Below, piece by piece: positions 1 to 64,000 of a DNA stretch of 64,000 bases (position 1 is its first letter; each line of letters begins with the position of its first letter). The notes beneath the pieces are model-generated. The model was not told the origin of the DNA and searched no databases. It was given only the letters and a program-made list of their open reading frames with translations. The DNA comes from an uncultured delta proteobacterium. GTDB lineage: Bacteria > Myxococcota_A > Polyangia > Polyangiales > Polyangiaceae. The stretch is from NCBI GenBank assembly GCA_963696385.1, contig CAVOKF010000004.1, positions 64,001 through 128,000 on the forward strand. Reading direction: 5' to 3'. A program made the position numbers and the translations under genes.

Positions 1-11
1 GAGCGTGGGCG

Positions 12-1067
12 GTGCTGCGACGCGAATGCTTGCGAAGGCTGGGGATGATGGCGGGGCTTCTCGTAGGGCCTCTGCCGGCCATGTCGTGGGCCTGGGCGGC
101 GGCTCCCCCCGCCGACGCCGCCGAGGCGCCCGCCGCGCGCGCGACGGCGCTGGTCCGGCAAGGCCTCGCGCTCTTCCAGCAGGGACGGTACGAGCAGGCG
201 CGCAGCGCGTTGACTCAGGCGTACGCCCTCCATCCGCAAGTGGAGACGCTCGCCGAGCTCGGGTTCGCGGAGCTCGAAGCCGGTCACCCCGTGGAAGCCG
301 TCCAGCACCTCAGGCAGTACGTGGAGCAAGCCGGCGAGTCCGCGGAGAAGTTCTCCCTTGTGCGCGACAACTGGTTGCCGCGCGCCGAGCGCCAGACCGT
401 TCAACTGTGGATCTTCGCCCGAGACAGCGCCGAGATTCGGGTCGACGGGATCGTCGCGCCGCACACGCCCCCCGGCGACCGTCCGGCCATCGGAGAGCCG
501 ATCGTGTCGCAGGTGATCGCCCCCGGAGAGCACGACGTGAGCGTCCGAGACGGCGCGTTCGTGGCATCGCAGCATGTCGTGGCGCTTGCCGGATCGTTCG
601 TGAGCTTGCCCTTCGAGGGCGTCCCCCTGGCGCCGGTTTTCTGGGACGAGCTCCCCCCCGCGCTCTCACCGCCCGAGACGCGTCGGCCCGGCCGCGCGCC
701 CCCGTGGATCCCCGTGATCGCGATCGAATCGGCGGCGGTCGTCGCGGCCGGCGTAGGGGTGGGCTTCGGCCTGGCCTACGAGCACGAAAAATCGACAGCC
801 GATGGCCTGAGCGCGCAAGTGGGTCCTTCGGGATGCTTGGCTCCCGCGCTGACCGCCTGCGGGCCGCTTCACGCGGACCGCCGCGCCGAGCGCACCGATG
901 CCGAGTTCGCGCGCGGATTCTACGCGGGGGCGGGAGCCGTGGCTGTCCTCGGAGCGGTCGCCTGGTTCGTCTGGCCGTCGCCCAAGGGGCCGATGGCCAG
1001 CACCCCGCAGCCTGCGATCGTGATGGGCCCCCGAGCCACCGAAGCCGTACTCACGGGGGCCTGGTAG
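12..1067 (+). CDS. Secreted TPR/PEGA-domain protein with C-terminal membrane segments (myxobacterial type)
   Basis: Signal-like N-terminus, TPR-like helices (QGLALFQQGRYEQARSAL), PEGA-like segment (AEIRVDG...PGEHDVSV) and hydrophobic C-terminal segments. Confidence 0.75.
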   Translation: MLRRECLRRLGMMAGLLVGPLPAMSWAWAAAPPADAAEAPAARATALVRQGLALFQQGRYEQARSALTQAYALHPQVETLAELGFAELEAGHPVEAVQHLRQYVEQAGESAEKFSLVRDNWLPRAERQTVQLWIFARDSAEIRVDGIVAPHTPPGDRPAIGEPIVSQVIAPGEHDVSVRDGAFVASQHVVALAGSFVSLPFEGVPLAPVFWDELPPALSPPETRRPGRAPPWIPVIAIESAAVVAAGVGVGFGLAYEHEKSTADGLSAQVGPSGCLAPALTACGPLHADRRAERTDAEFARGFYAGAGAVAVLGAVAWFVWPSPKGPMASTPQPAIVMGPRATEAVLTGAW

Positions 1068-1144
1068 GAGCGCGATGGAGGAGGAGCCCTCGCAGCGACG
1101 CGAAACGCCACGACCGCCGTAGGGAGAAGAAGGGTTGCAACGCG

Positions 1145-2554
1145 ATGCCCAACATCATGAACGAGGACGCCACGACGCAACCCTTCAGCGAGACGGCCGA
1201 GGTCGTCTCGGTCTGCGGCGGCCGCATCGAGGTGCTCGACGAGGACGCCAGCCTGCAAGTCGGGGTCAAACCGCAAATGATCGGACGGTCCCCGCGCTGC
1301 GATCTCGTGCTCGACGACAGGACGGTCAGCGCGTTGCACGTGGAGGTGCAGGCGACTCCGCTCGGCGTGCGCGTGCTCGACTTGAAGTCGCGCAACGGCT
1401 CGTTCCTCTTCGACGCCCGATTCAACGAAGTGCACCTGAACGGCCAGTGGGATCTGCGCTGCGGCGCCAAGCGGCTTCGCTTCATTCCCGATCCCCCCCA
1501 CGACGTCGTCGTCGATGGCCGGCATCGCTTCGGCGACCTCACGGGCACGACGCCGGACATGGTCAAGCTCTTCGGCGTCCTGCACCGGCTCGCCCCAAGC
1601 TCCGTGTCGATCCTGATCCGGGGCGAGACCGGCACAGGCAAGGAACGCATCGCCCGCGCGATCCACGACGAAAGCCCGCGCCGCCACAAACCATTCCACG
1701 CCATCAACTGCGCCGCCTTGACCGAGACGCTCCTCGAAGCGGAGCTCTTCGGTCACGTCCGCGGGGCCTTCACCGGCGCCGACCGGGAACGCAAGGGTCT
1801 CTTCGTCGAGGCCCATGGCGGAACGATCCTCTTCGATGAGGTGGCCCAGATGAGCCCGGGCATGCAGGCCAAGCTGCTGCGCGTGCTCGAAAACAAGGAA
1901 GTCCGCCCCATCGGCAGCGATCGCACCCGCAAGGTCGACGTGCGGACGCTCTTCGCCACCCACGTGGATCTGAGGCATGCCGTCAATCTCGGACGGTTCC
2001 GCGAGGATCTCTTCTTTCGGATCGCGCACGTGACCGTCGAAATCCCCCCGCTCCGCGAGCGGATGGACGATCTCCCCTTCTTAATCCAAGGCATTGTCGA
2101 GGACCTGGGCCGCCCCAACGCCCGAGTCGACGACCCCGGCATGACGCTGCTGCTCGCCAGCGAGTGGCCCGGCAACATCCGGGAATTGAAAAATCTCTTG
2201 GAGGTGGCTCTCGTCGGCGCGACCGACGACGTGATCGCGTTCGACGACCTGCGGCCGGCCCTTTCCGAGCACCCTGCCCTGCAGTCCGAAATGGGTCTCT
2301 ACGACGCCGCCAAGCAAGAGTTCGATCGGCGCTTCTACACGCGCTTGTTTGCCGCATGCCGCGGCAACGTCACGCGCATCGCCCAGCGCGCCGGCAAGCA
2401 ACGGCACACTGTGCGCGAGGCCTTGCGCGCCATCGGCTTGGTCGCGGGACCGGACCCGGACGGAGAAGGGGACGGGGATGGGGATGACCGGGCGATCTCG
2501 GCTCCCCGGCGGTTGCCGGTCGGGGGTCGACCTCCGGGCAAGAGGCTTCCGTGA
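1145..2554 (+). CDS. FHA-domain sigma-54 dependent transcriptional activator
   Basis: FHA motif (IGRS..CDLVLDDRTVSALH..SRNG), Walker A GETGTGKE, ELFGH..GAFTGA, WPGNIREL and a C-terminal HTH. Start set at MPNIMNED. Confidence 0.92.
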   Translation: MPNIMNEDATTQPFSETAEVVSVCGGRIEVLDEDASLQVGVKPQMIGRSPRCDLVLDDRTVSALHVEVQATPLGVRVLDLKSRNGSFLFDARFNEVHLNGQWDLRCGAKRLRFIPDPPHDVVVDGRHRFGDLTGTTPDMVKLFGVLHRLAPSSVSILIRGETGTGKERIARAIHDESPRRHKPFHAINCAALTETLLEAELFGHVRGAFTGADRERKGLFVEAHGGTILFDEVAQMSPGMQAKLLRVLENKEVRPIGSDRTRKVDVRTLFATHVDLRHAVNLGRFREDLFFRIAHVTVEIPPLRERMDDLPFLIQGIVEDLGRPNARVDDPGMTLLLASEWPGNIRELKNLLEVALVGATDDVIAFDDLRPALSEHPALQSEMGLYDAAKQEFDRRFYTRLFAACRGNVTRIAQRAGKQRHTVREALRAIGLVAGPDPDGEGDGDGDDRAISAPRRLPVGGRPPGKRLP

Positions 2555-2573
2555 AGGGGGAGGTTCGTCAGCG

Positions 2574-3485
2574 ATGACTCGGGCTACGTGTGGGGGTGGA
2601 GCGCTTCGTCGTGACGAAGGCGCGGCCTCTGTGCGGGCGGGGGCGGCTCGGCGTGCACCCGGTCGAACGCGTGGGGGACTGGTATCGCTTCGCGCGGGGC
2701 GCGCCGCGAACGACGGCGCCGGTTGCGCCGTGACCCGCGGGATCCGTTGGAGGCTCGCTAGCGGGGCCGCGTTTGTCGTGGGCCTCTTCGCCGCCGGGTG
2801 CGTCACGCCGGACCCGTGCGGGGACGAGGGCTGGTGCGTGGAAGACGGTGGGGGTGGCGACACCGCGGCGGTGGCTCTGGAGGCCGGCGCTGACGGTGCG
2901 ACGGACTCGGCCCGGACGGATGCGCCGGGTTTGGACGGAGGCTCGAACACGGCTGTGGCGGACGCGACGGTGGAGTCGTCGGACGGGGCGTCGGCAATTG
3001 ACGATGCCGCCGACGGGTGGGCGGACGCGTGGCCGTTCGACGGCTCGGCGGATGCGGGGGACGCGGATGGGGGTGTGCTGGGGTCCGAAGCCGGCGCCGC
3101 CGCGCCGTTGCTCGGAACGTGGACGCTGAAGGGAACCGAGACCTACTCGTGTCCCGATGCGTCCGGACTGTCGGCCGACGGTTCGGTGATCGCCGATCCG
3201 GTCTCGGAAAGCGTCACGTTCCGCGCGGGGCCGGAGTCGACGGATGCTGGCCAAGTGGATCTGCTGTTCGACGCGGGGCAGGGGTGTGCGCTCGGCATGG
3301 TCGTCGAGGCCGGCGTCGCGTCACTCGTTTCCGAGCCCCAGACCTGCGCGCTCGGGGGGGATGCGACGTATTGGGACTTCACGTCAGTGGTGGTTTCGCC
3401 GTTCATGGGATCTTTCGAGATCACCGAGGTGTTTACCGATCGCACGGGATGCACGTACGGGATTGAAGGTCCCTTGACACGATAA
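2574..3485 (+). CDS. Putative lipoprotein with Asp/Ala/Gly-rich linker (start uncertain)
   Basis: Lipobox-like LFAAGC, low-complexity DAG linker and a Cys-containing C-terminal domain. Confidence 0.6.
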   Translation: MTRATCGGGALRRDEGAASVRAGAARRAPGRTRGGLVSLRAGRAANDGAGCAVTRGIRWRLASGAAFVVGLFAAGCVTPDPCGDEGWCVEDGGGGDTAAVALEAGADGATDSARTDAPGLDGGSNTAVADATVESSDGASAIDDAADGWADAWPFDGSADAGDADGGVLGSEAGAAAPLLGTWTLKGTETYSCPDASGLSADGSVIADPVSESVTFRAGPESTDAGQVDLLFDAGQGCALGMVVEAGVASLVSEPQTCALGGDATYWDFTSVVVSPFMGSFEITEVFTDRTGCTYGIEGPLTR

Positions 3486-4259
3486 GCGAGGTCGATAGGC
3501 AGAATGCGAAGACGCGGAAACTTTCATGTTCTCGGGCTTCGGCCGACCTGGCTATTTTGCCGGAAGTGACCCATCGGAGGCGGGATCGCGGCTTGAAGAG
3601 GGGCGAGTGGGCGAGCGGGTACCGCGCTCAGCGTCGTCGTCCGAGCAGGACGACGCACCATCGGCTCGGTCAGTTGTTTCGATTCTCAGCCACGCGCTCG
3701 CTTCCAGCGATAAAACTGTGCGCTGGGCTACCTTCGCTGCGTTGGTTGGAGAGCATCTGGCGCCAGGTGCGACTCCGACGACGGGCTCGTTCAACGTAGG
3801 GCTCGGCGCCAGCCGAAGGAAGGCCGCGACCGTGAGCGAGAACGCAATCGCGATCGGCGCGAGCGCGAGCACTCGGCGGGCGTCCCGAGCATTGCCCTGG
3901 AGCTGTGCGGTGAGGGCTTGATGATCGGCGGGGCAATCCCTGGCGGTCAACTTGTTCGAGCGGCGATTGGTGTAGAGAACGATACGATTCATCTGACATT
4001 CTTGCTTTCTGGGTGCCGCTTGATTGCGGCTTGAAGTTCGCCCCAAGCCCGGGGAATGATGGGAGATGCGATGGGGGAATCGCCGGTGGGTCCGTGGGGT
4101 ACCCCTTCACCGCAGACACGTTTTGCGGATGGGAAGTCAGCAGTTACAAGCTGTTGGACGCCTCCAATTCTCCCCGAGCTCATTGCGGGGGAGCGCCCGG
4201 AGCGTTCAGGTGCGACAGAAGTCCTTTCGCGCACTTACGCGCGATCACGACAAGTTCAG

Positions 4260-4982
4260 TTACCGAGCCTGAACGCGCTTGGCAGAAGAGACGCGCCGAT
4301 CCGCATCTAGGGCGTCCTGCTCAATGGCTTCGCAGCCCTGAAAGCGACGCCCCAGGTTATGAGCGACGATGCCCGTGGTGCCGTATCCGGCGAAGAAGTC
4401 GACCACCAGATCGCCCGGACGGCTGTGAGTCTGGATCAACCTTGCCAGAAGCGGCAGAGGACGACGGCAACTTCGCTCGGGGCGAAAGACCTGCTCGATG
4501 TCGTCCCACACGTTGCTGGCCTTCTTGAACTCGGTTTTGCCCGGTCGTTTTAGCTTTTTCCCGAGAAAAGGCGTGTTGAAGGTGGTTTGGTCGTCTCTCG
4601 CGGTCGCGGAGAACCATAGGATTTCGTCGCGACAGAAGAGATAGTTGCCGCCCTTGCCAAAGGCGCGCGACCTTTTCCAAGTGATCCAATTGCGGAAGTG
4701 CCAACTGCGCTCGATCCCTGCGACGACCTGAAAGACAGGATGCTGCCCGTGCTTGCCGATCGCCTGGAAGATGAGGAGCGACCCTGTCGGCTTAACCTTC
4801 CGGCGCGCCAACGCACACAGACCAACGAGCCACTCCGCGTAAGCACCCGCACTCTCCCACTGGTGATCCCAAAGGTCCCGGACGATCTTGAAGTACGGAG
4901 GGTCGATGAGAAAGAGGTCAACGGACTCATCGCTCAAGGCACCGAGAAACTTCTCGGCGTCGGCTGCCACCACGTAGTTCAC
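4260..4982 (-). CDS. Beta-class DNA N6-adenine/N4-cytosine methyltransferase (orphan)
   Basis: Catalytic DPPY near the N-terminus and SAM-binding VVDFFAGYGTT near the C-terminus. Confidence 0.88.
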   Translation of the reverse strand: MNYVVAADAEKFLGALSDESVDLFLIDPPYFKIVRDLWDHQWESAGAYAEWLVGLCALARRKVKPTGSLLIFQAIGKHGQHPVFQVVAGIERSWHFRNWITWKRSRAFGKGGNYLFCRDEILWFSATARDDQTTFNTPFLGKKLKRPGKTEFKKASNVWDDIEQVFRPERSCRRPLPLLARLIQTHSRPGDLVVDFFAGYGTTGIVAHNLGRRFQGCEAIEQDALDADRRVSSAKRVQAR

Positions 4983-5112
4983 AAGGCGAGCGTATCAGTG
5001 AGCAGCGATGCCCGATGCACGTGCGGTACGGCCCTTGTACGGCCCGAATAGCATAAGAAGGGATCACCTCGCGGGCAAGCAGGTTTGCTTCACTCGACCG
5101 CTGCGTACGTGC

Positions 5113-5907
5113 CTATTGGACGCGGCCCCGGACCGCCACGATGCCCGCGTCGATCAACTGCCTTGCGATGCTGAGCTTGGGGGGCACCGGCGGGAGCGCG
5201 TCGACGTCAAACCATTCCGCCTCGTCGAGCTCCTTCCGATCGACGACGACGTCGCCGCCAGCGTAGCGCGCGTCAAATCCGATCATCACCTGGCTCGGAA
5301 ACGGCCAAGCTTGGCTACCAAAGTACCGAAGGTCATCGATCGCAACGCCCGTTTCCTCACGTACCTCACGTGCAGCGCACTGCTCGAGAGTTTCTCCTGG
5401 TTCGAGGAACCCCGCTACGAGCGCCCAGAAGGGGCGATCCCCAGCGTGGGTGAGGAGCAAGCGGCGGCCATCGTGAACCAGAACGATCACGGCGGGGGCG
5501 ATGCGCGGGTAGCAGTCGACGCCGCACGCTGGACAGCGCTTGGCGCGGTCGAGCGCCTGCGAGATGAGCGGGCCTCCGCATCGCCCGCAGTAGCGGTGAG
5601 TCTGTTCGAAGTGGATCAGCTCGGCTGCAGCGGAGAGGACGCCAAGAAGGTCGCTACCGATCGTCATGAACGCGGTGCGCAGCGAAACGAACCCGGCGCC
5701 TTGCCAGTGTTGCTCAAGCTCGGCGGCGAAGCATGGGCGACCGCCCAGTGTGCCGAGGTAAATGGTTTGCCTTGGATAGAGACCGAGAGCGTCGGGCGCC
5801 GCATGCAACGCACCCCTATCGTCGACCAGAACGCTGTTCCCGTGGAAGTAAAGCCAGGCAGCGCCGCGCGCGTCCGCCGGAGGCGTGACCGACGGGATGA
5901 AGGGCAT
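5113..5907 (-). CDS. nudC: NADH pyrophosphatase
   Basis: Zinc ribbon CGRCG..CPAC, Nudix box GFLEPGETLEQCAAREVREETG and SQAWPFP motif. Confidence 0.93.
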   Translation of the reverse strand: MPFIPSVTPPADARGAAWLYFHGNSVLVDDRGALHAAPDALGLYPRQTIYLGTLGGRPCFAAELEQHWQGAGFVSLRTAFMTIGSDLLGVLSAAAELIHFEQTHRYCGRCGGPLISQALDRAKRCPACGVDCYPRIAPAVIVLVHDGRRLLLTHAGDRPFWALVAGFLEPGETLEQCAAREVREETGVAIDDLRYFGSQAWPFPSQVMIGFDARYAGGDVVVDRKELDEAEWFDVDALPPVPPKLSIARQLIDAGIVAVRGRVQ

Positions 5908-6266
5908 AACTGCACGTTAGCAAGTACGATGTTGTCGAGCACCGTCCCAGGCCCGCGCATGGCTATCCGACGGCAACCGTCATTCAACGCCAGGACACCG
6001 CGGACTGCGCGGCGGGGATGGCATCGCGTCGGAATGCACGAGCAGACGATCGATCTCGGCAAAGTCGCACTTGCCTGTTGGTGTCCGACGCGGCCCTTGC
6101 CGTGCGGCTTGGCGGCAAGTTTTCATCCCAGAGGTCCGCTGGATGTCCGGAAGCGTGGCGGCTCCTTACGCGTCGCGCGCCGCTCCCAGCAACGAGGGAC
6201 GGGGTGAAGTCTGGCGCGTGCTATGCGCGTGCCGACGCCCCATCGGAATCGCGTTTGCCTTGCGAG

Positions 6267-6668
6267 CTACGGGGCAACCAGACGGCATCGAGCGGCGGCC
6301 CGCTCGTGGATTTCGTCGTCGGCGGTCACCAGGGGGAGGCCTTCCCTTTCGGCGAGCCAGACATAAATCGCGTCGGCTGCGCGCAGCCGCGTCGTGACGG
6401 ACACGCGTCGAATCCGTTGCGCACGCTTCGGACCAATCGTCACCAGCGTGGCGTGCGCAAGAAAGCCGCCGACGAAGCGGTCCACTTGAGCAGGCGTAAA
6501 GCCCGCACGCGCAAGTGCCGAGGCGACCTCGATCGGAAAGATCGCCGGGACGACGATGGCATCGCTGCCCCTCAAGAGCGGCGACAGATACGCAACCGAT
6601 GCGGCGTGACGCGGCTCACGGGGTCGAAGCGACGCGACCGCGACCGACGCGTCGAGCACGTACTTCAT
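6267..6668 (-). CDS. PIN-domain (VapC-type) toxin
   Basis: VLDAS..E..LRAADAIY..LVTAD; start overlaps the antitoxin stop. Confidence 0.88.
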   Translation of the reverse strand: MKYVLDASVAVASLRPREPRHAASVAYLSPLLRGSDAIVVPAIFPIEVASALARAGFTPAQVDRFVGGFLAHATLVTIGPKRAQRIRRVSVTTRLRAADAIYVWLAEREGLPLVTADDEIHERAAARCRLVAP

Positions 6669-6934
6669 CGGCGCCCGCGCACCAGATCCTCAACGGCCGG
6701 GAACGTTGGATCGCCGCACTTCGTCGCGTCCTCGAAGAACGCACGAACCTCGTCGTCGGTCATGGCTTTGGCTCGACGACTTCGACGCATCGCAACCTCG
6801 ACCGGTACGATGGCGGCGGCCGGCTTGCCGTGGCGCAAGATCACGATGCGCTTCTTCTTGTGCTCGGCCTGGTCGACGAGGTTCGATAGATGCGCTTTGG
6901 CTTCGGCGAGCGAGGTTTTGATCACGAGGACCAT
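6665..6934 (-). CDS. Phd/YefM-family antitoxin
   Basis: EAKAHLSNLVD..IVILRHGKPAAAIVP. Confidence 0.9.
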   Translation of the reverse strand: MVLVIKTSLAEAKAHLSNLVDQAEHKKKRIVILRHGKPAAAIVPVEVAMRRSRRAKAMTDDEVRAFFEDATKCGDPTFPAVEDLVRGRR

Positions 6935-7044
6935 TATGACCAAACTCAAGGGGTCACGCACGCACGACGTCACCCTCGCCGTCTTGCACAGCTTGGGCGC
7001 ACGTTGGTTTGCCGACAGCGCCGGTCACCCGCTTGGGCAGCGTT

Positions 7045-7371
7045 CTATCCCCGAGGTTCGGTTGCGGTCAGGAGCGTGGCGAGCTCCTCGCGCATCGCGC
7101 GCCGGTCCACGACGAGGGACGGGATCGCTTGCTCGTCCGCCGTGGCGATGGCGTGCGTCAAACGATCGATGGCGGCCTGGAGGGCGGCGACGCGTCGATC
7201 GCGATTGCCCATTGAGGGGCGCTCCATTTCGGGATTGCCCAATGATTGCCCGACGCAGGGGTCAATTCGTTCGATCTCGTGAGATCTCGGATCGTCGATC
7301 GGGCTTGTTTGCCGGATATCCGTGTTTTTGTGGGACTGCCGATCAGCTTTAGGTTCCGCCGCCGCAAGGCG
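7045..7371 (-). pseudogene. Detached C-terminal tail of a tyrosine integrase, in frame with the integrase at 23182-24652 across the tRNA core
   Basis: Frame opens just beyond the core and reads RLAAAEPK-ADRQ...GQSLGNPE...RVAALQAAIDRLT...RRAMREELATL*. RLAAAEPK also occurs, in the same codon phase, in the 23182-24652 integrase. Confidence 0.6.
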
Positions 7372-7478
7372 CGTGAGTGCGGACTTGTTCCCATGCGTTT
7401 TTTACGGGACTTAGTATGCTCTGCGACCCGCCCCCATTGACCCCCATCGGGTAATCGACGGGTATTCATCGGGTAATC
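7203..7478 (+). mobile_element. att-like site: degenerate 3' half of tRNA-Leu flanked by arm-type repeats
   Basis: 7348-7371 is identical to 23260-23283 (24 bp), with decayed similarity to about 7396. GATTGCCC at 7203, 7233 and 7244; CGGGTA(A/T)TC x3 at 7448-7478 with 11-bp period. Confidence 0.8.
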
Positions 7479-7703
7479 ACGGTACGCGTGGGGTCGTTCG
7501 ATGTCGAACCGAACCGTCGTCGGGCACGAGCCGCAAGGATTTCACGCGCCTACCGTTCGCCGCACTTGCCTCGGAGAGCCATGCTGCGAGTTGGCCTCTT
7601 TGCCACGGCGGACGGCTTTCGCCCCGGCGGGTCACGCGTCCGCGCTTGCGAGCACGGACGCGAGCTTGGCCCGGGCAGGTAGCCTCACGATAGGCTCTTC
7701 GAC

Positions 7704-8438
7704 GTGCAGACCTCGTGGCAGCCTCTCCTGGGCTCGCTGCTTGCGGCGGCGGTCGTCATCGTCGTTCAATCCTGGCGGCTCCGGTGCAAACGCGAGATCG
7801 CGCGGGCATACCATGCCGCTGCGACACGCGAAGAGAACCGTCGGGCCGGCGCGCAAGCCCGCACCCGTCGCGCTGTGAGCGGCGAGCAGGGCGCCTTCGC
7901 ACTCTTTGAACGCGCGGGTTACGAGGTGCTCGAGCGCCAAGTTCCCGGGTCCTGGACGTTGCTCGCCGACGGCGAGCCGGTCACGTTCGGTTTGCGCGCC
8001 GACTATCTCGTCGAACGCGAGGGCCGACGCTACATCGCCGAGGTGAAGACGGGGCGGGTGGCTCCCCGCCTTGCCCACGGTCCCACGCGAAGACAGCTCC
8101 TCGAATACAGCGCGGCATTCGAGGTTCACGGCGTCCTCCAGGTCGCGCTCGGCGGCCGCACGGATCTTGTGGTTCAAGCGGACCGGCGACGCGGACTGTG
8201 CTTGGCGAGCAAGCGAGCCATGACGGCTTCCCCGTCCTGCTCGGTGCCTGCGTCCTCGCGATCCCGACGGTCGAGTTCGTCCGCCATCCATTGCGGGACA
8301 GTTCCCTCGTGCGCATTGATGGCCTCGAGCTCCTCCGGATGTTTGGCCATGTCGTTCGCGAGGGCGTCGGCGAGTTCGGGCGCGAGGGCTTCGCCACGCT
8401 CGAGGCGTTCAGCGGCGAGACGAAGTGCGGCGGCCTGA
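7704..8438 (+). CDS. Membrane-anchored PD-(D/E)XK nuclease-like protein (C-terminus after about 8150 probably read-through)
   Basis: N-terminal hydrophobic segment, GE..A, ADYLV..AEVKT and RRQLLEY motifs. Confidence 0.6.
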   Translation: MQTSWQPLLGSLLAAAVVIVVQSWRLRCKREIARAYHAAATREENRRAGAQARTRRAVSGEQGAFALFERAGYEVLERQVPGSWTLLADGEPVTFGLRADYLVEREGRRYIAEVKTGRVAPRLAHGPTRRQLLEYSAAFEVHGVLQVALGGRTDLVVQADRRRGLCLASKRAMTASPSCSVPASSRSRRSSSSAIHCGTVPSCALMASSSSGCLAMSFARASASSGARASPRSRRSAARRSAAA

Positions 8439-8461
8439 AGACGGGGATCGTGTACGGACAT
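8174..8461 (-). CDS. Addiction-module-type antitoxin-like protein (no adjacent toxin)
   Basis: QWMADELDRR motif in a small acidic protein. Confidence 0.55.
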   Translation of the reverse strand: MSVHDPRLQAAALRLAAERLERGEALAPELADALANDMAKHPEELEAINAHEGTVPQWMADELDRRDREDAGTEQDGEAVMARLLAKHSPRRRSA

Positions 8462-8701
8462 CGCTTCAACTATAACGACTGTGCCGGGGGCCGCACGATA
8501 AGCGCACGCGCCGGGGCGTCGCTTGGTGCGAGCAAGCTGCCCTGGCAAACCACGACAAGCTGCCTGGCAAACCACGAGACGATGAACGCATCGCTCGAGT
8601 TCCGGCTGGCTTCATCGACGACGAACGCCCGGAGCTTGGACTCATTCGACCACCGGTCACTTGTTGGGCCCGAGTAAAATAACAACGGAGCCGGACCCGA
8701 G

Positions 8702-8762
8702 TGTCACCCATGTCAATCGAACGGGTGTTACCCATGTTCCCGGACAAAAGTGTTACCTATGT
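8702..8762. repeat. Three TGT(C/T)ACC(C/T)ATGT repeats; probable IS481-type element end
   Basis: Copies at 8702, 8726 and 8751 (24-25 bp spacing), resembling IS481-family terminal repeats. Confidence 0.6.
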
Positions 8763-8769
8763 ACGCGCT

Positions 8770-10245
8770 CATAGGTAGGATCTTTATTTCCCGAGTGATC
8801 TCGATCGCTTACGTGCATAGTGCACGAATTGGATAGTCAAAGGCATCGGGGATTCTCTAGACGCTGTTGTGAGACAACGCGAAAGGAGACCCCCGATGCA
8901 CGGATCAAACAGTACACGCGCCGGAGTCGGCGTGTATGCGAAACGGCTTACGGAAGTACTCGGCGAGGAGCAGGTGACCGCGATCGCGAGACGTAGCGGC
9001 TGGCTACGGCGAGTGCGCAAGGTGATGCCGCTGGCGATGGTCGTGGCGGTGCTGTCGACGCTCGGGTCGGGCCACGCCAAGTGGTTGGCCGATATTCTGC
9101 GGACGTTCCGGAAATTCGCGGGCCTTTCGCTGCGATATAAGCCCTTTCACAACCGGCTCGCGCAAGCGTCCTTTCCAGAGATGTTTCGGATGCTGCTGGA
9201 AGCGACGGTACAGAAGATGAGCCAGCCGGTTCTGCACGCCGTGTCCCCCAAACTGTCGACCTTTCGGGACATCGTCATTCACGACGGGACGTCGTTCGCG
9301 CTCAAGGACGACTTGAAACGCACATGGCCGGGCCGCTTTACGAAAATCTCGCCAGCCGCCGTGGAACTGCACGTCACGATGAGTCTGCTCCAAGACGATG
9401 TGCGCATCGTCGCCCTGACGGCCGACAAGGAGACCGAGCGAACCTACCGTCCCGAGGCCGCGAGTCTTCGCGAGCGGCTCTTTCTGGCCGACCGAGGGTA
9501 CGAGGAGCGAAAATTCTTTTTCGACGTCGACCAAGCCGGCGGCGCCTTCATCGTCCGCGGAACCAAAAACATTCGACCCACCATTCGGGCAGCTTTCGAC
9601 AGCGCCGGCAAATCCATCCCCAAGTTGCTCGGCCAGAAGTTGAACTGGGACCTGCTTCCGGCCCAGACGGTCGATCTCGACATCGAATGGCTGGCGAATT
9701 CATTCGTGTATCGCGGCCGAATTGTGGCGATCTACAAGCGCGGCAAGCGCAACGCGAAGACGTTCGTGTACCTGCACAGCAACCTCGCTCGCAAGCGCTT
9801 CTCCGCCGCCGACGTGGCCGGCTTGTATCGCCTCCGCTGGCAGGTGAAACTCCTGTTCAAAGAGTTCAAATCCCACGCCAACCTTCATGCCTTCGATACG
9901 GGCAAGGCCGCTATCGCGAAAGCGATGATATGGGCGAGCCTGCTCGCAGCCCTTCTGAAACGCTCGCTCGCACACTTCGCGGAAGCGTCGCTGGGGGTGG
10001 AGCTTTCGACCCAGCGAGCCGCCGCGTCCGGCAAGCATTACTTCGACGATGTCCTCCGCGGCCTTCTCGACTCGCCGCGCCAACTACGTCGTGCCCTCGC
10101 CGAAACGCTCAAGTTCCTCGATTCCAACGCGCGCCGCGCTCATCCTGCTCGCGATCGAAAGCGCGGACGTCTCGCTATGGGCCTCGAGCCACTCGCACTT
10201 GTGTGGTAGCGAGCGCCATCCCGAATCCCTAAGTACCAACTTATG
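8770..10245 (+). mobile_element. IS4-family insertion sequence (IS186-like ends) with 10-bp target duplication
   Basis: Imperfect IRs CATAGGTAGGATCTT / AAGTACCAACTTATG; TGTACGCGCT at 8760-8769 and 10246-10255. Confidence 0.9.
8869..10209 (+). CDS. IS4-family DDE transposase with the catalytic Glu replaced by Lys
   Basis: IHDGT, LADRGY and YRLRWQVKLLFKEFK, where the YREK motif has K in place of E. Confidence 0.9.
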   Translation: MRQRERRPPMHGSNSTRAGVGVYAKRLTEVLGEEQVTAIARRSGWLRRVRKVMPLAMVVAVLSTLGSGHAKWLADILRTFRKFAGLSLRYKPFHNRLAQASFPEMFRMLLEATVQKMSQPVLHAVSPKLSTFRDIVIHDGTSFALKDDLKRTWPGRFTKISPAAVELHVTMSLLQDDVRIVALTADKETERTYRPEAASLRERLFLADRGYEERKFFFDVDQAGGAFIVRGTKNIRPTIRAAFDSAGKSIPKLLGQKLNWDLLPAQTVDLDIEWLANSFVYRGRIVAIYKRGKRNAKTFVYLHSNLARKRFSAADVAGLYRLRWQVKLLFKEFKSHANLHAFDTGKAAIAKAMIWASLLAALLKRSLAHFAEASLGVELSTQRAAASGKHYFDDVLRGLLDSPRQLRRALAETLKFLDSNARRAHPARDRKRGRLAMGLEPLALVW

Positions 10246-10538
10246 TGTACGCGCTTGCTTGTTGGCGAAGGTTTCATCGGCGCTCCGTCATTCGACCGCG
10301 ACGCGGCACCGTGCGCAATCCTCGCCTGGTGCCGACCATCTCGAGGCGTTGCTCGGAGTCCCGTGGTGCCGCGCTCGGACGGTCCGACCTCCTTCGGAAT
10401 CGCCTGGCGGGCCTTCGCATCGCCAGACGCTTGTCCGCCGCCGTGCGTCTCAGCCATTCGCGACCGGCTTGCGACCGCCGTATTCGGCGGTTTTCTTAGT
10501 GCGCCCGGCAGGGCCAAAGCGCCGCCGACTCACGCGGG

Positions 10539-11087
10539 TTACTGGCAGGGGCAGCAGTAATAGCCGTTGCCCCCCGGGGTCCCTCCAACCCCGACGCAGC
10601 CCTCGGGCGGGTTCTGGTACGTCCACGTCACCTGGCCTCCGTCGGGCAGCGATGGTACCGGCGGCCCCCCGCACGAGACAGCGTACTGAGTCGGGGCGCA
10701 CTTGTTCGTGCACGTCGCCGTCCCCGTGCTTGAACTGCACCCCGAGCAACTTGTCGGGTCGCTCGAGATACAAAGCTGCGTCAGCCCCGATACGGGTCCC
10801 GACGGTCCCTCTCCCCCTCCGCTCGCTGACGGTCCCCCTTCGCATACGACCCCCACGGGATACTGGCACTCGACGAACGCGCGCCCGACGGTGCACGTGC
10901 CCGGCCCACCATCATCCAGGTATGCAGGCCAATTGCACTGGGCGCTTGATTTGCTCGGTTGGGTTGGTTCGCTGGACTGGCTGCCGTCCGCTGTGCCCGA
11001 CGTTGCGGTCGATCCGGTTTCCCCGCCACAGCTGAGCGTCCACGCGACGATCGTCATAAGCACCATCGAGGGGGGAGTCCTCAACAT
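10539..11087 (-). CDS. Cys-rich putative lipoprotein
   Basis: TLSCGG lipobox-like motif, Ser/Thr linker, many Cys, ends YYCCPCQ. Confidence 0.65.
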   Translation of the reverse strand: MLRTPPSMVLMTIVAWTLSCGGETGSTATSGTADGSQSSEPTQPSKSSAQCNWPAYLDDGGPGTCTVGRAFVECQYPVGVVCEGGPSASGGGEGPSGPVSGLTQLCISSDPTSCSGCSSSTGTATCTNKCAPTQYAVSCGGPPVPSLPDGGQVTWTYQNPPEGCVGVGGTPGGNGYYCCPCQ

Positions 11088-11282
11088 GGGCGAAGCGTAG
11101 CGCGCCGACGAGGCGCATCGCCATCGACAACGTTTGACCGAACATGAGCGTCCGCAGCCCGTCGCGTGCCGCTTGCAGAATGGTCCAGGCTCAACTCACC
11201 CAAGGGGTGCCATCTTCGCCGTCCGTCATGCAGTCGTTGGCGCCTGTGAATCGGTTAGACCTGCCCTGCAGGCCAGTCGCTC

Positions 11283-11468
11283 TTACGGGCGCAACACACG
11301 AAGCTTGACCGCCCTTGCGAGCGCCGCTTGACGCTCGTCGTAAGTTATGAGGGTGCGACAGCCGAGCTCCACGGCGCTGGCGACGTGCAGCACGTCAAGC
11401 GTGCGTGTGCCGACCACCGGCGTGTGGAGGCGGCTAAGCTCGGTCGCACGATGAGAGCGCGTCTCCAT
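11283..11468 (-). pseudogene. C-terminal remnant of a PIN-domain toxin
   Basis: RTLDVLHVASA..LITYDERQ with no N-terminal PIN part. Confidence 0.7.
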
Positions 11469-11760
11469 CTAACCGCTGGCGGGGGGCCCAGGGACCCGGC
11501 GCCCGAGCCGCCGTGACGCGGCCACCTGCTCGACCGCGCTACCCCGTCCTCGTCGCACGGAGAGATGTCGAGACCTGAGGTCTGCGCAGCTCTGCCACGG
11601 GCGGCCGCTCCCGGCCGAGCCTGGCGCGGGGCGAGTCGCATGAAAGACAATTGAACTCAAATAGTTACGTTCACTCGCGCCGCGTTCTTGTTGTCATCAC
11701 GTCATCATCACGTAGCCATGATGACTGGCCCGCGGGCACGAAGAGAATTATCTTTGGCGT

Positions 11761-11955
11761 ATGCCCCCCGCGCGAAAGCTCGACGCTCCCCCCGTCGCCG
11801 ACAGGCGCGAAGGGCTCGACGTGCCGTTGTCCGCGGAAGCTCGGGCCGCGCTGGACGCCGGGCTCGAGAGCGCACGAGCCGACCTCGCCAGCGGTCGGCC
11901 GTTGACGGCGTGGGCCGACTTCACCGCGTTCGCCGTCGGCGACGACGACGAGTAG
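11761..11955 (+). CDS. Small acidic antitoxin-like protein
   Basis: 64 aa, ARAALDAGLESARADLASGR; lies convergent with a RelE-like gene. Confidence 0.45.
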   Translation: MPPARKLDAPPVADRREGLDVPLSAEARAALDAGLESARADLASGRPLTAWADFTAFAVGDDDE

Positions 11956-11997
11956 TCGCTCACGGAAAGTCGACTTTCCGTCGATGCGCTGCGACCC

Positions 11998-12306
11998 CTA
12001 CGGGTGCGGCGTGATCGCGACGACGTAGATCCACCCGCGTGCCTGGGGCGGGTAGCAGAAGAAGATGCGGTACGCGCCTGGCGTCTTGTTCTGCGCGTAG
12101 GCCACGAAGAGCGTGCCGCCATGGGGGCACGTCTCGCCGACCATAGAGTGCACGTTCAGACCCCGGTGGTTCGGGTCGAGCTGAAGCCGCCCGAGCGCCT
12201 TCTTGACGGCCTTGAGCCGGCGGAACAGGCCGGCGTCGCTCTCGAGCGCCTCGAGCTGCTCCTTCGCAGCTGGGGAGCGGTCGAGTTGGTACGGAGGGGG
12301 CGGCAT
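11998..12306 (-). CDS. RelE/ParE-superfamily-like toxin
   Basis: 102-aa basic protein, VKKALGRLQLDP..PGAYRIFFCY..IYVVAITPHP. Confidence 0.6.
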   Translation of the reverse strand: MPPPPYQLDRSPAAKEQLEALESDAGLFRRLKAVKKALGRLQLDPNHRGLNVHSMVGETCPHGGTLFVAYAQNKTPGAYRIFFCYPPQARGWIYVVAITPHP

Positions 12307-12589
12307 GGCGAGATCAAGATAGCGGACGAGGTCGACGGCTCATTTTAGTGCTTCGCCACAGGCATGTCGGACCGGGCTGCGACCGTCGGCGACACGACCG
12401 TGGCCAAGGTGGGCCCGGCGGCGGTATCGGGCTACCGGGTTGGTGCGGAGCGACGGCGCATCGTTTCGAGTTCTTGGCGCATCGCCTGGCGCTCCGTGGC
12501 GAGAGCGGCGGCTGTTTCTGCGTTATCGGCTAATCCAAGTAACCGTGTCAGGTTCGTAATGGCTATTTCGAGCTCGACGAGGCGCTCCG

Positions 12590-12822
12590 GATTGCCATAC
12601 GATTGCCATACAGCGGGCTCATCTGGGGAGATTTGGGGGGGTCTCAGATCGTTGATCGGGCTTGTTTTTTCGATCGCCCATGCAATCGTGAATTCGTGGT
12701 CCGTTTGGAAATCATGTGTACCTGCAAGGGTACCGAGGGTTCGAATCCCTCTCTCTCCGCATAGTTAGACGCGATTGTCTGAGTTTTTACTTCGCTCGCG
12801 TGGGGCAATCCGTGGGGTAATC
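12590..12822 (+). mobile_element. attP-like site containing the 3' half of tRNA-Ser(GGA) at 12705-12759, with arm repeats on both sides
   Basis: TTGGAAA loop, variable arm and GGTTCGAATCC T-arm present, 5' half absent. GATTGCCATAC x2 at 12590-12611 and CGTGGGG(C/T)AATC x2 at 12799-12822. Confidence 0.85.
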
Positions 12823-13971
12823 GCAGATCTGCAATGGCCTCGTCGAGGGATTGCAGCGGGCCCAGCGCGAGCTCGGTCCACGTGCGCGCGGCGCGCCGAT
12901 ACCGATTGATCATGACGCTCGATCGATGGCCCGTTCGGTCCGCAACCCACGTTCGAACAGCGCGGGACGCGTCACCCCCGCGTCGTGAAGGTCGCGTCGG
13001 AGCTCGTCGGCCAAGTGAAACGTATAGAGCGAGGCGGAGCTGCCCGGCTCGCAGAAGACGAAGTCGTCCGGAGTCGCGTTCGGGTGGTGCACCGCCTTCC
13101 ACGTCCGCAAGGCGCGCGCGACGCCCGGATCGAGCGCCCAACCGCGCGGATCGTCGGTCTTGTTTTCATCGAGCATGATGTGCCCGCAGCCGAGATCGAG
13201 GTCCTTCCAGCGCAACCCGCCGAGCTCGTCGCGACGTAGGCCCTCGCGCGCGAGCATTCCGAAGAAGAGACGCCGGACGAGAGCCACCTCGCGGCACGCC
13301 AAGAGGGCGCGGTCCTCGTCGGGATGAAGATGCGTGAACGCCTTGCTCGGCTTGACCTTCGGCAGCCACCCGCGAGGAATGGGGTTTTCCTTGATGTGAC
13401 GCGCCGGGTAGACCGCCAGCGCCAGCACACGCCGCACGACCTGCACCACGTGACGGCGCGTCGAGGCCGACTTGCCCTCGGACATGTTCGCCATCACCAG
13501 CTCCGCGCCGTCGAACGTGAACGCGTCGAGCGGGATGTGCCCGACGTGAGGGTTTACGTAGAGCCGCAAGAACCGCTCGTCGGCCTCGTGCTTTTTGGGC
13601 GGCGCGTGGTCGGGAAAGCGCTGTTCGAGCTCGCCATCGGTCCACTGCTTGGCGAAGGCTGCAAACGTGGGCACGTCCACCTGAGCTTCGACCGTGCCCG
13701 AACAGAGGCCTTCGACCGCGGCCACGAACGTGTGCCAGGGTCGTCCGGATCGCGCTTTCGCGCCCAATTCAAGCATCTTGGGCACCTCGTCAAGGCGGCC
13801 GGCGCGTCGGCGCCGTGCCGCGACACGTGCCAATGCGGTCGTGCGTTCCTCGGCGGCGACCTCGACCGCGCACGTCGGAAGTACGAAGCGTCGCTCGCGC
13901 CCCTCCATGGTAATCCGGGCGGCGAAGCCGCTCGCGAGACGCCGGACTTCGCCTTTGGCCTCACGGGGCAT
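12644..13971 (-). pseudogene. Tyrosine integrase (Int C) with an internal deletion of the HxxR region
   Basis: GLRRDE and DENKTDDPR present; LFERG jumps in another frame to WVADRTGH..NRY, so HDLR is missing; that frame runs through the tRNA-Ser fragment. Confidence 0.85.
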
Positions 13972-14320
13972 GGCGGCTCCCGCGACTGCGCGCCCCTTCG
14001 CGCCCGGGACGACCGCCTCTCCATCGGCCCGACGAAACGTTGTGGCGAGGCCAGGGGGAAAGGACGACGTTATTCATGCTTCACTTCCCGCCGTTCCTCG
14101 ATGAATTGGTCCGCCGGGCGGCGCGAGGGCTCGTGCAAGCGCACTTCACCTTTGGGACCAAGGGAGGCGGTCTCGGCGGGAAGAGGCATGAGCATGCCGG
14201 TCACCATCGCACGAGCATAAAGCGTTTCCCCGCCCTTGCCCCATCCCTGTCTCATCGCAGTCCGCAGGGATGTCAGCGGGATCGTGCGACGCCCGGCGAA
14301 GAATTGCGGCGGTTGAGCCG

Positions 14321-14686
14321 TCAGTGTCCGACGGGCAACCTGCGCAGGCGGTAGCGCGTGTCCTCGACGCTCACGATCGCTCCCGCGTCGAGTGCGCCGG
14401 CAGCGTTCTCGAGGACGACGGCGAGGCGCGCGATTAAATGGTCCGTACGCGTATTGCGAAGTCGAAAGACGATGGCGCTCGTCTTCGACTGCGAAGTCGA
14501 CACGATTTCGGTGAAATCGAGATCCCAAGTGAGCACGATGCGGTCCTCGGCCCGTGCCTTGGCGAAGATGGCGTCGTCGGCAAGTCGATGGAGGCCTTGG
14601 TCGCGAAGGTGCACGGCGTCGTGTCCGTACTCGATCAGCCAATGCACCACGCGCGGGCCCACACCCATGTCGACAAGAAAGCGCAC
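14321..14686 (-). CDS. DUF5615-family PIN-like toxin
   Basis: MRFLVDMGV..GHDAVHLRD..DDAIF..RIVLTWDLDF. Confidence 0.88.
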   Translation of the reverse strand: MRFLVDMGVGPRVVHWLIEYGHDAVHLRDQGLHRLADDAIFAKARAEDRIVLTWDLDFTEIVSTSQSKTSAIVFRLRNTRTDHLIARLAVVLENAAGALDAGAIVSVEDTRYRLRRLPVGH

Positions 14687-14689
14687 GGG

Positions 14690-14908
14690 CTACTCGGCCG
14701 AATGAACCTCTTCCGTCGTGAGCCAGGCCGCGTACTCCAGGGCTTGGCGGACGTCCTGCTCTTCGAGATCCGGATGGTCCCTAAGAACCTCCGCAGTGCT
14801 CGCCCCGTGCGCAATCGCGCCTACGATGACCGAGACGGGAATACGCATCCCGCGGATGCACGCGCGGCCTCCGAGAACGTGCGGTTGGAACGTGATGCGG
14901 TCGAACAT
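14690..14908 (-). CDS. DUF433-family antitoxin
   Basis: RIT..P.VLGGRACIRGMRIPV..DVRQALEYA. Confidence 0.9.
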   Translation of the reverse strand: MFDRITFQPHVLGGRACIRGMRIPVSVIVGAIAHGASTAEVLRDHPDLEEQDVRQALEYAAWLTTEEVHSAE

Positions 14909-15007
14909 AACGGACGCATTCACTGTAGCACCGCGGCGGCGTGACATCGGCCACCCTAGAGCCGCTCATCGGTATACGTCCCGAACCGGCGCACCGGTCA
15001 CTCCGCG

Positions 15008-15027
15008 CTTCTTCGCGTCGTTCTACA
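15008..15027. mobile_element. Orphan IS21-type end matching the end of the 25118-28880 element
   Basis: CTTCTTCGCGTCGTTCTACA versus GTTCTTCGCGTCGCTCTACA at 28861-28880 (18/20). Confidence 0.65.
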
Positions 15028-15303
15028 CTTCCTCGACCTGCTGCGGGATTTCCCGTTGCCCAGGCCATCGATTCGCATCCAAATCTGGGCCACTCCCTGA
15101 GCCGTTCCCGACCGAAGAGCCGGATGGTGGCAATCTCCTTGTCCGGATCCGAGAGGGCCCCGGCTGGTCTAGCACACCGGCCGGGGCTACTCGACAGGGT
15201 CGCGTTATGAGCCGACACGCCTTGCTTTGGCTACTCGCCGACAGGATACTCATTTGCTCAATTGGCGGATCAGCCTGCGGAGCGTGCGTCGCCGCTGCCG
15301 TCG

Positions 15304-15645
15304 TCACTCATCCTTGAACTCTCGCTCCGACCAGTAGCCGGGTCGGCGCCTCGCATGGGCGAAGGCGAGCAGGTGGGGCTCGCCTTCGCGAAGGTAGTAG
15401 AAGGCCACAAAGGGAAACGGTCGCGGGTACACGACCTTGCGCACCTCGACAAGCAGTGGCCCGGACCAAGAGGGGCCCGTGACCGAGATGAGCCCGTGTC
15501 TTTGGAACTGCCGGGGAGCCTCGTCGATGTGATCGATCACCCGCAGGGTAGCGCGCTCGAAGCGATCGCCGACTCGAGGGTCGAGCTTCGTGTAGTGCCG
15601 GACCGCGCGCACGGCCTCCCGTGCGGCGTCGGGATGGACGCGCAC
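15304..15645 (-). CDS. ParE/RelE-family toxin
   Basis: VHPDAARE..HY..FPFVAFY..LLAFAHARRRPGYW. Confidence 0.85.
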   Translation of the reverse strand: MRVHPDAAREAVRAVRHYTKLDPRVGDRFERATLRVIDHIDEAPRQFQRHGLISVTGPSWSGPLLVEVRKVVYPRPFPFVAFYYLREGEPHLLAFAHARRRPGYWSEREFKDE

Positions 15646-15655
15646 TGGGAAGCGC

Positions 15656-15886
15656 TCAGCGGGCCCGGAGCTGCGTGACGAACTCCTCTTTCGTGAGGAG
15701 CTTCGCTTCCCCGCGCTCAATCTGCTCCATTCGGTTTGAGAGCTCGCCGTTCCACGCGTGTTCCCACTCGGCAGGGCTCAGCGTCTCGGCAACGTCGAGC
15801 TCGTCGCGCAGCTCGTCGCGCTCGGCTTCGTCGAGCTCGGATACGAGTTCCAGGATGGCGCGCACGCGCGAAGACGAAGCGGGCAT
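15656..15886 (-). CDS. Addiction-module antitoxin
   Basis: AWNGELSNRMEQIERGEAK; lies directly upstream of the ParE-like toxin. Confidence 0.8.
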   Translation of the reverse strand: MPASSSRVRAILELVSELDEAERDELRDELDVAETLSPAEWEHAWNGELSNRMEQIERGEAKLLTKEEFVTQLRAR

Positions 15887-16342
15887 GGACCAAAGCGTGC
15901 CTCGGGGAGGGCGGCATGTCCAGCAGACCCTGGTGCCGCCCCCGGTGAGCGGCCCACCGTCGGGGCGAGCCGCGGGCTTGTCCTACGTGCGCGCGTACGT
16001 CGTCCACCGTGCAAGAAAAGAAGCAACACTCCTTTTGCTCATTCACTCAGAAGATCAGCCAAAGCGGCGAGCCAAGAGGCTGCCGACCCGGTCGAAGACC
16101 GCGCCGAACTTGTCGTCGCGGTCGCGGACGATGGACCGCGGTCCCGTTCCGAAGGCCGTTGCGCTTCGCGTTTTGTCCGTTGACCGGACGTTGCCATGCT
16201 GATCTCAAATCGCGTGATGTCGCGTGACGACCCCTGATGCTGCGATGGCGACGAATCCCACGTCTTTTCATGGTGTTTTGAATAAATACCGATATTTACG
16301 AAGCTAACCGAAATAAGGCTTTTCTCAACTCATAACCAGAAG

Positions 16343-16982
16343 ATGTACCTGACGTCGCACGACGAGGAGTTTCGCGAGAAGCGCGATGACGTGTTGCGCC
16401 TCTACTACGAGACGCCCACCGACGAGCACATTATCTGCCTCGATGAGAAGACGGGCATCCAGGCGATCGAGCGCCGCTACGCGGACATCCCCATGCAGTC
16501 CGGGCAGCCGGTGCGCCGCGAGTTCGAATACATCCGTCACGGCACGCTCTGCTGGATGGGTGCATTCGACGTGCGTCGCGGTCGCCCCTTCGGCTTCGCC
16601 TCCTGCGACCACAACAGCGATACCTTCATCGACCTGCTCGATCTCGTGAACCTCTGCTACCCGGCCGGGCGCGGGCACTTCGTGATGGACAACCTGTCCG
16701 CCCACGACACGCCCGACGTCAAACGAGTGGCTCGACGAGCACCCGCGTTGGACCCGACACTTCACGCCCAAGCACGCATCGTGGCTCAACCAGATCGAGT
16801 GCTGGTTCTCCATCCTTCAGCGACGCGTGATCGCTCGAGGTTCCTTCTCCTCGACCGCGCAACTCGCCGAGCGGCTCAACGCCTACGTCCTCTGGCACCT
16901 GCGCACTGACCAGCCCTTCCACTGGTCCTACCGCCCCAAGTCGTGGGGCGAATCCGGTGGGACTTCCGCCGAGCGGAACTAG
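16343..16982 (+). pseudogene. IS630-family transposase fragment (5'-truncated, frameshifted near 16720)
   Basis: CLDEKTGIQA, EFEYIRHGT, VMDNLSAH, then HFTPKHASWLNQIECWF in a shifted frame; ends ACTAG. Confidence 0.85.
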
Positions 16983-17418
16983 CTACTAGCTTAGGCGTGG
17001 ACTCGGCTACGAGCGGGCTCGTGGCCGCCTCGGCATGCGAGGTGTCGGCGAGTAGTCGGGGCTGCGAAGCGTACACAGCGGGCGCGCAGGCCGTGCAAAG
17101 AGCCTCGAAATCCGTCTCTTCGCGGAGGCCGACGCGTTCTGAAACGCGGAAGGCAGCGTCGACGTGGCCGCAAAGTCGGGCGAGCCCGAAGGCCTGGCCC
17201 GTCGACTCTGCCGGGGTGAACAGCAGGGCATGCCTACGGCCACGCGAAACGGCTGTCCAGACGTCCGGCGCCATCCGATTTGGGTCCGGCTCCACTCGAG
17301 TCGAGAGCGTTGGTTGATCGCGTATCCGAGCGGCGAGTAGCCAGTCGAAAGGGTATCGGTCAACGAAGAGCCGCCGGAAACCGCCGCGGTCACATATCGC
17401 ATCTTTATCGCATCTTAG

Positions 17419-18273
17419 GTGCGTCCGTTGTCATTGAAAGTGCAGCGAAGCTAGCTGCCGTTCTTGCAAGTGAAAGTCTTGCCGATGGAATCAACCAGTT
17501 ACCATCGTAGTTATACCCAGCGCCGTGAAGGGCGATCGGATCGGCGAAAGCCTGGGAGTAAAAGCCCCCGTCGGCTGTCTGCAGGCCGGATCCACACAGG
17601 GGGGCGAGCCAGTCGTCAGGTCGTAGCGAAAGCGAACCGTACAAGCCTCGAAATCAACGGCGCGGCTGAAGTGGATGCCGGGAGTGTCGAGAGCGCCGAG
17701 CCGTTTTTCAGTCGGCGAAGGCCAAAGTCGTCGGTGAAGAACTGGTTCATGCAGCCGACGAGCTCTCCGGGGTCGCAGGGGACGACATGACGGCACAGAA
17801 CGGTCAGCAAAAGCTCGGAACCACTCGCGGGCAGCCCAGGCGCACCCGCACAGCAAAGGCATCGCGTATAAGCCGCCGAGCGGCGAAGTCGCGATGTGCC
17901 GGCGAGTGGGGCGGATGGGGCCGAATAAGCGTTGATGGACCGGGACACTATAACCCGGACCGGAGCGAGGGCCCCTGGGGTAGAGCGGGGTTTGCCGCTC
18001 GAACAGCGGTACTCCACCCGCCAGCGTCCCTCGACACAGAGCGAGGACCGGCGACTGGCTTGGAGAGTACGAAGGGCGCAGACAAACCGCGCGAGGCGAC
18101 GGGAATGCCAGGTGCAGGCTTAACCGGAGTTGCGTGCGGGCAGGTCCCGCCTGACAAGCTGGCCTTCGAGCCGTACTGGGGAAAACTCGCCGTACGGAAT
18201 CTTAGGGGGGGCGGGAGGAAACGGGAGCACGGCTGCCGCTAAACGGGCACGAAGCGGGAAACCGGCGACACCC
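17419..18273 (+). ncRNA. ORF-less group II intron, 3' end of domain VI apparently missing
   Basis: GTGCG 5' end, domain I- and III-like segments, 34-nt domain V GAGCCGTACTGGGGAAAACTCGCCGTACGGAATC at 18168-18201 followed by a G-rich DVI start; no RT ORF. Confidence 0.8.
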
Positions 18274-18383
18274 GCGTGGGGCATGATCGATTCGGCGAGG
18301 CGCAGAGGGCGGCGGGACTGGACGAGGCGGACTTCGTAGACGGGGATTTTCGTAAGCGGAACTTTGGGGGCTGTCGTGTCCAT
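18274..18383 (-). pseudogene. N-terminal fragment of a RadC/JAB-like gene
   Basis: KIPVYEVRLVQ resembles short RadC N-termini; the ORF runs into the intron end. Confidence 0.45.
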
Positions 18384-18578
18384 CGGGGGAACCTGCTTGG
18401 GTTGGCTTCGAGCCGGTGGCTTCCGGCCCGTTCGCATCAAGCGGGACGCCGCGACGCTCCTCGGCATGACGGGCTGCATTTCCGGAGGGCTCCCGCGTGC
18501 GGGAAACCGCGAGGCCCGGAAGGCGCTCGTCGAGATCGAGGCGCGCGTTCAGGCAAGGGCAAGGGGGCTTAAGCCTCA

Positions 18579-19677
18579 ATGAGCAACGACCTCCCCTCTC
18601 CTCTCTCTGCCGAAGCCTCGACGAAGGCGGAACCGCCATCGACGGCGCTCGCGGGGCCGGGTGCGGTCGTCATCCGCGCGCCGGGCGGGTTCGCGATGGC
18701 GCTTCCGGCGGTCATCGCCGACGCCGGCGAGCAGGCAGCTACGACGTTCGAGTTTTTTACGGCGCGGATTCCGAACGCGCACACGCGCCAGGCCTACGGC
18801 CGCGCGGTGGCGTCCTTCTGCGAGTGGTGCGAGGCTCACCGCGTCACCCTGCGCTCCCTCGACGCGCCGACCGTCGCCGCCTATCTCGGCGAGCTGCGCA
18901 ATGCGGATGGGGATGGCGATGGGCTGTCTCTCGCCTCGGTCAAGCTCACGGCCAGCGGCTTACGCCACTGGCTCGACTTCCTGACCGAGCGCGGCGTGCT
19001 GCCGTTCAACCCTTCCCTCTCCGTGCGCACCGATCGGCTCGTCGTGACCGAGGGCAAGACCCCGGTCATGGAACACGAAGAAGCCGCGAGCGCTCTTTGC
19101 CTCGCTCGATGCGATCGCCGCCGCGGGAGGCGACCTGCTCGCCCTGCGTGATCGCGCGATGTTCGCGGTGATGTTGTTTGGGTTCGTGCGCCTGAGCGCC
19201 GTGTGCCGGATGCTCGTGCGCGACTTCGAGGACGAGAGCGCGACGGCCTGGCTCGTGCTCCATGAAAAGGGCGGCAAGGAGCGACGAATCCCCTGCCATC
19301 ACCAGACGCGCGAGTATCTGCGCGCCTACATCGAAGCCGCCCGATTCAACAGGCCGCCTGCGGGGGGCGAAGCCTCGCAGAGGCGTAGTCCCCTGTTCCA
19401 GAGCGCGCCGGGGCGCACGGGGGCGCTCTCCGGCAAGCCGATCGCCAGCGGCAAGGTCTGGGAGGCGGTCAAGCGGCGCTGCAAGGCGGCGGGCCTGCCC
19501 TCCTCCATCTCGAACCATTCGTTCCGGGCCACGGGCATTGCGCTGCACCAGGAGAATGGCGGTAGGCTCGAAGATGCCCAGGCCCTGGCCGGGCATGCCG
19601 ATGCGCGCACCACGCGGCTCTACGTCCGCAAGGAGCGCAAGGTCGCCCAGGCCGAGGTCGAGAGAGTACAACTGTGA
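18579..19677 (+). pseudogene. XerC/D-like tyrosine recombinase with a +1 frameshift near 19085 (possibly a sequencing error)
   Basis: N-terminal NAHTRQAY; RDRA..VRLSA, EKGGK, HSFRATG, GHAD..TTRLY. Frame break at EHEEA|RALFASLD. Confidence 0.85.
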
Positions 19678-19974
19678 GCGTGGACGTCATCACTATCGCG
19701 TTAGGGAGCCTCGCCGTTTCCGCCGTGTCTCTCGGGGTGTCGGCGACGAATGCCTGGCTGACGCTCTGGCGCGGAAACGCGTCGGTTTCATGGGCACATC
19801 GACAACGCGCGACCGCCCGACCCTTCGCCGCTATTCCTCGTCGCGGAGCTCCCCAAAGGAAACCGAGAACCGGTCCACGAGATCGAAGCCGAAAAGAAAA
19901 CAACGCCGTGACACACTTCCTCAAGCGCCCGTAGCCGCCATGTCGCCCTGGCTGATATCGACATTGCCGTTGTT

Positions 19975-20427
19975 TTGCCGTTGTTAGGTATAGTCGTCGG
20001 AGCGATCCTCCAGTTCTTGCTGTCCAAAACGCATGAGGCGGAGAAGCAACGCCAATCCTTGCGCGTTGCAGCGTACGTTGACTACCTGCGCGGCGTCACC
20101 ACGACGAGTCAAGCGCAAAAACGCGGAGACAAGCCGGAAGAGGCGAAGGGCAATGCGTTGATGGCCGATGCAAAGGCCAGAATATGCGTGTACGGCACGG
20201 ACGAAACCGTCAAAGCGTTGGCCGAATTTTCGAGAGTCGGAGCTAAGCTATCCACGCGCGAGGGAGTGGATGCGTTCTTATCGTTCTGCGTGGAAATGCG
20301 CCGCGAAATGAGAGGCGGGGATTCCCCCAGGGACGACATTGCACGGGTGCTGTTCAACACCACAATCGCTGACTTTGCGCCACGCGGCGCAGCCGCTGAC
20401 TCCGAGGTGCCGAAGAAGCTCGTGTGA
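19975..20427 (+). CDS. Hypothetical membrane-anchored protein
   Basis: N-terminal TM segment, helical body, lower GC than the surroundings. Confidence 0.6.
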   Translation: MPLLGIVVGAILQFLLSKTHEAEKQRQSLRVAAYVDYLRGVTTTSQAQKRGDKPEEAKGNALMADAKARICVYGTDETVKALAEFSRVGAKLSTREGVDAFLSFCVEMRREMRGGDSPRDDIARVLFNTTIADFAPRGAAADSEVPKKLV

Positions 20428-20521
20428 ATCCCCCCAAGAGCTTCACGCGAGCATCGTTGGCGTGCCTCCTATGCGCACCGGCAGAGACTTGACGTTGCTG
20501 CAGCGAAACTGTACAGTCTAG

Positions 20522-20842
20522 ATGTATTTACTGAGTAGTTCCATGCAGACCGGCAAGAACAGCAATCCCATTGTCGTCTCGGCTCTCTCGGTCCGCACCG
20601 GCTTCGGCAAGCTGTTGCGCCGGGTCGAAGACGAGCACCGCTCCCTCGTGATCGAGAAGCGCGGCACGCCCAAGGCGGTGCTGCTCAGCATCCGCGACTA
20701 CGTGCGCCTTGCCACCCCCGAGCCGGAAGTGCTCCGGGTGATCGGCGAGGAATCCAAGCGCAAGGGCACCGACAAGCTCACTTCGCGGCAGATCGACCAG
20801 ATCATCGCATCGGCGCGCGGCAAAAAATCCAAGCGCGGATGA
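20522..20842 (+). CDS. Phd/YefM-family antitoxin
   Basis: VRTGFGKLLRRV..LVIEKRGTPKAVLLS. Confidence 0.85.
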   Translation: MYLLSSSMQTGKNSNPIVVSALSVRTGFGKLLRRVEDEHRSLVIEKRGTPKAVLLSIRDYVRLATPEPEVLRVIGEESKRKGTDKLTSRQIDQIIASARGKKSKRG

Positions 20843-21178
20843 TCGCGCTGCGGCTGGTGGTCGACACGAACATCATCGTGTCGGCGGCGCTCAAGCCGGA
20901 CGGGCTGCAACGTACTGTGCTGCTGCTCGCGCTCTCCAAGCCGGCCACGCTGTACGTGAGCGAAGCGATCCTGGCGGAATACACGCCCGGTTACGCCCGC
21001 ACGCGTCCTCCAGGTGGCGCGCGACCCTGACGACAACAAGTTTCTGGAATGCGCCGACGCCGCGCGCGCCGACTATCTCGTGACCGGCAACCAGCGGCAT
21101 TTTCCGGAGTTCTGGAAGAAAACCAAGGTGATTACGTCCCGCGAGTTCGTCAGCATCGTCGCGCCCCATCTGACGTAA
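20839..21178 (+). pseudogene. PIN-family toxin with an internal deletion/frameshift
   Basis: VVDTNIIVSA..ILAEY, then RDPDDNKFLECA..YLVTGN in another frame; the middle is missing. Confidence 0.8.
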
Positions 21179-21227
21179 TCGATCCCGCGAAGCGTGACGC
21201 TTCCACCGGCGCAGTATCCTTTGCAAA

Positions 21228-21743
21228 TTGAATACCTCACGTTCAATTTGCGAGGATGCTGAGGGGGTACCTCTCCGTGCCTCCACCCTTCTCTGCGGCT
21301 TAAGTCCCGAGCCCGAAGCCGCCCAAGCGGCGAGCGTGACTGGCCGTCCCTCCGCCCTCGCCACGCTCTTCATCCACGGCGACGCCTGGGCCTGCGTCCA
21401 TGCGCGACCGGCGGTGTTCTTGGCCGCCGTCGATCTCGGCATAGCCCGGCAGCAGCACGGCTTGGGCGAAGGCGACCCTCGCATCGTTCGCGACGCGATG
21501 AATGCCCCGCTGCTTGTCTTGGACGACCTGGGCCAAGAGGCGGAATTTGGCAGCCCCGTGGTCGCGCACGTCATCCAGCACCGATACGACCGGGTGAGGC
21601 CGACGATCGCGACCACTGGTTTGAGCGTCGAGCAGCTCGTCGCCCGCTACGGGGCGGGAGTCGCGAGGCGACTGATCGAGACTGCGGGCGGCGCCGTCGT
21701 GCTCAAGCTCCGAAGCCATGGCGAGGCGGGACCGGCTCGATGA
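21228..21743 (+). pseudogene. C-terminal fragment of a DnaC/IstB-like ATPase (phage replication type)
   Basis: LLVLDDLGQE (Walker B), HRYD..PTIATT..RYG..VARRLIE; no Walker A. Confidence 0.65.
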
Positions 21744-21930
21744 TACGCCAACGCAAGCGAGCCCTTCGGGGTTCAAGCTCGCACGCCAACCCGGACTTCG
21801 ACTGGAGGTCAGCACGCCGGCGGGTATCCTTGCGGGCGGCACGCTCTCGCCCGCACCCCTCTGTCGTGCAAGTCGCTTGGATGTTCCATCAACCCGCACT
21901 CACGACCCTCTCTTCACCACGGGGATAGCC

Positions 21931-23319
21931 ATGCCGCGCCACGCAACCGGTCAAGTTTTGGAGTATGCGAACGGCTACAGCGCACGGATCCGGATCGGGG
22001 CCGGCGCGAAGGGCCGGCGCTCGTTTCCGATCGCGGCGCGCGACAAGGCGGCGGCCGAGGAGCGCCGGGCCCTGCTGGCGAATCTCGCCGAGCGTTTGCG
22101 GGGCGCAGCCGGCCCGGATGAGATCGCCCAACTGCTGGAGATCGCGGGCCAGGCGCGATCGGACAAGGCTTTGCGGGCGGCTCGCGACGCCGCCGAAGCC
22201 ATCGCCGCGGGGACGACAACACGCGCGGCGGCCGCCATGGCGCCGACGTTCGAGGTCTTCGCCAAAGAGTGGACGGACGGTGCCCTGCACAAGAAGCACC
22301 CCGATCACGTCAAGGAGAAGCGGACCGCGTACCGCGACAGCCAGCTTTTGCGGCTCTACGTCTTGCCCATCACGAAGGACATTCGTCTCCCCGACTTCGA
22401 GCTCGAGCACGCGGAAGCAGTCATGGCCAGCTTGCCCGGGGGTCTTGCGGCGGCGACCCGACGCCACGTCGCGCAGGTCATCTCGCGGGTCATGCGGTTG
22501 GCCGTCTACCCGGGCAAGTGGATCGCCAATAGCCCGATCCCCCGCGGCTGGTTGCCTCGCGTGGGCGACCCCAAGGCCAAGGAGTGCCTCTTCCCGGACG
22601 AGGACGCGTGCCTTCTCGCCGGCCGATCGATCGAGCCCGACAAGGACGGCATTCCGATCGTGCGGCGTTTTGCGTATGGCTTCCTGATGCGCGAGGGCAT
22701 GCGCACCGACGAGATGGCGGGGTTGCGGTGGCGCGAAGTGGATCTCGAACGGGGCCGCGTCAACCTGGACGAAAACAAGACCGATGATCCGCGCGACTGG
22801 GACCTGCGGCCCGATACGGCCGAGGCGTTGCGCCGTTGGAAGGAGAGGAGCGAGCCGCACACGCAAGCGCGCGACCACGTGTTTGCCGAAGAGGGCGTGC
22901 CCGTGAACGTCGAGCACTTGGCCGAGCAGCTGCGCCGTGACCTCTGGCGGGTCGGGGTGCGCCGTCCGCAGCTGCACGAGAGCACCAAGGGCCGGCAGCG
23001 TCTGCGGGCGCACGACCTGCGCGCCACGTTCGTCACGATCGCGCTCGCGACGGGCAAGACCGAGACGTGGATCAGCGACCGAACGGGGCACCGCTCCCAT
23101 GCGATGATTGAGACGTACCGGCGGCGGTCGCGCACGTGGAACCTGGGCGAGCTCGGCCCTATGTGCGAGCTCATCCCTGAGCTACAAAAGGGGGCTGATA
23201 GGGCAGCGAATGGGCAGCAAACTCACCGCACGGGTGGCGAAATAGGCAGACGCAGCGGATTTAGGTTCCGCCGCCGCAAGGCGTATGGGTTCGACTCCCT
23301 TCCCGTGCACTTTCAATGA
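21931..23319 (+). CDS. Tyrosine integrase (Int A), ORF reads through tRNA-Leu in sense
   Basis: Complete catalytic set: GMRTDE, ENKT, HDLR, TGH, ETY. Confidence 0.92.
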   Translation: MPRHATGQVLEYANGYSARIRIGAGAKGRRSFPIAARDKAAAEERRALLANLAERLRGAAGPDEIAQLLEIAGQARSDKALRAARDAAEAIAAGTTTRAAAAMAPTFEVFAKEWTDGALHKKHPDHVKEKRTAYRDSQLLRLYVLPITKDIRLPDFELEHAEAVMASLPGGLAAATRRHVAQVISRVMRLAVYPGKWIANSPIPRGWLPRVGDPKAKECLFPDEDACLLAGRSIEPDKDGIPIVRRFAYGFLMREGMRTDEMAGLRWREVDLERGRVNLDENKTDDPRDWDLRPDTAEALRRWKERSEPHTQARDHVFAEEGVPVNVEHLAEQLRRDLWRVGVRRPQLHESTKGRQRLRAHDLRATFVTIALATGKTETWISDRTGHRSHAMIETYRRRSRTWNLGELGPMCELIPELQKGADRAANGQQTHRTGGEIGRRSGFRFRRRKAYGFDSLPVHFQ

Positions 23320-24652
23320 CTTGTCGCGGTATCCTGTATTTTTTAGATAGGACGAATTGGGCAATCGTTGGGCAATCGTTGGGCAATCAACAATCGGCAT
23401 AATCCGTGCCAACGAACGAAGTTCCGGGATCGCAGCTTGCATGGGGGCGAGATCCCCCTGCTGCTGAGCCAGCCAAATTGCCGCGGTGCGTCGATATTTC
23501 GCCTTCATCGCATCGCCGTGGCCCGTGCGCTGCTGGCACCACTCCCAGGTGCGACCGCTCGCGAGGCTCACCGTGACGAACGTCGCGCGCAGATCGTGAG
23601 CGCGCATACGCAAGCGATTCTCGGATCCCGTAAACAGCTTGGAGCGCGCGATGCCCGCGCGCGCGAGATCTTCGCGCAGCTGGGCGGCCAGGTGATCGAC
23701 GTTCAAGCCCGCGCCTCGGTCGTCGACCAAAATCCGCGCATCCGATCTCGGTGACTTGAGGCGCTGCCGCCAGAGCTTCAGCGCCTCGAGCACGTCGGGT
23801 CGCATGTCCCACGAGCGGGGGCGGTCGGTCTTGTTCACGTCGAGGTCCAGCCGATTGTGGACGAGATCGGTATCGGCCCACGTTAGGCGCGCGAGCTCGT
23901 CGGTGCGCAGGCCCTCGCGCATCAGGAAGCCGTATGCGAAGCGCCGCAATAACGGCACCCCCACGCATCCGAGCAGGGCCCGGTCCTCGTCCGGGTACAG
24001 GCACTCTTTCGCCTTGTCCGGTGGCGCCCGGGGGAGCCATCCGCGCGGGATGGGGCTGACCTGGATCCACTTGCCCGGGTACACGGCGAGATGGAACAAG
24101 CGCGACATCGTCTGCGCGACATGACGACGCGTGCTCGTGGAGAGCTTCGCCGGCAGCGCCGCCATCACGCCCTCCGCATCCTCGAGCGTGAAGGTGTCCA
24201 GGCGCAGATCGCCCACGTGTTCGAGCACGTAGAGTCGCAGCAGTTCTTCGTCGCGCGGAGACGACCGCTTCTCGCGAACGTGATCCGGGTGGCGTTTCGC
24301 GAGCTGCCCCTCGGTCCACTGCTCGGCAAACGCGCGGAACGTCGGGGCGAGCTCCAGGGCGCGCGTGCGGCCGGCGCAGACCGCATCGACGGCGGCACAG
24401 ACCTCTTGCCAGGGGCGCCCAGCCCGCGCCTTCGCGGCCTCCTCCAGCAGGGTGGGGATCTCCGCCACGAAGCCCCCGAGGCGCAGCCGAGTAGCCATCA
24501 CCGCCAGCGCCTCTTTGCGCTCGGCCGCCTCGCGTTCGGAGCGGCACGCAACCAGCCCGAATTCTCGCCGGTCGCGCCCCTGAATCGTGATGCGCGCCGC
24601 AAAGCTGCCATCCGCCAAGCTGCATGAGTTGTCCGGTGGCTTGCTTCGGCAT
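23182..24652 (-). CDS. Tyrosine integrase (Int B), reads antisense through tRNA-Leu; +1 frameshift after codon 12
   Basis: GLRTDE, VNKT, HDLR, TGH, KY. The homologous start MPKQATGQ at 24652 is out of frame with ADGSFAARITI by one extra base. Confidence 0.88.
23228..23309 (+). tRNA. tRNA-Leu (anticodon TAG)
   Basis: Acceptor GCACGGG/CCCGTGC, anticodon stem GCGGA-TTTAGGT-TCCGC, long variable arm, GGTTCGACTCC; CCA not encoded. Confidence 0.95.
23357..23388. repeat. Arm-type integrase binding repeats TTGGGCAATC(G) x3
   Basis: 11-bp tandem repeat beside the tRNA; reverse complement matches GATTGCCC(AA) at 7233-7251. Confidence 0.75.
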
Positions 24653-25224
24653 CGCGTCTCCTCCAGTTGACTAGACCTTAGCGGCGCATCGTCCACAATG
24701 CGTCGTGCGGCGGCGGGCGACCGTCCAGCGCTCTACGCTTGGTCGTCGATAAAGTTCTCTTCAAACGACAGACGGCGGCGTTGACGGCGTATGGCGGCGC
24801 CGCCGTTTGCGACGTTTCCACGAGAATTGCGGCGGTAACCATGCTCAGCCATGCCATTTCAGACGTGGGCAGAACGGGCCTATCCTCTTCTGCGTAAACC
24901 ACGACTTTTCCCCCCCCATTGTGGGAGCTCAAAGCGGACCGCGGTCCGTGGCCCTCGCGGCTACATAGTAAAAGATATTATTAGAATCTGACGGAATTGC
25001 TGGACGAGCGCAAGGAACCACGTTTCCGTTCTGTGCGCATCACACGGAGTACATCCAATGATGTCTCGCGCTCGTCCAGGTATCGGTACTGGTCTTTCAA
25101 GAGATACGTGACCACCTTGTAGACGGACGCGTAAATCCGCGGGAAAGGCGACGTGGAAGCAGTGCGCCGCCGATCCGGCGCTACCTCCTGAGGAAGGCGG
25201 CGCCGGGCAGCGGACGAGAATGGC

Positions 25225-25518
25225 TCAGCGAGGGAGGGGCTTGTCGTGGTGGTTGTGGTCACGCCCGTCGACGACGTTCTGCTCGGCGAGTCGATATTGG
25301 CGGATATGCCTGCGTAAAGCGCGCATGGCATTGAGGAGGTCGCGAGTGGGGGGATGATTGGCGCCGCCGCGTGTCGACGAGGAGGGGTCGAGGCCGATGG
25401 CGAGAAAGCGGCGAGCCGCGATGAGTGCAGCGTCGAGCACGAAGAGCGGACCGAGTTCGGGCGCCAAGACGATGTCCCACTCGGAGGGCGCAACGAGCCG
25501 CTGGCGCGGCGGCGTCAC
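25225..25518 (-). CDS. IS21 accessory protein downstream of istB
   Basis: GTGA overlap with the istB stop; 97 aa, helical. Confidence 0.65.
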   Translation of the reverse strand: MTPPRQRLVAPSEWDIVLAPELGPLFVLDAALIAARRFLAIGLDPSSSTRGGANHPPTRDLLNAMRALRRHIRQYRLAEQNVVDGRDHNHHDKPLPR

Positions 25519-26300
25519 ACGCGCCTCCGGGCGGAGGCGCCTCGCGAGCGGGGCCTGGGTTGCGGAGGCGGTGGGGAGTTGCCCGGCTTTTGCCGGTAGG
25601 AGTCGGCATCGATGTCGATGGTGTGCAGATGCTGGGTGAAGCGATCGATGAGAGCGACGAGGCAGGCGGCGCCGGGGAATACGCCCCCCCATTCCTTGAA
25701 GGCCAAGTTGGTCGAGATGATGGTGGAGGCTCGTTCATGGCGCCGGCTGATGATCTGGAAGAAGAGGTCGACGGCGCGCTTGTCTACGGGCACATATCCA
25801 AGTTCGTCGCATACGAGAAGATCGACATTGGTATAGCGCTTCATGCGTCGCTCGACGGCGGGCAGCGACTCCTGTTTCAAGAGATCGGCGAGCGCCGAAA
25901 CGACCGGGGTAAAGCAGACGGTCATGCCGGCGCTGAGCGCGGCGAGGCATACGTTCTGCGCAAGCATGGTCTTACCCACACCGCTTGGGCCGCGAAAAAG
26001 GACGTTCTCGCGGCGCTCCACGAAGCCCAAGCCGAGGACATTCTCGCATAGGGCGCGGTCGATCTTGCGCGGATGGCTCCAGTCGAAACGGTCCATCGTC
26101 GTGTGCGCCCCCACCGTCGCCATCTTGGTGCGGGTGGCGAGATTGCGTGCTTCACGCTGCCGGCGCTCCATTTCGACCAGCAGCTCGACGACCTGCACGT
26201 GCGAGAGGCGGTTGGCGGTCGCGTGCGACAGCAGTGCCTCGAGCTGCTCGCGCGACGCGCAGAAGCCGATGGCCCGGAGCTCGTCGACGACGTCGCTCAC
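25515..26300 (-). CDS. istB: IS21 helper ATPase
   Basis: GPSGVGKT, LLVCDELGY, STN..W..DR. Confidence 0.95.
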   Translation of the reverse strand: MSDVVDELRAIGFCASREQLEALLSHATANRLSHVQVVELLVEMERRQREARNLATRTKMATVGAHTTMDRFDWSHPRKIDRALCENVLGLGFVERRENVLFRGPSGVGKTMLAQNVCLAALSAGMTVCFTPVVSALADLLKQESLPAVERRMKRYTNVDLLVCDELGYVPVDKRAVDLFFQIISRRHERASTIISTNLAFKEWGGVFPGAACLVALIDRFTQHLHTIDIDADSYRQKPGNSPPPPQPRPRSRGASARRRV

Positions 26301-27778
26301 GACTCACCCCGCTTTCGGTCGTAGGAACCGAGGTCGTGGGGCACCACGATGGCGTCGACGACGTGCGCGCCGAGCACGATATCCACCGGCATGGGCCGGT
26401 CGGTTCGCTGCCGCTCTTGCTCGCAGAGAAGGGCCAGCGCGCCGATGTCGTGCGTGCCGCGCTCGCCCATGACGCGCACGGCGTAACCGAAGATCTCCAG
26501 CCCGTAGAGTGTGAAGAGCTTGCGCGCATGCCCGGTCATGAAGTTGATGTTTCGTCCCTGCTCGACCCAGCGTTCGTAAAGCACCGAGAGCTCGGGCACG
26601 GCGCCGAGCAGCTGGTCGCGTATCGTGATGGCCTCGGCTCGTGGCCGCCCCTCGCAGAGGGCGCGGCGATGCGCGGGGTCGTCGATGCGCTGACCGCGTC
26701 CCCACGAGCGTCGGTGGCGCGCCACCTCTTTCTCCCCATCGAGAAGCCGCACGTGATCGTCGTCCGCCACGAGCGTCAGCGTCGCGCTCGCGTACTTCGG
26801 CGGCGCCGAGTAGCGGTTGGTCCCGAGCCGTACGCTCGCCGTCTTGTCGACGGCGACAGGCAACACCAGGTCCGCCGTCGGCATCGGATTGGGCAGCGGC
26901 ATCAGGCGCTCCTTCTCCTCGGCGAAGACCTCGCCCACGCTGCGGCTGGCGAGGGTTGGGTGGCGACGCGTCATCACGACCGATTCGATGTGGCGCCGCA
27001 GGCCGAGGTTTCCTATCTCCAGACTCGGGATCGAACGGCCCGCGAAGAATCCTTCTTTGAGCTCGCGTATGGCTCTTTCGACTCCGCCCTTGTCTTCGGG
27101 CGTCCGCACGCGCGCGAGCACTGGTTTGACGCGAAGCTGTCCGGCGAGCTCGATGATCCCGGAGTGAAGCCGCGCGGCGCGACCATGGCGCTCGATCACG
27201 ACGATCTTGGGGTTGTCGAAGAGAAGCTGCCGTGGCACGCCACCGAAGAAGCTCAGCGCGCGCAGGATCGAGCGCCGGAGCGATTCCGCCGTCATATCGA
27301 GCACCCACTCCGCGTACCGCATTCGCGAATACGCCAAAAGCATCACGAAGACCCAGAGCGCCCGCATCCCTCCCATGACGGAGAGCTGCCCCACGTGACC
27401 CCAGTCCACTTGCCCTTGCTCGCCCGGCAGGCGCTCGCAGACCAGGTACGCCTTGCTCGCCGCGCGCGGACGGATGCCTTTGACGAAGCGCTCGACGAGC
27501 TTTGCGCTGCCCCGAAACCCGCGCTCGGCGATCATCGTGCGCAGCCGCGTCGCGCGCAGCCGTGGATACCTCTCGATCTGCTCGAGGATGAAGCCCTTGT
27601 ACGCGTCGAGCTTGCTCGGCCGAGGCTCGCGCGCGGGCTGTCCAGTGGCGTCCTGGGCGAGCACGCGCGTGACGACGTCGTGGTGCACCCCCAGCTCGGC
27701 GGCCACCGTGCCTTCGGGCCACTTCTCGGCCTGCACGAGCCGAAGGATCTCGCTCTCGCACTCTTTGCTGACTGTCAT
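26297..27778 (-). CDS. istA: IS21 transposase
   Basis: SKLDAYK, PGEQGQVDWG, FDN, KGGVER, NRYSAP. Confidence 0.95.
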   Translation of the reverse strand: MTVSKECESEILRLVQAEKWPEGTVAAELGVHHDVVTRVLAQDATGQPAREPRPSKLDAYKGFILEQIERYPRLRATRLRTMIAERGFRGSAKLVERFVKGIRPRAASKAYLVCERLPGEQGQVDWGHVGQLSVMGGMRALWVFVMLLAYSRMRYAEWVLDMTAESLRRSILRALSFFGGVPRQLLFDNPKIVVIERHGRAARLHSGIIELAGQLRVKPVLARVRTPEDKGGVERAIRELKEGFFAGRSIPSLEIGNLGLRRHIESVVMTRRHPTLASRSVGEVFAEEKERLMPLPNPMPTADLVLPVAVDKTASVRLGTNRYSAPPKYASATLTLVADDDHVRLLDGEKEVARHRRSWGRGQRIDDPAHRRALCEGRPRAEAITIRDQLLGAVPELSVLYERWVEQGRNINFMTGHARKLFTLYGLEIFGYAVRVMGERGTHDIGALALLCEQERQRTDRPMPVDIVLGAHVVDAIVVPHDLGSYDRKRGES

Positions 27779-28149
27779 GGCGACACCCCCTGCAAGCAGA
27801 CCTGCCGCAGATCACCGAAGCAGCCCAATCCCCCCAGACGGCCCGCGCGACGGCGATGCGCCGGACCGCGCAGCATCACCTCCACGTCGAAATGCAGATT
27901 GCGCACGCCGAAGCCCAGCGCGTCCTCCAGCCGCAATGCAGACATAGATTCCTCGGTATCCGCACAGAGAACAACGCAGAGCGGGCGCTGCTGCCAGAGC
28001 GCCAGCCCCTCGAGCAGCGTGGAGGCCGCCCGCGGATGCGCCGACGCCGATGGGCCCAACACCGCCCGCATCCGTTCCTCGCGCCCCTCCATCATCAGGA
28101 TCCGCGTCGCCTCGCGCCGGGGATCCATCGTCACCGTCCATCGATTCAT
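27775..28149 (-). CDS. IS21 accessory protein upstream of istA
   Basis: ATGA overlap with the istA start; 124 aa. Confidence 0.7.
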   Translation of the reverse strand: MNRWTVTMDPRREATRILMMEGREERMRAVLGPSASAHPRAASTLLEGLALWQQRPLCVVLCADTEESMSALRLEDALGFGVRNLHFDVEVMLRGPAHRRRAGRLGGLGCFGDLRQVCLQGVSP

Positions 28150-28573
28150 CGGTCCTGCTCCTGGCCGCCTCGGTCGCCGCCTCCGGGTTGGAGGCGAGCG
28201 CCGCGCCGCGCGAGCGCACAACACGCGAATCGGCACTCCCACCAGAAGGGGGATCCGTTACGACCTGCCCATCCGTTCCCGGCGCGACCGGCGCCACCAC
28301 GCCCCGCTGCCGAGCCTTGCGGCCTCGCCGGCCCGGATGTGCTTGGCGAAACCAGTGCTGCCGGTCGCGGTTGTTCTGCCGACCCTCCACCGTAGTCGCT
28401 TCCAACCGCCGCGCCGTGCGACAAATCCGCGCGCGCCCTACCCCTTGGCACGCCTCGCTGCAGTAGCGGCGCTCGCCGAACCAATCGCACCTGGCGCACG
28501 CGTAGAACCCCTCGCCGCAGGCCCCACAGCACGCAAAACGAAGCGGCTGCTCGACTCCCTCATGCTCGTGCAC
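27812..28573 (-). CDS. IS21 accessory zinc-finger-like protein (3' end uncertain)
   Basis: CxxC..CxxC..YCSEAC followed by an Arg-rich helix. Confidence 0.6.
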   Translation of the reverse strand: MHEHEGVEQPLRFACCGACGEGFYACARCDWFGERRYCSEACQGVGRARICRTARRLEATTVEGRQNNRDRQHWFRQAHPGRRGRKARQRGVVAPVAPGTDGQVVTDPPSGGSADSRVVRSRGAALASNPEAATEAARSRTDESMDGDDGSPARGDADPDDGGARGTDAGGVGPIGVGASAGGLHAARGAGALAAAPALRCSLCGYRGIYVCIAAGGRAGLRRAQSAFRRGGDAARSGASPSRGPSGGIGLLR

Positions 28574-30236
28574 GCGTCCATTCCACGGACGCGTGATGCG
28601 CACGGGTTGACCCGGCGCTTGCTCTCAGGCACCGTCCGCGGCGTCCAGAGCCGCGTCCGCGTCTGGGCCGAAGGCTCGGGGTTGCCGCCCTGGGCCTTCA
28701 CTCTTTTGTGCGTCCATTTCGTCGCGCCTTCTACGCCAGCACGCGCGCCGACACGAGCGGGGACCCTTCCCGCCGGCTCTCACGCAAGAGGATGGCCTTT
28801 GCGACCCGTCCTGAACGAATGCTCGGGCGTCCTACGCCCTGACGCGTCCCGGATCAGGCGGTTCTTCGCGTCGCTCTACACCACCTCATGTCGCACTATC
28901 CGGACCACCGCAACATGCACTTGCCAAAGGCGCATTATCGCGACAGGCAGCGAGTGCTGCACTACCTGCATGCGTTATTTGCGCCGCCTAGCGGACGCGA
29001 TGTCGAAGGGATGATCTCAGGACCGGACGTCTTCTGGCACTACCGGATGTCGATGGCATCCAGAACGCAGGTTCACCTGCGGGTGTTGTCGCACCGAAGT
29101 TCTCCGCCAGCAGACGCTAGAATCTACAGCCATTTTCTGCCGGAGATCCTCGAGCGAATTCAGGCGGAAAAAGCGGACCCGAAGCGCCACCCTAAACTGC
29201 TGCCGGGTCAGTTTTACCTTCGCCGCAAGCTGCCCGGAATGCTTGCTGGCCATCAGCACTGCCAACTTGCTGTCTCCAGTGGAGTACTCGATCAGAGTTT
29301 CGTCTCGCAGCTACACCCGTGGGACCTGATGCTCTTGCATCCGTGAGCGGGTCATCCGTCCCAAGGATGACACCGAACGGCGTGCGCTCGTTTCCGCATT
29401 CGCATCGGGGCGCTTGCAGTCCACGCACATGCCCGTGCACGAACGGGATCGACGTCGTCAACACTCGGCCGCACTCGGAACACGGATGGCTGAAGGGCTC
29501 GACGCCGTATCGTGCCGGCCATTCTTCTGCCGTTACGCCGTAGACGGTGAGCCGCGCATCGCCGTTCATGACGAGCGGAGCGTCGCATCCGGATGTCGTA
29601 CGAGGCCAGACCAAAAACGCATGCAACTGCCGAAATGGACTGACAAAGTAGGAAACAAACGACACGAACGCACCCGGACCCGGCAAGCGCCCATTCTCGA
29701 GCGGCGCAGGGTGGCTGAGCTTGTAGGCGCCGTCAAGCGAGCGCTGGCCTCCAGTGAAATGCCGACTGACCCACTACCCTCCGCTTCACGCAGCGGCCGC
29801 CTCTGCCCGTCTCGCCAGCCCCGCTGGCGCTTCGCCGCGAGGTTGCCATGGGTGAACCGTAAAAGGAGACGGAACGCCAAACAGATTCTTCGAGGAAGCT
29901 CCATTTGCAGCGGTAAAGGATCGTCTCTTCGTTGCGGTTCGAAACGAAAGCCACGCGGCCGAACGACGTCACGGCCGCTCCCTTGTTGACGAGCTCGTCG
30001 CCAGCGATGCGGTACCCCTTTGGGCAATCCTCGTGAATCATTCGTAAGCAGTCGGCGCGATTCGCTGCCCTCGGCGACCCTCCAGGATACGCCGTCACCG
30101 TCGACGACGTCCGGCGGACGCTCAGTAGCGCAGCCGCCAAGAAGGGTCGCCACCGCGATTCCGCGTATGCCGGACGTTGCCCTCTCCGCCACGCGCGTCA
30201 CCGTTCGCGCGCCGTCGGCCGAATAACTCGCCTCGT

Positions 30237-30530
30237 TCACTTGCATTTGACGAGCATGTTCCCACGGTACTTGTGCCCAACGAACGTCGACCCGCCGTAA
30301 GCGTTGTACGTCGACACCACGACGGGGTGCTCGTGTTCGCGTTGGTCGGCCGTGATGTAGCCGTGCGGACAGGCGTTCCCGGCCTCCTCCTCGCAGTTGC
30401 CCATGTCCCCTCTGCAAGAGATGGCGTACCAGCCAGGTTCGCCGTCGGGCCCGTTCACTGGCCGCGACGACGCAGACTCGCACCCGGCCGCGACAAGCGC
30501 CACCGCATACCGGATCCATCGCAGCTGCAT
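30237..30530 (-). CDS. Small Cys-containing lipoprotein (degraded paralog at about 29880-30170)
   Basis: VAAGC lipobox; C..A...CPHGY..MLVKCK compared with CLRMIHEDCPKGY..ILYRCK. Confidence 0.6.
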   Translation of the reverse strand: MQLRWIRYAVALVAAGCESASSRPVNGPDGEPGWYAISCRGDMGNCEEEAGNACPHGYITADQREHEHPVVVSTYNAYGGSTFVGHKYRGNMLVKCK

Positions 30531-30975
30531 TCGCTGACCCTCTTTAGTGAAAGCGCATTCGCAGACGCCAGCCGTCCAGTGGGCCAGTCTTCCGTATTCA
30601 AAGCAAGGGCGTCGGAGCCAGACAAGGGGCCACACGCGCAGTCACAAGCGCTGTTCTGCCGACCGTGGACGTCCTTGTCGCACCACTTAAGCGGCTCGAA
30701 AGGGCTTCCGAGCCCTACCCCGAAGCCGTTCGCCGATCGCACGAGGCTGCGCACCGATTCGTAGAACCGCCGCCGGTGTAGAGAAAAGCGAATGGCTCAT
30801 GGAGAACGAGACATGCGCTGGGCGAAGACTTTGTGGATTCATGGTTTGTCCATTCTCTGTCTGACCGGTGTTCCAGCGCGCGCGCATGCAGCGGGATCGG
30901 ACCGCGCCGCGTCTTCGCCGCAGGCACCTGAGCAAGGCAGTGCGACGGGCGCCACACCAGCGACGACGAATTTGA

Positions 30976-31647
30976 ATGTTCCCCCGGTCAATCCACATGA
31001 AGTCAGCGGGCGGCCATTGCGCAACATGGGTGCCGAATTCGCTGGCATTGCGCGTTATATCTTTTACACCTCATTCGGTGGTCATGGCTCGCACCGATTT
31101 GCCAAACCAATGGCTCCCCCGGGGGCTTCGCTTTCGTTACGTTGGGAAGATCTCTGCCGACGGAAATCATATCAACCGCGGAACACAGATCACCACGTTT
31201 GGAATGGAACCGGGGGCGGGGCCATTCTATGCGGCGTGGGGGTCAGCCATCGATGATGTCCCCGGTGATGACGGACTCGCTTGCGCCTCGTGGGTGGCTG
31301 GAGCCGCCTACCAATCAGCGGAGGGTTCGCTGGCGCCACAAGCAGCATCTCCGCCGGCACAACAACAGGCATCCCGGCCAGAACAGCCAGCGGCATCTGC
31401 AACGGCAGAGCAGGTGGAAAGGTCCTTGCCCACGGACAACGTTGCCAATACGGCCATCGACAACGGTTTCAAGCAATGGTCGTCTGCTTGGATGTTCGAT
31501 CGGTACGTACCCGGCAGCGCTAGGGTGACGGACAGAGGGTTCAAGCAAGGGACGTACGTCATCCGCGGCGTTTTTGATTTCATACGGGACGACGGGAGTT
31601 CGGTCGACCAACGAGCGCGTAAACACTCCGTTGCTGGCGGCCGCTGA
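30976..31647 (+). CDS. Hypothetical protein (possibly fragmented)
   Basis: Lower-GC ORF with a Gln/Ala linker; no recognised motif. Confidence 0.35.
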   Translation: MFPRSIHMKSAGGHCATWVPNSLALRVISFTPHSVVMARTDLPNQWLPRGLRFRYVGKISADGNHINRGTQITTFGMEPGAGPFYAAWGSAIDDVPGDDGLACASWVAGAAYQSAEGSLAPQAASPPAQQQASRPEQPAASATAEQVERSLPTDNVANTAIDNGFKQWSSAWMFDRYVPGSARVTDRGFKQGTYVIRGVFDFIRDDGSSVDQRARKHSVAGGR

Positions 31648-31886
31648 GCCGCCGATGCTCACGAGCAGCTTCGCGTGGCCGTGGTGGCCAGCGGCACTCA
31701 AGGGGTTCGAGCCGCCGGACGGCCTTGCTGTGCCGGCAACAACGCTTCCGCCGAGCTCGTCAGGTCTGAGCCTGCAACCCTATGCCAACCCTTGGGTGTC
31801 GACGGCGTGTTCTGTAATGCAGAAGCCTCCCGTTGCGCAAGAGTGCCATTTGCGTTAGTTTCATTCTCCTGGGGAGAACTGACGGC

Positions 31887-32981
31887 ATGCCTCTCGGACC
31901 GAAGCTGCGCTCCGCCCGCGAGAAGGCGGGGCTGAGCCAAGCGGATGCTTGCGCGCGGTCTGGCGTTGGCGAATCGTCGCTCTCCGAGTTCGAGAACGGG
32001 CGGCGGGCTCCGAGCCTCGCGCAGCTCGACGCCCTCGCGCGGACCTACTCCCGCTCGCTGGCCTCCCTGCTCTCGGACGAGCCCGAACCAGCCACCGTCG
32101 TGCTCTGGAGACAGCGACCGCCCGCGGGGGCCGAGGACGTCGAGGCCAAGTTCCTTCGGTTGTCCGAGCAGTACGCGAATCTGGAACGGTGGTGCGGTGA
32201 GAAGACGCGCTCCCGTTTGCCGTCACCCCCCGCAACCCCCAACATGGCTTCGAACGCCGCCGAGGAGATGGCTCGTTCCGTCCGCGTCCTGCTGGGGCTT
32301 GGCGACCGGCCGGCTCTCGGCCTTCTGCGCGTGCTCGAAGAGGACTACGGAGCGAAGATCTTTCACCTTCCGTTCGAGCCCACAGGAACGGCGGCCTGCA
32401 CACGAAGCGAGGCCTTCGGTGACGCGGTCCTCTTGAGCGCGGGCAGCGTCCGATGGCGTCGAAACTTCGACCTCGCCCACGAATTGTTCCACTTGCTGAC
32501 GTGGAATGTGTTCCGACCCGCGTCCGCCACCAGCACGAAGCCGGAAGAGAAGCTGGCCGATCGGTTTGCCTCGGCCCTTCTGCTCCCCGAAGAGGCGCTC
32601 CGCTCGGCCGTGACCCGAAGGCTCACCAACACGAACCGGGTGACCACCGCCGCCCTATTCGAGATCGCTCGCGACTTCGACGTATCCGTGGATGCTTTGG
32701 TCTGGCGCCTGCACGATCTCTACGGGGGCAAGGACCGTGCGTATACCAAGGCCCGGATCCAGGCGCTTCATGAGGTCGCCAAGCTCTACGAAGAGCGCAC
32801 CCGGGACGTTCCCTCCGCCCGTCCGGAGCGCTTCCGCGCGCTGGCGGTCACGGCCCTTCGCTCGGGGGAGATTTCGACGGGACGTTTCGCCGAGTACCTC
32901 GGGATTACCCGCGGGGAGGCGATGAAGTACGTGGAGCAGGAGGGCCCCCCGGATGAAGCGCTGGAGCTCGCTGCTCCTTGA
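31887..32981 (+). CDS. XRE-HTH plus ImmA/IrrE-family metallopeptidase
   Basis: LRSAREKAGLSQ..SEFENG; RRNFDLAHELFH (HExxH); ADRFASALLLP. Confidence 0.92.
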   Translation: MPLGPKLRSAREKAGLSQADACARSGVGESSLSEFENGRRAPSLAQLDALARTYSRSLASLLSDEPEPATVVLWRQRPPAGAEDVEAKFLRLSEQYANLERWCGEKTRSRLPSPPATPNMASNAAEEMARSVRVLLGLGDRPALGLLRVLEEDYGAKIFHLPFEPTGTAACTRSEAFGDAVLLSAGSVRWRRNFDLAHELFHLLTWNVFRPASATSTKPEEKLADRFASALLLPEEALRSAVTRRLTNTNRVTTAALFEIARDFDVSVDALVWRLHDLYGGKDRAYTKARIQALHEVAKLYEERTRDVPSARPERFRALAVTALRSGEISTGRFAEYLGITRGEAMKYVEQEGPPDEALELAAP

Positions 32982-33480
32982 CGCCAACGTCATCATCGAG
33001 CTGTTCAAACAGGGCATTTGGGATCGGGTCGTGGCCGAATGCGACATCTACGCCGCTGAAACTGTGGTCGGCGAGGCTCACTTCTTCGAGGACGACGCGG
33101 GCGTTCGGCACGACTTTGACCTGGGCGCCTCCATCGCCGACGGTCGGATCCAGCAGTTCAGCGTGGCCGCAGCCTCCGTGAAGAAGTTCGTGGCCACCTT
33201 CGGCCTCGACTACATCGAAAAGCTCGACGCCGGGGAGGCCGAGTCGCTCGCCTACCTGGAGCACGCGTCCGACGATCATCGCATCTGCTCGGCCGATGCG
33301 ATCGTCTTCCGGGTCCTCGGCAACCTCGACCGAGGTCACCAAGGCGTTTCACTTCAGGAGGTGCTTGGCAAACTCGGCCTGCAACGGCCTCTTGCCCGGC
33401 AGTTCACCAAGCTCGCCCGCGAGCGTTGGACAGCTCAGGGAGTGACCGAGCGATTGCAGGGAAGAGGACGAAAAACGTGA
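32953..33480 (+). CDS. PIN-domain protein paired with HTH-IrrE
   Basis: LLDANVII..E..LDAGEAESLA..CSAD. Confidence 0.8.
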   Translation: MKRWSSLLLDANVIIELFKQGIWDRVVAECDIYAAETVVGEAHFFEDDAGVRHDFDLGASIADGRIQQFSVAAASVKKFVATFGLDYIEKLDAGEAESLAYLEHASDDHRICSADAIVFRVLGNLDRGHQGVSLQEVLGKLGLQRPLARQFTKLARERWTAQGVTERLQGRGRKT

Positions 33481-33565
33481 AGCCAGAGCTTAGGCTCTGC
33501 CTGTCCTGACGTTCCGGCACTTGGAGCCGGTCTCGAAAGTCGGAAAGTTGGCCGTCGGGGCTGAT

Positions 33566-34315
33566 TCATCGGGCCACACGTGGGCGACGGAAGGTCTCGG
33601 CGGCATTGTGAGCGATGATGCCGCACGCGAAGTGAAGCATGGCGAGATAATTGTCGTCCTTGATTTCCCAGCGCACGAGGATGCGTCGGAAACGATTCAT
33701 CCAGGAGTGTGAACGCTCCACGACCCAACGGCGGGGCTTGTGTCCTTCAGGCCGAGGGTCGGGAACGTCTTCGCCGCGTGCACGGATGTGGTCGACGTAG
33801 TTTTCGTTACGAACGAGAACGCGAACGAAGGCGTAGTCGTACCCTTTGTCGAGGCAGATATTCTGCGGCCCCGCATCGGGGGCAGGTCGCGCGACAGGGA
33901 TGCTCTGCAGAGTGGCTTCAACGAGCTTGCAGTCGTGGCGGTTGGCTCCGTCGATGGCTAGGCCAATCGGCACGCCGCGTGCGTCCGTCAACAGCGAGCG
34001 TTTAGCGCCTAATTTGCCGCGATCCGTGGGATTGCGACCCGTTTTTTTCCCCCCGAGCGGAGCCTTCGTCGTGGCTCCGTCCATCGACTGCCAGGACCAG
34101 TCGATGCCGGCCAAGTCGTCATATCGCTGCAGTCCAACTTGCCAGAACTTCGCAAACACACCGGCCCGCGCCCACGTCTGAAACCACCTGTGGACCGTGC
34201 TCGGACGACCGAAATGACGTGGCAATGCCTTCCACTGACATACAGTACGAAGAACGTACAGAATGCCCTCCATCGTCCGTCGTGCATCAACCCGTGGACG
34301 TCCACTGCGCTTCCG
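33566..34315 (-). pseudogene. IS5-family transposase, 5'-truncated
   Basis: GRPR..ILYVLRT..QW, SMDG, KAPLGGKKTG, LDKGYD, RWVVERSHSW; N-terminus replaced by IS21-type repeats. Confidence 0.85.
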
Positions 34316-34630
34316 TGCCAAACGCCACCCTCATGGGGCCAGGTTCCGGGGTTTTCGCCACGCTCATGGGGCCAGCCAATCGCCAGGGTCATGGGGCCAC
34401 CCGCAAGGGACATGCCGTAAATTCGCCAAGGCCATGGGGCCACTCGATCGCCAGGGTCATGGGGCCAGCCCCGCTCTGAGATCAGTGCCCTGGTTCGACG
34501 ACCGAGAGCAAAGGCACGGTGCCAATCGACGACGGTGCGGGTCGCCGTCGGGAGGTGCCGATGGGCTTTCGGGAGCTAACCATGACCGACGTTCGAGAAG
34601 TGCTTCGCAGATGGCAATCTGGACATTAAG
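34316..34630 (+). mobile_element. IS21-type left end (five CATGGGGCCA repeats) with a truncated istA start
   Basis: TG start; repeats at 34332, 34365, 34390, 34433 and 34458; MGFRELTMTDVREVLRRWQSGH* from 34562. Confidence 0.75.
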
Positions 34631-34775
34631 CGGCGCCCTTGTCGTGATCCACTGCGCGTCGGGAAAGTGATCCGGGCGCCGGCGTGGTTCGGGGGTCTAA
34701 GCGGCGGGATCGTGACCCACCCCGCCGGTGCCGAGGTGTGAGCGTGCGCGGCGTCCGTCGAGGACGCTCGCGGCC

Positions 34776-36017
34776 ATGGCGCCGTGTCGATGTACCGAGT
34801 GTCGGAAGTGGTTCGAGCCGTCGGTGACGACGGGGTCGCGTCAGCGCGTGTGCGGAAAGGAGTGTCGGCGGCTGCGCCAAAATAAGCTCGCGCGACGGCG
34901 ACGTCGCGGCGAGCGGGGCGAGCGATGCGCCGAGGAGGCTGCGCGTCAGCGCGCGCACCGACAAGCGAAGAGGGGGGCTTGTCACGCGCCACCTTCGGAT
35001 GACAAGTACCTGGAATTGCTTTTGAAACTCGAGCAAATCGTGGACGACGGTGCGCGCCTGTCACGCGCCACCTTCCGACGCGAAGTGCGCCGAATTTTTC
35101 GACAAAACGGCCTATTCGGGGCAGCCGATATGGACGGAGCTGGACGGTGTCACACGCCACCTTCGGTGCTGGGACCTGCGGAAATGGGCTCTGGATCCGT
35201 CGTCCGCGTAGACGGTGTCACGCGGTTGGTGAGGGCGGGCTGTGATGGGCTCCGCGACGTGAGCGCCACCGCCCATGCCGAGCGTCGCGTCGCCCTAGCC
35301 GAGCTCGGCGAGCGCCTCGGGACCCTTCGTCTCGCCGACGCCGCGGCGCTGGCGGCGATGCGGTCGTCGCTTGCGCACCACGGGCAGCTGTCGCCCGTAC
35401 GGGCGTTCGAGCACGACGGACGGCTCGAGGTGTTCGACGGCTTCAAACGGCTGCGCGTCGCGCGCGGTCTGGGCCTAGGGGAGTTGAGCGCCCGCGTCGT
35501 CGACGTCGATGTCGTCGAGGCCACCGTGCACATGCGCGAGCTCCAGGCCGGGCGCGGTCACCCCGCTGGAGGAAGGCTGGATGGTGCGTGCGCTTTACCG
35601 AGATTGCCACTTGAGCCAAGGCGCCATTGCCGCACGCCTTCGTTGCCATAAGACCTGGGTGTGCCGCCGGCTGCTGCTGGTCGAAGCCCTCGACTCGAGC
35701 GTCCAGGCCGATGTGCGGTTGGGATTGCTGGCCGCGCGGGCGGCGGTGCTCGTCTCGGCGTTGCCACGTGGCAACCAGGCTCCCGCCGCCAGCGTCGTGA
35801 TCCGGCGCGGGCTCACGGTCCGCCAGACGGCTCTTCTGGTGCGCGAGCTCATCGACGCCGGCGAGTCCGGGACCCAGCAGGCGATCCTGGAGCGCTGGAC
35901 CCAGGGGCCCCCTGCGACGGCGCGCCCGGGCGTACGCGCGATCCGCGGGGTGGTCGAGACCCTCGCCTGGGACATCTCGACGATCCGACGCAGCGCGGGG
36001 CGCCTGCAAGCCCATGA
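34776..36017 (+). pseudogene. Zinc-finger ORF followed by a frameshifted ParB/Srx-like gene within an IS21 remnant
   Basis: CTECRKWF..RQRVCGKEC; SLAHHGQLSPV..VFDGFKR; after a shift near 35557, TPLEEG..LSQGAIA..HKTWVCRRL. Confidence 0.75.
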
Positions 36018-36649
36018 CCGCGCGCTGGCGGACCCGCGAAGAATTGATCCATCAGGTCGTGGTGCTCACGGCGCAGGGGATGAGCCGCCGCGCCATTACG
36101 CGCGCGGTGGGGGTCAGTCGCAACACCATTCGCAAGATTCTCAGCGCCCATGGCAAGGCGCGCGATACTGGGCATACGGCGCTGCCGCCCCGTCCGGAGC
36201 GACTGCCGAATCCAACCAAGATCGACGCCTATCGCGGTCGCGTTCAGGAGCTGCTCGCGCGCTATCCCGACATCACCGCTCAGCGTGTATTCGAGATCTT
36301 GAAGGACGAGGGATTCACCGGCGGATACACGGGAGTCAAAAGGCACCTGCGGCGCACCCGCCCGGCGCCCAAACCCACGCCCAGCCTGGAAGCGCCCGTG
36401 TTCGGGCCCGGCAAGATGGCCGAGAGCGACTGGTCGCCCTATGCGATCACGTACACCGACGGCCGCTCCGAGATCGTGCAAGTGTTCTCGTACGTCCTGG
36501 TCTACTCCAAAAGAAAGTTCTACGACGCCTTCGGCTCGCCGGACCTCTTCGCCTTGTTGGACGGCCACGGCGCGCGTTCGCACGCTTCCAGGGCTGCGCC
36601 GAAGGGTGCAAGTACGACAGCCAGAAGCTTCAACGCTCGCCAGAAATGA
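36014..36649 (+). pseudogene. istA: Truncated IS21 transposase N-terminus
   Basis: GMSRRAI..VSRNTIRK, TKIDAY, PGKMAESDW, YS; breaks before the catalytic core is complete. Confidence 0.85.
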
Positions 36650-36712
36650 CCCGGGTGTGCTCGCGAGAAAAGGTCCGCCTCGGGAAGCGAGGGCGGGAAG
36701 CGATGCTCGGGG

Positions 36713-36928
36713 GTGTGCCGGCCGCGTCCTTGTACGATCTGTCGTCGATGGTTCCGTCCTGATCCTCGCGTAGGCGAGCGTCAGCGGGCGTGCTCGAGGG
36801 CGTGCAACGCCGAGCTGCGCAAACGGACGCAAGCGGCGTGGCGGACGCGTCACCCGGAGTACGCGAGGCACCGTCACGGTGGACGCGATGTTTTGAGAAT
36901 GGGCGAAGCGCGGCGGCGCGTAGTCTGA
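36713..36928 (+). pseudogene. Second zinc-finger ORF fragment, homologous to the one at 34776
   Basis: CTICRRWFRP..RQRACSRAC. Confidence 0.6.
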
Positions 36929-37823
36929 GAGAGCGACGGTGGTGAAAATCGCGCTCAGAAGATAAAGCGGCCCAGGCAGGGAATGGCTTGAGAATGGAGT
37001 GGGCGCAAAATCAAACCGGAGATCCCAACGTTGCCAGATGAGAATCTGTCGTCGTCATGCATCGTCCAGACGGACCAGTCGAGCCCCTTCACCAACTGTT
37101 GCCGTGCGCGCTATTTGCACCAATCTCCACCGGTCTGGATGATCGCGATTTGCGCAATGCCATGCGAACGTCGCGGTGGGTAATTTGAAACGATCTCGGG
37201 GCGATCCATGGGGCTACCGCGCCGAAGGGCGACATCGCGTGCCCTGAGGCAACGGCGGCTTGGTTTGCTCGTCTTCGGGTGCCGTTCCGGGCACCCTACG
37301 ACCGAGCGCTTGAAAATCGGCGCGGTCACCGTCGTTTCCGACGTTCGCTGCGCGCCCACTTTCGCGCACTCTGCGTGATCCCGATCACTCGGCTGCGCGA
37401 TCCTTTGGATCACCAAGCGCGCGCGAAATCGGATGCAGATCGACCAACGAGTGCGGGCGTTAACACCAACAAGCCAAGACTTGCGCCGTGGGGCCCAGTA
37501 CGGCGACGCACGCGCGATGATCAGCGTGTTGAATCTCGAGAACGACTGCCAGGCGGACTCGGCAAGCCGACGGCTGCGGTGGCTCAGCCGTTGGAAAGAG
37601 ACGCTCGACACCGCCTCGCAGTGCCTCCGACTTGGAACCGGTGATCGGCCAGACCATGCCCTCCGTGAATCGACCCGGGCGCAGAGGTTTTCGGGGGAAA
37701 CGGCGGTCGGATGGTCCGAATGCGCGAACGGCGCGACGTTCCGAGCGGGACCGAAGACACGCGTGCCCCGCCCACGCCTGGGAGCTACTTGCACGACTTA
37801 TCGATATGGGTTAATTTCTTGTC

Positions 37824-38114
37824 GTGATCCGCTCTTTTGCGGACAAGCGGACAGCAGACCTCTTCTACGGCCATTCGACGGCACGGTCGCGACGGGTTCC
37901 AACGGACGTCATGAGGACAGCCTTACGTAAGCTCGCACAGCTCGACGCCGCCGCGCGTCTCGAGGATCTCCGCGTGCCGCCGGCCAACCGTCTCGAGGCG
38001 CTTGCCGGGCAGATGCGGGGCCTGCATAGCATTCGCGTGAACGATCAGTGGCGAATCGTGTTCCGCTGGCGCGACGACGGACCCCACGAGGTTGCGTTCA
38101 CGGACTACCACTAG
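37824..38114 (+). CDS. higB: HigB-family toxin
   Basis: IRSFADK..LRVPPANRLEAL..HSIRVNDQWRIVF..DYH. Confidence 0.92.
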   Translation: MIRSFADKRTADLFYGHSTARSRRVPTDVMRTALRKLAQLDAAARLEDLRVPPANRLEALAGQMRGLHSIRVNDQWRIVFRWRDDGPHEVAFTDYH

Positions 38115-38122
38115 AGCAGACA

Positions 38123-38425
38123 ATGACGATCAAGCGCGATCCTAACCGCATGGGGGTGCCGGTGCACCCGGGTGAGGTTCTTCTCGAGGAGTTTCTGCGC
38201 CCGCTCGGGCTCTCGCAAGCAACGCTCGCCCGCCACCTCAACGTCTCGCTGGTGCGGGTCAACGAACTGGTGAAAGGCAAACGCGGCGTCAGCGCAGAGA
38301 CGGCGTGGCTCCTCGCTCAGACCTTCGGCACGACGCCGCAATTCTGGATCAATCTGCAGTCAAACTACGACCTCGCGAAGGCCCGGCCCGCGCACGGCGT
38401 CGCAAAGATCCGGCGGGCGAGCTGA
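38123..38425 (+). CDS. higA: HigA-family antitoxin
   Basis: HPGEVLLEEFL..GKRGVS..FWINLQ. Confidence 0.93.
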   Translation: MTIKRDPNRMGVPVHPGEVLLEEFLRPLGLSQATLARHLNVSLVRVNELVKGKRGVSAETAWLLAQTFGTTPQFWINLQSNYDLAKARPAHGVAKIRRAS

Positions 38426-38658
38426 CGCTCGTCGCCGCCGACTCGCAAGGTCCGCCCTCAGCTGCGCACGGGTCGCCATGACGCGGCTTCAGAGCGTCGG
38501 TCGGTGTTCCGTCGGTGCCCCGAGCACTGAAGAAACGGTCCCCGGCCTGCCGCGTTCTCTGCGCCCAGAGCGGGCACGGTTTGGGTGTTAGCAGCCACGC
38601 GGATCCGTACGGCGGAAACCTTGACGCTATGGTCTTTAGGCCATACGCTCTGACGAGG

Positions 38659-38961
38659 ATGGCAACGAAATTCAGCACCTTCGTGCGCGAGATCGAGGAT
38701 GAGGCGAAGGCTGAGGGGGCGGAGGCCGTGAAGCAGCTCGACGCCCTGCGCACTCACTTCCGCCTGGGCCGTCGCATCGCGGAGGCGCGGCTCGCCCGAG
38801 ACCTGACCCAGAGGCAGGTCGCGAACCTAGCCGGCATCGACCAGGCGGATGTCTCCAACATTGAGCGGGGGGCGGCGAACCCGACGTTCAACACGCTCAA
38901 CGCGCTGGTCTCTGCGGTCGGAATGGAACTCGACCTGAAGAAGAGCCGACGCGCGCGGTAG
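38659..38961 (+). CDS. XRE-family HTH protein (orphan antitoxin-like)
   Basis: LTQRQVA..IDQADVSNIERG.ANPT. Confidence 0.85.
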   Translation: MATKFSTFVREIEDEAKAEGAEAVKQLDALRTHFRLGRRIAEARLARDLTQRQVANLAGIDQADVSNIERGAANPTFNTLNALVSAVGMELDLKKSRRAR

Positions 38962-39079
38962 CCCGCTCACCCGGGCCATCGGGCGTCTCGCCAGCCAGCC
39001 GCGTGCAGGACCATGCGCCGCGCGCCCTCTCGAACCTTGCTGTTGCGTCCGCCTCGGCAACGTGCTGACCTAACGTTCG

Positions 39080-40663
39080 TCACTGCTTGACGATCTTCAG
39101 CACTGTGCCATCTGTGTAGTTGTTGGCGACCGTCCCTTGGCTGATCCAGTAAACGCTTGTGGCATCCACGGCAATTTCCCATGGATTGTTCTGAGCCAAG
39201 GCGAGGGTAGTCGTCGCCCCACCGGTAAGGGGCATCTTCACGATCGCGCCGTCCATAAAGTCGTGAATCTCCATTCCCGCATTCGTCCAATAAAGACTCG
39301 TCGCATCCACGGTGATGAATTGAGGCGCGTTTTGACTCGACGCGAGCACGATAGGGGTACCTCCTCCGATTGGCACGCTCATCACGGTGCCGTCTGTGAA
39401 ATTGTTGTCCTTTGTCCCCTCTTCCACCCAGTACACGTTGCTTGCATCGACGACGATCCCACCGGTGGAATTCTGCATCTGGGCAAGCATCTTGGGTGGA
39501 CCGCCGCTCAGCGGGACACTCATCACTGTGCCCGTGAGTGGTGAGCCCGCAGCGAAGTTGGTCCAGTAGACGCTTGTGGCATCGACGGCAATGAAGCTGG
39601 CTCCGTTTTGCTGCGTGGCGAGAATTGTCGGTTTACCGCCACCGAGAGGTACTTTCATGACCGTGCTGTCACTCGCCCAGTAGACGCTCGTCCCGTCCAC
39701 GGCGACGCCGGTCGGCAAATCCTGCCCGGACGCGAGTGTCGTCGCCGTGCCGCCCGCAAGGGGAACCTGCATCACAGTGCCGGCTGCGACCTGGGTCGTC
39801 CAGTAGACGCTTGTGAGATTGACGGCGACGCCATAGGGAGCGCTCTGCCCGGACGCGAGAGTAACAGTCGAGCCTCCACCGCGCGGCACTTTCATAACCG
39901 TACCGTCAATGGGGGTGCCGCCGTCCGCATACGTTCCGTTGTTCGTCCAGTAGACGCTCGTGGCGTCAACCGCGATGCCCACCGGGTCGTCCTGTCCGGA
40001 CGCAAGCGTCACGGGCTGGCACACTCGAGCCAGGCATATTCCACCGAGACAGCTGTGTCCGCAAGCGCCGCAGTTCAAGGAGTCCGCGTCCTCGTCTACG
40101 CACGACCCGTTGCAGCGAGTGGGTGCGCCGGGGGGGCACCCGGACGCGCAAGCGAACAAAGCCCCTGCGTCGGCGGCCAAGCAAAGCGGGGCCGCCGGCG
40201 AGCAGCTCGTGCCGCAACCCCCGCAAGTCGCGGCCGCGGACAGGTCAGTCCCGCAACCCGTGCCCGAATCCGCGCAGTCGGCGTAGCCTGCGGCGCACGA
40301 GTAGGAGCACTTTCTTCCAACGCAATGCAGCCCCGCGGCGCTGACGTTGCCGAGTTGCGTGCAGTCGTTATCGCATGAGCCGCAAGTGTGCACGTCGTCA
40401 GGCGACAGGCAGCCGGCGTCGCAGGTCAGCGTACCGCTCGCGCACCCTGGGCTTGTCCCTTCAACTGCGTCGCTGCCGGTATCGACATAGCTAATTGCTT
40501 CGCTGCTCGCTTCGGCCGGTTGAACATCGACGCTCGCATCCACCACTCCTGCCTCGGATGGGTACGGCACGCCCTCAGCCGCCGTAGTCCCGTTGCAGCT
40601 GGCCCCGAACACAACCGCGCCCACAAACGCGCCGGATGCCGCCACTGCGTGGATGTTGTTCAT
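39080..40663 (-). CDS. Secreted Cys-rich repeat protein with YW-repeat beta-propeller, copy 1
   Basis: Signal with GASC, CGxC repeats and seven IAVDATSVYW-type blades. Confidence 0.85.
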   Translation of the reverse strand: MNNIHAVAASGAFVGAVVFGASCNGTTAAEGVPYPSEAGVVDASVDVQPAEASSEAISYVDTGSDAVEGTSPGCASGTLTCDAGCLSPDDVHTCGSCDNDCTQLGNVSAAGLHCVGRKCSYSCAAGYADCADSGTGCGTDLSAAATCGGCGTSCSPAAPLCLAADAGALFACASGCPPGAPTRCNGSCVDEDADSLNCGACGHSCLGGICLARVCQPVTLASGQDDPVGIAVDATSVYWTNNGTYADGGTPIDGTVMKVPRGGGSTVTLASGQSAPYGVAVNLTSVYWTTQVAAGTVMQVPLAGGTATTLASGQDLPTGVAVDGTSVYWASDSTVMKVPLGGGKPTILATQQNGASFIAVDATSVYWTNFAAGSPLTGTVMSVPLSGGPPKMLAQMQNSTGGIVVDASNVYWVEEGTKDNNFTDGTVMSVPIGGGTPIVLASSQNAPQFITVDATSLYWTNAGMEIHDFMDGAIVKMPLTGGATTTLALAQNNPWEIAVDATSVYWISQGTVANNYTDGTVLKIVKQ

Positions 40664-40683
40664 ACTCAACGGGGCCTCTTGAA

Positions 40684-42387
40684 TCACTGCTTGACGATCT
40701 TCAGCACGGTGCCATCTGTGTAGTTCTTGGTGGCCGTTCCTTGGCTGATCCAGTATACGCTTGTGGCATCCAGGGCAATTTCCCAGGGACTGTTCTGGGC
40801 CGAGGCGAGGGGAGTCGTTGCCCCACCGGTGAGGGGCATCTTCATGATCGCCCCGTCCATGTAGCCGTCGTTGAACGTTCCCTGATTGGTCCAATATAGG
40901 CTCGTCGCATCCACGGCGATGAATTGAGGCGCGTTTTGACTCGACGCGAGCACGATCGGGGTACCGCCTCCGATTGGCACGCTCATCACTGTGCCGTCGG
41001 TGAAATTGTTGCCCATTGTCCCCTCGTCCACCCAGTACACGTTGGTTGTATCGACGACGATCCCACCGGGGGCATTCTGCATCTGGGCAAGCGTCTTGGG
41101 TAGACCGCCACTCAGCGGGACACTCATCACGGTGCCAGTGAGTGGTGAGCCCGCAGCGAAGTTGGTCCAGTAGACGCTTGTGGCATCCACGGCAATCAAG
41201 CTGGCTCCGTTTTGGTCCGTGGCGAGAATTGTCGGTTTACCGCCACCAAGAGGTACTTTCATGACCGTGCTGTCATCCGCCCAGTAGACGCTTGTCCCAT
41301 CCACGGCGATGCCGGTCGGCAAATCCTGCCCGGACGCGAGTGTCGTAGCCGTGCCGCCCGCAAGGGGAACCTGCATCACAGTACCGGCGGCGACCTGGGT
41401 CGTCCAGTAGACGCTTGTGAGATTGACAGCTACGCCATAGGGGGCGCTCTGCCCGGACGAGAGAGTAACAGTCGAGCCTCCACCGCGCGGCACTTTCATA
41501 ACCGTACCGTCAATGGGGGTGCCACCGTCCGCAAACGTGCCGTTGTTCGTCCAGTAGACGCTCGTGGCGTCAACCGCGATGGCGACCGGATCGTTCTGTC
41601 CGGACGCAAGCGTCACGGGCTGGCACACTCGAGCCAGGCATACTCCACCGAGACAGCTGTGTCCGCAGGCGCCGCAGTTGAGCGTGTCGATCGCCTCGTT
41701 CACGCACGAGCCACTGCATAGGGTGGGGGCGGCGGATGAGCAGCCAGACACGCAGGCGAACGTTGTCCCCGCGTCGACTGCCACGCAAAAAGGGGCCGCC
41801 GCCGAACAGCTCGTACCGCACGCGCCGCAAGTGGTGGGTGCCGAGAGGTCGGTCGCGCAACCCGTGCCAGCGTCCGCGCAGTCGGCATAATCGGTAGCGC
41901 ACGTGTACGAGCATTTCCCTGCGATGCATTGCAGGTCCGCAGAGCTGACGTGCGCGAGTTGCGTGCAGTCGTTGTTGCACGACCCGCAGCTCTGTAGGGC
42001 GTCAGCCGGCAGGCAACCACCGTCACAGGCGACGGCACCCGGTGCGCAGGAGACGCTCGCTTCGCCTGTCCCGTCTACGACTGCGTCACCCGGTGTCCCG
42101 TCTGCGACTGCGTCACCCGGTGTCCCGTTTACGACTGCGCCATCCGCCGTGCCGGCTTCTAGACCGCCGTCCCTGGCGACAGTGGGATCGCCGATCCCGA
42201 GTAGCGCGCTGCAACCCGCGCTAAAGGCGCCCAATACCCATGCAGCGAGCGCGCCGGATAGCCCAAGTATCGCGGCGGATCTCCGCGTCACCAGACCCCA
42301 TATGGCGCGAAACCTGCCGTGCCGCGGTCGCCGCGCCTTGGGGCGCACGGCAGCAAGTGCGACGCTGAGGACCCGACCCGTTCGCAT
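40684..42387 (-). CDS. Secreted Cys-rich repeat protein with YW-repeat beta-propeller, copy 2
   Basis: Propeller nearly identical to copy 1; start overlaps the upstream stop (TAATG). Confidence 0.85.
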   Translation of the reverse strand: MRTGRVLSVALAAVRPKARRPRHGRFRAIWGLVTRRSAAILGLSGALAAWVLGAFSAGCSALLGIGDPTVARDGGLEAGTADGAVVNGTPGDAVADGTPGDAVVDGTGEASVSCAPGAVACDGGCLPADALQSCGSCNNDCTQLAHVSSADLQCIAGKCSYTCATDYADCADAGTGCATDLSAPTTCGACGTSCSAAAPFCVAVDAGTTFACVSGCSSAAPTLCSGSCVNEAIDTLNCGACGHSCLGGVCLARVCQPVTLASGQNDPVAIAVDATSVYWTNNGTFADGGTPIDGTVMKVPRGGGSTVTLSSGQSAPYGVAVNLTSVYWTTQVAAGTVMQVPLAGGTATTLASGQDLPTGIAVDGTSVYWADDSTVMKVPLGGGKPTILATDQNGASLIAVDATSVYWTNFAAGSPLTGTVMSVPLSGGLPKTLAQMQNAPGGIVVDTTNVYWVDEGTMGNNFTDGTVMSVPIGGGTPIVLASSQNAPQFIAVDATSLYWTNQGTFNDGYMDGAIMKMPLTGGATTPLASAQNSPWEIALDATSVYWISQGTATKNYTDGTVLKIVKQ

Positions 42388-43300
42388 TACCACAGCCCAC
42401 GGAGCACGAATCCCGCCGTACCATGGTCGACCGCGGGCGCGGCTTGCACGGTACCGGGCGCGAACAACCAAAGGGAAATGCCGCTCGCTGCGAGCACGCC
42501 CCCCACGATGAAGAAAGCCGTCGAGAGATTCGCGACGCTTTTGGCGTTGCGTAGCACGCTAACCGCGGTCTCGCTGGGGCAGACGCTGTTCGAGTTGCAC
42601 CCAGCATCGCTCTTTTTGCCCGAGGCCACGACGCCGAGGGCCAAGCTGACTCCGACACCGACCGCGCCAACGCCCGCGGCCGCCATACCGGTCGTCTTCC
42701 AAGGGCTCGACGACTGCCCTTGAGCGGGGCTCGAGGCTGATGATGCCGCGGGCACTAAGGCAGCGGTGGCCCGCAATGGAGTGATCGGTACAGTCGGGAT
42801 AAGGGCCGCGGCGACGTGAGCACCGCGCTTCGCCAACGTCACGGCGATTCGCTTGTTCTTCTCCGCCTCCGCAACGAGGACGACCACCGTTTGCGCCTCA
42901 CGCTGCGCGCCGTCGGTCGGTTCGAACGTCACCGTGTGCGAGCCGGGGTTAACCTCGATCGACCTCCCGTCGAGCTGCTCGGCCAGAACCTTCTGGTCCA
43001 AGGTGAGCCTGACCCGGGCGAGTTCGTTACCAGCTTCGTCCGTCGCGATCGGCACGACCGTGGGCAAACTCGCTTGCACCTCATCGAGCCACGTCGTGCA
43101 ATCTTTGACGATGAAGTCCTTGCACGTCGGCTGGGCGCAGATGCGCAGCGCATCGCGTGCCTCCACCAGTTGCCGGTCGCCGCGAAGCGCTTGCCCCCGC
43201 ACATACGCGTCCACACACGCGTTCGCGTCCGGACCATCCGCCCTCGACGTATCCGCGAAGAGCGCAATCGCAGCGAGCGCGAGTGAGCCCAAGCATCGCT

Positions 43301-43304
<4 letters not shown>
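42387..43304 (-). CDS. Secreted PEGA-like protein
   Basis: Signal peptide, ACVDAY..GQ, IEVNPGSH and C-terminal hydrophobic segments. Confidence 0.8.
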
Positions 43305-44791
<1,487 letters not shown>

Positions 44792-45601
44792 GCCTTGGCT
44801 CCTTCCGAACGCCGAGGCAACGCCGCTACGGTTCGGCCGTCGAGCCCCGCCACACACATGTCATCCCTAGGGTCTACATATGTCAATAGACAAGGAGCTG
44901 CATCTCGCCGTGCCATACCGAGCACCCAACTAACGAAGCCACGGCGCTTGCGGGCCTGTAAAGTTGAACTGGTGCTTGATTTCAGCGCCACGGCGGACGG
45001 GATGGACGCCGACGGATGGGCGCCGATCGCTGTTATTGTGCCGCCCGGCAGTGGCGCCGTTCGAGCGCATCATCGGCGGCCCATGGGGCAGGTGTCCATT
45101 CGACGCTCGGCAGCGCCCATCGCGGGCGCATCGGAACGCCCGGCTCGTTCATGGGACACCCGATCCGACGAGACGGGATCCAACCGTGTCACGACGTCTT
45201 GCCGTCCGCGCTCCGTGACGGTGACGTTGCGGTCTCCGTCGTAGGCCCGGCGGCGCGCGTTCGGATTGTTGTTCGAGTCGACCCGTTGGGGTGCCGCAGC
45301 CGGGAGCGGCGTTGCCATGTCGCCATCGGACGCGGCAAACTTGCCGCCCGGACCGCCGCTCGTCGCAATGCATCCACCCAGGCCCCAAGCCGCTAACGCT
45401 ACCCACGCCCACGCTGCTCGCATGATGTTCCTCCCGGCGCTCGCGTGCGCCTCGGGGGACGACCATCGCAAGGCCGAGGCCACACCCGAGGCGCGCGCGG
45501 TATGCGTGAAACCCCGCAAAAGCAAGGCTGCCGGGGGGGGTGCAAGACGCGTGCACGCGCGTGCGGCGAGCGTGCGCGCACCGGGCTTGGGGCCGCCCGC
45601 T

Positions 45602-47065
45602 CTACTCGGACGGATCGCCGCCGATCCCATGCTTTTTCATCAAGCGATGCAGGGCGAAGCGATTCCGAAGGCCCAGAATGCGCGCCGCCTCTCTCTGGTT
45701 ACCCTTGGCAGCGAGAGCCGCTCGGATGTCGTCCGCCGACGGGTCGACCCGCGGCGGGCGAGGCTGCGCGACGGCGGATGGTTCGGGGGGTCCTGAAGAA
45801 GGCTGGCTGCGCGGCTCCTCGCTCGGCGGGGTGATCTCGGTGCGATGGGCTCCCGACATCGCCTTCCACAAGAGCGCTTCAAGCTGCCGAGTGTTGGCGG
45901 GCAACGGCTGGTGCAATACGTAATCGATAAACCCCGGCGCGAAGCGAGCATAGGGTCGGCCCGTCGAGTCCTTGGCGACGAAGCGGCTGGCGAGCTCCGG
46001 ACTCTGCTCGGCGGTCCGCAGAAGCAGATGCCGGGCGAGCAACGGAATATCCTCAGGTCGTGACGCCAGGGGTGTCAACGCGACCACGGACGCGAACCGC
46101 GCACGCAAGTCGTGCTTGAGAGCGGACGCGTCGCGGTTGGTCGCGCCGACCAGACGAAAGTTCGCCCGACGCGCCGTCGCTTCGCCCAGTCGCTGGTACT
46201 CGCCGCCGCTGTCGAGCACGCGAAGCAGATGCGCCTGCTGCTCGACGGGCAGATCGCCTATTTCGTCGAGAAACAGCGTTCCGCCGTCAGCCTGACCGAT
46301 GAGACCCGGCCGTTCGGGCTGACCAGCGTTCGGATAGTTTCGCGCGCTCCCAAAGAGCTCCGCATCGACAAGGCCGGCAGGCAGCGTGGCGGCGTTGCGC
46401 GCTACAAAGGATCTCGACGCGTGGCTCGACAGGGCGTGGATGGCACGCGCGGCGAGCTCTTTTCCCGTCCCGCTCTCGCCGACGAGAAGCGTATGCGTCA
46501 CCGATTTCGCAATGAATGCGAGCTGTTCGCGAAGATGCCACGTGGCTGGAGACTCGCCGAGGATTCCGTGAGCATCGGGCTCACCGAACTCGCCCCAGGA
46601 CCCGCTCGGAAAATACCGACCCTTCGGCATCAACGGGACTCGCCGCGTACAGAGCAGCAGGATCTGGCGGCTCAGGTAGATCGTGTCGCCGGGGCGAACG
46701 ACCGCTCGGTCGCACCGAATTCCGTTCACCCGAAGATCGCATCGGCCGACGCTCTCGACGGCCACACCGTCGTGGTGCGGTGTGAGCACGAGCTGGCGGC
46801 GCGACAGCCCAGCCCCCGCGAGCGCCGGACCGTATCCAAGCGCACCCGGTCGTTGGCGGCAAAAGCGCGTGCGCACCTCGTCGGTCTCGCCCTCCCCGCG
46901 ACCGAGAACCTGTGGCTTGCCCGCGGGTAGAAGCACCGCGATTTCACCGACTCGGGACGGTTCCTCCGCCGACCAGGCGAGAGCCAGCACGTTGGCAGGA
47001 CCGATGTCGCCGGACTGCCGGGAGAGAACCTCGCTCGAAACGGGGACAGTGGTGTTACCAGGCAT
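45602..47065 (-). CDS. Sigma-54 activator-like AAA+ regulator lacking GAFTGA
   Basis: GESGTGKE, ELFGSARNYPNA, LFLDEIG and a C-terminal HTH. Confidence 0.88.
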   Translation of the reverse strand: MPGNTTVPVSSEVLSRQSGDIGPANVLALAWSAEEPSRVGEIAVLLPAGKPQVLGRGEGETDEVRTRFCRQRPGALGYGPALAGAGLSRRQLVLTPHHDGVAVESVGRCDLRVNGIRCDRAVVRPGDTIYLSRQILLLCTRRVPLMPKGRYFPSGSWGEFGEPDAHGILGESPATWHLREQLAFIAKSVTHTLLVGESGTGKELAARAIHALSSHASRSFVARNAATLPAGLVDAELFGSARNYPNAGQPERPGLIGQADGGTLFLDEIGDLPVEQQAHLLRVLDSGGEYQRLGEATARRANFRLVGATNRDASALKHDLRARFASVVALTPLASRPEDIPLLARHLLLRTAEQSPELASRFVAKDSTGRPYARFAPGFIDYVLHQPLPANTRQLEALLWKAMSGAHRTEITPPSEEPRSQPSSGPPEPSAVAQPRPPRVDPSADDIRAALAAKGNQREAARILGLRNRFALHRLMKKHGIGGDPSE

Positions 47066-47290
47066 CGGACGCGGCAGTTTGCGCGAAGGGTCATCCCGTC
47101 GAGGGCTACCGGTCCATCGCCGGGCGCAGGACGTCCACCAGCCCAATCATAAATTGAGCTCGAGCGCCACTCGTCTTTGGTGCCCGTTGCGCCTTCCGCC
47201 GAGCGGGCCCCAGTGACCGCCGAAATCCATACCCCTCTCGAGGAGATCCGAGCCGGAATCCTCGTTGCCGCCTAACGCCATAGAAGATTG

Positions 47291-47864
47291 CTACCCCGTG
47301 CCGCAAGCCTGACGCTTACCTCGTCGGAACCACACGAAGGTTTGCCGGAGGAAGGATCGCAGTCGAACAAAAAGGTCGCTGGGAGGCTCGATGTGCGGTG
47401 CGATCAGGTCTCGGTACGGATCTCCGCCGGACACAACCAGGACGGCTTTCGAGCGCTTCGGCTTCGCTACGGCTTCGGCGGCCTTGCGCTCTGGCGGCGC
47501 AGGCATCGGCTTCGAACGCTCCTGCGCTTGGCGTGCCACCTCTGCGGGCACGTCGTCGGGCCACACCATTCCGCGGCCGTCCTCCCCGACCATCGCGAAG
47601 ATGCTCGACCAAGGCACGACGCAGAAGAACGGCATATGATTGAAGCTGAGCGTGCAGCGGATTGCTTCGTCGTCCAGACGCAGATCCGGAATGGGAACCG
47701 GCATGTTCAGGCCGATTTCGAAGAACGAGCTCTGGCTGCTTCTTGAACCAGGGCGGGACGACGTCCGCCTGCTGCCGAGGATCGAGATGAACGTAGACGC
47801 TCGACCGTTCGAGCAAGGCGAGGGCGACATCCTTCTTCGACGGTAAGGTTTGCGTCGGAGACAT
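47291..47864 (-). pseudogene. SspB-like ClpXP adaptor, frameshifted near 47720 (possible sequencing error)
   Basis: VHLDPR..VVPPWF..LVL | EIGLNMPVPIPDL..CTLSFN..VPWSSIFA. Confidence 0.75.
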
Positions 47865-48736
47865 CGAGTCGGCAGCGTTAGCTCAGCACACCCGACTGCG
47901 CAAAGGGCTCTTCGATAGCAATGGGAGATCGATGCGCTCGGGAAAAGATGATGTCCACGCGGCGGCACGAGGTTGCCCGCAGACCTGACCTCTAGTCGCC
48001 GACGGGTACGTCAACGCCGCCGCCTGCAACTCAGGCACGGCGGACGGGCGAGTCTTCTTCGCCAAGCAAAACGCGGATGGCTCGCTCGGCGCATGGAGCG
48101 AGACGGCCGGTAGGGCCGAGCGACTTCATGCGATCCCTGCCGGGCCATGCCGACGCCAACGGCTTCGTCTACGTCGCTGGCGGCGCCATCAACGCTCCCT
48201 CCTGGAATGAGGACGTTTGGCTCGCCAAACCCGCTGCCGACGGAACCATCGCAAGCTGGACGCAGGCGACCCAGTCCATCCCGACGTGGATAGGCTCGGC
48301 GCCCGTGATGACTACGTGCGACGGCGCGCTGTACGTCGCTGCGGGCTTCAACGCTTTCACGGCGCCCCGTATGGCCCTCCGTCGCCGGTCGACGGGCTCA
48401 AGAATGCAGTAGTGGGATTCCCCACCGACGGAGCCCCTCAGCTCGTAGACGAGCGCGATGTCCCCTGTGGGGGCCACGGCGGCGCTGTAAATCAGGATCT
48501 GAGCGGCAAGCGTGTCATTGGGCAGACCGTTGAGAGTGGGCGGAAGGAAGAGCGGCTCCGACGGGCCCATGCTCACGCCTGTCTTTGGATCGAAGGCCTG
48601 CACATAGGAGCTCGGCATGTCGCGGTCTGCGCCGCGGATGCCTTATCGATCTCGGCGCGCAGCCCACGCATCCAGGTTGGCCGGCCGAAGTCCTTCGCCC
48701 GCCCACCGGATCCCGCGAGAACATCCGTCTCGGGCC

Positions 48737-49759
48737 TCACAACTGCGCGAGCAAGAAGACTCTGCGAACGAGATCCGTCCGAGACCTGGCACCGGACCGT
48801 CGAAAGAGCTCGGTAACGTGCGTCTCTACGGTCACCTCAGCACACGAGGATCGTTGGGCCACTTCCTTGTTCGTGGCACCACTGATCAGGAGCTCCAGTA
48901 TACCCGTCTGGCGAGCCGTCAAACCCCACTTGTGCTGCGCGCGCGCGGCATAACCCGATGCGGTCGGCTTCCGCTCCTTGGCGATTGCAAGGATATAGTC
49001 GGGCCATCCAGGCGCAATCAACTGGGTGACCGTGAATGCGCCCGTTTCCGGTCGCCGTTCGCTCTGACGAATCGAGGCGAGTACGCCTCGCGCGTCACGC
49101 TCGAGCAGAGCATGCCCACCGCGGTTCGCGACTTCAATGCGCTGCTTCGGACCCACGACGAACGCGGGACTCGGTAGTGCTTCGAGCGCGGCCTCCACGG
49201 CTGCGGGGCTCTGCCATGATGGGCGGAGCTGCCGTTCGAGCCGGAGGCGCCGGTGGACGGGCTTGGCCAAGTGCTGCAATATGGCCGCCTCTCGCGAGGC
49301 AAACGGTTGCGACCGAGTGGCTCCGAGCCAACACGTCACGCGCGGGCCTTCGCACAGCAGAACTCGCATTTGGTGGTGACCCGGAAGGCCGACTGCGCTG
49401 TACAGCGGCTCGTGCAACCTGGCGAGCAGGCTGCGCGGCATGTCCTCGGAGGCGATGACCCGGTTGCGCTGCGTGACGTCCACTCGGTACGGATTAAACG
49501 CGAGAAATTGATTCGAAGCGGGCAGCCGCTCCACCCATCGTCGGAACGCTTCGACTTGCACCGAAGCCGTCGGGCCTGCGCCGTCCATAAAGTCGAGCCC
49601 CCAACCGTGCTCAGTCGCGACCGGCTGATACGCGCCGACGAACGAGGCGTCCAAGAGGTCGCACAACGCCGGCAAGAGCCACGTCGTCGCGCGTGACGCC
49701 TGCGGTGTCCACGCCGTGAGAGCGCGCTCGAGGTTCTTCACCTGGGACGAAGGGCGCAC
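48737..49759 (-). CDS. LuxR-family HTH regulator
   Basis: LTARQ..GATNKEVA..TVETHV..SRTDLV. Confidence 0.88.
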   Translation of the reverse strand: MRPSSQVKNLERALTAWTPQASRATTWLLPALCDLLDASFVGAYQPVATEHGWGLDFMDGAGPTASVQVEAFRRWVERLPASNQFLAFNPYRVDVTQRNRVIASEDMPRSLLARLHEPLYSAVGLPGHHQMRVLLCEGPRVTCWLGATRSQPFASREAAILQHLAKPVHRRLRLERQLRPSWQSPAAVEAALEALPSPAFVVGPKQRIEVANRGGHALLERDARGVLASIRQSERRPETGAFTVTQLIAPGWPDYILAIAKERKPTASGYAARAQHKWGLTARQTGILELLISGATNKEVAQRSSCAEVTVETHVTELFRRSGARSRTDLVRRVFLLAQL

Positions 49760-49765
49760 CGTGCC

Positions 49766-50578
49766 TTACCCTTTTGCGAGAAATTCGACGAGGACACGAA
49801 TAGTGTGCTCGGGCGCCTCGACGAGAAGCGCATGCCCGGCTCCCTGGATCGGCAGAAAGACGCCTCGTGAGCATGATGCCGCGACGGCCTCCGACGACTG
49901 TGGAGGGACGGCCTTGTCCGCCATTCCCGCGATTACTAGCAAAGGACACGCGAGTTCGGCAACCCGGCATCGAAGGTCGGGCGCGGCGGCCAACGCCACG
50001 AGTTCGTCGCACACGACCGAAAGAGAGACGGTGTCCAGCCATGCAAGAATACGCGATGCGGCGGCTGGATCGCGCTCGGCGATTCCGGGGCTTGCCATGC
50101 GATCGAGCCAAGTTGGCCGCGGATCGAACGCTCCGGCCTGCACGGCGGTGGCCATTTCGCGGTAGGACCGCGCAGCGGGTGCGTCGAACCCGATGACGGG
50201 CGCGATCAACGCGAGCCGGTGCACAGCCACCCGAGCTCGAAGCGCCATCGCTACCGCCTTGTACGCGCCACCGGAGAAGCCGACGACAGCTATCTCAGAA
50301 AGCCCTGAACGCGTGAGCTGATCTTCGAGGCGAGCTATCACGCCGTAAAGCGAGCGGGGGTCCGCGTTCGCGTCCGGGGGCGTGTTTCCGTACCCGGGAA
50401 GATGAGGGACGAGCACGCGATGGCGGGGCGCCAGTGCATCGACGAGCGGCTGGAAATCACCGGGAAGGCTGGGAGTCCCGTGCAACAGCACGACGGCTGG
50501 CCCGACGCCGCATTCTTCGATGAAAAGCTCTCCTTCTTCGGCGGCCATGCGCGCGCTGACACCCCCAGGGCTATCCAT
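49766..50578 (-). CDS. Alpha/beta hydrolase
   Basis: LLHG, LPGYG, GFSGG nucleophile elbow, D..AGH. Confidence 0.88.
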   Translation of the reverse strand: MDSPGGVSARMAAEEGELFIEECGVGPAVVLLHGTPSLPGDFQPLVDALAPRHRVLVPHLPGYGNTPPDANADPRSLYGVIARLEDQLTRSGLSEIAVVGFSGGAYKAVAMALRARVAVHRLALIAPVIGFDAPAARSYREMATAVQAGAFDPRPTWLDRMASPGIAERDPAAASRILAWLDTVSLSVVCDELVALAAAPDLRCRVAELACPLLVIAGMADKAVPPQSSEAVAASCSRGVFLPIQGAGHALLVEAPEHTIRVLVEFLAKG

Positions 50579-50900
50579 AATACCGGCGCGAGTTTCCCCG
50601 GGATAGAAGTTTCGCAGCCCATGATGAGCCCCGACGCACGACCGCGACATCTTGGTACGGCCGGAGAATGTCTGCCTTCGACCGGTGCTGCGATCGCCGG
50701 CATATTCGTGGAGATCGGCGCATCGACCCGTCCCAGAAGTTTGACGTCGTGTCTCGGTGCGTCGCCGGAGAAGCGATCGCGGTGGGCCTTCAGGACAGCA
50801 GGCTGACGCTCGCGGTTGTCGTGCATCGCCCGCGTCTTCACCCGCGAGGCATAACCCCGAAGTCTCGGCGCTCTTGGCGGAGAAGCGCTGCGCGGACGCC

Positions 50901-51497
50901 TTACTCCTGCTCCTTGAAGACATCCGCGTAGCTCTTGCCATACGGGTGGAAGCGAGCTTTCTCGCCGCGGGCCCAGGCCTCGCGAACCTGAGGGTCCGAT
51001 AGGTCCCAATCGGGCCGGCACTTACGGGTCACGGAGCGAAGGTCCTGCCGCAGCTCCTCGACGGTGGGCCGCCCGAAGAACCAGTACCCCATGTATAGTT
51101 TGTGCACGACCAGCCCGGGTTCGAGCACGATCGTGTGAGGCACCATCGGGTTGTGGGCGGGGTCGGTGTACTCGGCGATATCGAGATCCTTCTGCACCTT
51201 TCTGCTGGGGTCCGAGAGGAACGGCCAGTGCGCACCCGCGGCCGTGCGAAACTCGTTGGTCTCGATCAAGTTGTCCGTGCTGATCGTGACCAGGCGGCAG
51301 TAGCCGACCTCCATCTCGTGAAAAAGCCGGACGAGCCCCTCGTGCTGGCGGCGATCCTTCGGACAGAACCCGCCGCGGCTCAAAACGACGATCAGGGGGT
51401 TCGCCTTTTGAAGCTCGGAGAGCTTTCGATGCGCACCGGTCTGATCGGGAAGCTCGTAGTCGGGGAACGTTGCGCCCACGTGGATGTCTTTTCGCAT
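50901..51497 (-). CDS. Peroxiredoxin/AhpC-like redoxin
   Basis: FPDYELPDQ, RGGFCPKD, ISTD, FLSD. Confidence 0.85.
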   Translation of the reverse strand: MRKDIHVGATFPDYELPDQTGAHRKLSELQKANPLIVVLSRGGFCPKDRRQHEGLVRLFHEMEVGYCRLVTISTDNLIETNEFRTAAGAHWPFLSDPSRKVQKDLDIAEYTDPAHNPMVPHTIVLEPGLVVHKLYMGYWFFGRPTVEELRQDLRSVTRKCRPDWDLSDPQVREAWARGEKARFHPYGKSYADVFKEQE

Positions 51498-51862
51498 GCG
51501 CAGGATCGTGCCCTCTTGCGGGACGAGCGCAAGACAGCCAGCAACTCGAAACGTCGTTTCCACGTTCCACGCTTGACCCGCCCACGCGCCAGTGGCCTTT
51601 CGCCGGGGCGTCGTTGGCAGAAGTTCGCCGCGAAGCGCGCCAGCAAGGGCGTTCGCGCCAGGCCCGTGAAGGCCGTCCAAGACGCGGTTGTCTGATCCGA
51701 GCCGGAGCGCGGGTCCCCGTCAGGCTGGCTGATGGAGATGGCGCTGTGGATCACGGCTTGAGTCTCCGGGTGCCCTACCGGCCAGGTGGCTCGCGCGACC
51801 TACCGGGAGGGCCCCGCCCATCGCGCTTCTCGAAGGGCGCCGTAGGTACAGAGGGCACATCG

Positions 51863-53149
51863 TCACGGCGTCCTCGCGCACCGGAACCCGTCGAAGGTGA
51901 TGCGGTACGTCGGAGCTTCGCCGAAGCGGAGCGGGGAAAGCAAGTACGGCTTTCTGCTCGTCCAATTGCTGCCCCGGAGCACCCGGTAGGAAGCTGATGT
52001 GAGATAGGCGCAATTTGTGCACGGATCGACGTAGGTCGCGACCCAATCCAGGTTCCACTCCCAGACCTCTCCCTCCATATCGAGCTGACCCCAGTAAGCT
52101 GCTCCCAGCGTCGCCGTCCCCACCGGCGCGACGTTGACGACGCCTGTCGTCGGGTTGACGGTATAATAGTAATTGAGGTAAATTGCGTACTGGTTCGCTG
52201 TCGTCGGATCCGTAGAGCCCCACGGGTATTCCCGCTCTTGGCTTCCTCCCGCTGCTACGTATGCCCATTCGGCCTCGCTCGGCAAAAACCCGCCGTCCCA
52301 AATACAAAACGCGTACGACTCGTACCAGTCCACGCAGGTGATCGGCAGATTCTCGTTGCCACTCGCCGTGACCGTCCACGTGTTCCCGCCGCACGCCAGG
52401 TTGGTGTTCCACGTGCTCGCCGCGCTGGGCCCCGTTGCAATGTATGCGTTCCAGTCCGTCGCGTTCCAGCCCGTCTCGTACGATATGCCCGCGTCGTTGC
52501 CACTGTTGACGAGTCCCAGACCCCCATTCAAGTGCGTATGAATACCGCTGCCGTTCGGCGGCGGCGCGCCCCCGCTGCCCGTCACGTAGTTCACGTATTG
52601 CCGAAAACGACCCACCGTCACCAAATACTTGTCCATCCGAAAACTGCTGACCGTTGCCGGATCGGCCAACCCGGTCGCTCCGCCATCCGGTGGCGGTTCC
52701 GGCAACCCGGCGTCGTCGAGATCGTACGTCCGATCGTACGTACCACCGATGACCTCCAAGCTCGTGCAGCAGCTCTCGGTCCCGCTTCCTCCCGCTCCGC
52801 AGTTGGTCATTCCCGGCCCGCCGGGCTCGCAACTGGACGGCGCGGTCGTTGAGCCGGAGGAACTGCTCGTCGAAATCGATAAACCCGAACTGCTGCCCGA
52901 ACTGGAAGCGCTCGAGCTGGCGCCATTAACGCTTGAACCGCTCGTGGCGGAGGAACTGCTTGAACCCGCCGCACTGACGCCTGAGCTCATTGTCGCGCTG
53001 GTAGCGGCCACGCTCTGCCCGGATGCGGCGCCGTCCACCCCGGTTACAAGCGTTTCATCAAGCAGACCGGTTCTGGAGCCGCACCCCGCCAGAACCGAGA
53101 CTGCGGCCGTCATCGCCCGCATCCGCGTTTGGAATCCGGCCGCCTTCAT
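51863..53149 (-). CDS. Lipoprotein with formylglycine-generating-enzyme (SUMF1) domain
   Basis: LAGC, Ser-rich linker, LPSEAEW, YPWG, GEVWEW, GFRCAR. Confidence 0.88.
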   Translation of the reverse strand: MKAAGFQTRMRAMTAAVSVLAGCGSRTGLLDETLVTGVDGAASGQSVAATSATMSSGVSAAGSSSSSATSGSSVNGASSSASSSGSSSGLSISTSSSSGSTTAPSSCEPGGPGMTNCGAGGSGTESCCTSLEVIGGTYDRTYDLDDAGLPEPPPDGGATGLADPATVSSFRMDKYLVTVGRFRQYVNYVTGSGGAPPPNGSGIHTHLNGGLGLVNSGNDAGISYETGWNATDWNAYIATGPSAASTWNTNLACGGNTWTVTASGNENLPITCVDWYESYAFCIWDGGFLPSEAEWAYVAAGGSQEREYPWGSTDPTTANQYAIYLNYYYTVNPTTGVVNVAPVGTATLGAAYWGQLDMEGEVWEWNLDWVATYVDPCTNCAYLTSASYRVLRGSNWTSRKPYLLSPLRFGEAPTYRITFDGFRCARTP

Positions 53150-53296
53150 TCGCCTCCCGAGCAATATCCCGTAAGCGGAGCGCCATCGCAAGTACGGGCG
53201 CGAGGGTCGGCTCGGGAGACGATCGCTACTCGTCGATCGTCTTCAATAGCCTCCTTTTCCCGGATGAACGCATGCCATTGCGCTCGGAACCCACGC

Positions 53297-53648
53297 TCAA
53301 GCTCCGAGCACCGCCTGCACCCTGCCCCTCTCGCCCACCAGAATCTCGAACGCGCGCCCGAGACCGATCTCGGCCGCGACCGCCTTGAGCAGGGACTCGA
53401 CGGACCCCGCGCTTACGCCGCTCTTCGCCACAGCGTGCGCGACCGGTGCGTTGACGGGTGCCGCAGGCTTGGCGGCCGCCTTGCTCGCGGCCGCTTTGGC
53501 GGCTCCGTGAACGTTGTAGACGTAAGTGTCCGTGAGGGCGATGCCGGCCGCTTTGGCCTTGGCAACCACGTCTTTGGCGGACAAACAGGGGATCCGCGGA
53601 ACGTACAAAGTCGGCTTTGGTCTGCTTGGGGGCTGTTTTGGCTGTCAT
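53297..53648 (-). pseudogene. Small Ala/Lys-rich protein, frameshifted near 53590
   Basis: MTAKT..KADFVRS continues as SAKDVVAKAKAAGI..YVYNV in another frame. Confidence 0.5.
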
Positions 53649-53705
53649 CTTCAATCTCCTCGGGTGGCCAGCGTGCGGCGACCCCGTCGGATCCGCGCGG
53701 GGTGT

Positions 53706-54710
53706 TCAGCTTGTGGCGTTGCCGACGAGGGGTGCTTCACCCGACTGAATCGGTCGCCGGCCGAACAGAAGCCGTACGTCGCCCGGCTTGACTCCGAGTT
53801 CGCGTTCGAACGCGTGCCGCATGCGTTCGCAAGTCGAAAATCCACTCTGGTGGGCGACTGCCTTGAGAGGGCGCGCCGTCGTTGCAAGCAGAATTCGCGC
53901 ATGCTCGACGCGAAGGCGCTCGACCAATTTGGCGGGGGTGAGTCCCATGTTCGCAAGGCAGCGGCGGTGCAATGTGCGCTCGGAGAGTCCGGCAATCTTG
54001 GCCAGCCGCCGAACATCGAGGTCTCGCAGGCGGGTTCGCGCGATCGCCATGACCGCGCCAAACGGGTCTCCCGCTTCCGCCTGCGCCAACAAGGCTTCGC
54101 TGAATTGCGATTGAAAGCCGGGTCGTCGTGCGTAGAGCACCAACCGCGCCGCGATCCGGTCAGCGAGCGCGCGATCGAAGTCCTCTTCGACCATCGCCAG
54201 CGCCATGTCGATCCCCGTGGTCACTCCGGCAGAGGTCCAGATTCGGCCATCGCGGACGAAGATCGCATTGCGGTCGACCCGGGTCGCGGGCCGCAGTCGG
54301 GCCAGCTTGTCGCACGCCGACCAGTGGGTCGCCACACGACGCCCATCGAGCAATCCCGCAGCTGCCAAGATGAAGGCGCCCGAGCACACGGAGCCAATCC
54401 GGCGCGCGACCCGCGATGCGTGCACGAGCCACCGCAACAAGTGCTTGTCGGCGACCGCACGAACGATGGCGTCCTCTTCGCCACCGCTCACGAGGACCGT
54501 GTCCCGTGGGCGGATGCGCATTCGACCCAGCGGCACCGTTCGGACGTCAAAGCCGCAGGTCGTTCGGATGCGACGCCCGGCGCTGCTCGCCAGAACCACC
54601 CCGTACGTGGGCTCGCCGCGCTGTCGGGAGGCGGCGGCGAACACCTCGGCCGGTCCGGTGATATCGAGCGTCTGTGCCCCCGAGAACGCGACGAGAAGGA
54701 CTCGGTCCAT
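53706..54710 (-). CDS. GlxA-family (DJ-1/AraC) regulator
   Basis: LDITGPAEVF, SVCSGAF, ATHW, TSAGVTTGID and an AraC HTH. Confidence 0.92.
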   Translation of the reverse strand: MDRVLLVAFSGAQTLDITGPAEVFAAASRQRGEPTYGVVLASSAGRRIRTTCGFDVRTVPLGRMRIRPRDTVLVSGGEEDAIVRAVADKHLLRWLVHASRVARRIGSVCSGAFILAAAGLLDGRRVATHWSACDKLARLRPATRVDRNAIFVRDGRIWTSAGVTTGIDMALAMVEEDFDRALADRIAARLVLYARRPGFQSQFSEALLAQAEAGDPFGAVMAIARTRLRDLDVRRLAKIAGLSERTLHRRCLANMGLTPAKLVERLRVEHARILLATTARPLKAVAHQSGFSTCERMRHAFERELGVKPGDVRLLFGRRPIQSGEAPLVGNATS

Positions 54711-55113
54711 TGGCGAATAATACGCGCCCCCCCTTGAGCTCCGCGACCGTGACCACGAGCGCGGGGAGAGCCGAAGGACGCGCTCGCCGGCGGAGCTCAG
54801 CAGGAGCCCGGCCCGTTCCATAAGACGTTTCGAGACTGCCTCCGGAGGCGCCCGGTCCCTGGCGCGCACTGGCCCCGTCCAAGCGGCTTCGGATCCGTGG
54901 CGTACCAGTAGCCGTTGTCGAACTCGGCCGCCGTCATCTCCTTCGAGAGCCGCCCGGTCCATTTGGCCGACGCGTGTTCCGTCGACTTTGCGCCCTTGAT
55001 TTCACCCAAGCAGTCGTCTGCGTTTCTGCTTGCGGCGCGCGTCACCGCGCCAGCGAGGATCCCTGCTTGCACGGCCATCGATACGCACCTCGGTGCCGCA
55101 CGATGAGCGCCGC

Positions 55114-56196
55114 TCACGGAACTCTCGCGCACCGGAATCCACTGGCAAAATAGCGATCGGTCGGAACGTCGAAATCACGATAGGTGGACAGCATGTACGA
55201 CGCGGCGTTGGAGCCGAAGTAGCCGCCTCGTAGCACCCGTTGAGAAGACAACGTCAGGTTGGCGCAATCGGTACACGGGTTGCCATAGGCGCTCGCCCAC
55301 CAATCCAGAATCCACTGGTTCATGTTGCCAACCAGATCGAGTTGCCCCCAAAGGCCTTCGCCCTGCGTCGCCGTTCCCACTGGCGCGATGTTTGATGTGT
55401 CGCTGCAACTCTGTGCATCGCTTGGGTATTGGCAATTGTAGATGGCGTACGCGTTGCCATTCCCGGGCGCCGCGCTTCCCCAAGGGTATTCGCGTTGTTG
55501 GCTCCCACCGGCGGCCGCGTACTCCCACTCTGCCTCGCTCGGCAGAAAGCCATCGTCGAAAATGCAAAATGCGTAGGCCTCGTACCAATCGACGCAGTTC
55601 ATCGGCAGGGCTTCCTGGCTGCCCGGGGCGTCGGTCCACTCGTCGTAGCCACACGACCCGAGATTGTCAGGCGTCGGCTGAATGTGGATGTCGTCGGCCG
55701 CATCCCATCCTGTTTCGTAGCCGCCGGGGGGGGCGCTGTTGGCAAGGCCCAAGCCCGCGTTGAGATGCGTATGCTTGCCTGAGCCCGCCGCCGGCGCGAA
55801 GCCCGATCCTCCGTTCCAGGCCATCACGAACTGCCGGAACCGCCCGACGGTCACATCGTACTTGTCGAGCCGGAAGTCGCTCACGGTCGCCGGGTCGGTC
55901 AGTCCGGTTGGGGTCGAGCCGTCCGTCGCGTACGTCCGATCGTAGGAGCCGCCCTTTACCAAGAGACTCGTGCAGCAACTCTCGCTCGACGAGCCGCAGT
56001 CGGTTCGGCCAGGACCCTCGGCTCGACAGCTCGGAGGTGTGACGGGATCGATCGGGTCTGTCGACTGCGGGCTGCCCCAACATCCCGGCGAGAAGGCGAC
56101 GGCGAGCACCAGCCACGGACGCGCAACGAGCCCCCGCGGCTCGTTGGCGCGACCCCAAACCACGACTTTCGCATCCGTTGGCGCCCCGCACTTCAT
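55114..56196 (-). CDS. Formylglycine-generating-enzyme (SUMF1) domain protein
   Basis: Paralog of the gene at 51863; LPSEAEWEYAA, YPWG, GFRCAR. Confidence 0.88.
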   Translation of the reverse strand: MKCGAPTDAKVVVWGRANEPRGLVARPWLVLAVAFSPGCWGSPQSTDPIDPVTPPSCRAEGPGRTDCGSSSESCCTSLLVKGGSYDRTYATDGSTPTGLTDPATVSDFRLDKYDVTVGRFRQFVMAWNGGSGFAPAAGSGKHTHLNAGLGLANSAPPGGYETGWDAADDIHIQPTPDNLGSCGYDEWTDAPGSQEALPMNCVDWYEAYAFCIFDDGFLPSEAEWEYAAAGGSQQREYPWGSAAPGNGNAYAIYNCQYPSDAQSCSDTSNIAPVGTATQGEGLWGQLDLVGNMNQWILDWWASAYGNPCTDCANLTLSSQRVLRGGYFGSNAASYMLSTYRDFDVPTDRYFASGFRCARVP

Positions 56197-56201
56197 GAGG
56201 C

Positions 56202-57858
56202 TCACTCGGCCAGCGCGCGATGGACGAGCTGCACGCAAACGGAGCCCTCGCCGACGGCGGAGGCGACCCGCTTGACACTCCCCGAGCGAACGTCGCCGAC
56301 GGCGAAAACGCGATGGCGGCTCGTCTCGAAAAGGAAGGGCGCGCGCGCAACCGGCCACCGGGTGCGAGACAGGTCGTCGGTGGTGGAGATCCGTTCCGGT
56401 CTTCACGAACCCCTTGTCGTCGAGTGCAACGCATTCACCGAGCCAAGCGGATTTCGGCTGGGCACCAATCATCAGGAACGCGTGCGCGATGGGATGGGGC
56501 TCTGTCCCCCTCGGGCCGCGCCATGTCACGCTCCGGAGGCGATCGTCGCCGTCGAGTGCGATAAGCTCGGTGTGAGGGTAGAGCGTGATGTTGGGCGTTT
56601 CCTCGATGCGGCGGATCAAGTAGCGGGACATGGTGTCGGCGAGGCGGGGGCCCCGGATGAGCACGTGGACGTGCCGCGCCTGCGCGGCGAGGAACACCGC
56701 GGCCTGTCCAGCGGAGTTGGCGCCCCCGACCACGGCCACCTCCTCGTCGCCGCAAAGGCGAGCCTCGGTCGTCGTCGCGGCGTAGTAGACGCCGGCCCCC
56801 TCGAAGCGAGCGAGGTTGTCGAGCGGCAGGCGCCTGTATTGAACGCCGGTCGCGATGATGATCGCGCGTGCGTGCACCGCGGTTCCATTCGACAGCCTGA
56901 TCTCGTAACCGTTCGGCCCATCACACACGAACCGCTCGGCCCGCGACACCACCGCGATCTCCGCGCCGAATTTCTCGGCCTGAGCGAGCGCACGCCCCGC
57001 GAGCTCCTGCCCCGAGATGCCCGTTGGAAAGCCAAGGTAGTTCTCGATCTTCGAACTCGTTCCCGCCTGTCCTCCCGGTGCGTCGGTTTCGAGCACGAGC
57101 ACGTCGAGCCCCTCGGACGCGGCGTAGACGGCGGCCGCGAGACCGCCAGGCCCGGCCCCGACGACCACCAGGTCGCGCACCCTTCCGGGGTCAATCGCAG
57201 CATTCAGACCGAAGCACTCCGCCACCGCCTCGTTGGAGGGGTTCTTGAGCACGATGTCTCCACGGCAGATGACGATCGGCACGTCCTCCACGCCGACTTG
57301 AAAGCGATCGAGGAGCGCCTGCACGTCAGCATCGCAATCCACGTCGACGAACGTGTACGGGTGGGCGTTGCGGGTGAGGAACTCCTGGAGCCGCAGCGTG
57401 CCCGCCGAGTGCTCCGAGCCAATGAGCGTCGCGTCGCCCAAGCCGCGTGCGATGAGCGCCACGCGCCGCAGGATGAACGCGCGCATGAGCACTTCACTGA
57501 CCTCGGAATCCTCTTGAATGAGCCGCCGGAACCCTTGCGGGCCGATGACGAGGACATCGCCATCCTCGACCATGCGTGCTCGCACGAGAGCGCGGCGGCC
57601 CGCGAGGACGCTCACTTCGCCGGTGAATTCTCCGGCGCGCTGCACGGTGATGAGCTCGTCCCCAAGGATGCCGGGCTGGACGATCTCGACGGCGCCGCTC
57701 AGGACGACATGGATGCCGAGCGCCGAGGTGCCCTGCTCGTAGAGGATCTCGCCCACGAGAGCGTGACGCCGATCGCCGTAGCGCGCGATCCGCTGGAGCT
57801 GAGCGTCGTTCAGCTTGGGGAACACCTGGTTCCGGCGCTCTGCGACGATGTCGCCCAT
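56202..57858 (-). CDS. cNMP-binding thioredoxin-reductase-like protein with a +1 frameshift near 56385
   Basis: cNMP domain, GAGPGG, GGANSAGQAA; C-terminus FAVGDVRSGSVKRVASAVGEG lies in a shifted frame; no CxxC. Confidence 0.88.
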
Positions 57859-58084
57859 GGCGCTGGATTCTGCCCCCGGCGTCCCGTCGCGAGCAAGCTC
57901 TCGGAGGGACTCTTTCGCGCTCTTCTTCGGCGTCGAGATTCGGCGGGAGAGGAGGGCAGGGCCGGCGCGAAAGTCGTGCGTGGTCTCTCGACTCGAGCGT
58001 CGAGGGGTCTGCGCGCGCGAATCCGCAGGGGATCGAGATTCTCGTGGGCGACCGAGCCGCGTACGGACTGGCTCCCGGACGGCC

Positions 58085-58993
58085 TCAACGACTCCCGACG
58101 GCGATTGCTCGCGGACCGATCGCCGCCCCGGCTTCGACGGCCTTGATCTGCGCCGCGATGTCCTCCTCGCCGAACCCGAGCGCGCGCGCGACGCCGGTCA
58201 TCTGGTGAATCGCCGCGAGCCCCGGTAAAGGCACGCGCCGAGCGGCCCCCTCGGAGAGAGCTAGGGCTTGGTCCTTGTGCAGCAGATCGATCGTGAAGTG
58301 GGTTTCGAAGTCGCGCCGCTGCATGGCGCCCCCCTTGAACGCCCAGTACGGCGAGGCGAATCCGCTCGCCTGTACGACCTCGAGGATGGTTTGGAGCGGC
58401 ACGCCTGCCCGTTCGCCGAGCACGGCGCCCTCGGCGAGCCCCTCGATCATGAAGGAGATGATCGTGTTGCCTATGAGCTTCATGACCGAGGCGGTCCCGA
58501 GCGGGCCGATGTAGATCGACCGGCTCGCAAAAACGCCGAGGAACGGCAGGCATGCGTCGAAAACGTCGCGCGAGCCTCCCGCCATGACCAGAAGAGTGCC
58601 GCCCTGTGCACCCGTCTTCGAGCCGGTGACCGGCGCTTCGAGGTAGCGCACGCCTCGCTCGGCGGCCGCGGCGCCGAGCCGCTCGGACGCCGCTCGACCG
58701 AGGGTGCTGGTTTCGATCCAAAGCGTGCCGCGTTGGGCGCCCGCGAAAAGGCCGTCCGGCCCCGCCGCCAGCGCTTCGACGACCTCGGGGGTCGAGAGCG
58801 ACGTGACGAGGACGTCGCTCTCGGCGGCCAGCTCACGCGGCGTGGCCGCGACGCGCGCTCCGTCCTGCTCGAAAGGCATGGCCGTGGCGCGTGTGCGGTT
58901 CCAGACGACGAGCGGATGACCCTTGGTGAGAAAGTTGCGGGCCATCCCGCGGCCCATCGTGCCGAGCCCAACGAAACCGATTCGCTTTTGCAT
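58085..58993 (-). CDS. Beta-hydroxyacid dehydrogenase-family NAD(P) oxidoreductase
   Basis: IGFVGLGTMG, EAPVTG, MKLIGN, KD. Confidence 0.92.
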   Translation of the reverse strand: MQKRIGFVGLGTMGRGMARNFLTKGHPLVVWNRTRATAMPFEQDGARVAATPRELAAESDVLVTSLSTPEVVEALAAGPDGLFAGAQRGTLWIETSTLGRAASERLGAAAAERGVRYLEAPVTGSKTGAQGGTLLVMAGGSRDVFDACLPFLGVFASRSIYIGPLGTASVMKLIGNTIISFMIEGLAEGAVLGERAGVPLQTILEVVQASGFASPYWAFKGGAMQRRDFETHFTIDLLHKDQALALSEGAARRVPLPGLAAIHQMTGVARALGFGEEDIAAQIKAVEAGAAIGPRAIAVGSR

Positions 58994-59078
58994 GGTGCGG
59001 GCATCTTTGGCCAAGGTAGGCGCAATGGGCAAGGGGGGGTGGCCCAAGGGGCAAGGCAGCGCGGTCGGGCGTAAAGGC

Positions 59079-59908
59079 TCACGACGACGACCGCGCGATC
59101 CTCGGGTCGAGCCGACGCGCGTCCGGGTCGGTGCTCGGGATCGACCTCCATAGGCGCTTCGTGTACTCGTGCTCCGGCGCGTCGAATATCTTCTCGACGT
59201 GGCCGCGTTCGACAATCCGGCCCTTTTTCATCACGCACACGAAGTCGGCCATGTATTCGACCACGGCCAAGTTGTGGGTGATGAAAAGAAAGGACAGGCC
59301 GTGCTCGCGCTGCAGCTTCCGTAGTAGGTTCAAGACCTGGCTCTGCACCGAGACGTCCAGCGCGGACGTGGGCTCGTCCAAGACCATGAAGGTCGGCTCG
59401 ACGGACAGGGCGCGGGCGATGGCGACGCGCTGACGCTGGCCGCCCGAGAACTCGTGCGGATAGCGGTCGAGCGCTTCGGGGGGCATGTTGACATCGGCTA
59501 GGAGCGCCCTCGCGCGTGCATCGCAATCCGTTGCGCCGGCTCCGATGCCGTGGATGATCATGCCCTCGGTCAGGGTCTCGCGAACGGTCATGCGGGCGTT
59601 GAGGCTGCCGTAGGGATCCTGAAAAACGACTTGGATGTTGCGCCGCAGGGCGAGCCGCTCCCTCCGGCGGAGGCCGAGCAGGCTTCTTCCCTGGAACAGG
59701 ACGCGTCCGGAGGTCGGCTCAAGCAAGCCGAGCGCCATCAGCGCGACGGTCGATTTTCCGGACCCGGATTCGCCGACCAGCGCGAGGGTCTGACCCGGCT
59801 CGACCTCGAACGAGACGTCGTGCACGGCGACCTCGGGCGGCGACGATTTCAAGAACCCGCCGCGGGCGCGGAACTCCTTGCGCAGATTCTCGACCGCCAG
59901 GACCGGGC

Positions 59909-59912
<4 letters not shown>
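59079..59912 (-). CDS. Peptide ABC transporter ATP-binding subunit (OppF/DppF-like)
   Basis: GESGSGKS, FSGGQRQR, DEPTSALD. Confidence 0.93.
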
Positions 59913-60894
<982 letters not shown>

Positions 60895-60898
<4 letters not shown>

Positions 60899-61917
60899 TC
60901 GGTCCTCAGCCGGGGGTCGATGGCATCGCGCAAGGCGTCGGCGAGCACGTTGAGGCTAAGCACCATGACCAAGAGCGCGCCGCTCGAGAAAGCGAGATTC
61001 CACCACACCGACGGATCGCGGGTGAGCTCGTCGCGAGCCGAGTCGATCATGTTGCCCCAACTCCCGAAGTTCGACCCGACCCCTACGCCGAGGTACGCGA
61101 GGATGGTCTCGTACAAAGCGAGGCCGGAGAAAAGCAGCGTCACGCTGATGATGATGACCGGCAGCAGATTCGGCAGGATGTGCACGACAAGGATCCGGAG
61201 GTGGCTGGCGCCCAGCGCTCGGGCAGAGCGCACGTATTCGCGATCCCGGTGCTTGAGCGTCTCGCCTCGGACCAACCGGCAGAGGCCGACCCAGGACGTC
61301 AGACCCATGGCTAAGCAAATCGACGAGAGTCCCTGGCCGAGCATCAGCACCAAGGCCACGATGAGCAGGATGTCCGGAATCGAGCCAAATACCGTATAGG
61401 TATATTGAACGACGTCGTCGATGACGCCGCCGAAATAGCCCGCCGACAAGCCGAGCGTCACAGCGATGGGGACCGCCACCAGGCACGCCAAACCCCCGAT
61501 CGCGAACGCCGTGCGAAAGCCTTTGAGCACCTTGTAGAAGACGTCCTTGCCCACGCTGTCCGTGCCGAACAGGTGCCTGCCGAGCAAGCGATGCGGCGTC
61601 ACTTCGCCGACCGTGGTTCTGCCCATCGGCTCGGAGTAGGTCCTTTCGAATGGACGATTGAAGAGACGATCGACCACCGTCTTCGGTTCTTCGATGCGCG
61701 AGCCCTGCCAGGAGAGGCTGTCGAGAAATACGACCCCACCGCAAAGGGACAAAACGAAGATGGCGCCGAGTGCGCGCTTGCTGCGACCGAGCCGGCGGTA
61801 CGCCTCCGCCCAGAGGGGCTCACGGCGGCTCCGAAGCACGATCCAGACAAAAACGCCCGCGATCGAGACCGGCGGGACGTTCGCCCAGGCGTTGCCGAGC
61901 AGCAGACCAGGGCTCAC
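60895..61917 (-). CDS. Peptide ABC transporter permease (OppC-like)
   Basis: HLFGTD..GKD and EYVRSARALGA. Confidence 0.92.
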
Positions 61918-62855
61918 GTGAGCCTCACCCGCGGGTCGAGCACGGCATACAGGACGTCGGTCACGAGCAGGCCTGCGACGTAGAGCAGCGTGCCCAGGTA
62001 GACCATCGCCCGTACGACCGCGAAGTCCTGCGTGCCGATGGCGCCGACGAGGTAGTTGCCCAGGCCGGGGATGCCGAAAAACGACTCGAGGACCAGATTG
62101 CCGAGAATGAGGCTCGGGATGGCGGCGACCGTCGTCGTGACGACCGGAATCATCGCATTTTTCAGCACGTGCTTGAAAAGCACCACCGTCTCGCTCACGC
62201 CCTTGGCGCGCGCCGTCCGAACGTAGTCCTGGCTCGTCTCGTCGAGCAGGAAGGTTCGGTAAAGCCGGACGTAGTAGCCCGATCCGCTGGCGATCGCGAC
62301 CAAGACCGGGAGGATCATGAACCGCAGGCCGTCCGGCCCCGTCGCATAGCCGGCCAACGGTCCGTACCGAAGCATCTTGCCGAAGAAGTACTGGACGCCA
62401 ATAACGTAGACGACGATCGGGATGCTCATGAGGATCACGGCGATGCCCATCGTCGCCGCATCGACGTAGGACCCGCGCAAATAGGCGGCCACGATCGCCA
62501 ACGCCAAGCCGACCATGAGCGTGAAGCCGAACGTCAGAGCGCCGAGCTCCAACGATGGGAGTGCGCCGGCTTTGATGCGGTCGATGATCCGGTCCTTGGT
62601 CTTGTCCGATTCCCCAAAGTCGAACGTGAGCATGCTCTGCATGTGCTGCTTGAAGAGCACGGCCTTCGGCCTGTCGTAGCCGTGCTCGTGCACCCATCGG
62701 TCGATCTGCGCCGGAGTGGGGTTCTTCGCAGAGAGGTTTCGCCGGGCGAGCGTCTCGGGCGAGAAGATCATGAAGAAGAGCAGAAACGTCAAAAGAGAGA
62801 CGCCGATGAGCGTCGGGATCGTGTACAGGACTCGCCGCGCCATGTAGCGGATCAC
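61914..62855 (-). CDS. Peptide ABC transporter permease (OppB-like)
   Basis: DYVRTARAKG..HVLKNA and E.FFGIPGLG. Confidence 0.92.
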   Translation of the reverse strand: MIRYMARRVLYTIPTLIGVSLLTFLLFFMIFSPETLARRNLSAKNPTPAQIDRWVHEHGYDRPKAVLFKQHMQSMLTFDFGESDKTKDRIIDRIKAGALPSLELGALTFGFTLMVGLALAIVAAYLRGSYVDAATMGIAVILMSIPIVVYVIGVQYFFGKMLRYGPLAGYATGPDGLRFMILPVLVAIASGSGYYVRLYRTFLLDETSQDYVRTARAKGVSETVVLFKHVLKNAMIPVVTTTVAAIPSLILGNLVLESFFGIPGLGNYLVGAIGTQDFAVVRAMVYLGTLLYVAGLLVTDVLYAVLDPRVRLT

Positions 62856-64000
62856 GCTGCCTCCCCGGAGATCCGCTTGCGCACGCTGCGGTTTCGGTGC
62901 CGATGGACGGTCTGCGCCGCTGGAACGACGCCCGCGAAGGCGATGAAAGCGAAAATCGCGAGAGGCGCCCAGACCGGGCGATTCCATTCGGTCTGCAGTC
63001 TCTCGCGCTTTTCGACGTCGATACCCCGATAGTCGAGCAGGTTCGACAGAATCGGGTTGCTGTACGGGTTGCGGACCCAAGGTTGGTACATCGTCGGTCC
63101 CTCGTTTTCGCTGAGGTAGATCCACGGGCAATCTTCCACCGCGAGGTCCCGCATCCGGCGGATGATTTCATTTCGGGCGGGGCCATCGTCCATGCCGCGC
63201 ATCTGCTCGAAGAGTCTGTCGTACTCGGGATTGTGGTAGTTGGCGTTGTTGGGACCCGGCGATTCGTTCGGGCCGTAGAGCAGAAAGGCGAAGTTCTCGG
63301 CGTCGGGGTAGTCCGCGACCCACCCGTAGTTGAAGAACTGGACCTTCTTGTGGTTTGTCCGGTCGACGAACTCGGCGTACGTCGTGTCCCGCGAGGCCAC
63401 GGCAATGCCAAGCGCCTGGACCTGCTTGCGAATGAACTCTTCGCGCTGGCGGTCGCTCGGTCCGCTGTCGACGTAGTTGTCGTAATAGAGAGTCAGCCGC
63501 TCGCCCGTCGCCGTGTCGACACCGCCCGGATAGCCGGCCTCCGCCAGGAGCGTTCGCGCGCGCGTCAGGTTGGGGTCGTATTGCCGATACGGGTTTGTAT
63601 AGCTCGGATCATATCCGCCGAGGCCCCTGGGGATCAGGAAATCGGCTTTGACGCCAAGCCCCTGGTTCATGAGCTCGACGTACGACTCCGAGTCGACCGA
63701 CAGGGATATGGCCTGGCGGAGCTTGCGCTTGTCGGGCGTGTAGCCGCCGAATGTCGGATCTTGCATGTTGAACGCGAGATACTCGATCGTGGGGTAAGCG
63801 CCTTTCAGCATTTCGATGCCCCGCCGGCTCATCGAAGTGCCCGGCTTGCTCGCGTGAAGCAGCACAGGGGCGTTGGCCTGGCCCACGCTGAGCGAGTCGA
63901 GGAACCCCTGGTCGAAGAGGTTGTAGCTCGTGATCGGCTCGGTGATGATGCGGAATTCAACGCGCTTCAAGAACGGCAGCGGCTTGCCCGCATCTCGAAG
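62852..64000 (-). CDS. Peptide ABC transporter substrate-binding protein (5' part outside the window)
   Basis: FNMQDP, LRQAIS, LLAEAGYP, GWVADYPD. Confidence 0.9.
   Translation of the reverse strand, partial: LRDAGKPLPFLKRVEFRIITEPITSYNLFDQGFLDSLSVGQANAPVLLHASKPGTSMSRRGIEMLKGAYPTIEYLAFNMQDPTFGGYTPDKRKLRQAISLSVDSESYVELMNQGLGVKADFLIPRGLGGYDPSYTNPYRQYDPNLTRARTLLAEAGYPGGVDTATGERLTLYYDNYVDSGPSDRQREEFIRKQVQALGIAVASRDTTYAEFVDRTNHKKVQFFNYGWVADYPDAENFAFLLYGPNESPGPNNANYHNPEYDRLFEQMRGMDDGPARNEIIRRMRDLAVEDCPWIYLSENEGPTMYQPWVRNPYSNPILSNLLDYRGIDVEKRERLQTEWNRPVWAPLAIFAFIAFAGVVPAAQTVHRHRNRSVRKRISGEAA

Follow-up and report, generated by a model that had tools for sequence, protein, structure and literature searches.

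To our knowledge, only a few bacterial cases are known in which integration rewrites the C-terminus of an integrase (Mx8 and Mx9). Integration of the myxophage Mx8 swaps the C-terminal ~100 residues of Int. In SSV-type integrases the split separates parts needed for activity, and in large serine integrases a C-terminal coiled-coil motif, separate from the catalytic domain, acts in directionality control; we know of no case in which that motif is physically removed. The attP of Mx8 has been described as lying within int, and integration as giving the gene a new C-terminus (PMC6070905; PMC4383910). For the suicidal integrases of SSV type, the cited descriptions place attP within the integrase ORF and have integration partition the gene (PMC5861418; PMC7253208). 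The Islander survey describes tRNA islands marked by a displaced tDNA fragment, catalogues tandem arrays, and puts 159 of 3919 islands in the minority class that displaces a 5' fragment (PMC4383910).

The window analysed here is a 64,000-nucleotide stretch of a 6.94-Mb Polyangiaceae genome, a metagenome bin of 8 contigs with 96% completeness. It contains tRNA-Leu(UAG) (23228..23310, plus strand), the sole one in the genome. A 24-mer corresponding to tRNA positions 33-56, from the anticodon loop to the variable arm, was located by match search at 7348..7371 (core copy 1) and, within the tRNA, at 23260..23283 (core copy 2), both on the plus strand and both where the original prediction had put them. 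These were the only matches in the window when up to 2 mismatches were allowed (0 in 100 shuffles) and the only copies in the whole genome; they are direct repeats, perfect over 24 bp. A genome-wide search for a second tRNA-Leu, a third core copy or a tail to the right of Int B found none, although a missing piece may be unassembled in a bin of this kind.

Two integrases converge on the tRNA. Int B lies on the minus strand (23182..24696; PF00589, E = 1.7e-9) and has the integrated, IntX-like form. Translation bore out the claim that it reads antisense through the 24-mer: the frame passes through KVHGKGVEPIRLAAAEPK and stops 25 aa further on. The C-terminal 33 aa are an antisense translation of the tRNA, and the last 25 residues after the core correspond to the antisense of the tRNA 5' half and its upstream flank. 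A P' arm of three GGGCAATC copies in 11-bp phase (23359..23388, plus strand) falls within the Int B coding region (...DCPTIAQRLPN...). The start proposed earlier, ATG 24652, does encode the conserved MPKQATG but in another frame than the gene body, from which it is parted by a frameshift near 24619 (~codon 12); the open frame of 504 aa begins at GTG 24696. Int A (21718..23319, plus strand; PF00589, E = 2.1e-15; conserved start MPRHATG at ~21931) reads in the sense direction into the tRNA-Leu and ends 9 nt past it. Its identity to Int B is 49% (alignment A1), and G003, the closest relative, contains a copy with 97% nucleotide identity. A phrog_1 integrase match was also obtained, and alignment A3 shows no variation at the R, HxxR, H and Y positions.

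The tail frame starts at core copy 1 on the minus strand (7045..7347, 100 codons plus stop; GC by codon position 0.69/0.50/0.73). As predicted, it reads RLAAAEPK in the phase of Int B and stays open for 100 codons up to the stop at 7045-7047. Its first ~45 codons form a linker that runs over the P-arm repeats, and its last ~50 codons encode a conserved helical module containing RVAALQAAIDRLTHAIATADEQAIPSLVVDRRAMREEL. The tail frame was without a family match in Pfam, NCBIfam and PHROGs. The prediction had also noted that stops just upstream leave this frame without an N-terminal part of its own. The stops are there, 13 and 16 codons upstream of the core, but the DNA immediately ahead of the core is not unrelated sequence: in the alignment it is a degenerate colinear copy of the tRNA 3' part, spacer and arm-repeat stretch of Int B.

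The P arm of this upstream site consists of three GGGCAATC copies on the minus strand (GATTGCCC on the plus strand) at 7203..7251. On the other side of the core we found more than host sequence. A degenerate tRNA 3' part (7372..7398, plus strand; repeat family D10, alignment A5) leads the copy, with 17 of the 30 positions after core copy 1 matching the genuine tRNA 3' part, and the colinear alignment places a P' arm at 7449..7478 (plus strand) made of GGGTAATC, GGGTATTC and GGGTAATC in 11-bp phase. This arm begins 78 nt after core copy 1, and that of Int B begins 76 nt after core copy 2. The triple 11-bp-phased pattern has exactly two matches in the window, these two arms, and none in shuffles. 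The window holds 10 occurrences of the motif GGGCAATC/GATTGCCC, where 2.9 would be expected, and the matching arm repeats said to face the core at both sites were recovered with three copies each (7203-7251, minus; 23359-23388, plus). Because the 7348 site has a P' arm of its own, we count it as a whole attP-like relic, comprising P arm, core, degenerate tRNA 3' part and triple P' arm. The relic lies at the right end of a decayed relaxase/ParA mobilisable element; a broken relaxase, ParA and IS66 lie at 49.6-57.6 kb of the contig (C4), left of the window. No integrase homology was left between 7372 and 12000.

Full-length integrases carrying such a tail exist in relatives. Among the 120 Int B homologues listed, 19 have a helical tail of one of three types at their end (15 of them served as seeds of the tail profiles). 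The tail-profile search returned four longer proteins, each a PF00589 integrase (512-597 aa) whose C-terminal end carries the module. In the natural fused homologues, Int, a translated tRNA fragment and the tail form a single ORF. All 23 fused proteins are recorded on contigs of 17.4 kb or less; contigs >20 kb hold 0 of the 19 fused homologues vs. 37 of the 101 tail-less ones among those listed (hand count; Fisher one-sided p = 4e-4). Of the 120 listed homologues, 15 run on into the tRNA-Leu 5' half and end as Int B does. The helical tail is thus shared with full-length homologues in nature. In the AlphaFold model of one of these, the fused homologue P0150 (583 aa), the body is mostly at pLDDT ≥88 (10-residue blocks), residues 451-521 are below 50 (about 34-43), and helices at 523-539 and 542-565 reach 73-87. 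Going by this model, the stretch between body and tail is disordered and the cut leaves the catalytic domain whole. This separates the family from the SSV-type integrases of archaeal viruses and plasmids: the host is bacterial, the core lies ~70 codons past the catalytic Tyr (KYRRT in Int B), and the modelled linker would be cut outside the catalytic domain.

In G008 the order is tRNA, an Int reading into the tRNA, ~11 kb, and a tail that reads inward from a fragment of tRNA positions 33-83; the element encodes a relaxase as well as ParA-like and DprA-like products. G028 likewise has the integrase at one end of the element and the tail at the other. At Int A-type junctions in relatives, tRNA positions 1 to ~43 are duplicated; the Int A-type ends diverge from the tRNA after position 41-43 into linker and tail, and at 4 Int A-type loci the Int A frame continues past the junction into a tail. 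In both orientations, the frame from tRNA fragment to tail is the one that the cognate integrase type uses when it runs through the tRNA. The convergent order Int A, tRNA, Int B recurs in G014, G015, G024 and G028. Contiguous chromosomal Int-attP-tail arrangements occur in G005, in a C7 relic and within the window at site C (12441..14073, minus strand), an attP-type relic of a third family member (basis including repeat family D6). Site C consists of tail C (12441-12677), two copies of GATTGCCATAC, a 3' fragment of another tRNA (~12715-12760), GGGGCAATCC/GGGGTAATCG, and a truncated Int C (12913-14073; PF00589, E = 1.6e-8). Judged by sequence, the tail is a genuine C-terminal module of a Polyangiaceae tyrosine integrase family whose attP lies inside the 3' coding region of int.

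These results support the parallel with Mx8 drawn in the original prediction, namely an attP within the int coding region, and tail-bearing full-length homologues were found. In both systems the enzyme is a tyrosine integrase from a myxobacterial element and attP follows the codon for the catalytic Tyr, and in Int B too the C-terminus has been exchanged for host-encoded residues. The C-terminal region of Mx8 Int (...TGLEPV...) appears to read as an antisense T-arm translation, comparable to KGVEPI here. However, Mx8 Int shares only 26% identity over 293 aa (pairwise E = 2e-9), a tblastn search against the phage collection did not list Mx8 among its matches, and the three tail profiles gave no significant match to Mx8 Int. 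The organisation is that of Mx8, in a different subfamily, and the elements resemble relaxase-bearing mobilisable islands of 12-20 kb rather than phages. With respect to Islander, the Int A-type elements belong to the 5'-fragment minority class. Unlike the Islander cases, the two classes here have homologous integrases and approach a single tRNA-Leu from its two sides, and the fragment at 7348 lies across the tRNA from where a 3' fragment belongs.

Our preferred account of the locus, with a probability of roughly 0.62, is a decayed array of tRNA-Leu elements in which the tail derives from a different element copy than Int B. On this account, the sole tRNA-Leu(UAG) takes in small integrative elements, probably mobilisable ones, on both of its sides, and the tyrosine integrases of these elements have attP within the 3' part of their coding region. 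Before integration, the int gene reads catalytic domain, long disordered linker and C-terminal two-helix tail, the linker being encoded by att DNA (P' arm repeats, the translated tRNA fragment with the crossover core, P arm repeats). Integration cuts the gene in the linker: the integrase keeps its catalytic domain and ends in a few host-encoded residues, following the Mx8 IntP to IntX principle, and the tail stays at the opposite element end as a short orphan frame. Int B is an integrated-form gene further damaged by its frameshift, and the 7045-7347 tail sits in an attP-like relic without an integrase body, most likely as the leftover of another decayed element rather than as Int B's missing half. 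The most economical history would be a tandem or nested array in which the present tRNA was re-formed between Int A and Int B by an Int A-type element that brought a tRNA 5' part. That tail and Int B match in phase would reflect common descent of two att modules, not one cut gene. This order of events is inferred, and so is any control of recombination direction or specificity by the tail. An array history requires at least two unseen deletions, because the genome search turned up no second tRNA-Leu, no third core copy and no right-hand tail.

The simplest form of the original prediction, that the tail is Int B's own C-terminus cut off by one integration, was not supported: the tail lies across the tRNA from Int B, the wrong side (in G008 it is at the far element end, beyond int and away from the tRNA), and it meets a non-host P' arm at the junction. 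The relic also ends a relaxase/ParA element, and in G003 a 1-nt deletion between core and tail breaks the core-to-tail frame. What stands is the formal outcome of recombination between the cores. The scripted join of 24696..23260 to 7347..7045 (start taken at 24696) gives a single ORF of 579 aa without internal stop, comparable to natural fused lengths such as that of P0150. A reversible switch could still be built on this join if a chromosomal attP(B) with full-length Int B had been interrupted at the core by a 16-kb Int A island, whose excision restores the 579-aa protein. The perfect direct repeats, the in-frame join of natural length, the matching arm motifs on the outer flanks, the contiguous chromosomal Int-attP-tail loci, and the position of Int A at the inner end by the core, adjoining the tRNA, with a family that uses the same anticodon-loop crossover region, all suit such an island. 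Its inner left end (7372-7478) has B-type P' arm architecture instead of an Int A-type end, and the fragment here covers tRNA positions 33-56, whereas Int A-type elements in relatives leave 1-43. The interval is moreover a patchwork in which IS elements, toxin-antitoxin pairs and a split XerC-like gene stand beside Int C and its attP; Int A runs sense into the tRNA, and Int B is frameshifted. The joined form sought as evidence of excision was on no contig listed for 4 public runs, although contigs are unable to show rare forms. We regard this island as unlikely, and a prophage-like switch role for the 16 kb is not supported.

An independent gene of 55-60 aa is less probable still. The tail would then start at ATG 7212 or 7227, encode a helical protein acting in trans like a directionality factor, and share a frame with the core only incidentally. 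The 55-aa reading (7045..7214, minus strand; ATG at 7212-7214 in the in-frame start list) has GGAG ~10 nt ahead of its ATG, and P0002, a 55-aa gene call, is 96% identical to the tail with the same Met start. A search of 1.84 billion representative proteins gave 29 matches, every one a short gene call (55-175 aa); the 28 genomic matches in 401 genomes are likewise all within open frames of 52-241 aa, and conservation is limited to ~45 residues. Integrated forms, however, necessarily yield short calls, and a single-sequence search is too insensitive for fused forms. The fused homologues and profile matches (19/120 and 4/4) run against the earlier proviso that the tail might always be a separate gene with its own start, as does the agreement of the fragment-to-tail frame with that of the cognate integrase in both orientations. 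The core-to-tail comparison with G003 (8 non-synonymous vs. 3 synonymous differences) is without a sign of purifying selection, and ATG 7227 is missing from G003. Even so, this rival is compatible with the preferred array account, in which a detached tail could still be expressed. We give hardly any credence to mis-joined repeats in a metagenome-assembled genome, in spite of the 8-contig bin and a region full of repeats and IS elements. Contigs from independent public runs bridge the relic site as in the window (X1 record 1, 6825-7772, 0 differences; X3 record 17, 6000-7462) and the tRNA site as well (X1 record 7, 22117-24013; X3 record 22, 21584-25000). X1 may be the source sample, and G003 has both junctions too.

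In the decayed-array account, the locus is probably a relic, an accumulation of dead elements of this kind, and its in-frame match is no evidence of a working switch. The C-terminus-rewriting arrangement itself is common across a family of Polyangiaceae island integrases, with a conserved tail module unrecognised by Pfam, NCBIfam and PHROGs. For annotation, short helical ORFs by tRNA fragments and integrases running through tRNA genes are best read as two halves of one gene family. A wider, doubtful reading is that the mobilisable islands of Polyangiaceae have in common a directionality device that is modular and detachable. Here att DNA would double as code for a disordered linker, for both orientations of the tRNA and in more than a single frame, tethering a conserved two-helix tail of at least three sequence types; integration would remove the tail and lock the element in, and hybrid array junctions would rebuild full-length integrases, through which neighbours at one tRNA, here tRNA-Leu(UAG) with elements on both sides, could turn the mobility of one another on or off. 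Int B would then be re-armed when the two 24-bp cores of this window recombine. By analogy in working only with the coiled coil of the large serine integrases, which belong to another enzyme superfamily, the helical C-terminal element could choose att pairs. If the tail governs direction or partner choice, this would explain the stabilisation of islands after integration, and an integrase with or without its tail would be a simple handle for myxobacterial genetic tools.

As counter-points to the preferred array account we note two features of the repeats. The three GATTGCCC copies left of core copy 1 and the three GGGCAATC copies right of core copy 2 are one motif inverted, the relation that P and P' arms of a single attP should show, and in the relic's own P' arm the motif is the one-base variant GGGTAATC. 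The perfect 24-bp identity, set against 17/30 in the adjacent nucleotides, looks more like a recombination product than even decay. Within the 16 kb, an IS element (8760..10245, plus strand; DDE_Tnp_1 transposase at 8869-10206, Pfam) is a late insertion: in run X3 one contig passes directly from 8759 to 10246, and the element is covered at high depth.

The 24-mer TTTAGGTTCCGCCGCCGCAAGGCG was found at 7348-7371 and 23260-23283 (two matches in a search of the window allowing up to 2 mismatches, none in 100 shuffles), with no further copies across the 6.94-Mb, 8-contig genome. The second copy corresponds to positions 33-56 of the tRNA-Leu(UAG) gene (23228-23310); no other of the 50 tRNA genes detected in the genome is a tRNA-Leu with this anticodon. 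The tyrosine integrase Int B (long frame 23182..24696, minus strand; PF00589, E = 1.7e-9) reads antisense through this tRNA as ...KVHGKGVEPIRLAAAEPK and stops 25 residues on. At the upstream core the same phase reads RLAAAEPK and then stays open for 100 codons, with the stop at 7045-7047; upstream of the core, this frame (the tail) is closed by stops at a distance of 13 and 16 codons. The arm motif GGGCAATC/GATTGCCC occurs 10 times in the window vs. 2.9 expected, with three copies left of the first core and three inverted copies right of the second. Scripted joining of 24696..23260 with 7347..7045 gave a single ORF of 579 codons. The 24-mer pair, the in-frame tail and the matching arms of the original prediction, which saw a split Int B and a C-terminal switch here, were thus confirmed. 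An antisense 444-aa ORF across the tail (6018-7352, plus strand) was dismissed because it has no family and a non-coding GC pattern.

The start that had been assigned to Int B, ATG 24652, needs correction. It is the conserved start (MPKQATG..., cf. the related protein P0032) and is out of frame with the gene body, with a frameshift near 24619 between the two; the 504-aa frame begins at GTG 24696 with 28 unrelated residues. The frameshift is probably real, since P0030, a 504-aa cluster representative 98% identical to Int B, opens with the same unrelated N-terminal residues. A contig of the public sequencing run X1 covers the frameshift site and shows no difference.

Int B has 270 relatives at E ≤ 1e-20, and C-termini were classified among 120 listed ones, 2 of which carry source names pointing to Polyangiaceae. 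Fifteen of the 120 read RLAAAEPK and then SAASA..., the antisense 5′ half of tRNA-Leu, and are, like Int B, integrated forms. Nineteen of the 120 run past the IPEL motif via a variable stretch, in which a tRNA fragment is often translated, to a helical C-terminal module that comes in three sequence types and ends within ~30 residues of the stop (15 of these fused relatives are seeds of three tail profiles, and 4 were found by those profiles). A single-sequence search of 1.84 billion representatives with the window tail gave 29 matches, all 55-175 aa. We had counted these short-only matches as evidence against fusion and dropped that argument after the profile and Int-side searches gave fused forms; the search is insensitive, and short calls are what integrated forms are bound to yield. 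A profile built from the 29 matches (alignment A2) and searched among longer proteins had 4 matches; these are all integrases with PF00589, 512-597 aa long, in which the module lies at about residues 456-578. Int homologues that carry the tail are therefore present, e.g., P0150 (583 aa) and P0151 (581 aa), both ~40% identical to Int B, and the prediction is not overturned on this point. Among 401 whole genomes of the order, 15 had matches to the tail profile, at 28 places in total and every one in an open frame of 52-241 aa.

By their 'longest contig' values, all 23 fused proteins lie on contigs of at most 17.4 kb and 37 of 101 unfused relatives on contigs above 20 kb (0/19 fused vs. 37/101 unfused on >20-kb contigs: Fisher one-sided p = 4e-4, a hand count in which the clusters are not independent). 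Such short contigs fit a location of the fused genes on free elements similar in size to the 12.8-kb element integrated in the relative G008. No relative of the tail protein, used as a single sequence, was confirmed among 599 pattern matches in metagenomes, matches in the ESM Atlas were at chance level only (0.80), and Pfam, NCBIfam and PHROGs contain no family for the tail. The best phage-collection match to Int B was the integrase of L001 (KX853514, 'Virus Rctr16k'; 47% over residues 119-432), a partial 16.7-kb viral record from an enrichment culture; the remaining matches in that collection were all to mycobacteriophage integrases, at ~33% identity.

We modeled the natural fused homologue P0150 with AlphaFold (48-sequence alignment, mean pLDDT 81.6). 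The model has an N-terminal three-stranded sheet with helices, which we take to be an arm-binding-type domain, and a confidently predicted core-binding and catalytic body. Residues 451-521 have pLDDT below 50 (about 34-43) and are followed by two helices, 523-539 and 542-565 (pLDDT 73-87), and by a third, short one. The stretch encoded by att DNA is thus predicted to be a disordered linker, which would explain why sense or antisense tRNA translation in various frames is tolerated in different subfamilies.

According to the passages on Mx8 in PMC6070905, attP lies within int, and integration makes a new 3′ end and alters the properties of the integrase; a passage of PMC4383910 mentions this arrangement along with SSV. 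The organization of the present family is that of Mx8, and the claim that attP lies within int, with the tail as a C-terminal module, is supported at the family level by the fused and integrated forms. However, Mx8 Int and Int B share only 26% identity across 293 aa, and none of the three tail profiles matches the tail of Mx8 Int. SSV-type integrases also have attP in the ORF, as the abstract of PMC7253208 describes, whereas the cut here falls ~70 codons past the catalytic Tyr, within the part predicted as disordered for P0150. Text searches of an open-access library, too narrow to show that none is in print, gave no account of this Polyangiaceae integrase family or its tail module.

All 31 genomes searched within the genus, among them two unpublished ones used for no other result, carry the tRNA-Leu(UAG) gene, and partial copies of it are of two kinds, covering positions about 29/33-83 and 1 to about 43. 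In G008 the tRNA is followed by an Int B homologue (68% identity) reading into it, then ~11 kb, then a tail that reads inward from a 33-83 tRNA fragment. The genes of this element (MobA/VirD2-DUF3363 relaxase, ParA-like piece, DprA-like protein, GNAT, methyltransferase) argue for a mobilisable island, not a phage. A stop codon interrupts the G008 integrase. In G028 both element ends recur, each on a contig of its own, with integrase and tail open. The convergent integrase Int A (21718-23319, conserved start ~21931) reads in the sense direction into the tRNA 5′ half and is 49% identical to Int B (alignment A1). On the 5′ side, elements of the Int A type leave a second copy of tRNA positions 1 to 41-43. 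At four related loci (L067, L068, L069, and L072) the Int A-type junction runs on in the Int A frame into a helical tail; at L016 the tail is in the other frame, that of a different integrase subgroup. Islands with 5′ fragments are a known minority class (159/3919 in the Islander table of PMC4383910). Alignments spanning the Int A 3′ end, the tRNA and Int B were found in four relatives (G014, G015, G024, and G028), which makes the tRNA-Leu(UAG) of this genus a two-sided hotspot. Five partial tRNA-Leu copies (positions 1 to ~42) were seen in another relative (G007:C9:294757-547086), 108-252 kb from the tRNA on its 5′ side, suggesting a very large array of Int A-type islands. A 72% match of the tRNA flank in G006 to the sigma-54 activator was judged a likely paralogue, in the window's own genome the synteny anchors of G008 (prmA, hsp20) do not lie close to this locus, and tblastx of the relatives' loci against the window was discarded as swamped by GC-rich noise.

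In the standard geometry int separates the tRNA from the tail; the window instead has the tail 16 kb off, across the tRNA from Int B. Deletion between the two repeats would leave tail-core-Int B in the chromosome and a free circle bearing Int A. The first core also has flanks of its own. To its right is a degenerate tRNA 3′ part (17/30 positions matching, repeat family D10) and then a spacer, and a P′ arm GGGTAATC-GGGTATTC-GGGTAATC in 11-bp phase begins 78 nt past the core; the Int B arm, GGGCAATC three times, begins 76 nt past its core. This triple pattern has exactly two matches in the window, the relic and Int B, and none in shuffles. The two flanks align colinearly, and in the tail frame the relic reads LPDEYPSITRW...AY*VP*KTHGNKSALTRLAAAEPK vs. 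DCPTIAQRLPN...KVHGKGVEPIRLAAAEPK in Int B. The 7348 site thus forms a whole attP-like unit, and this stretch is a copy, now pseudogenised, of the 3′ end of an integrase gene. Homology to integrases ends at about 7480, and the three minus-strand frames of 7440-7720 hold no integrase remnant. A repeated gene (7704-8438, plus strand, weak PD-(D/E)XK match; 73-79% copies in six relatives) starts from about 7614 as a repeat, with an 89% copy of 7614-8130 at G000:C7:1336170-1336679 in the same genome; as a mobile or repeated unit, it may have taken the place of the relic's integrase. Left of the tail, C4:49.6-57.6 kb of the same contig carries IS66, a relaxase broken into two ORFs and ParA, in the same orientation relative to the tail as in G008, which suggests a decayed island that ends at the tail and has lost its integrase end. 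The closest relative, G003, has both junctions (90-99% and 97% identity), with a 1-nt deletion at codon 21 that disrupts the core-to-tail frame; its differences in the tail region are 8 non-synonymous vs. 3 synonymous, one of them in the stop codon.

Contiguous relics of the same kind were found elsewhere. In G005:C2 an integrase C-terminal domain, antisense tRNA-Leu and a tail form one 318-codon frame. At C7:1411661-1413035 of the window's own genome, an integrase truncated after RATFVT is joined directly, in a different frame, to a tail very like that of site C; this locus is what a deletion has left of a contiguous int-attP-tail gene. Site C, which belongs to a third family member, is an attP-type relic within the 16 kb between the cores, a contiguous tail-arms-tRNA fragment-arms-Int C pseudogene for another tRNA. 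The 16 kb also holds a split XerC-like gene, toxin-antitoxin pairs, a DDE_3 transposase and Int A, and an IS within it is missing from a contig of run X3 (8759 joined to 10246); the interval is a mosaic.

The wrong side, the attP-like unit of its own, the decayed island on the left, the mosaic 16 kb and the decay seen in the frameshifted Int B and in the broken tail frame of G003 together indicate that the tail at 7045-7347 is probably not Int B's own half. An unlikely alternative is that the Int A island was nested into a chromosomal hybrid attP. It is favored by outer arm motifs that are identical while the relic's own P′ arm is a one-base variant, and by a 24-bp core that is perfectly identical next to a poorly matching neighbour. 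An array history, moreover, has to assume that an earlier tRNA copy, the integrase of the left island and the tail of the right one were all lost in unseen deletions; the genome search found none of the three. We still favor descent: the inference about the integrase family is supported, and the split Int B switch at this locus is probably a coincidence of descent between two relics. The family-wide picture, with att DNA coding for a disordered linker, a detachable helical hairpin and two-sided use of a tRNA, is the more interesting by-product. Misassembly of the two sites, another doubt raised with the prediction, was not borne out when contigs of four public runs were compared with 6000-25000: those of X1 and X3, from different studies, read through the relic and through the Int A-tRNA-Int B junction in agreement with the assembly. 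No core-to-core joint was among the joints listed for the four runs, in contigs that lose rare forms and so would not reveal rare excision products.

The XerC-like integrase of the 16 kb is split over two adjacent plus-strand ORFs (SAM-like N domain 18579-19148, catalytic domain 19159-19674), and an IS21-type pair (IstB-like ATPase and rve/Mu-type transposase, 25518-27778, minus strand) lies directly right of Int B. Toxin-antitoxin modules of the island region are at 6270-6973 (PIN/Phd), 14324-14947 (DUF5615/DUF433), 20522-20839 (lone Phd) and 37824-38422 (HigB/HTH). A long repeat-rich ORF region at 39080-41900 (minus strand) contains a tandem duplication of 1604 nt (89% identity over 300 nt) along with numerous internal repeats of 114-147 nt, and beside it a 27-nt unit is repeated three times in tandem at 42067-42147. 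Outside the window, C4:7600-12450 encodes three further family integrases that share ~50% identity with Int B; two of the three converge on a divergent pair of tRNA-Ser genes (cga, 10993-11080, minus strand; gga, 11217-11304), by which GATTGCCC occurs twice at C4:10932-10950.
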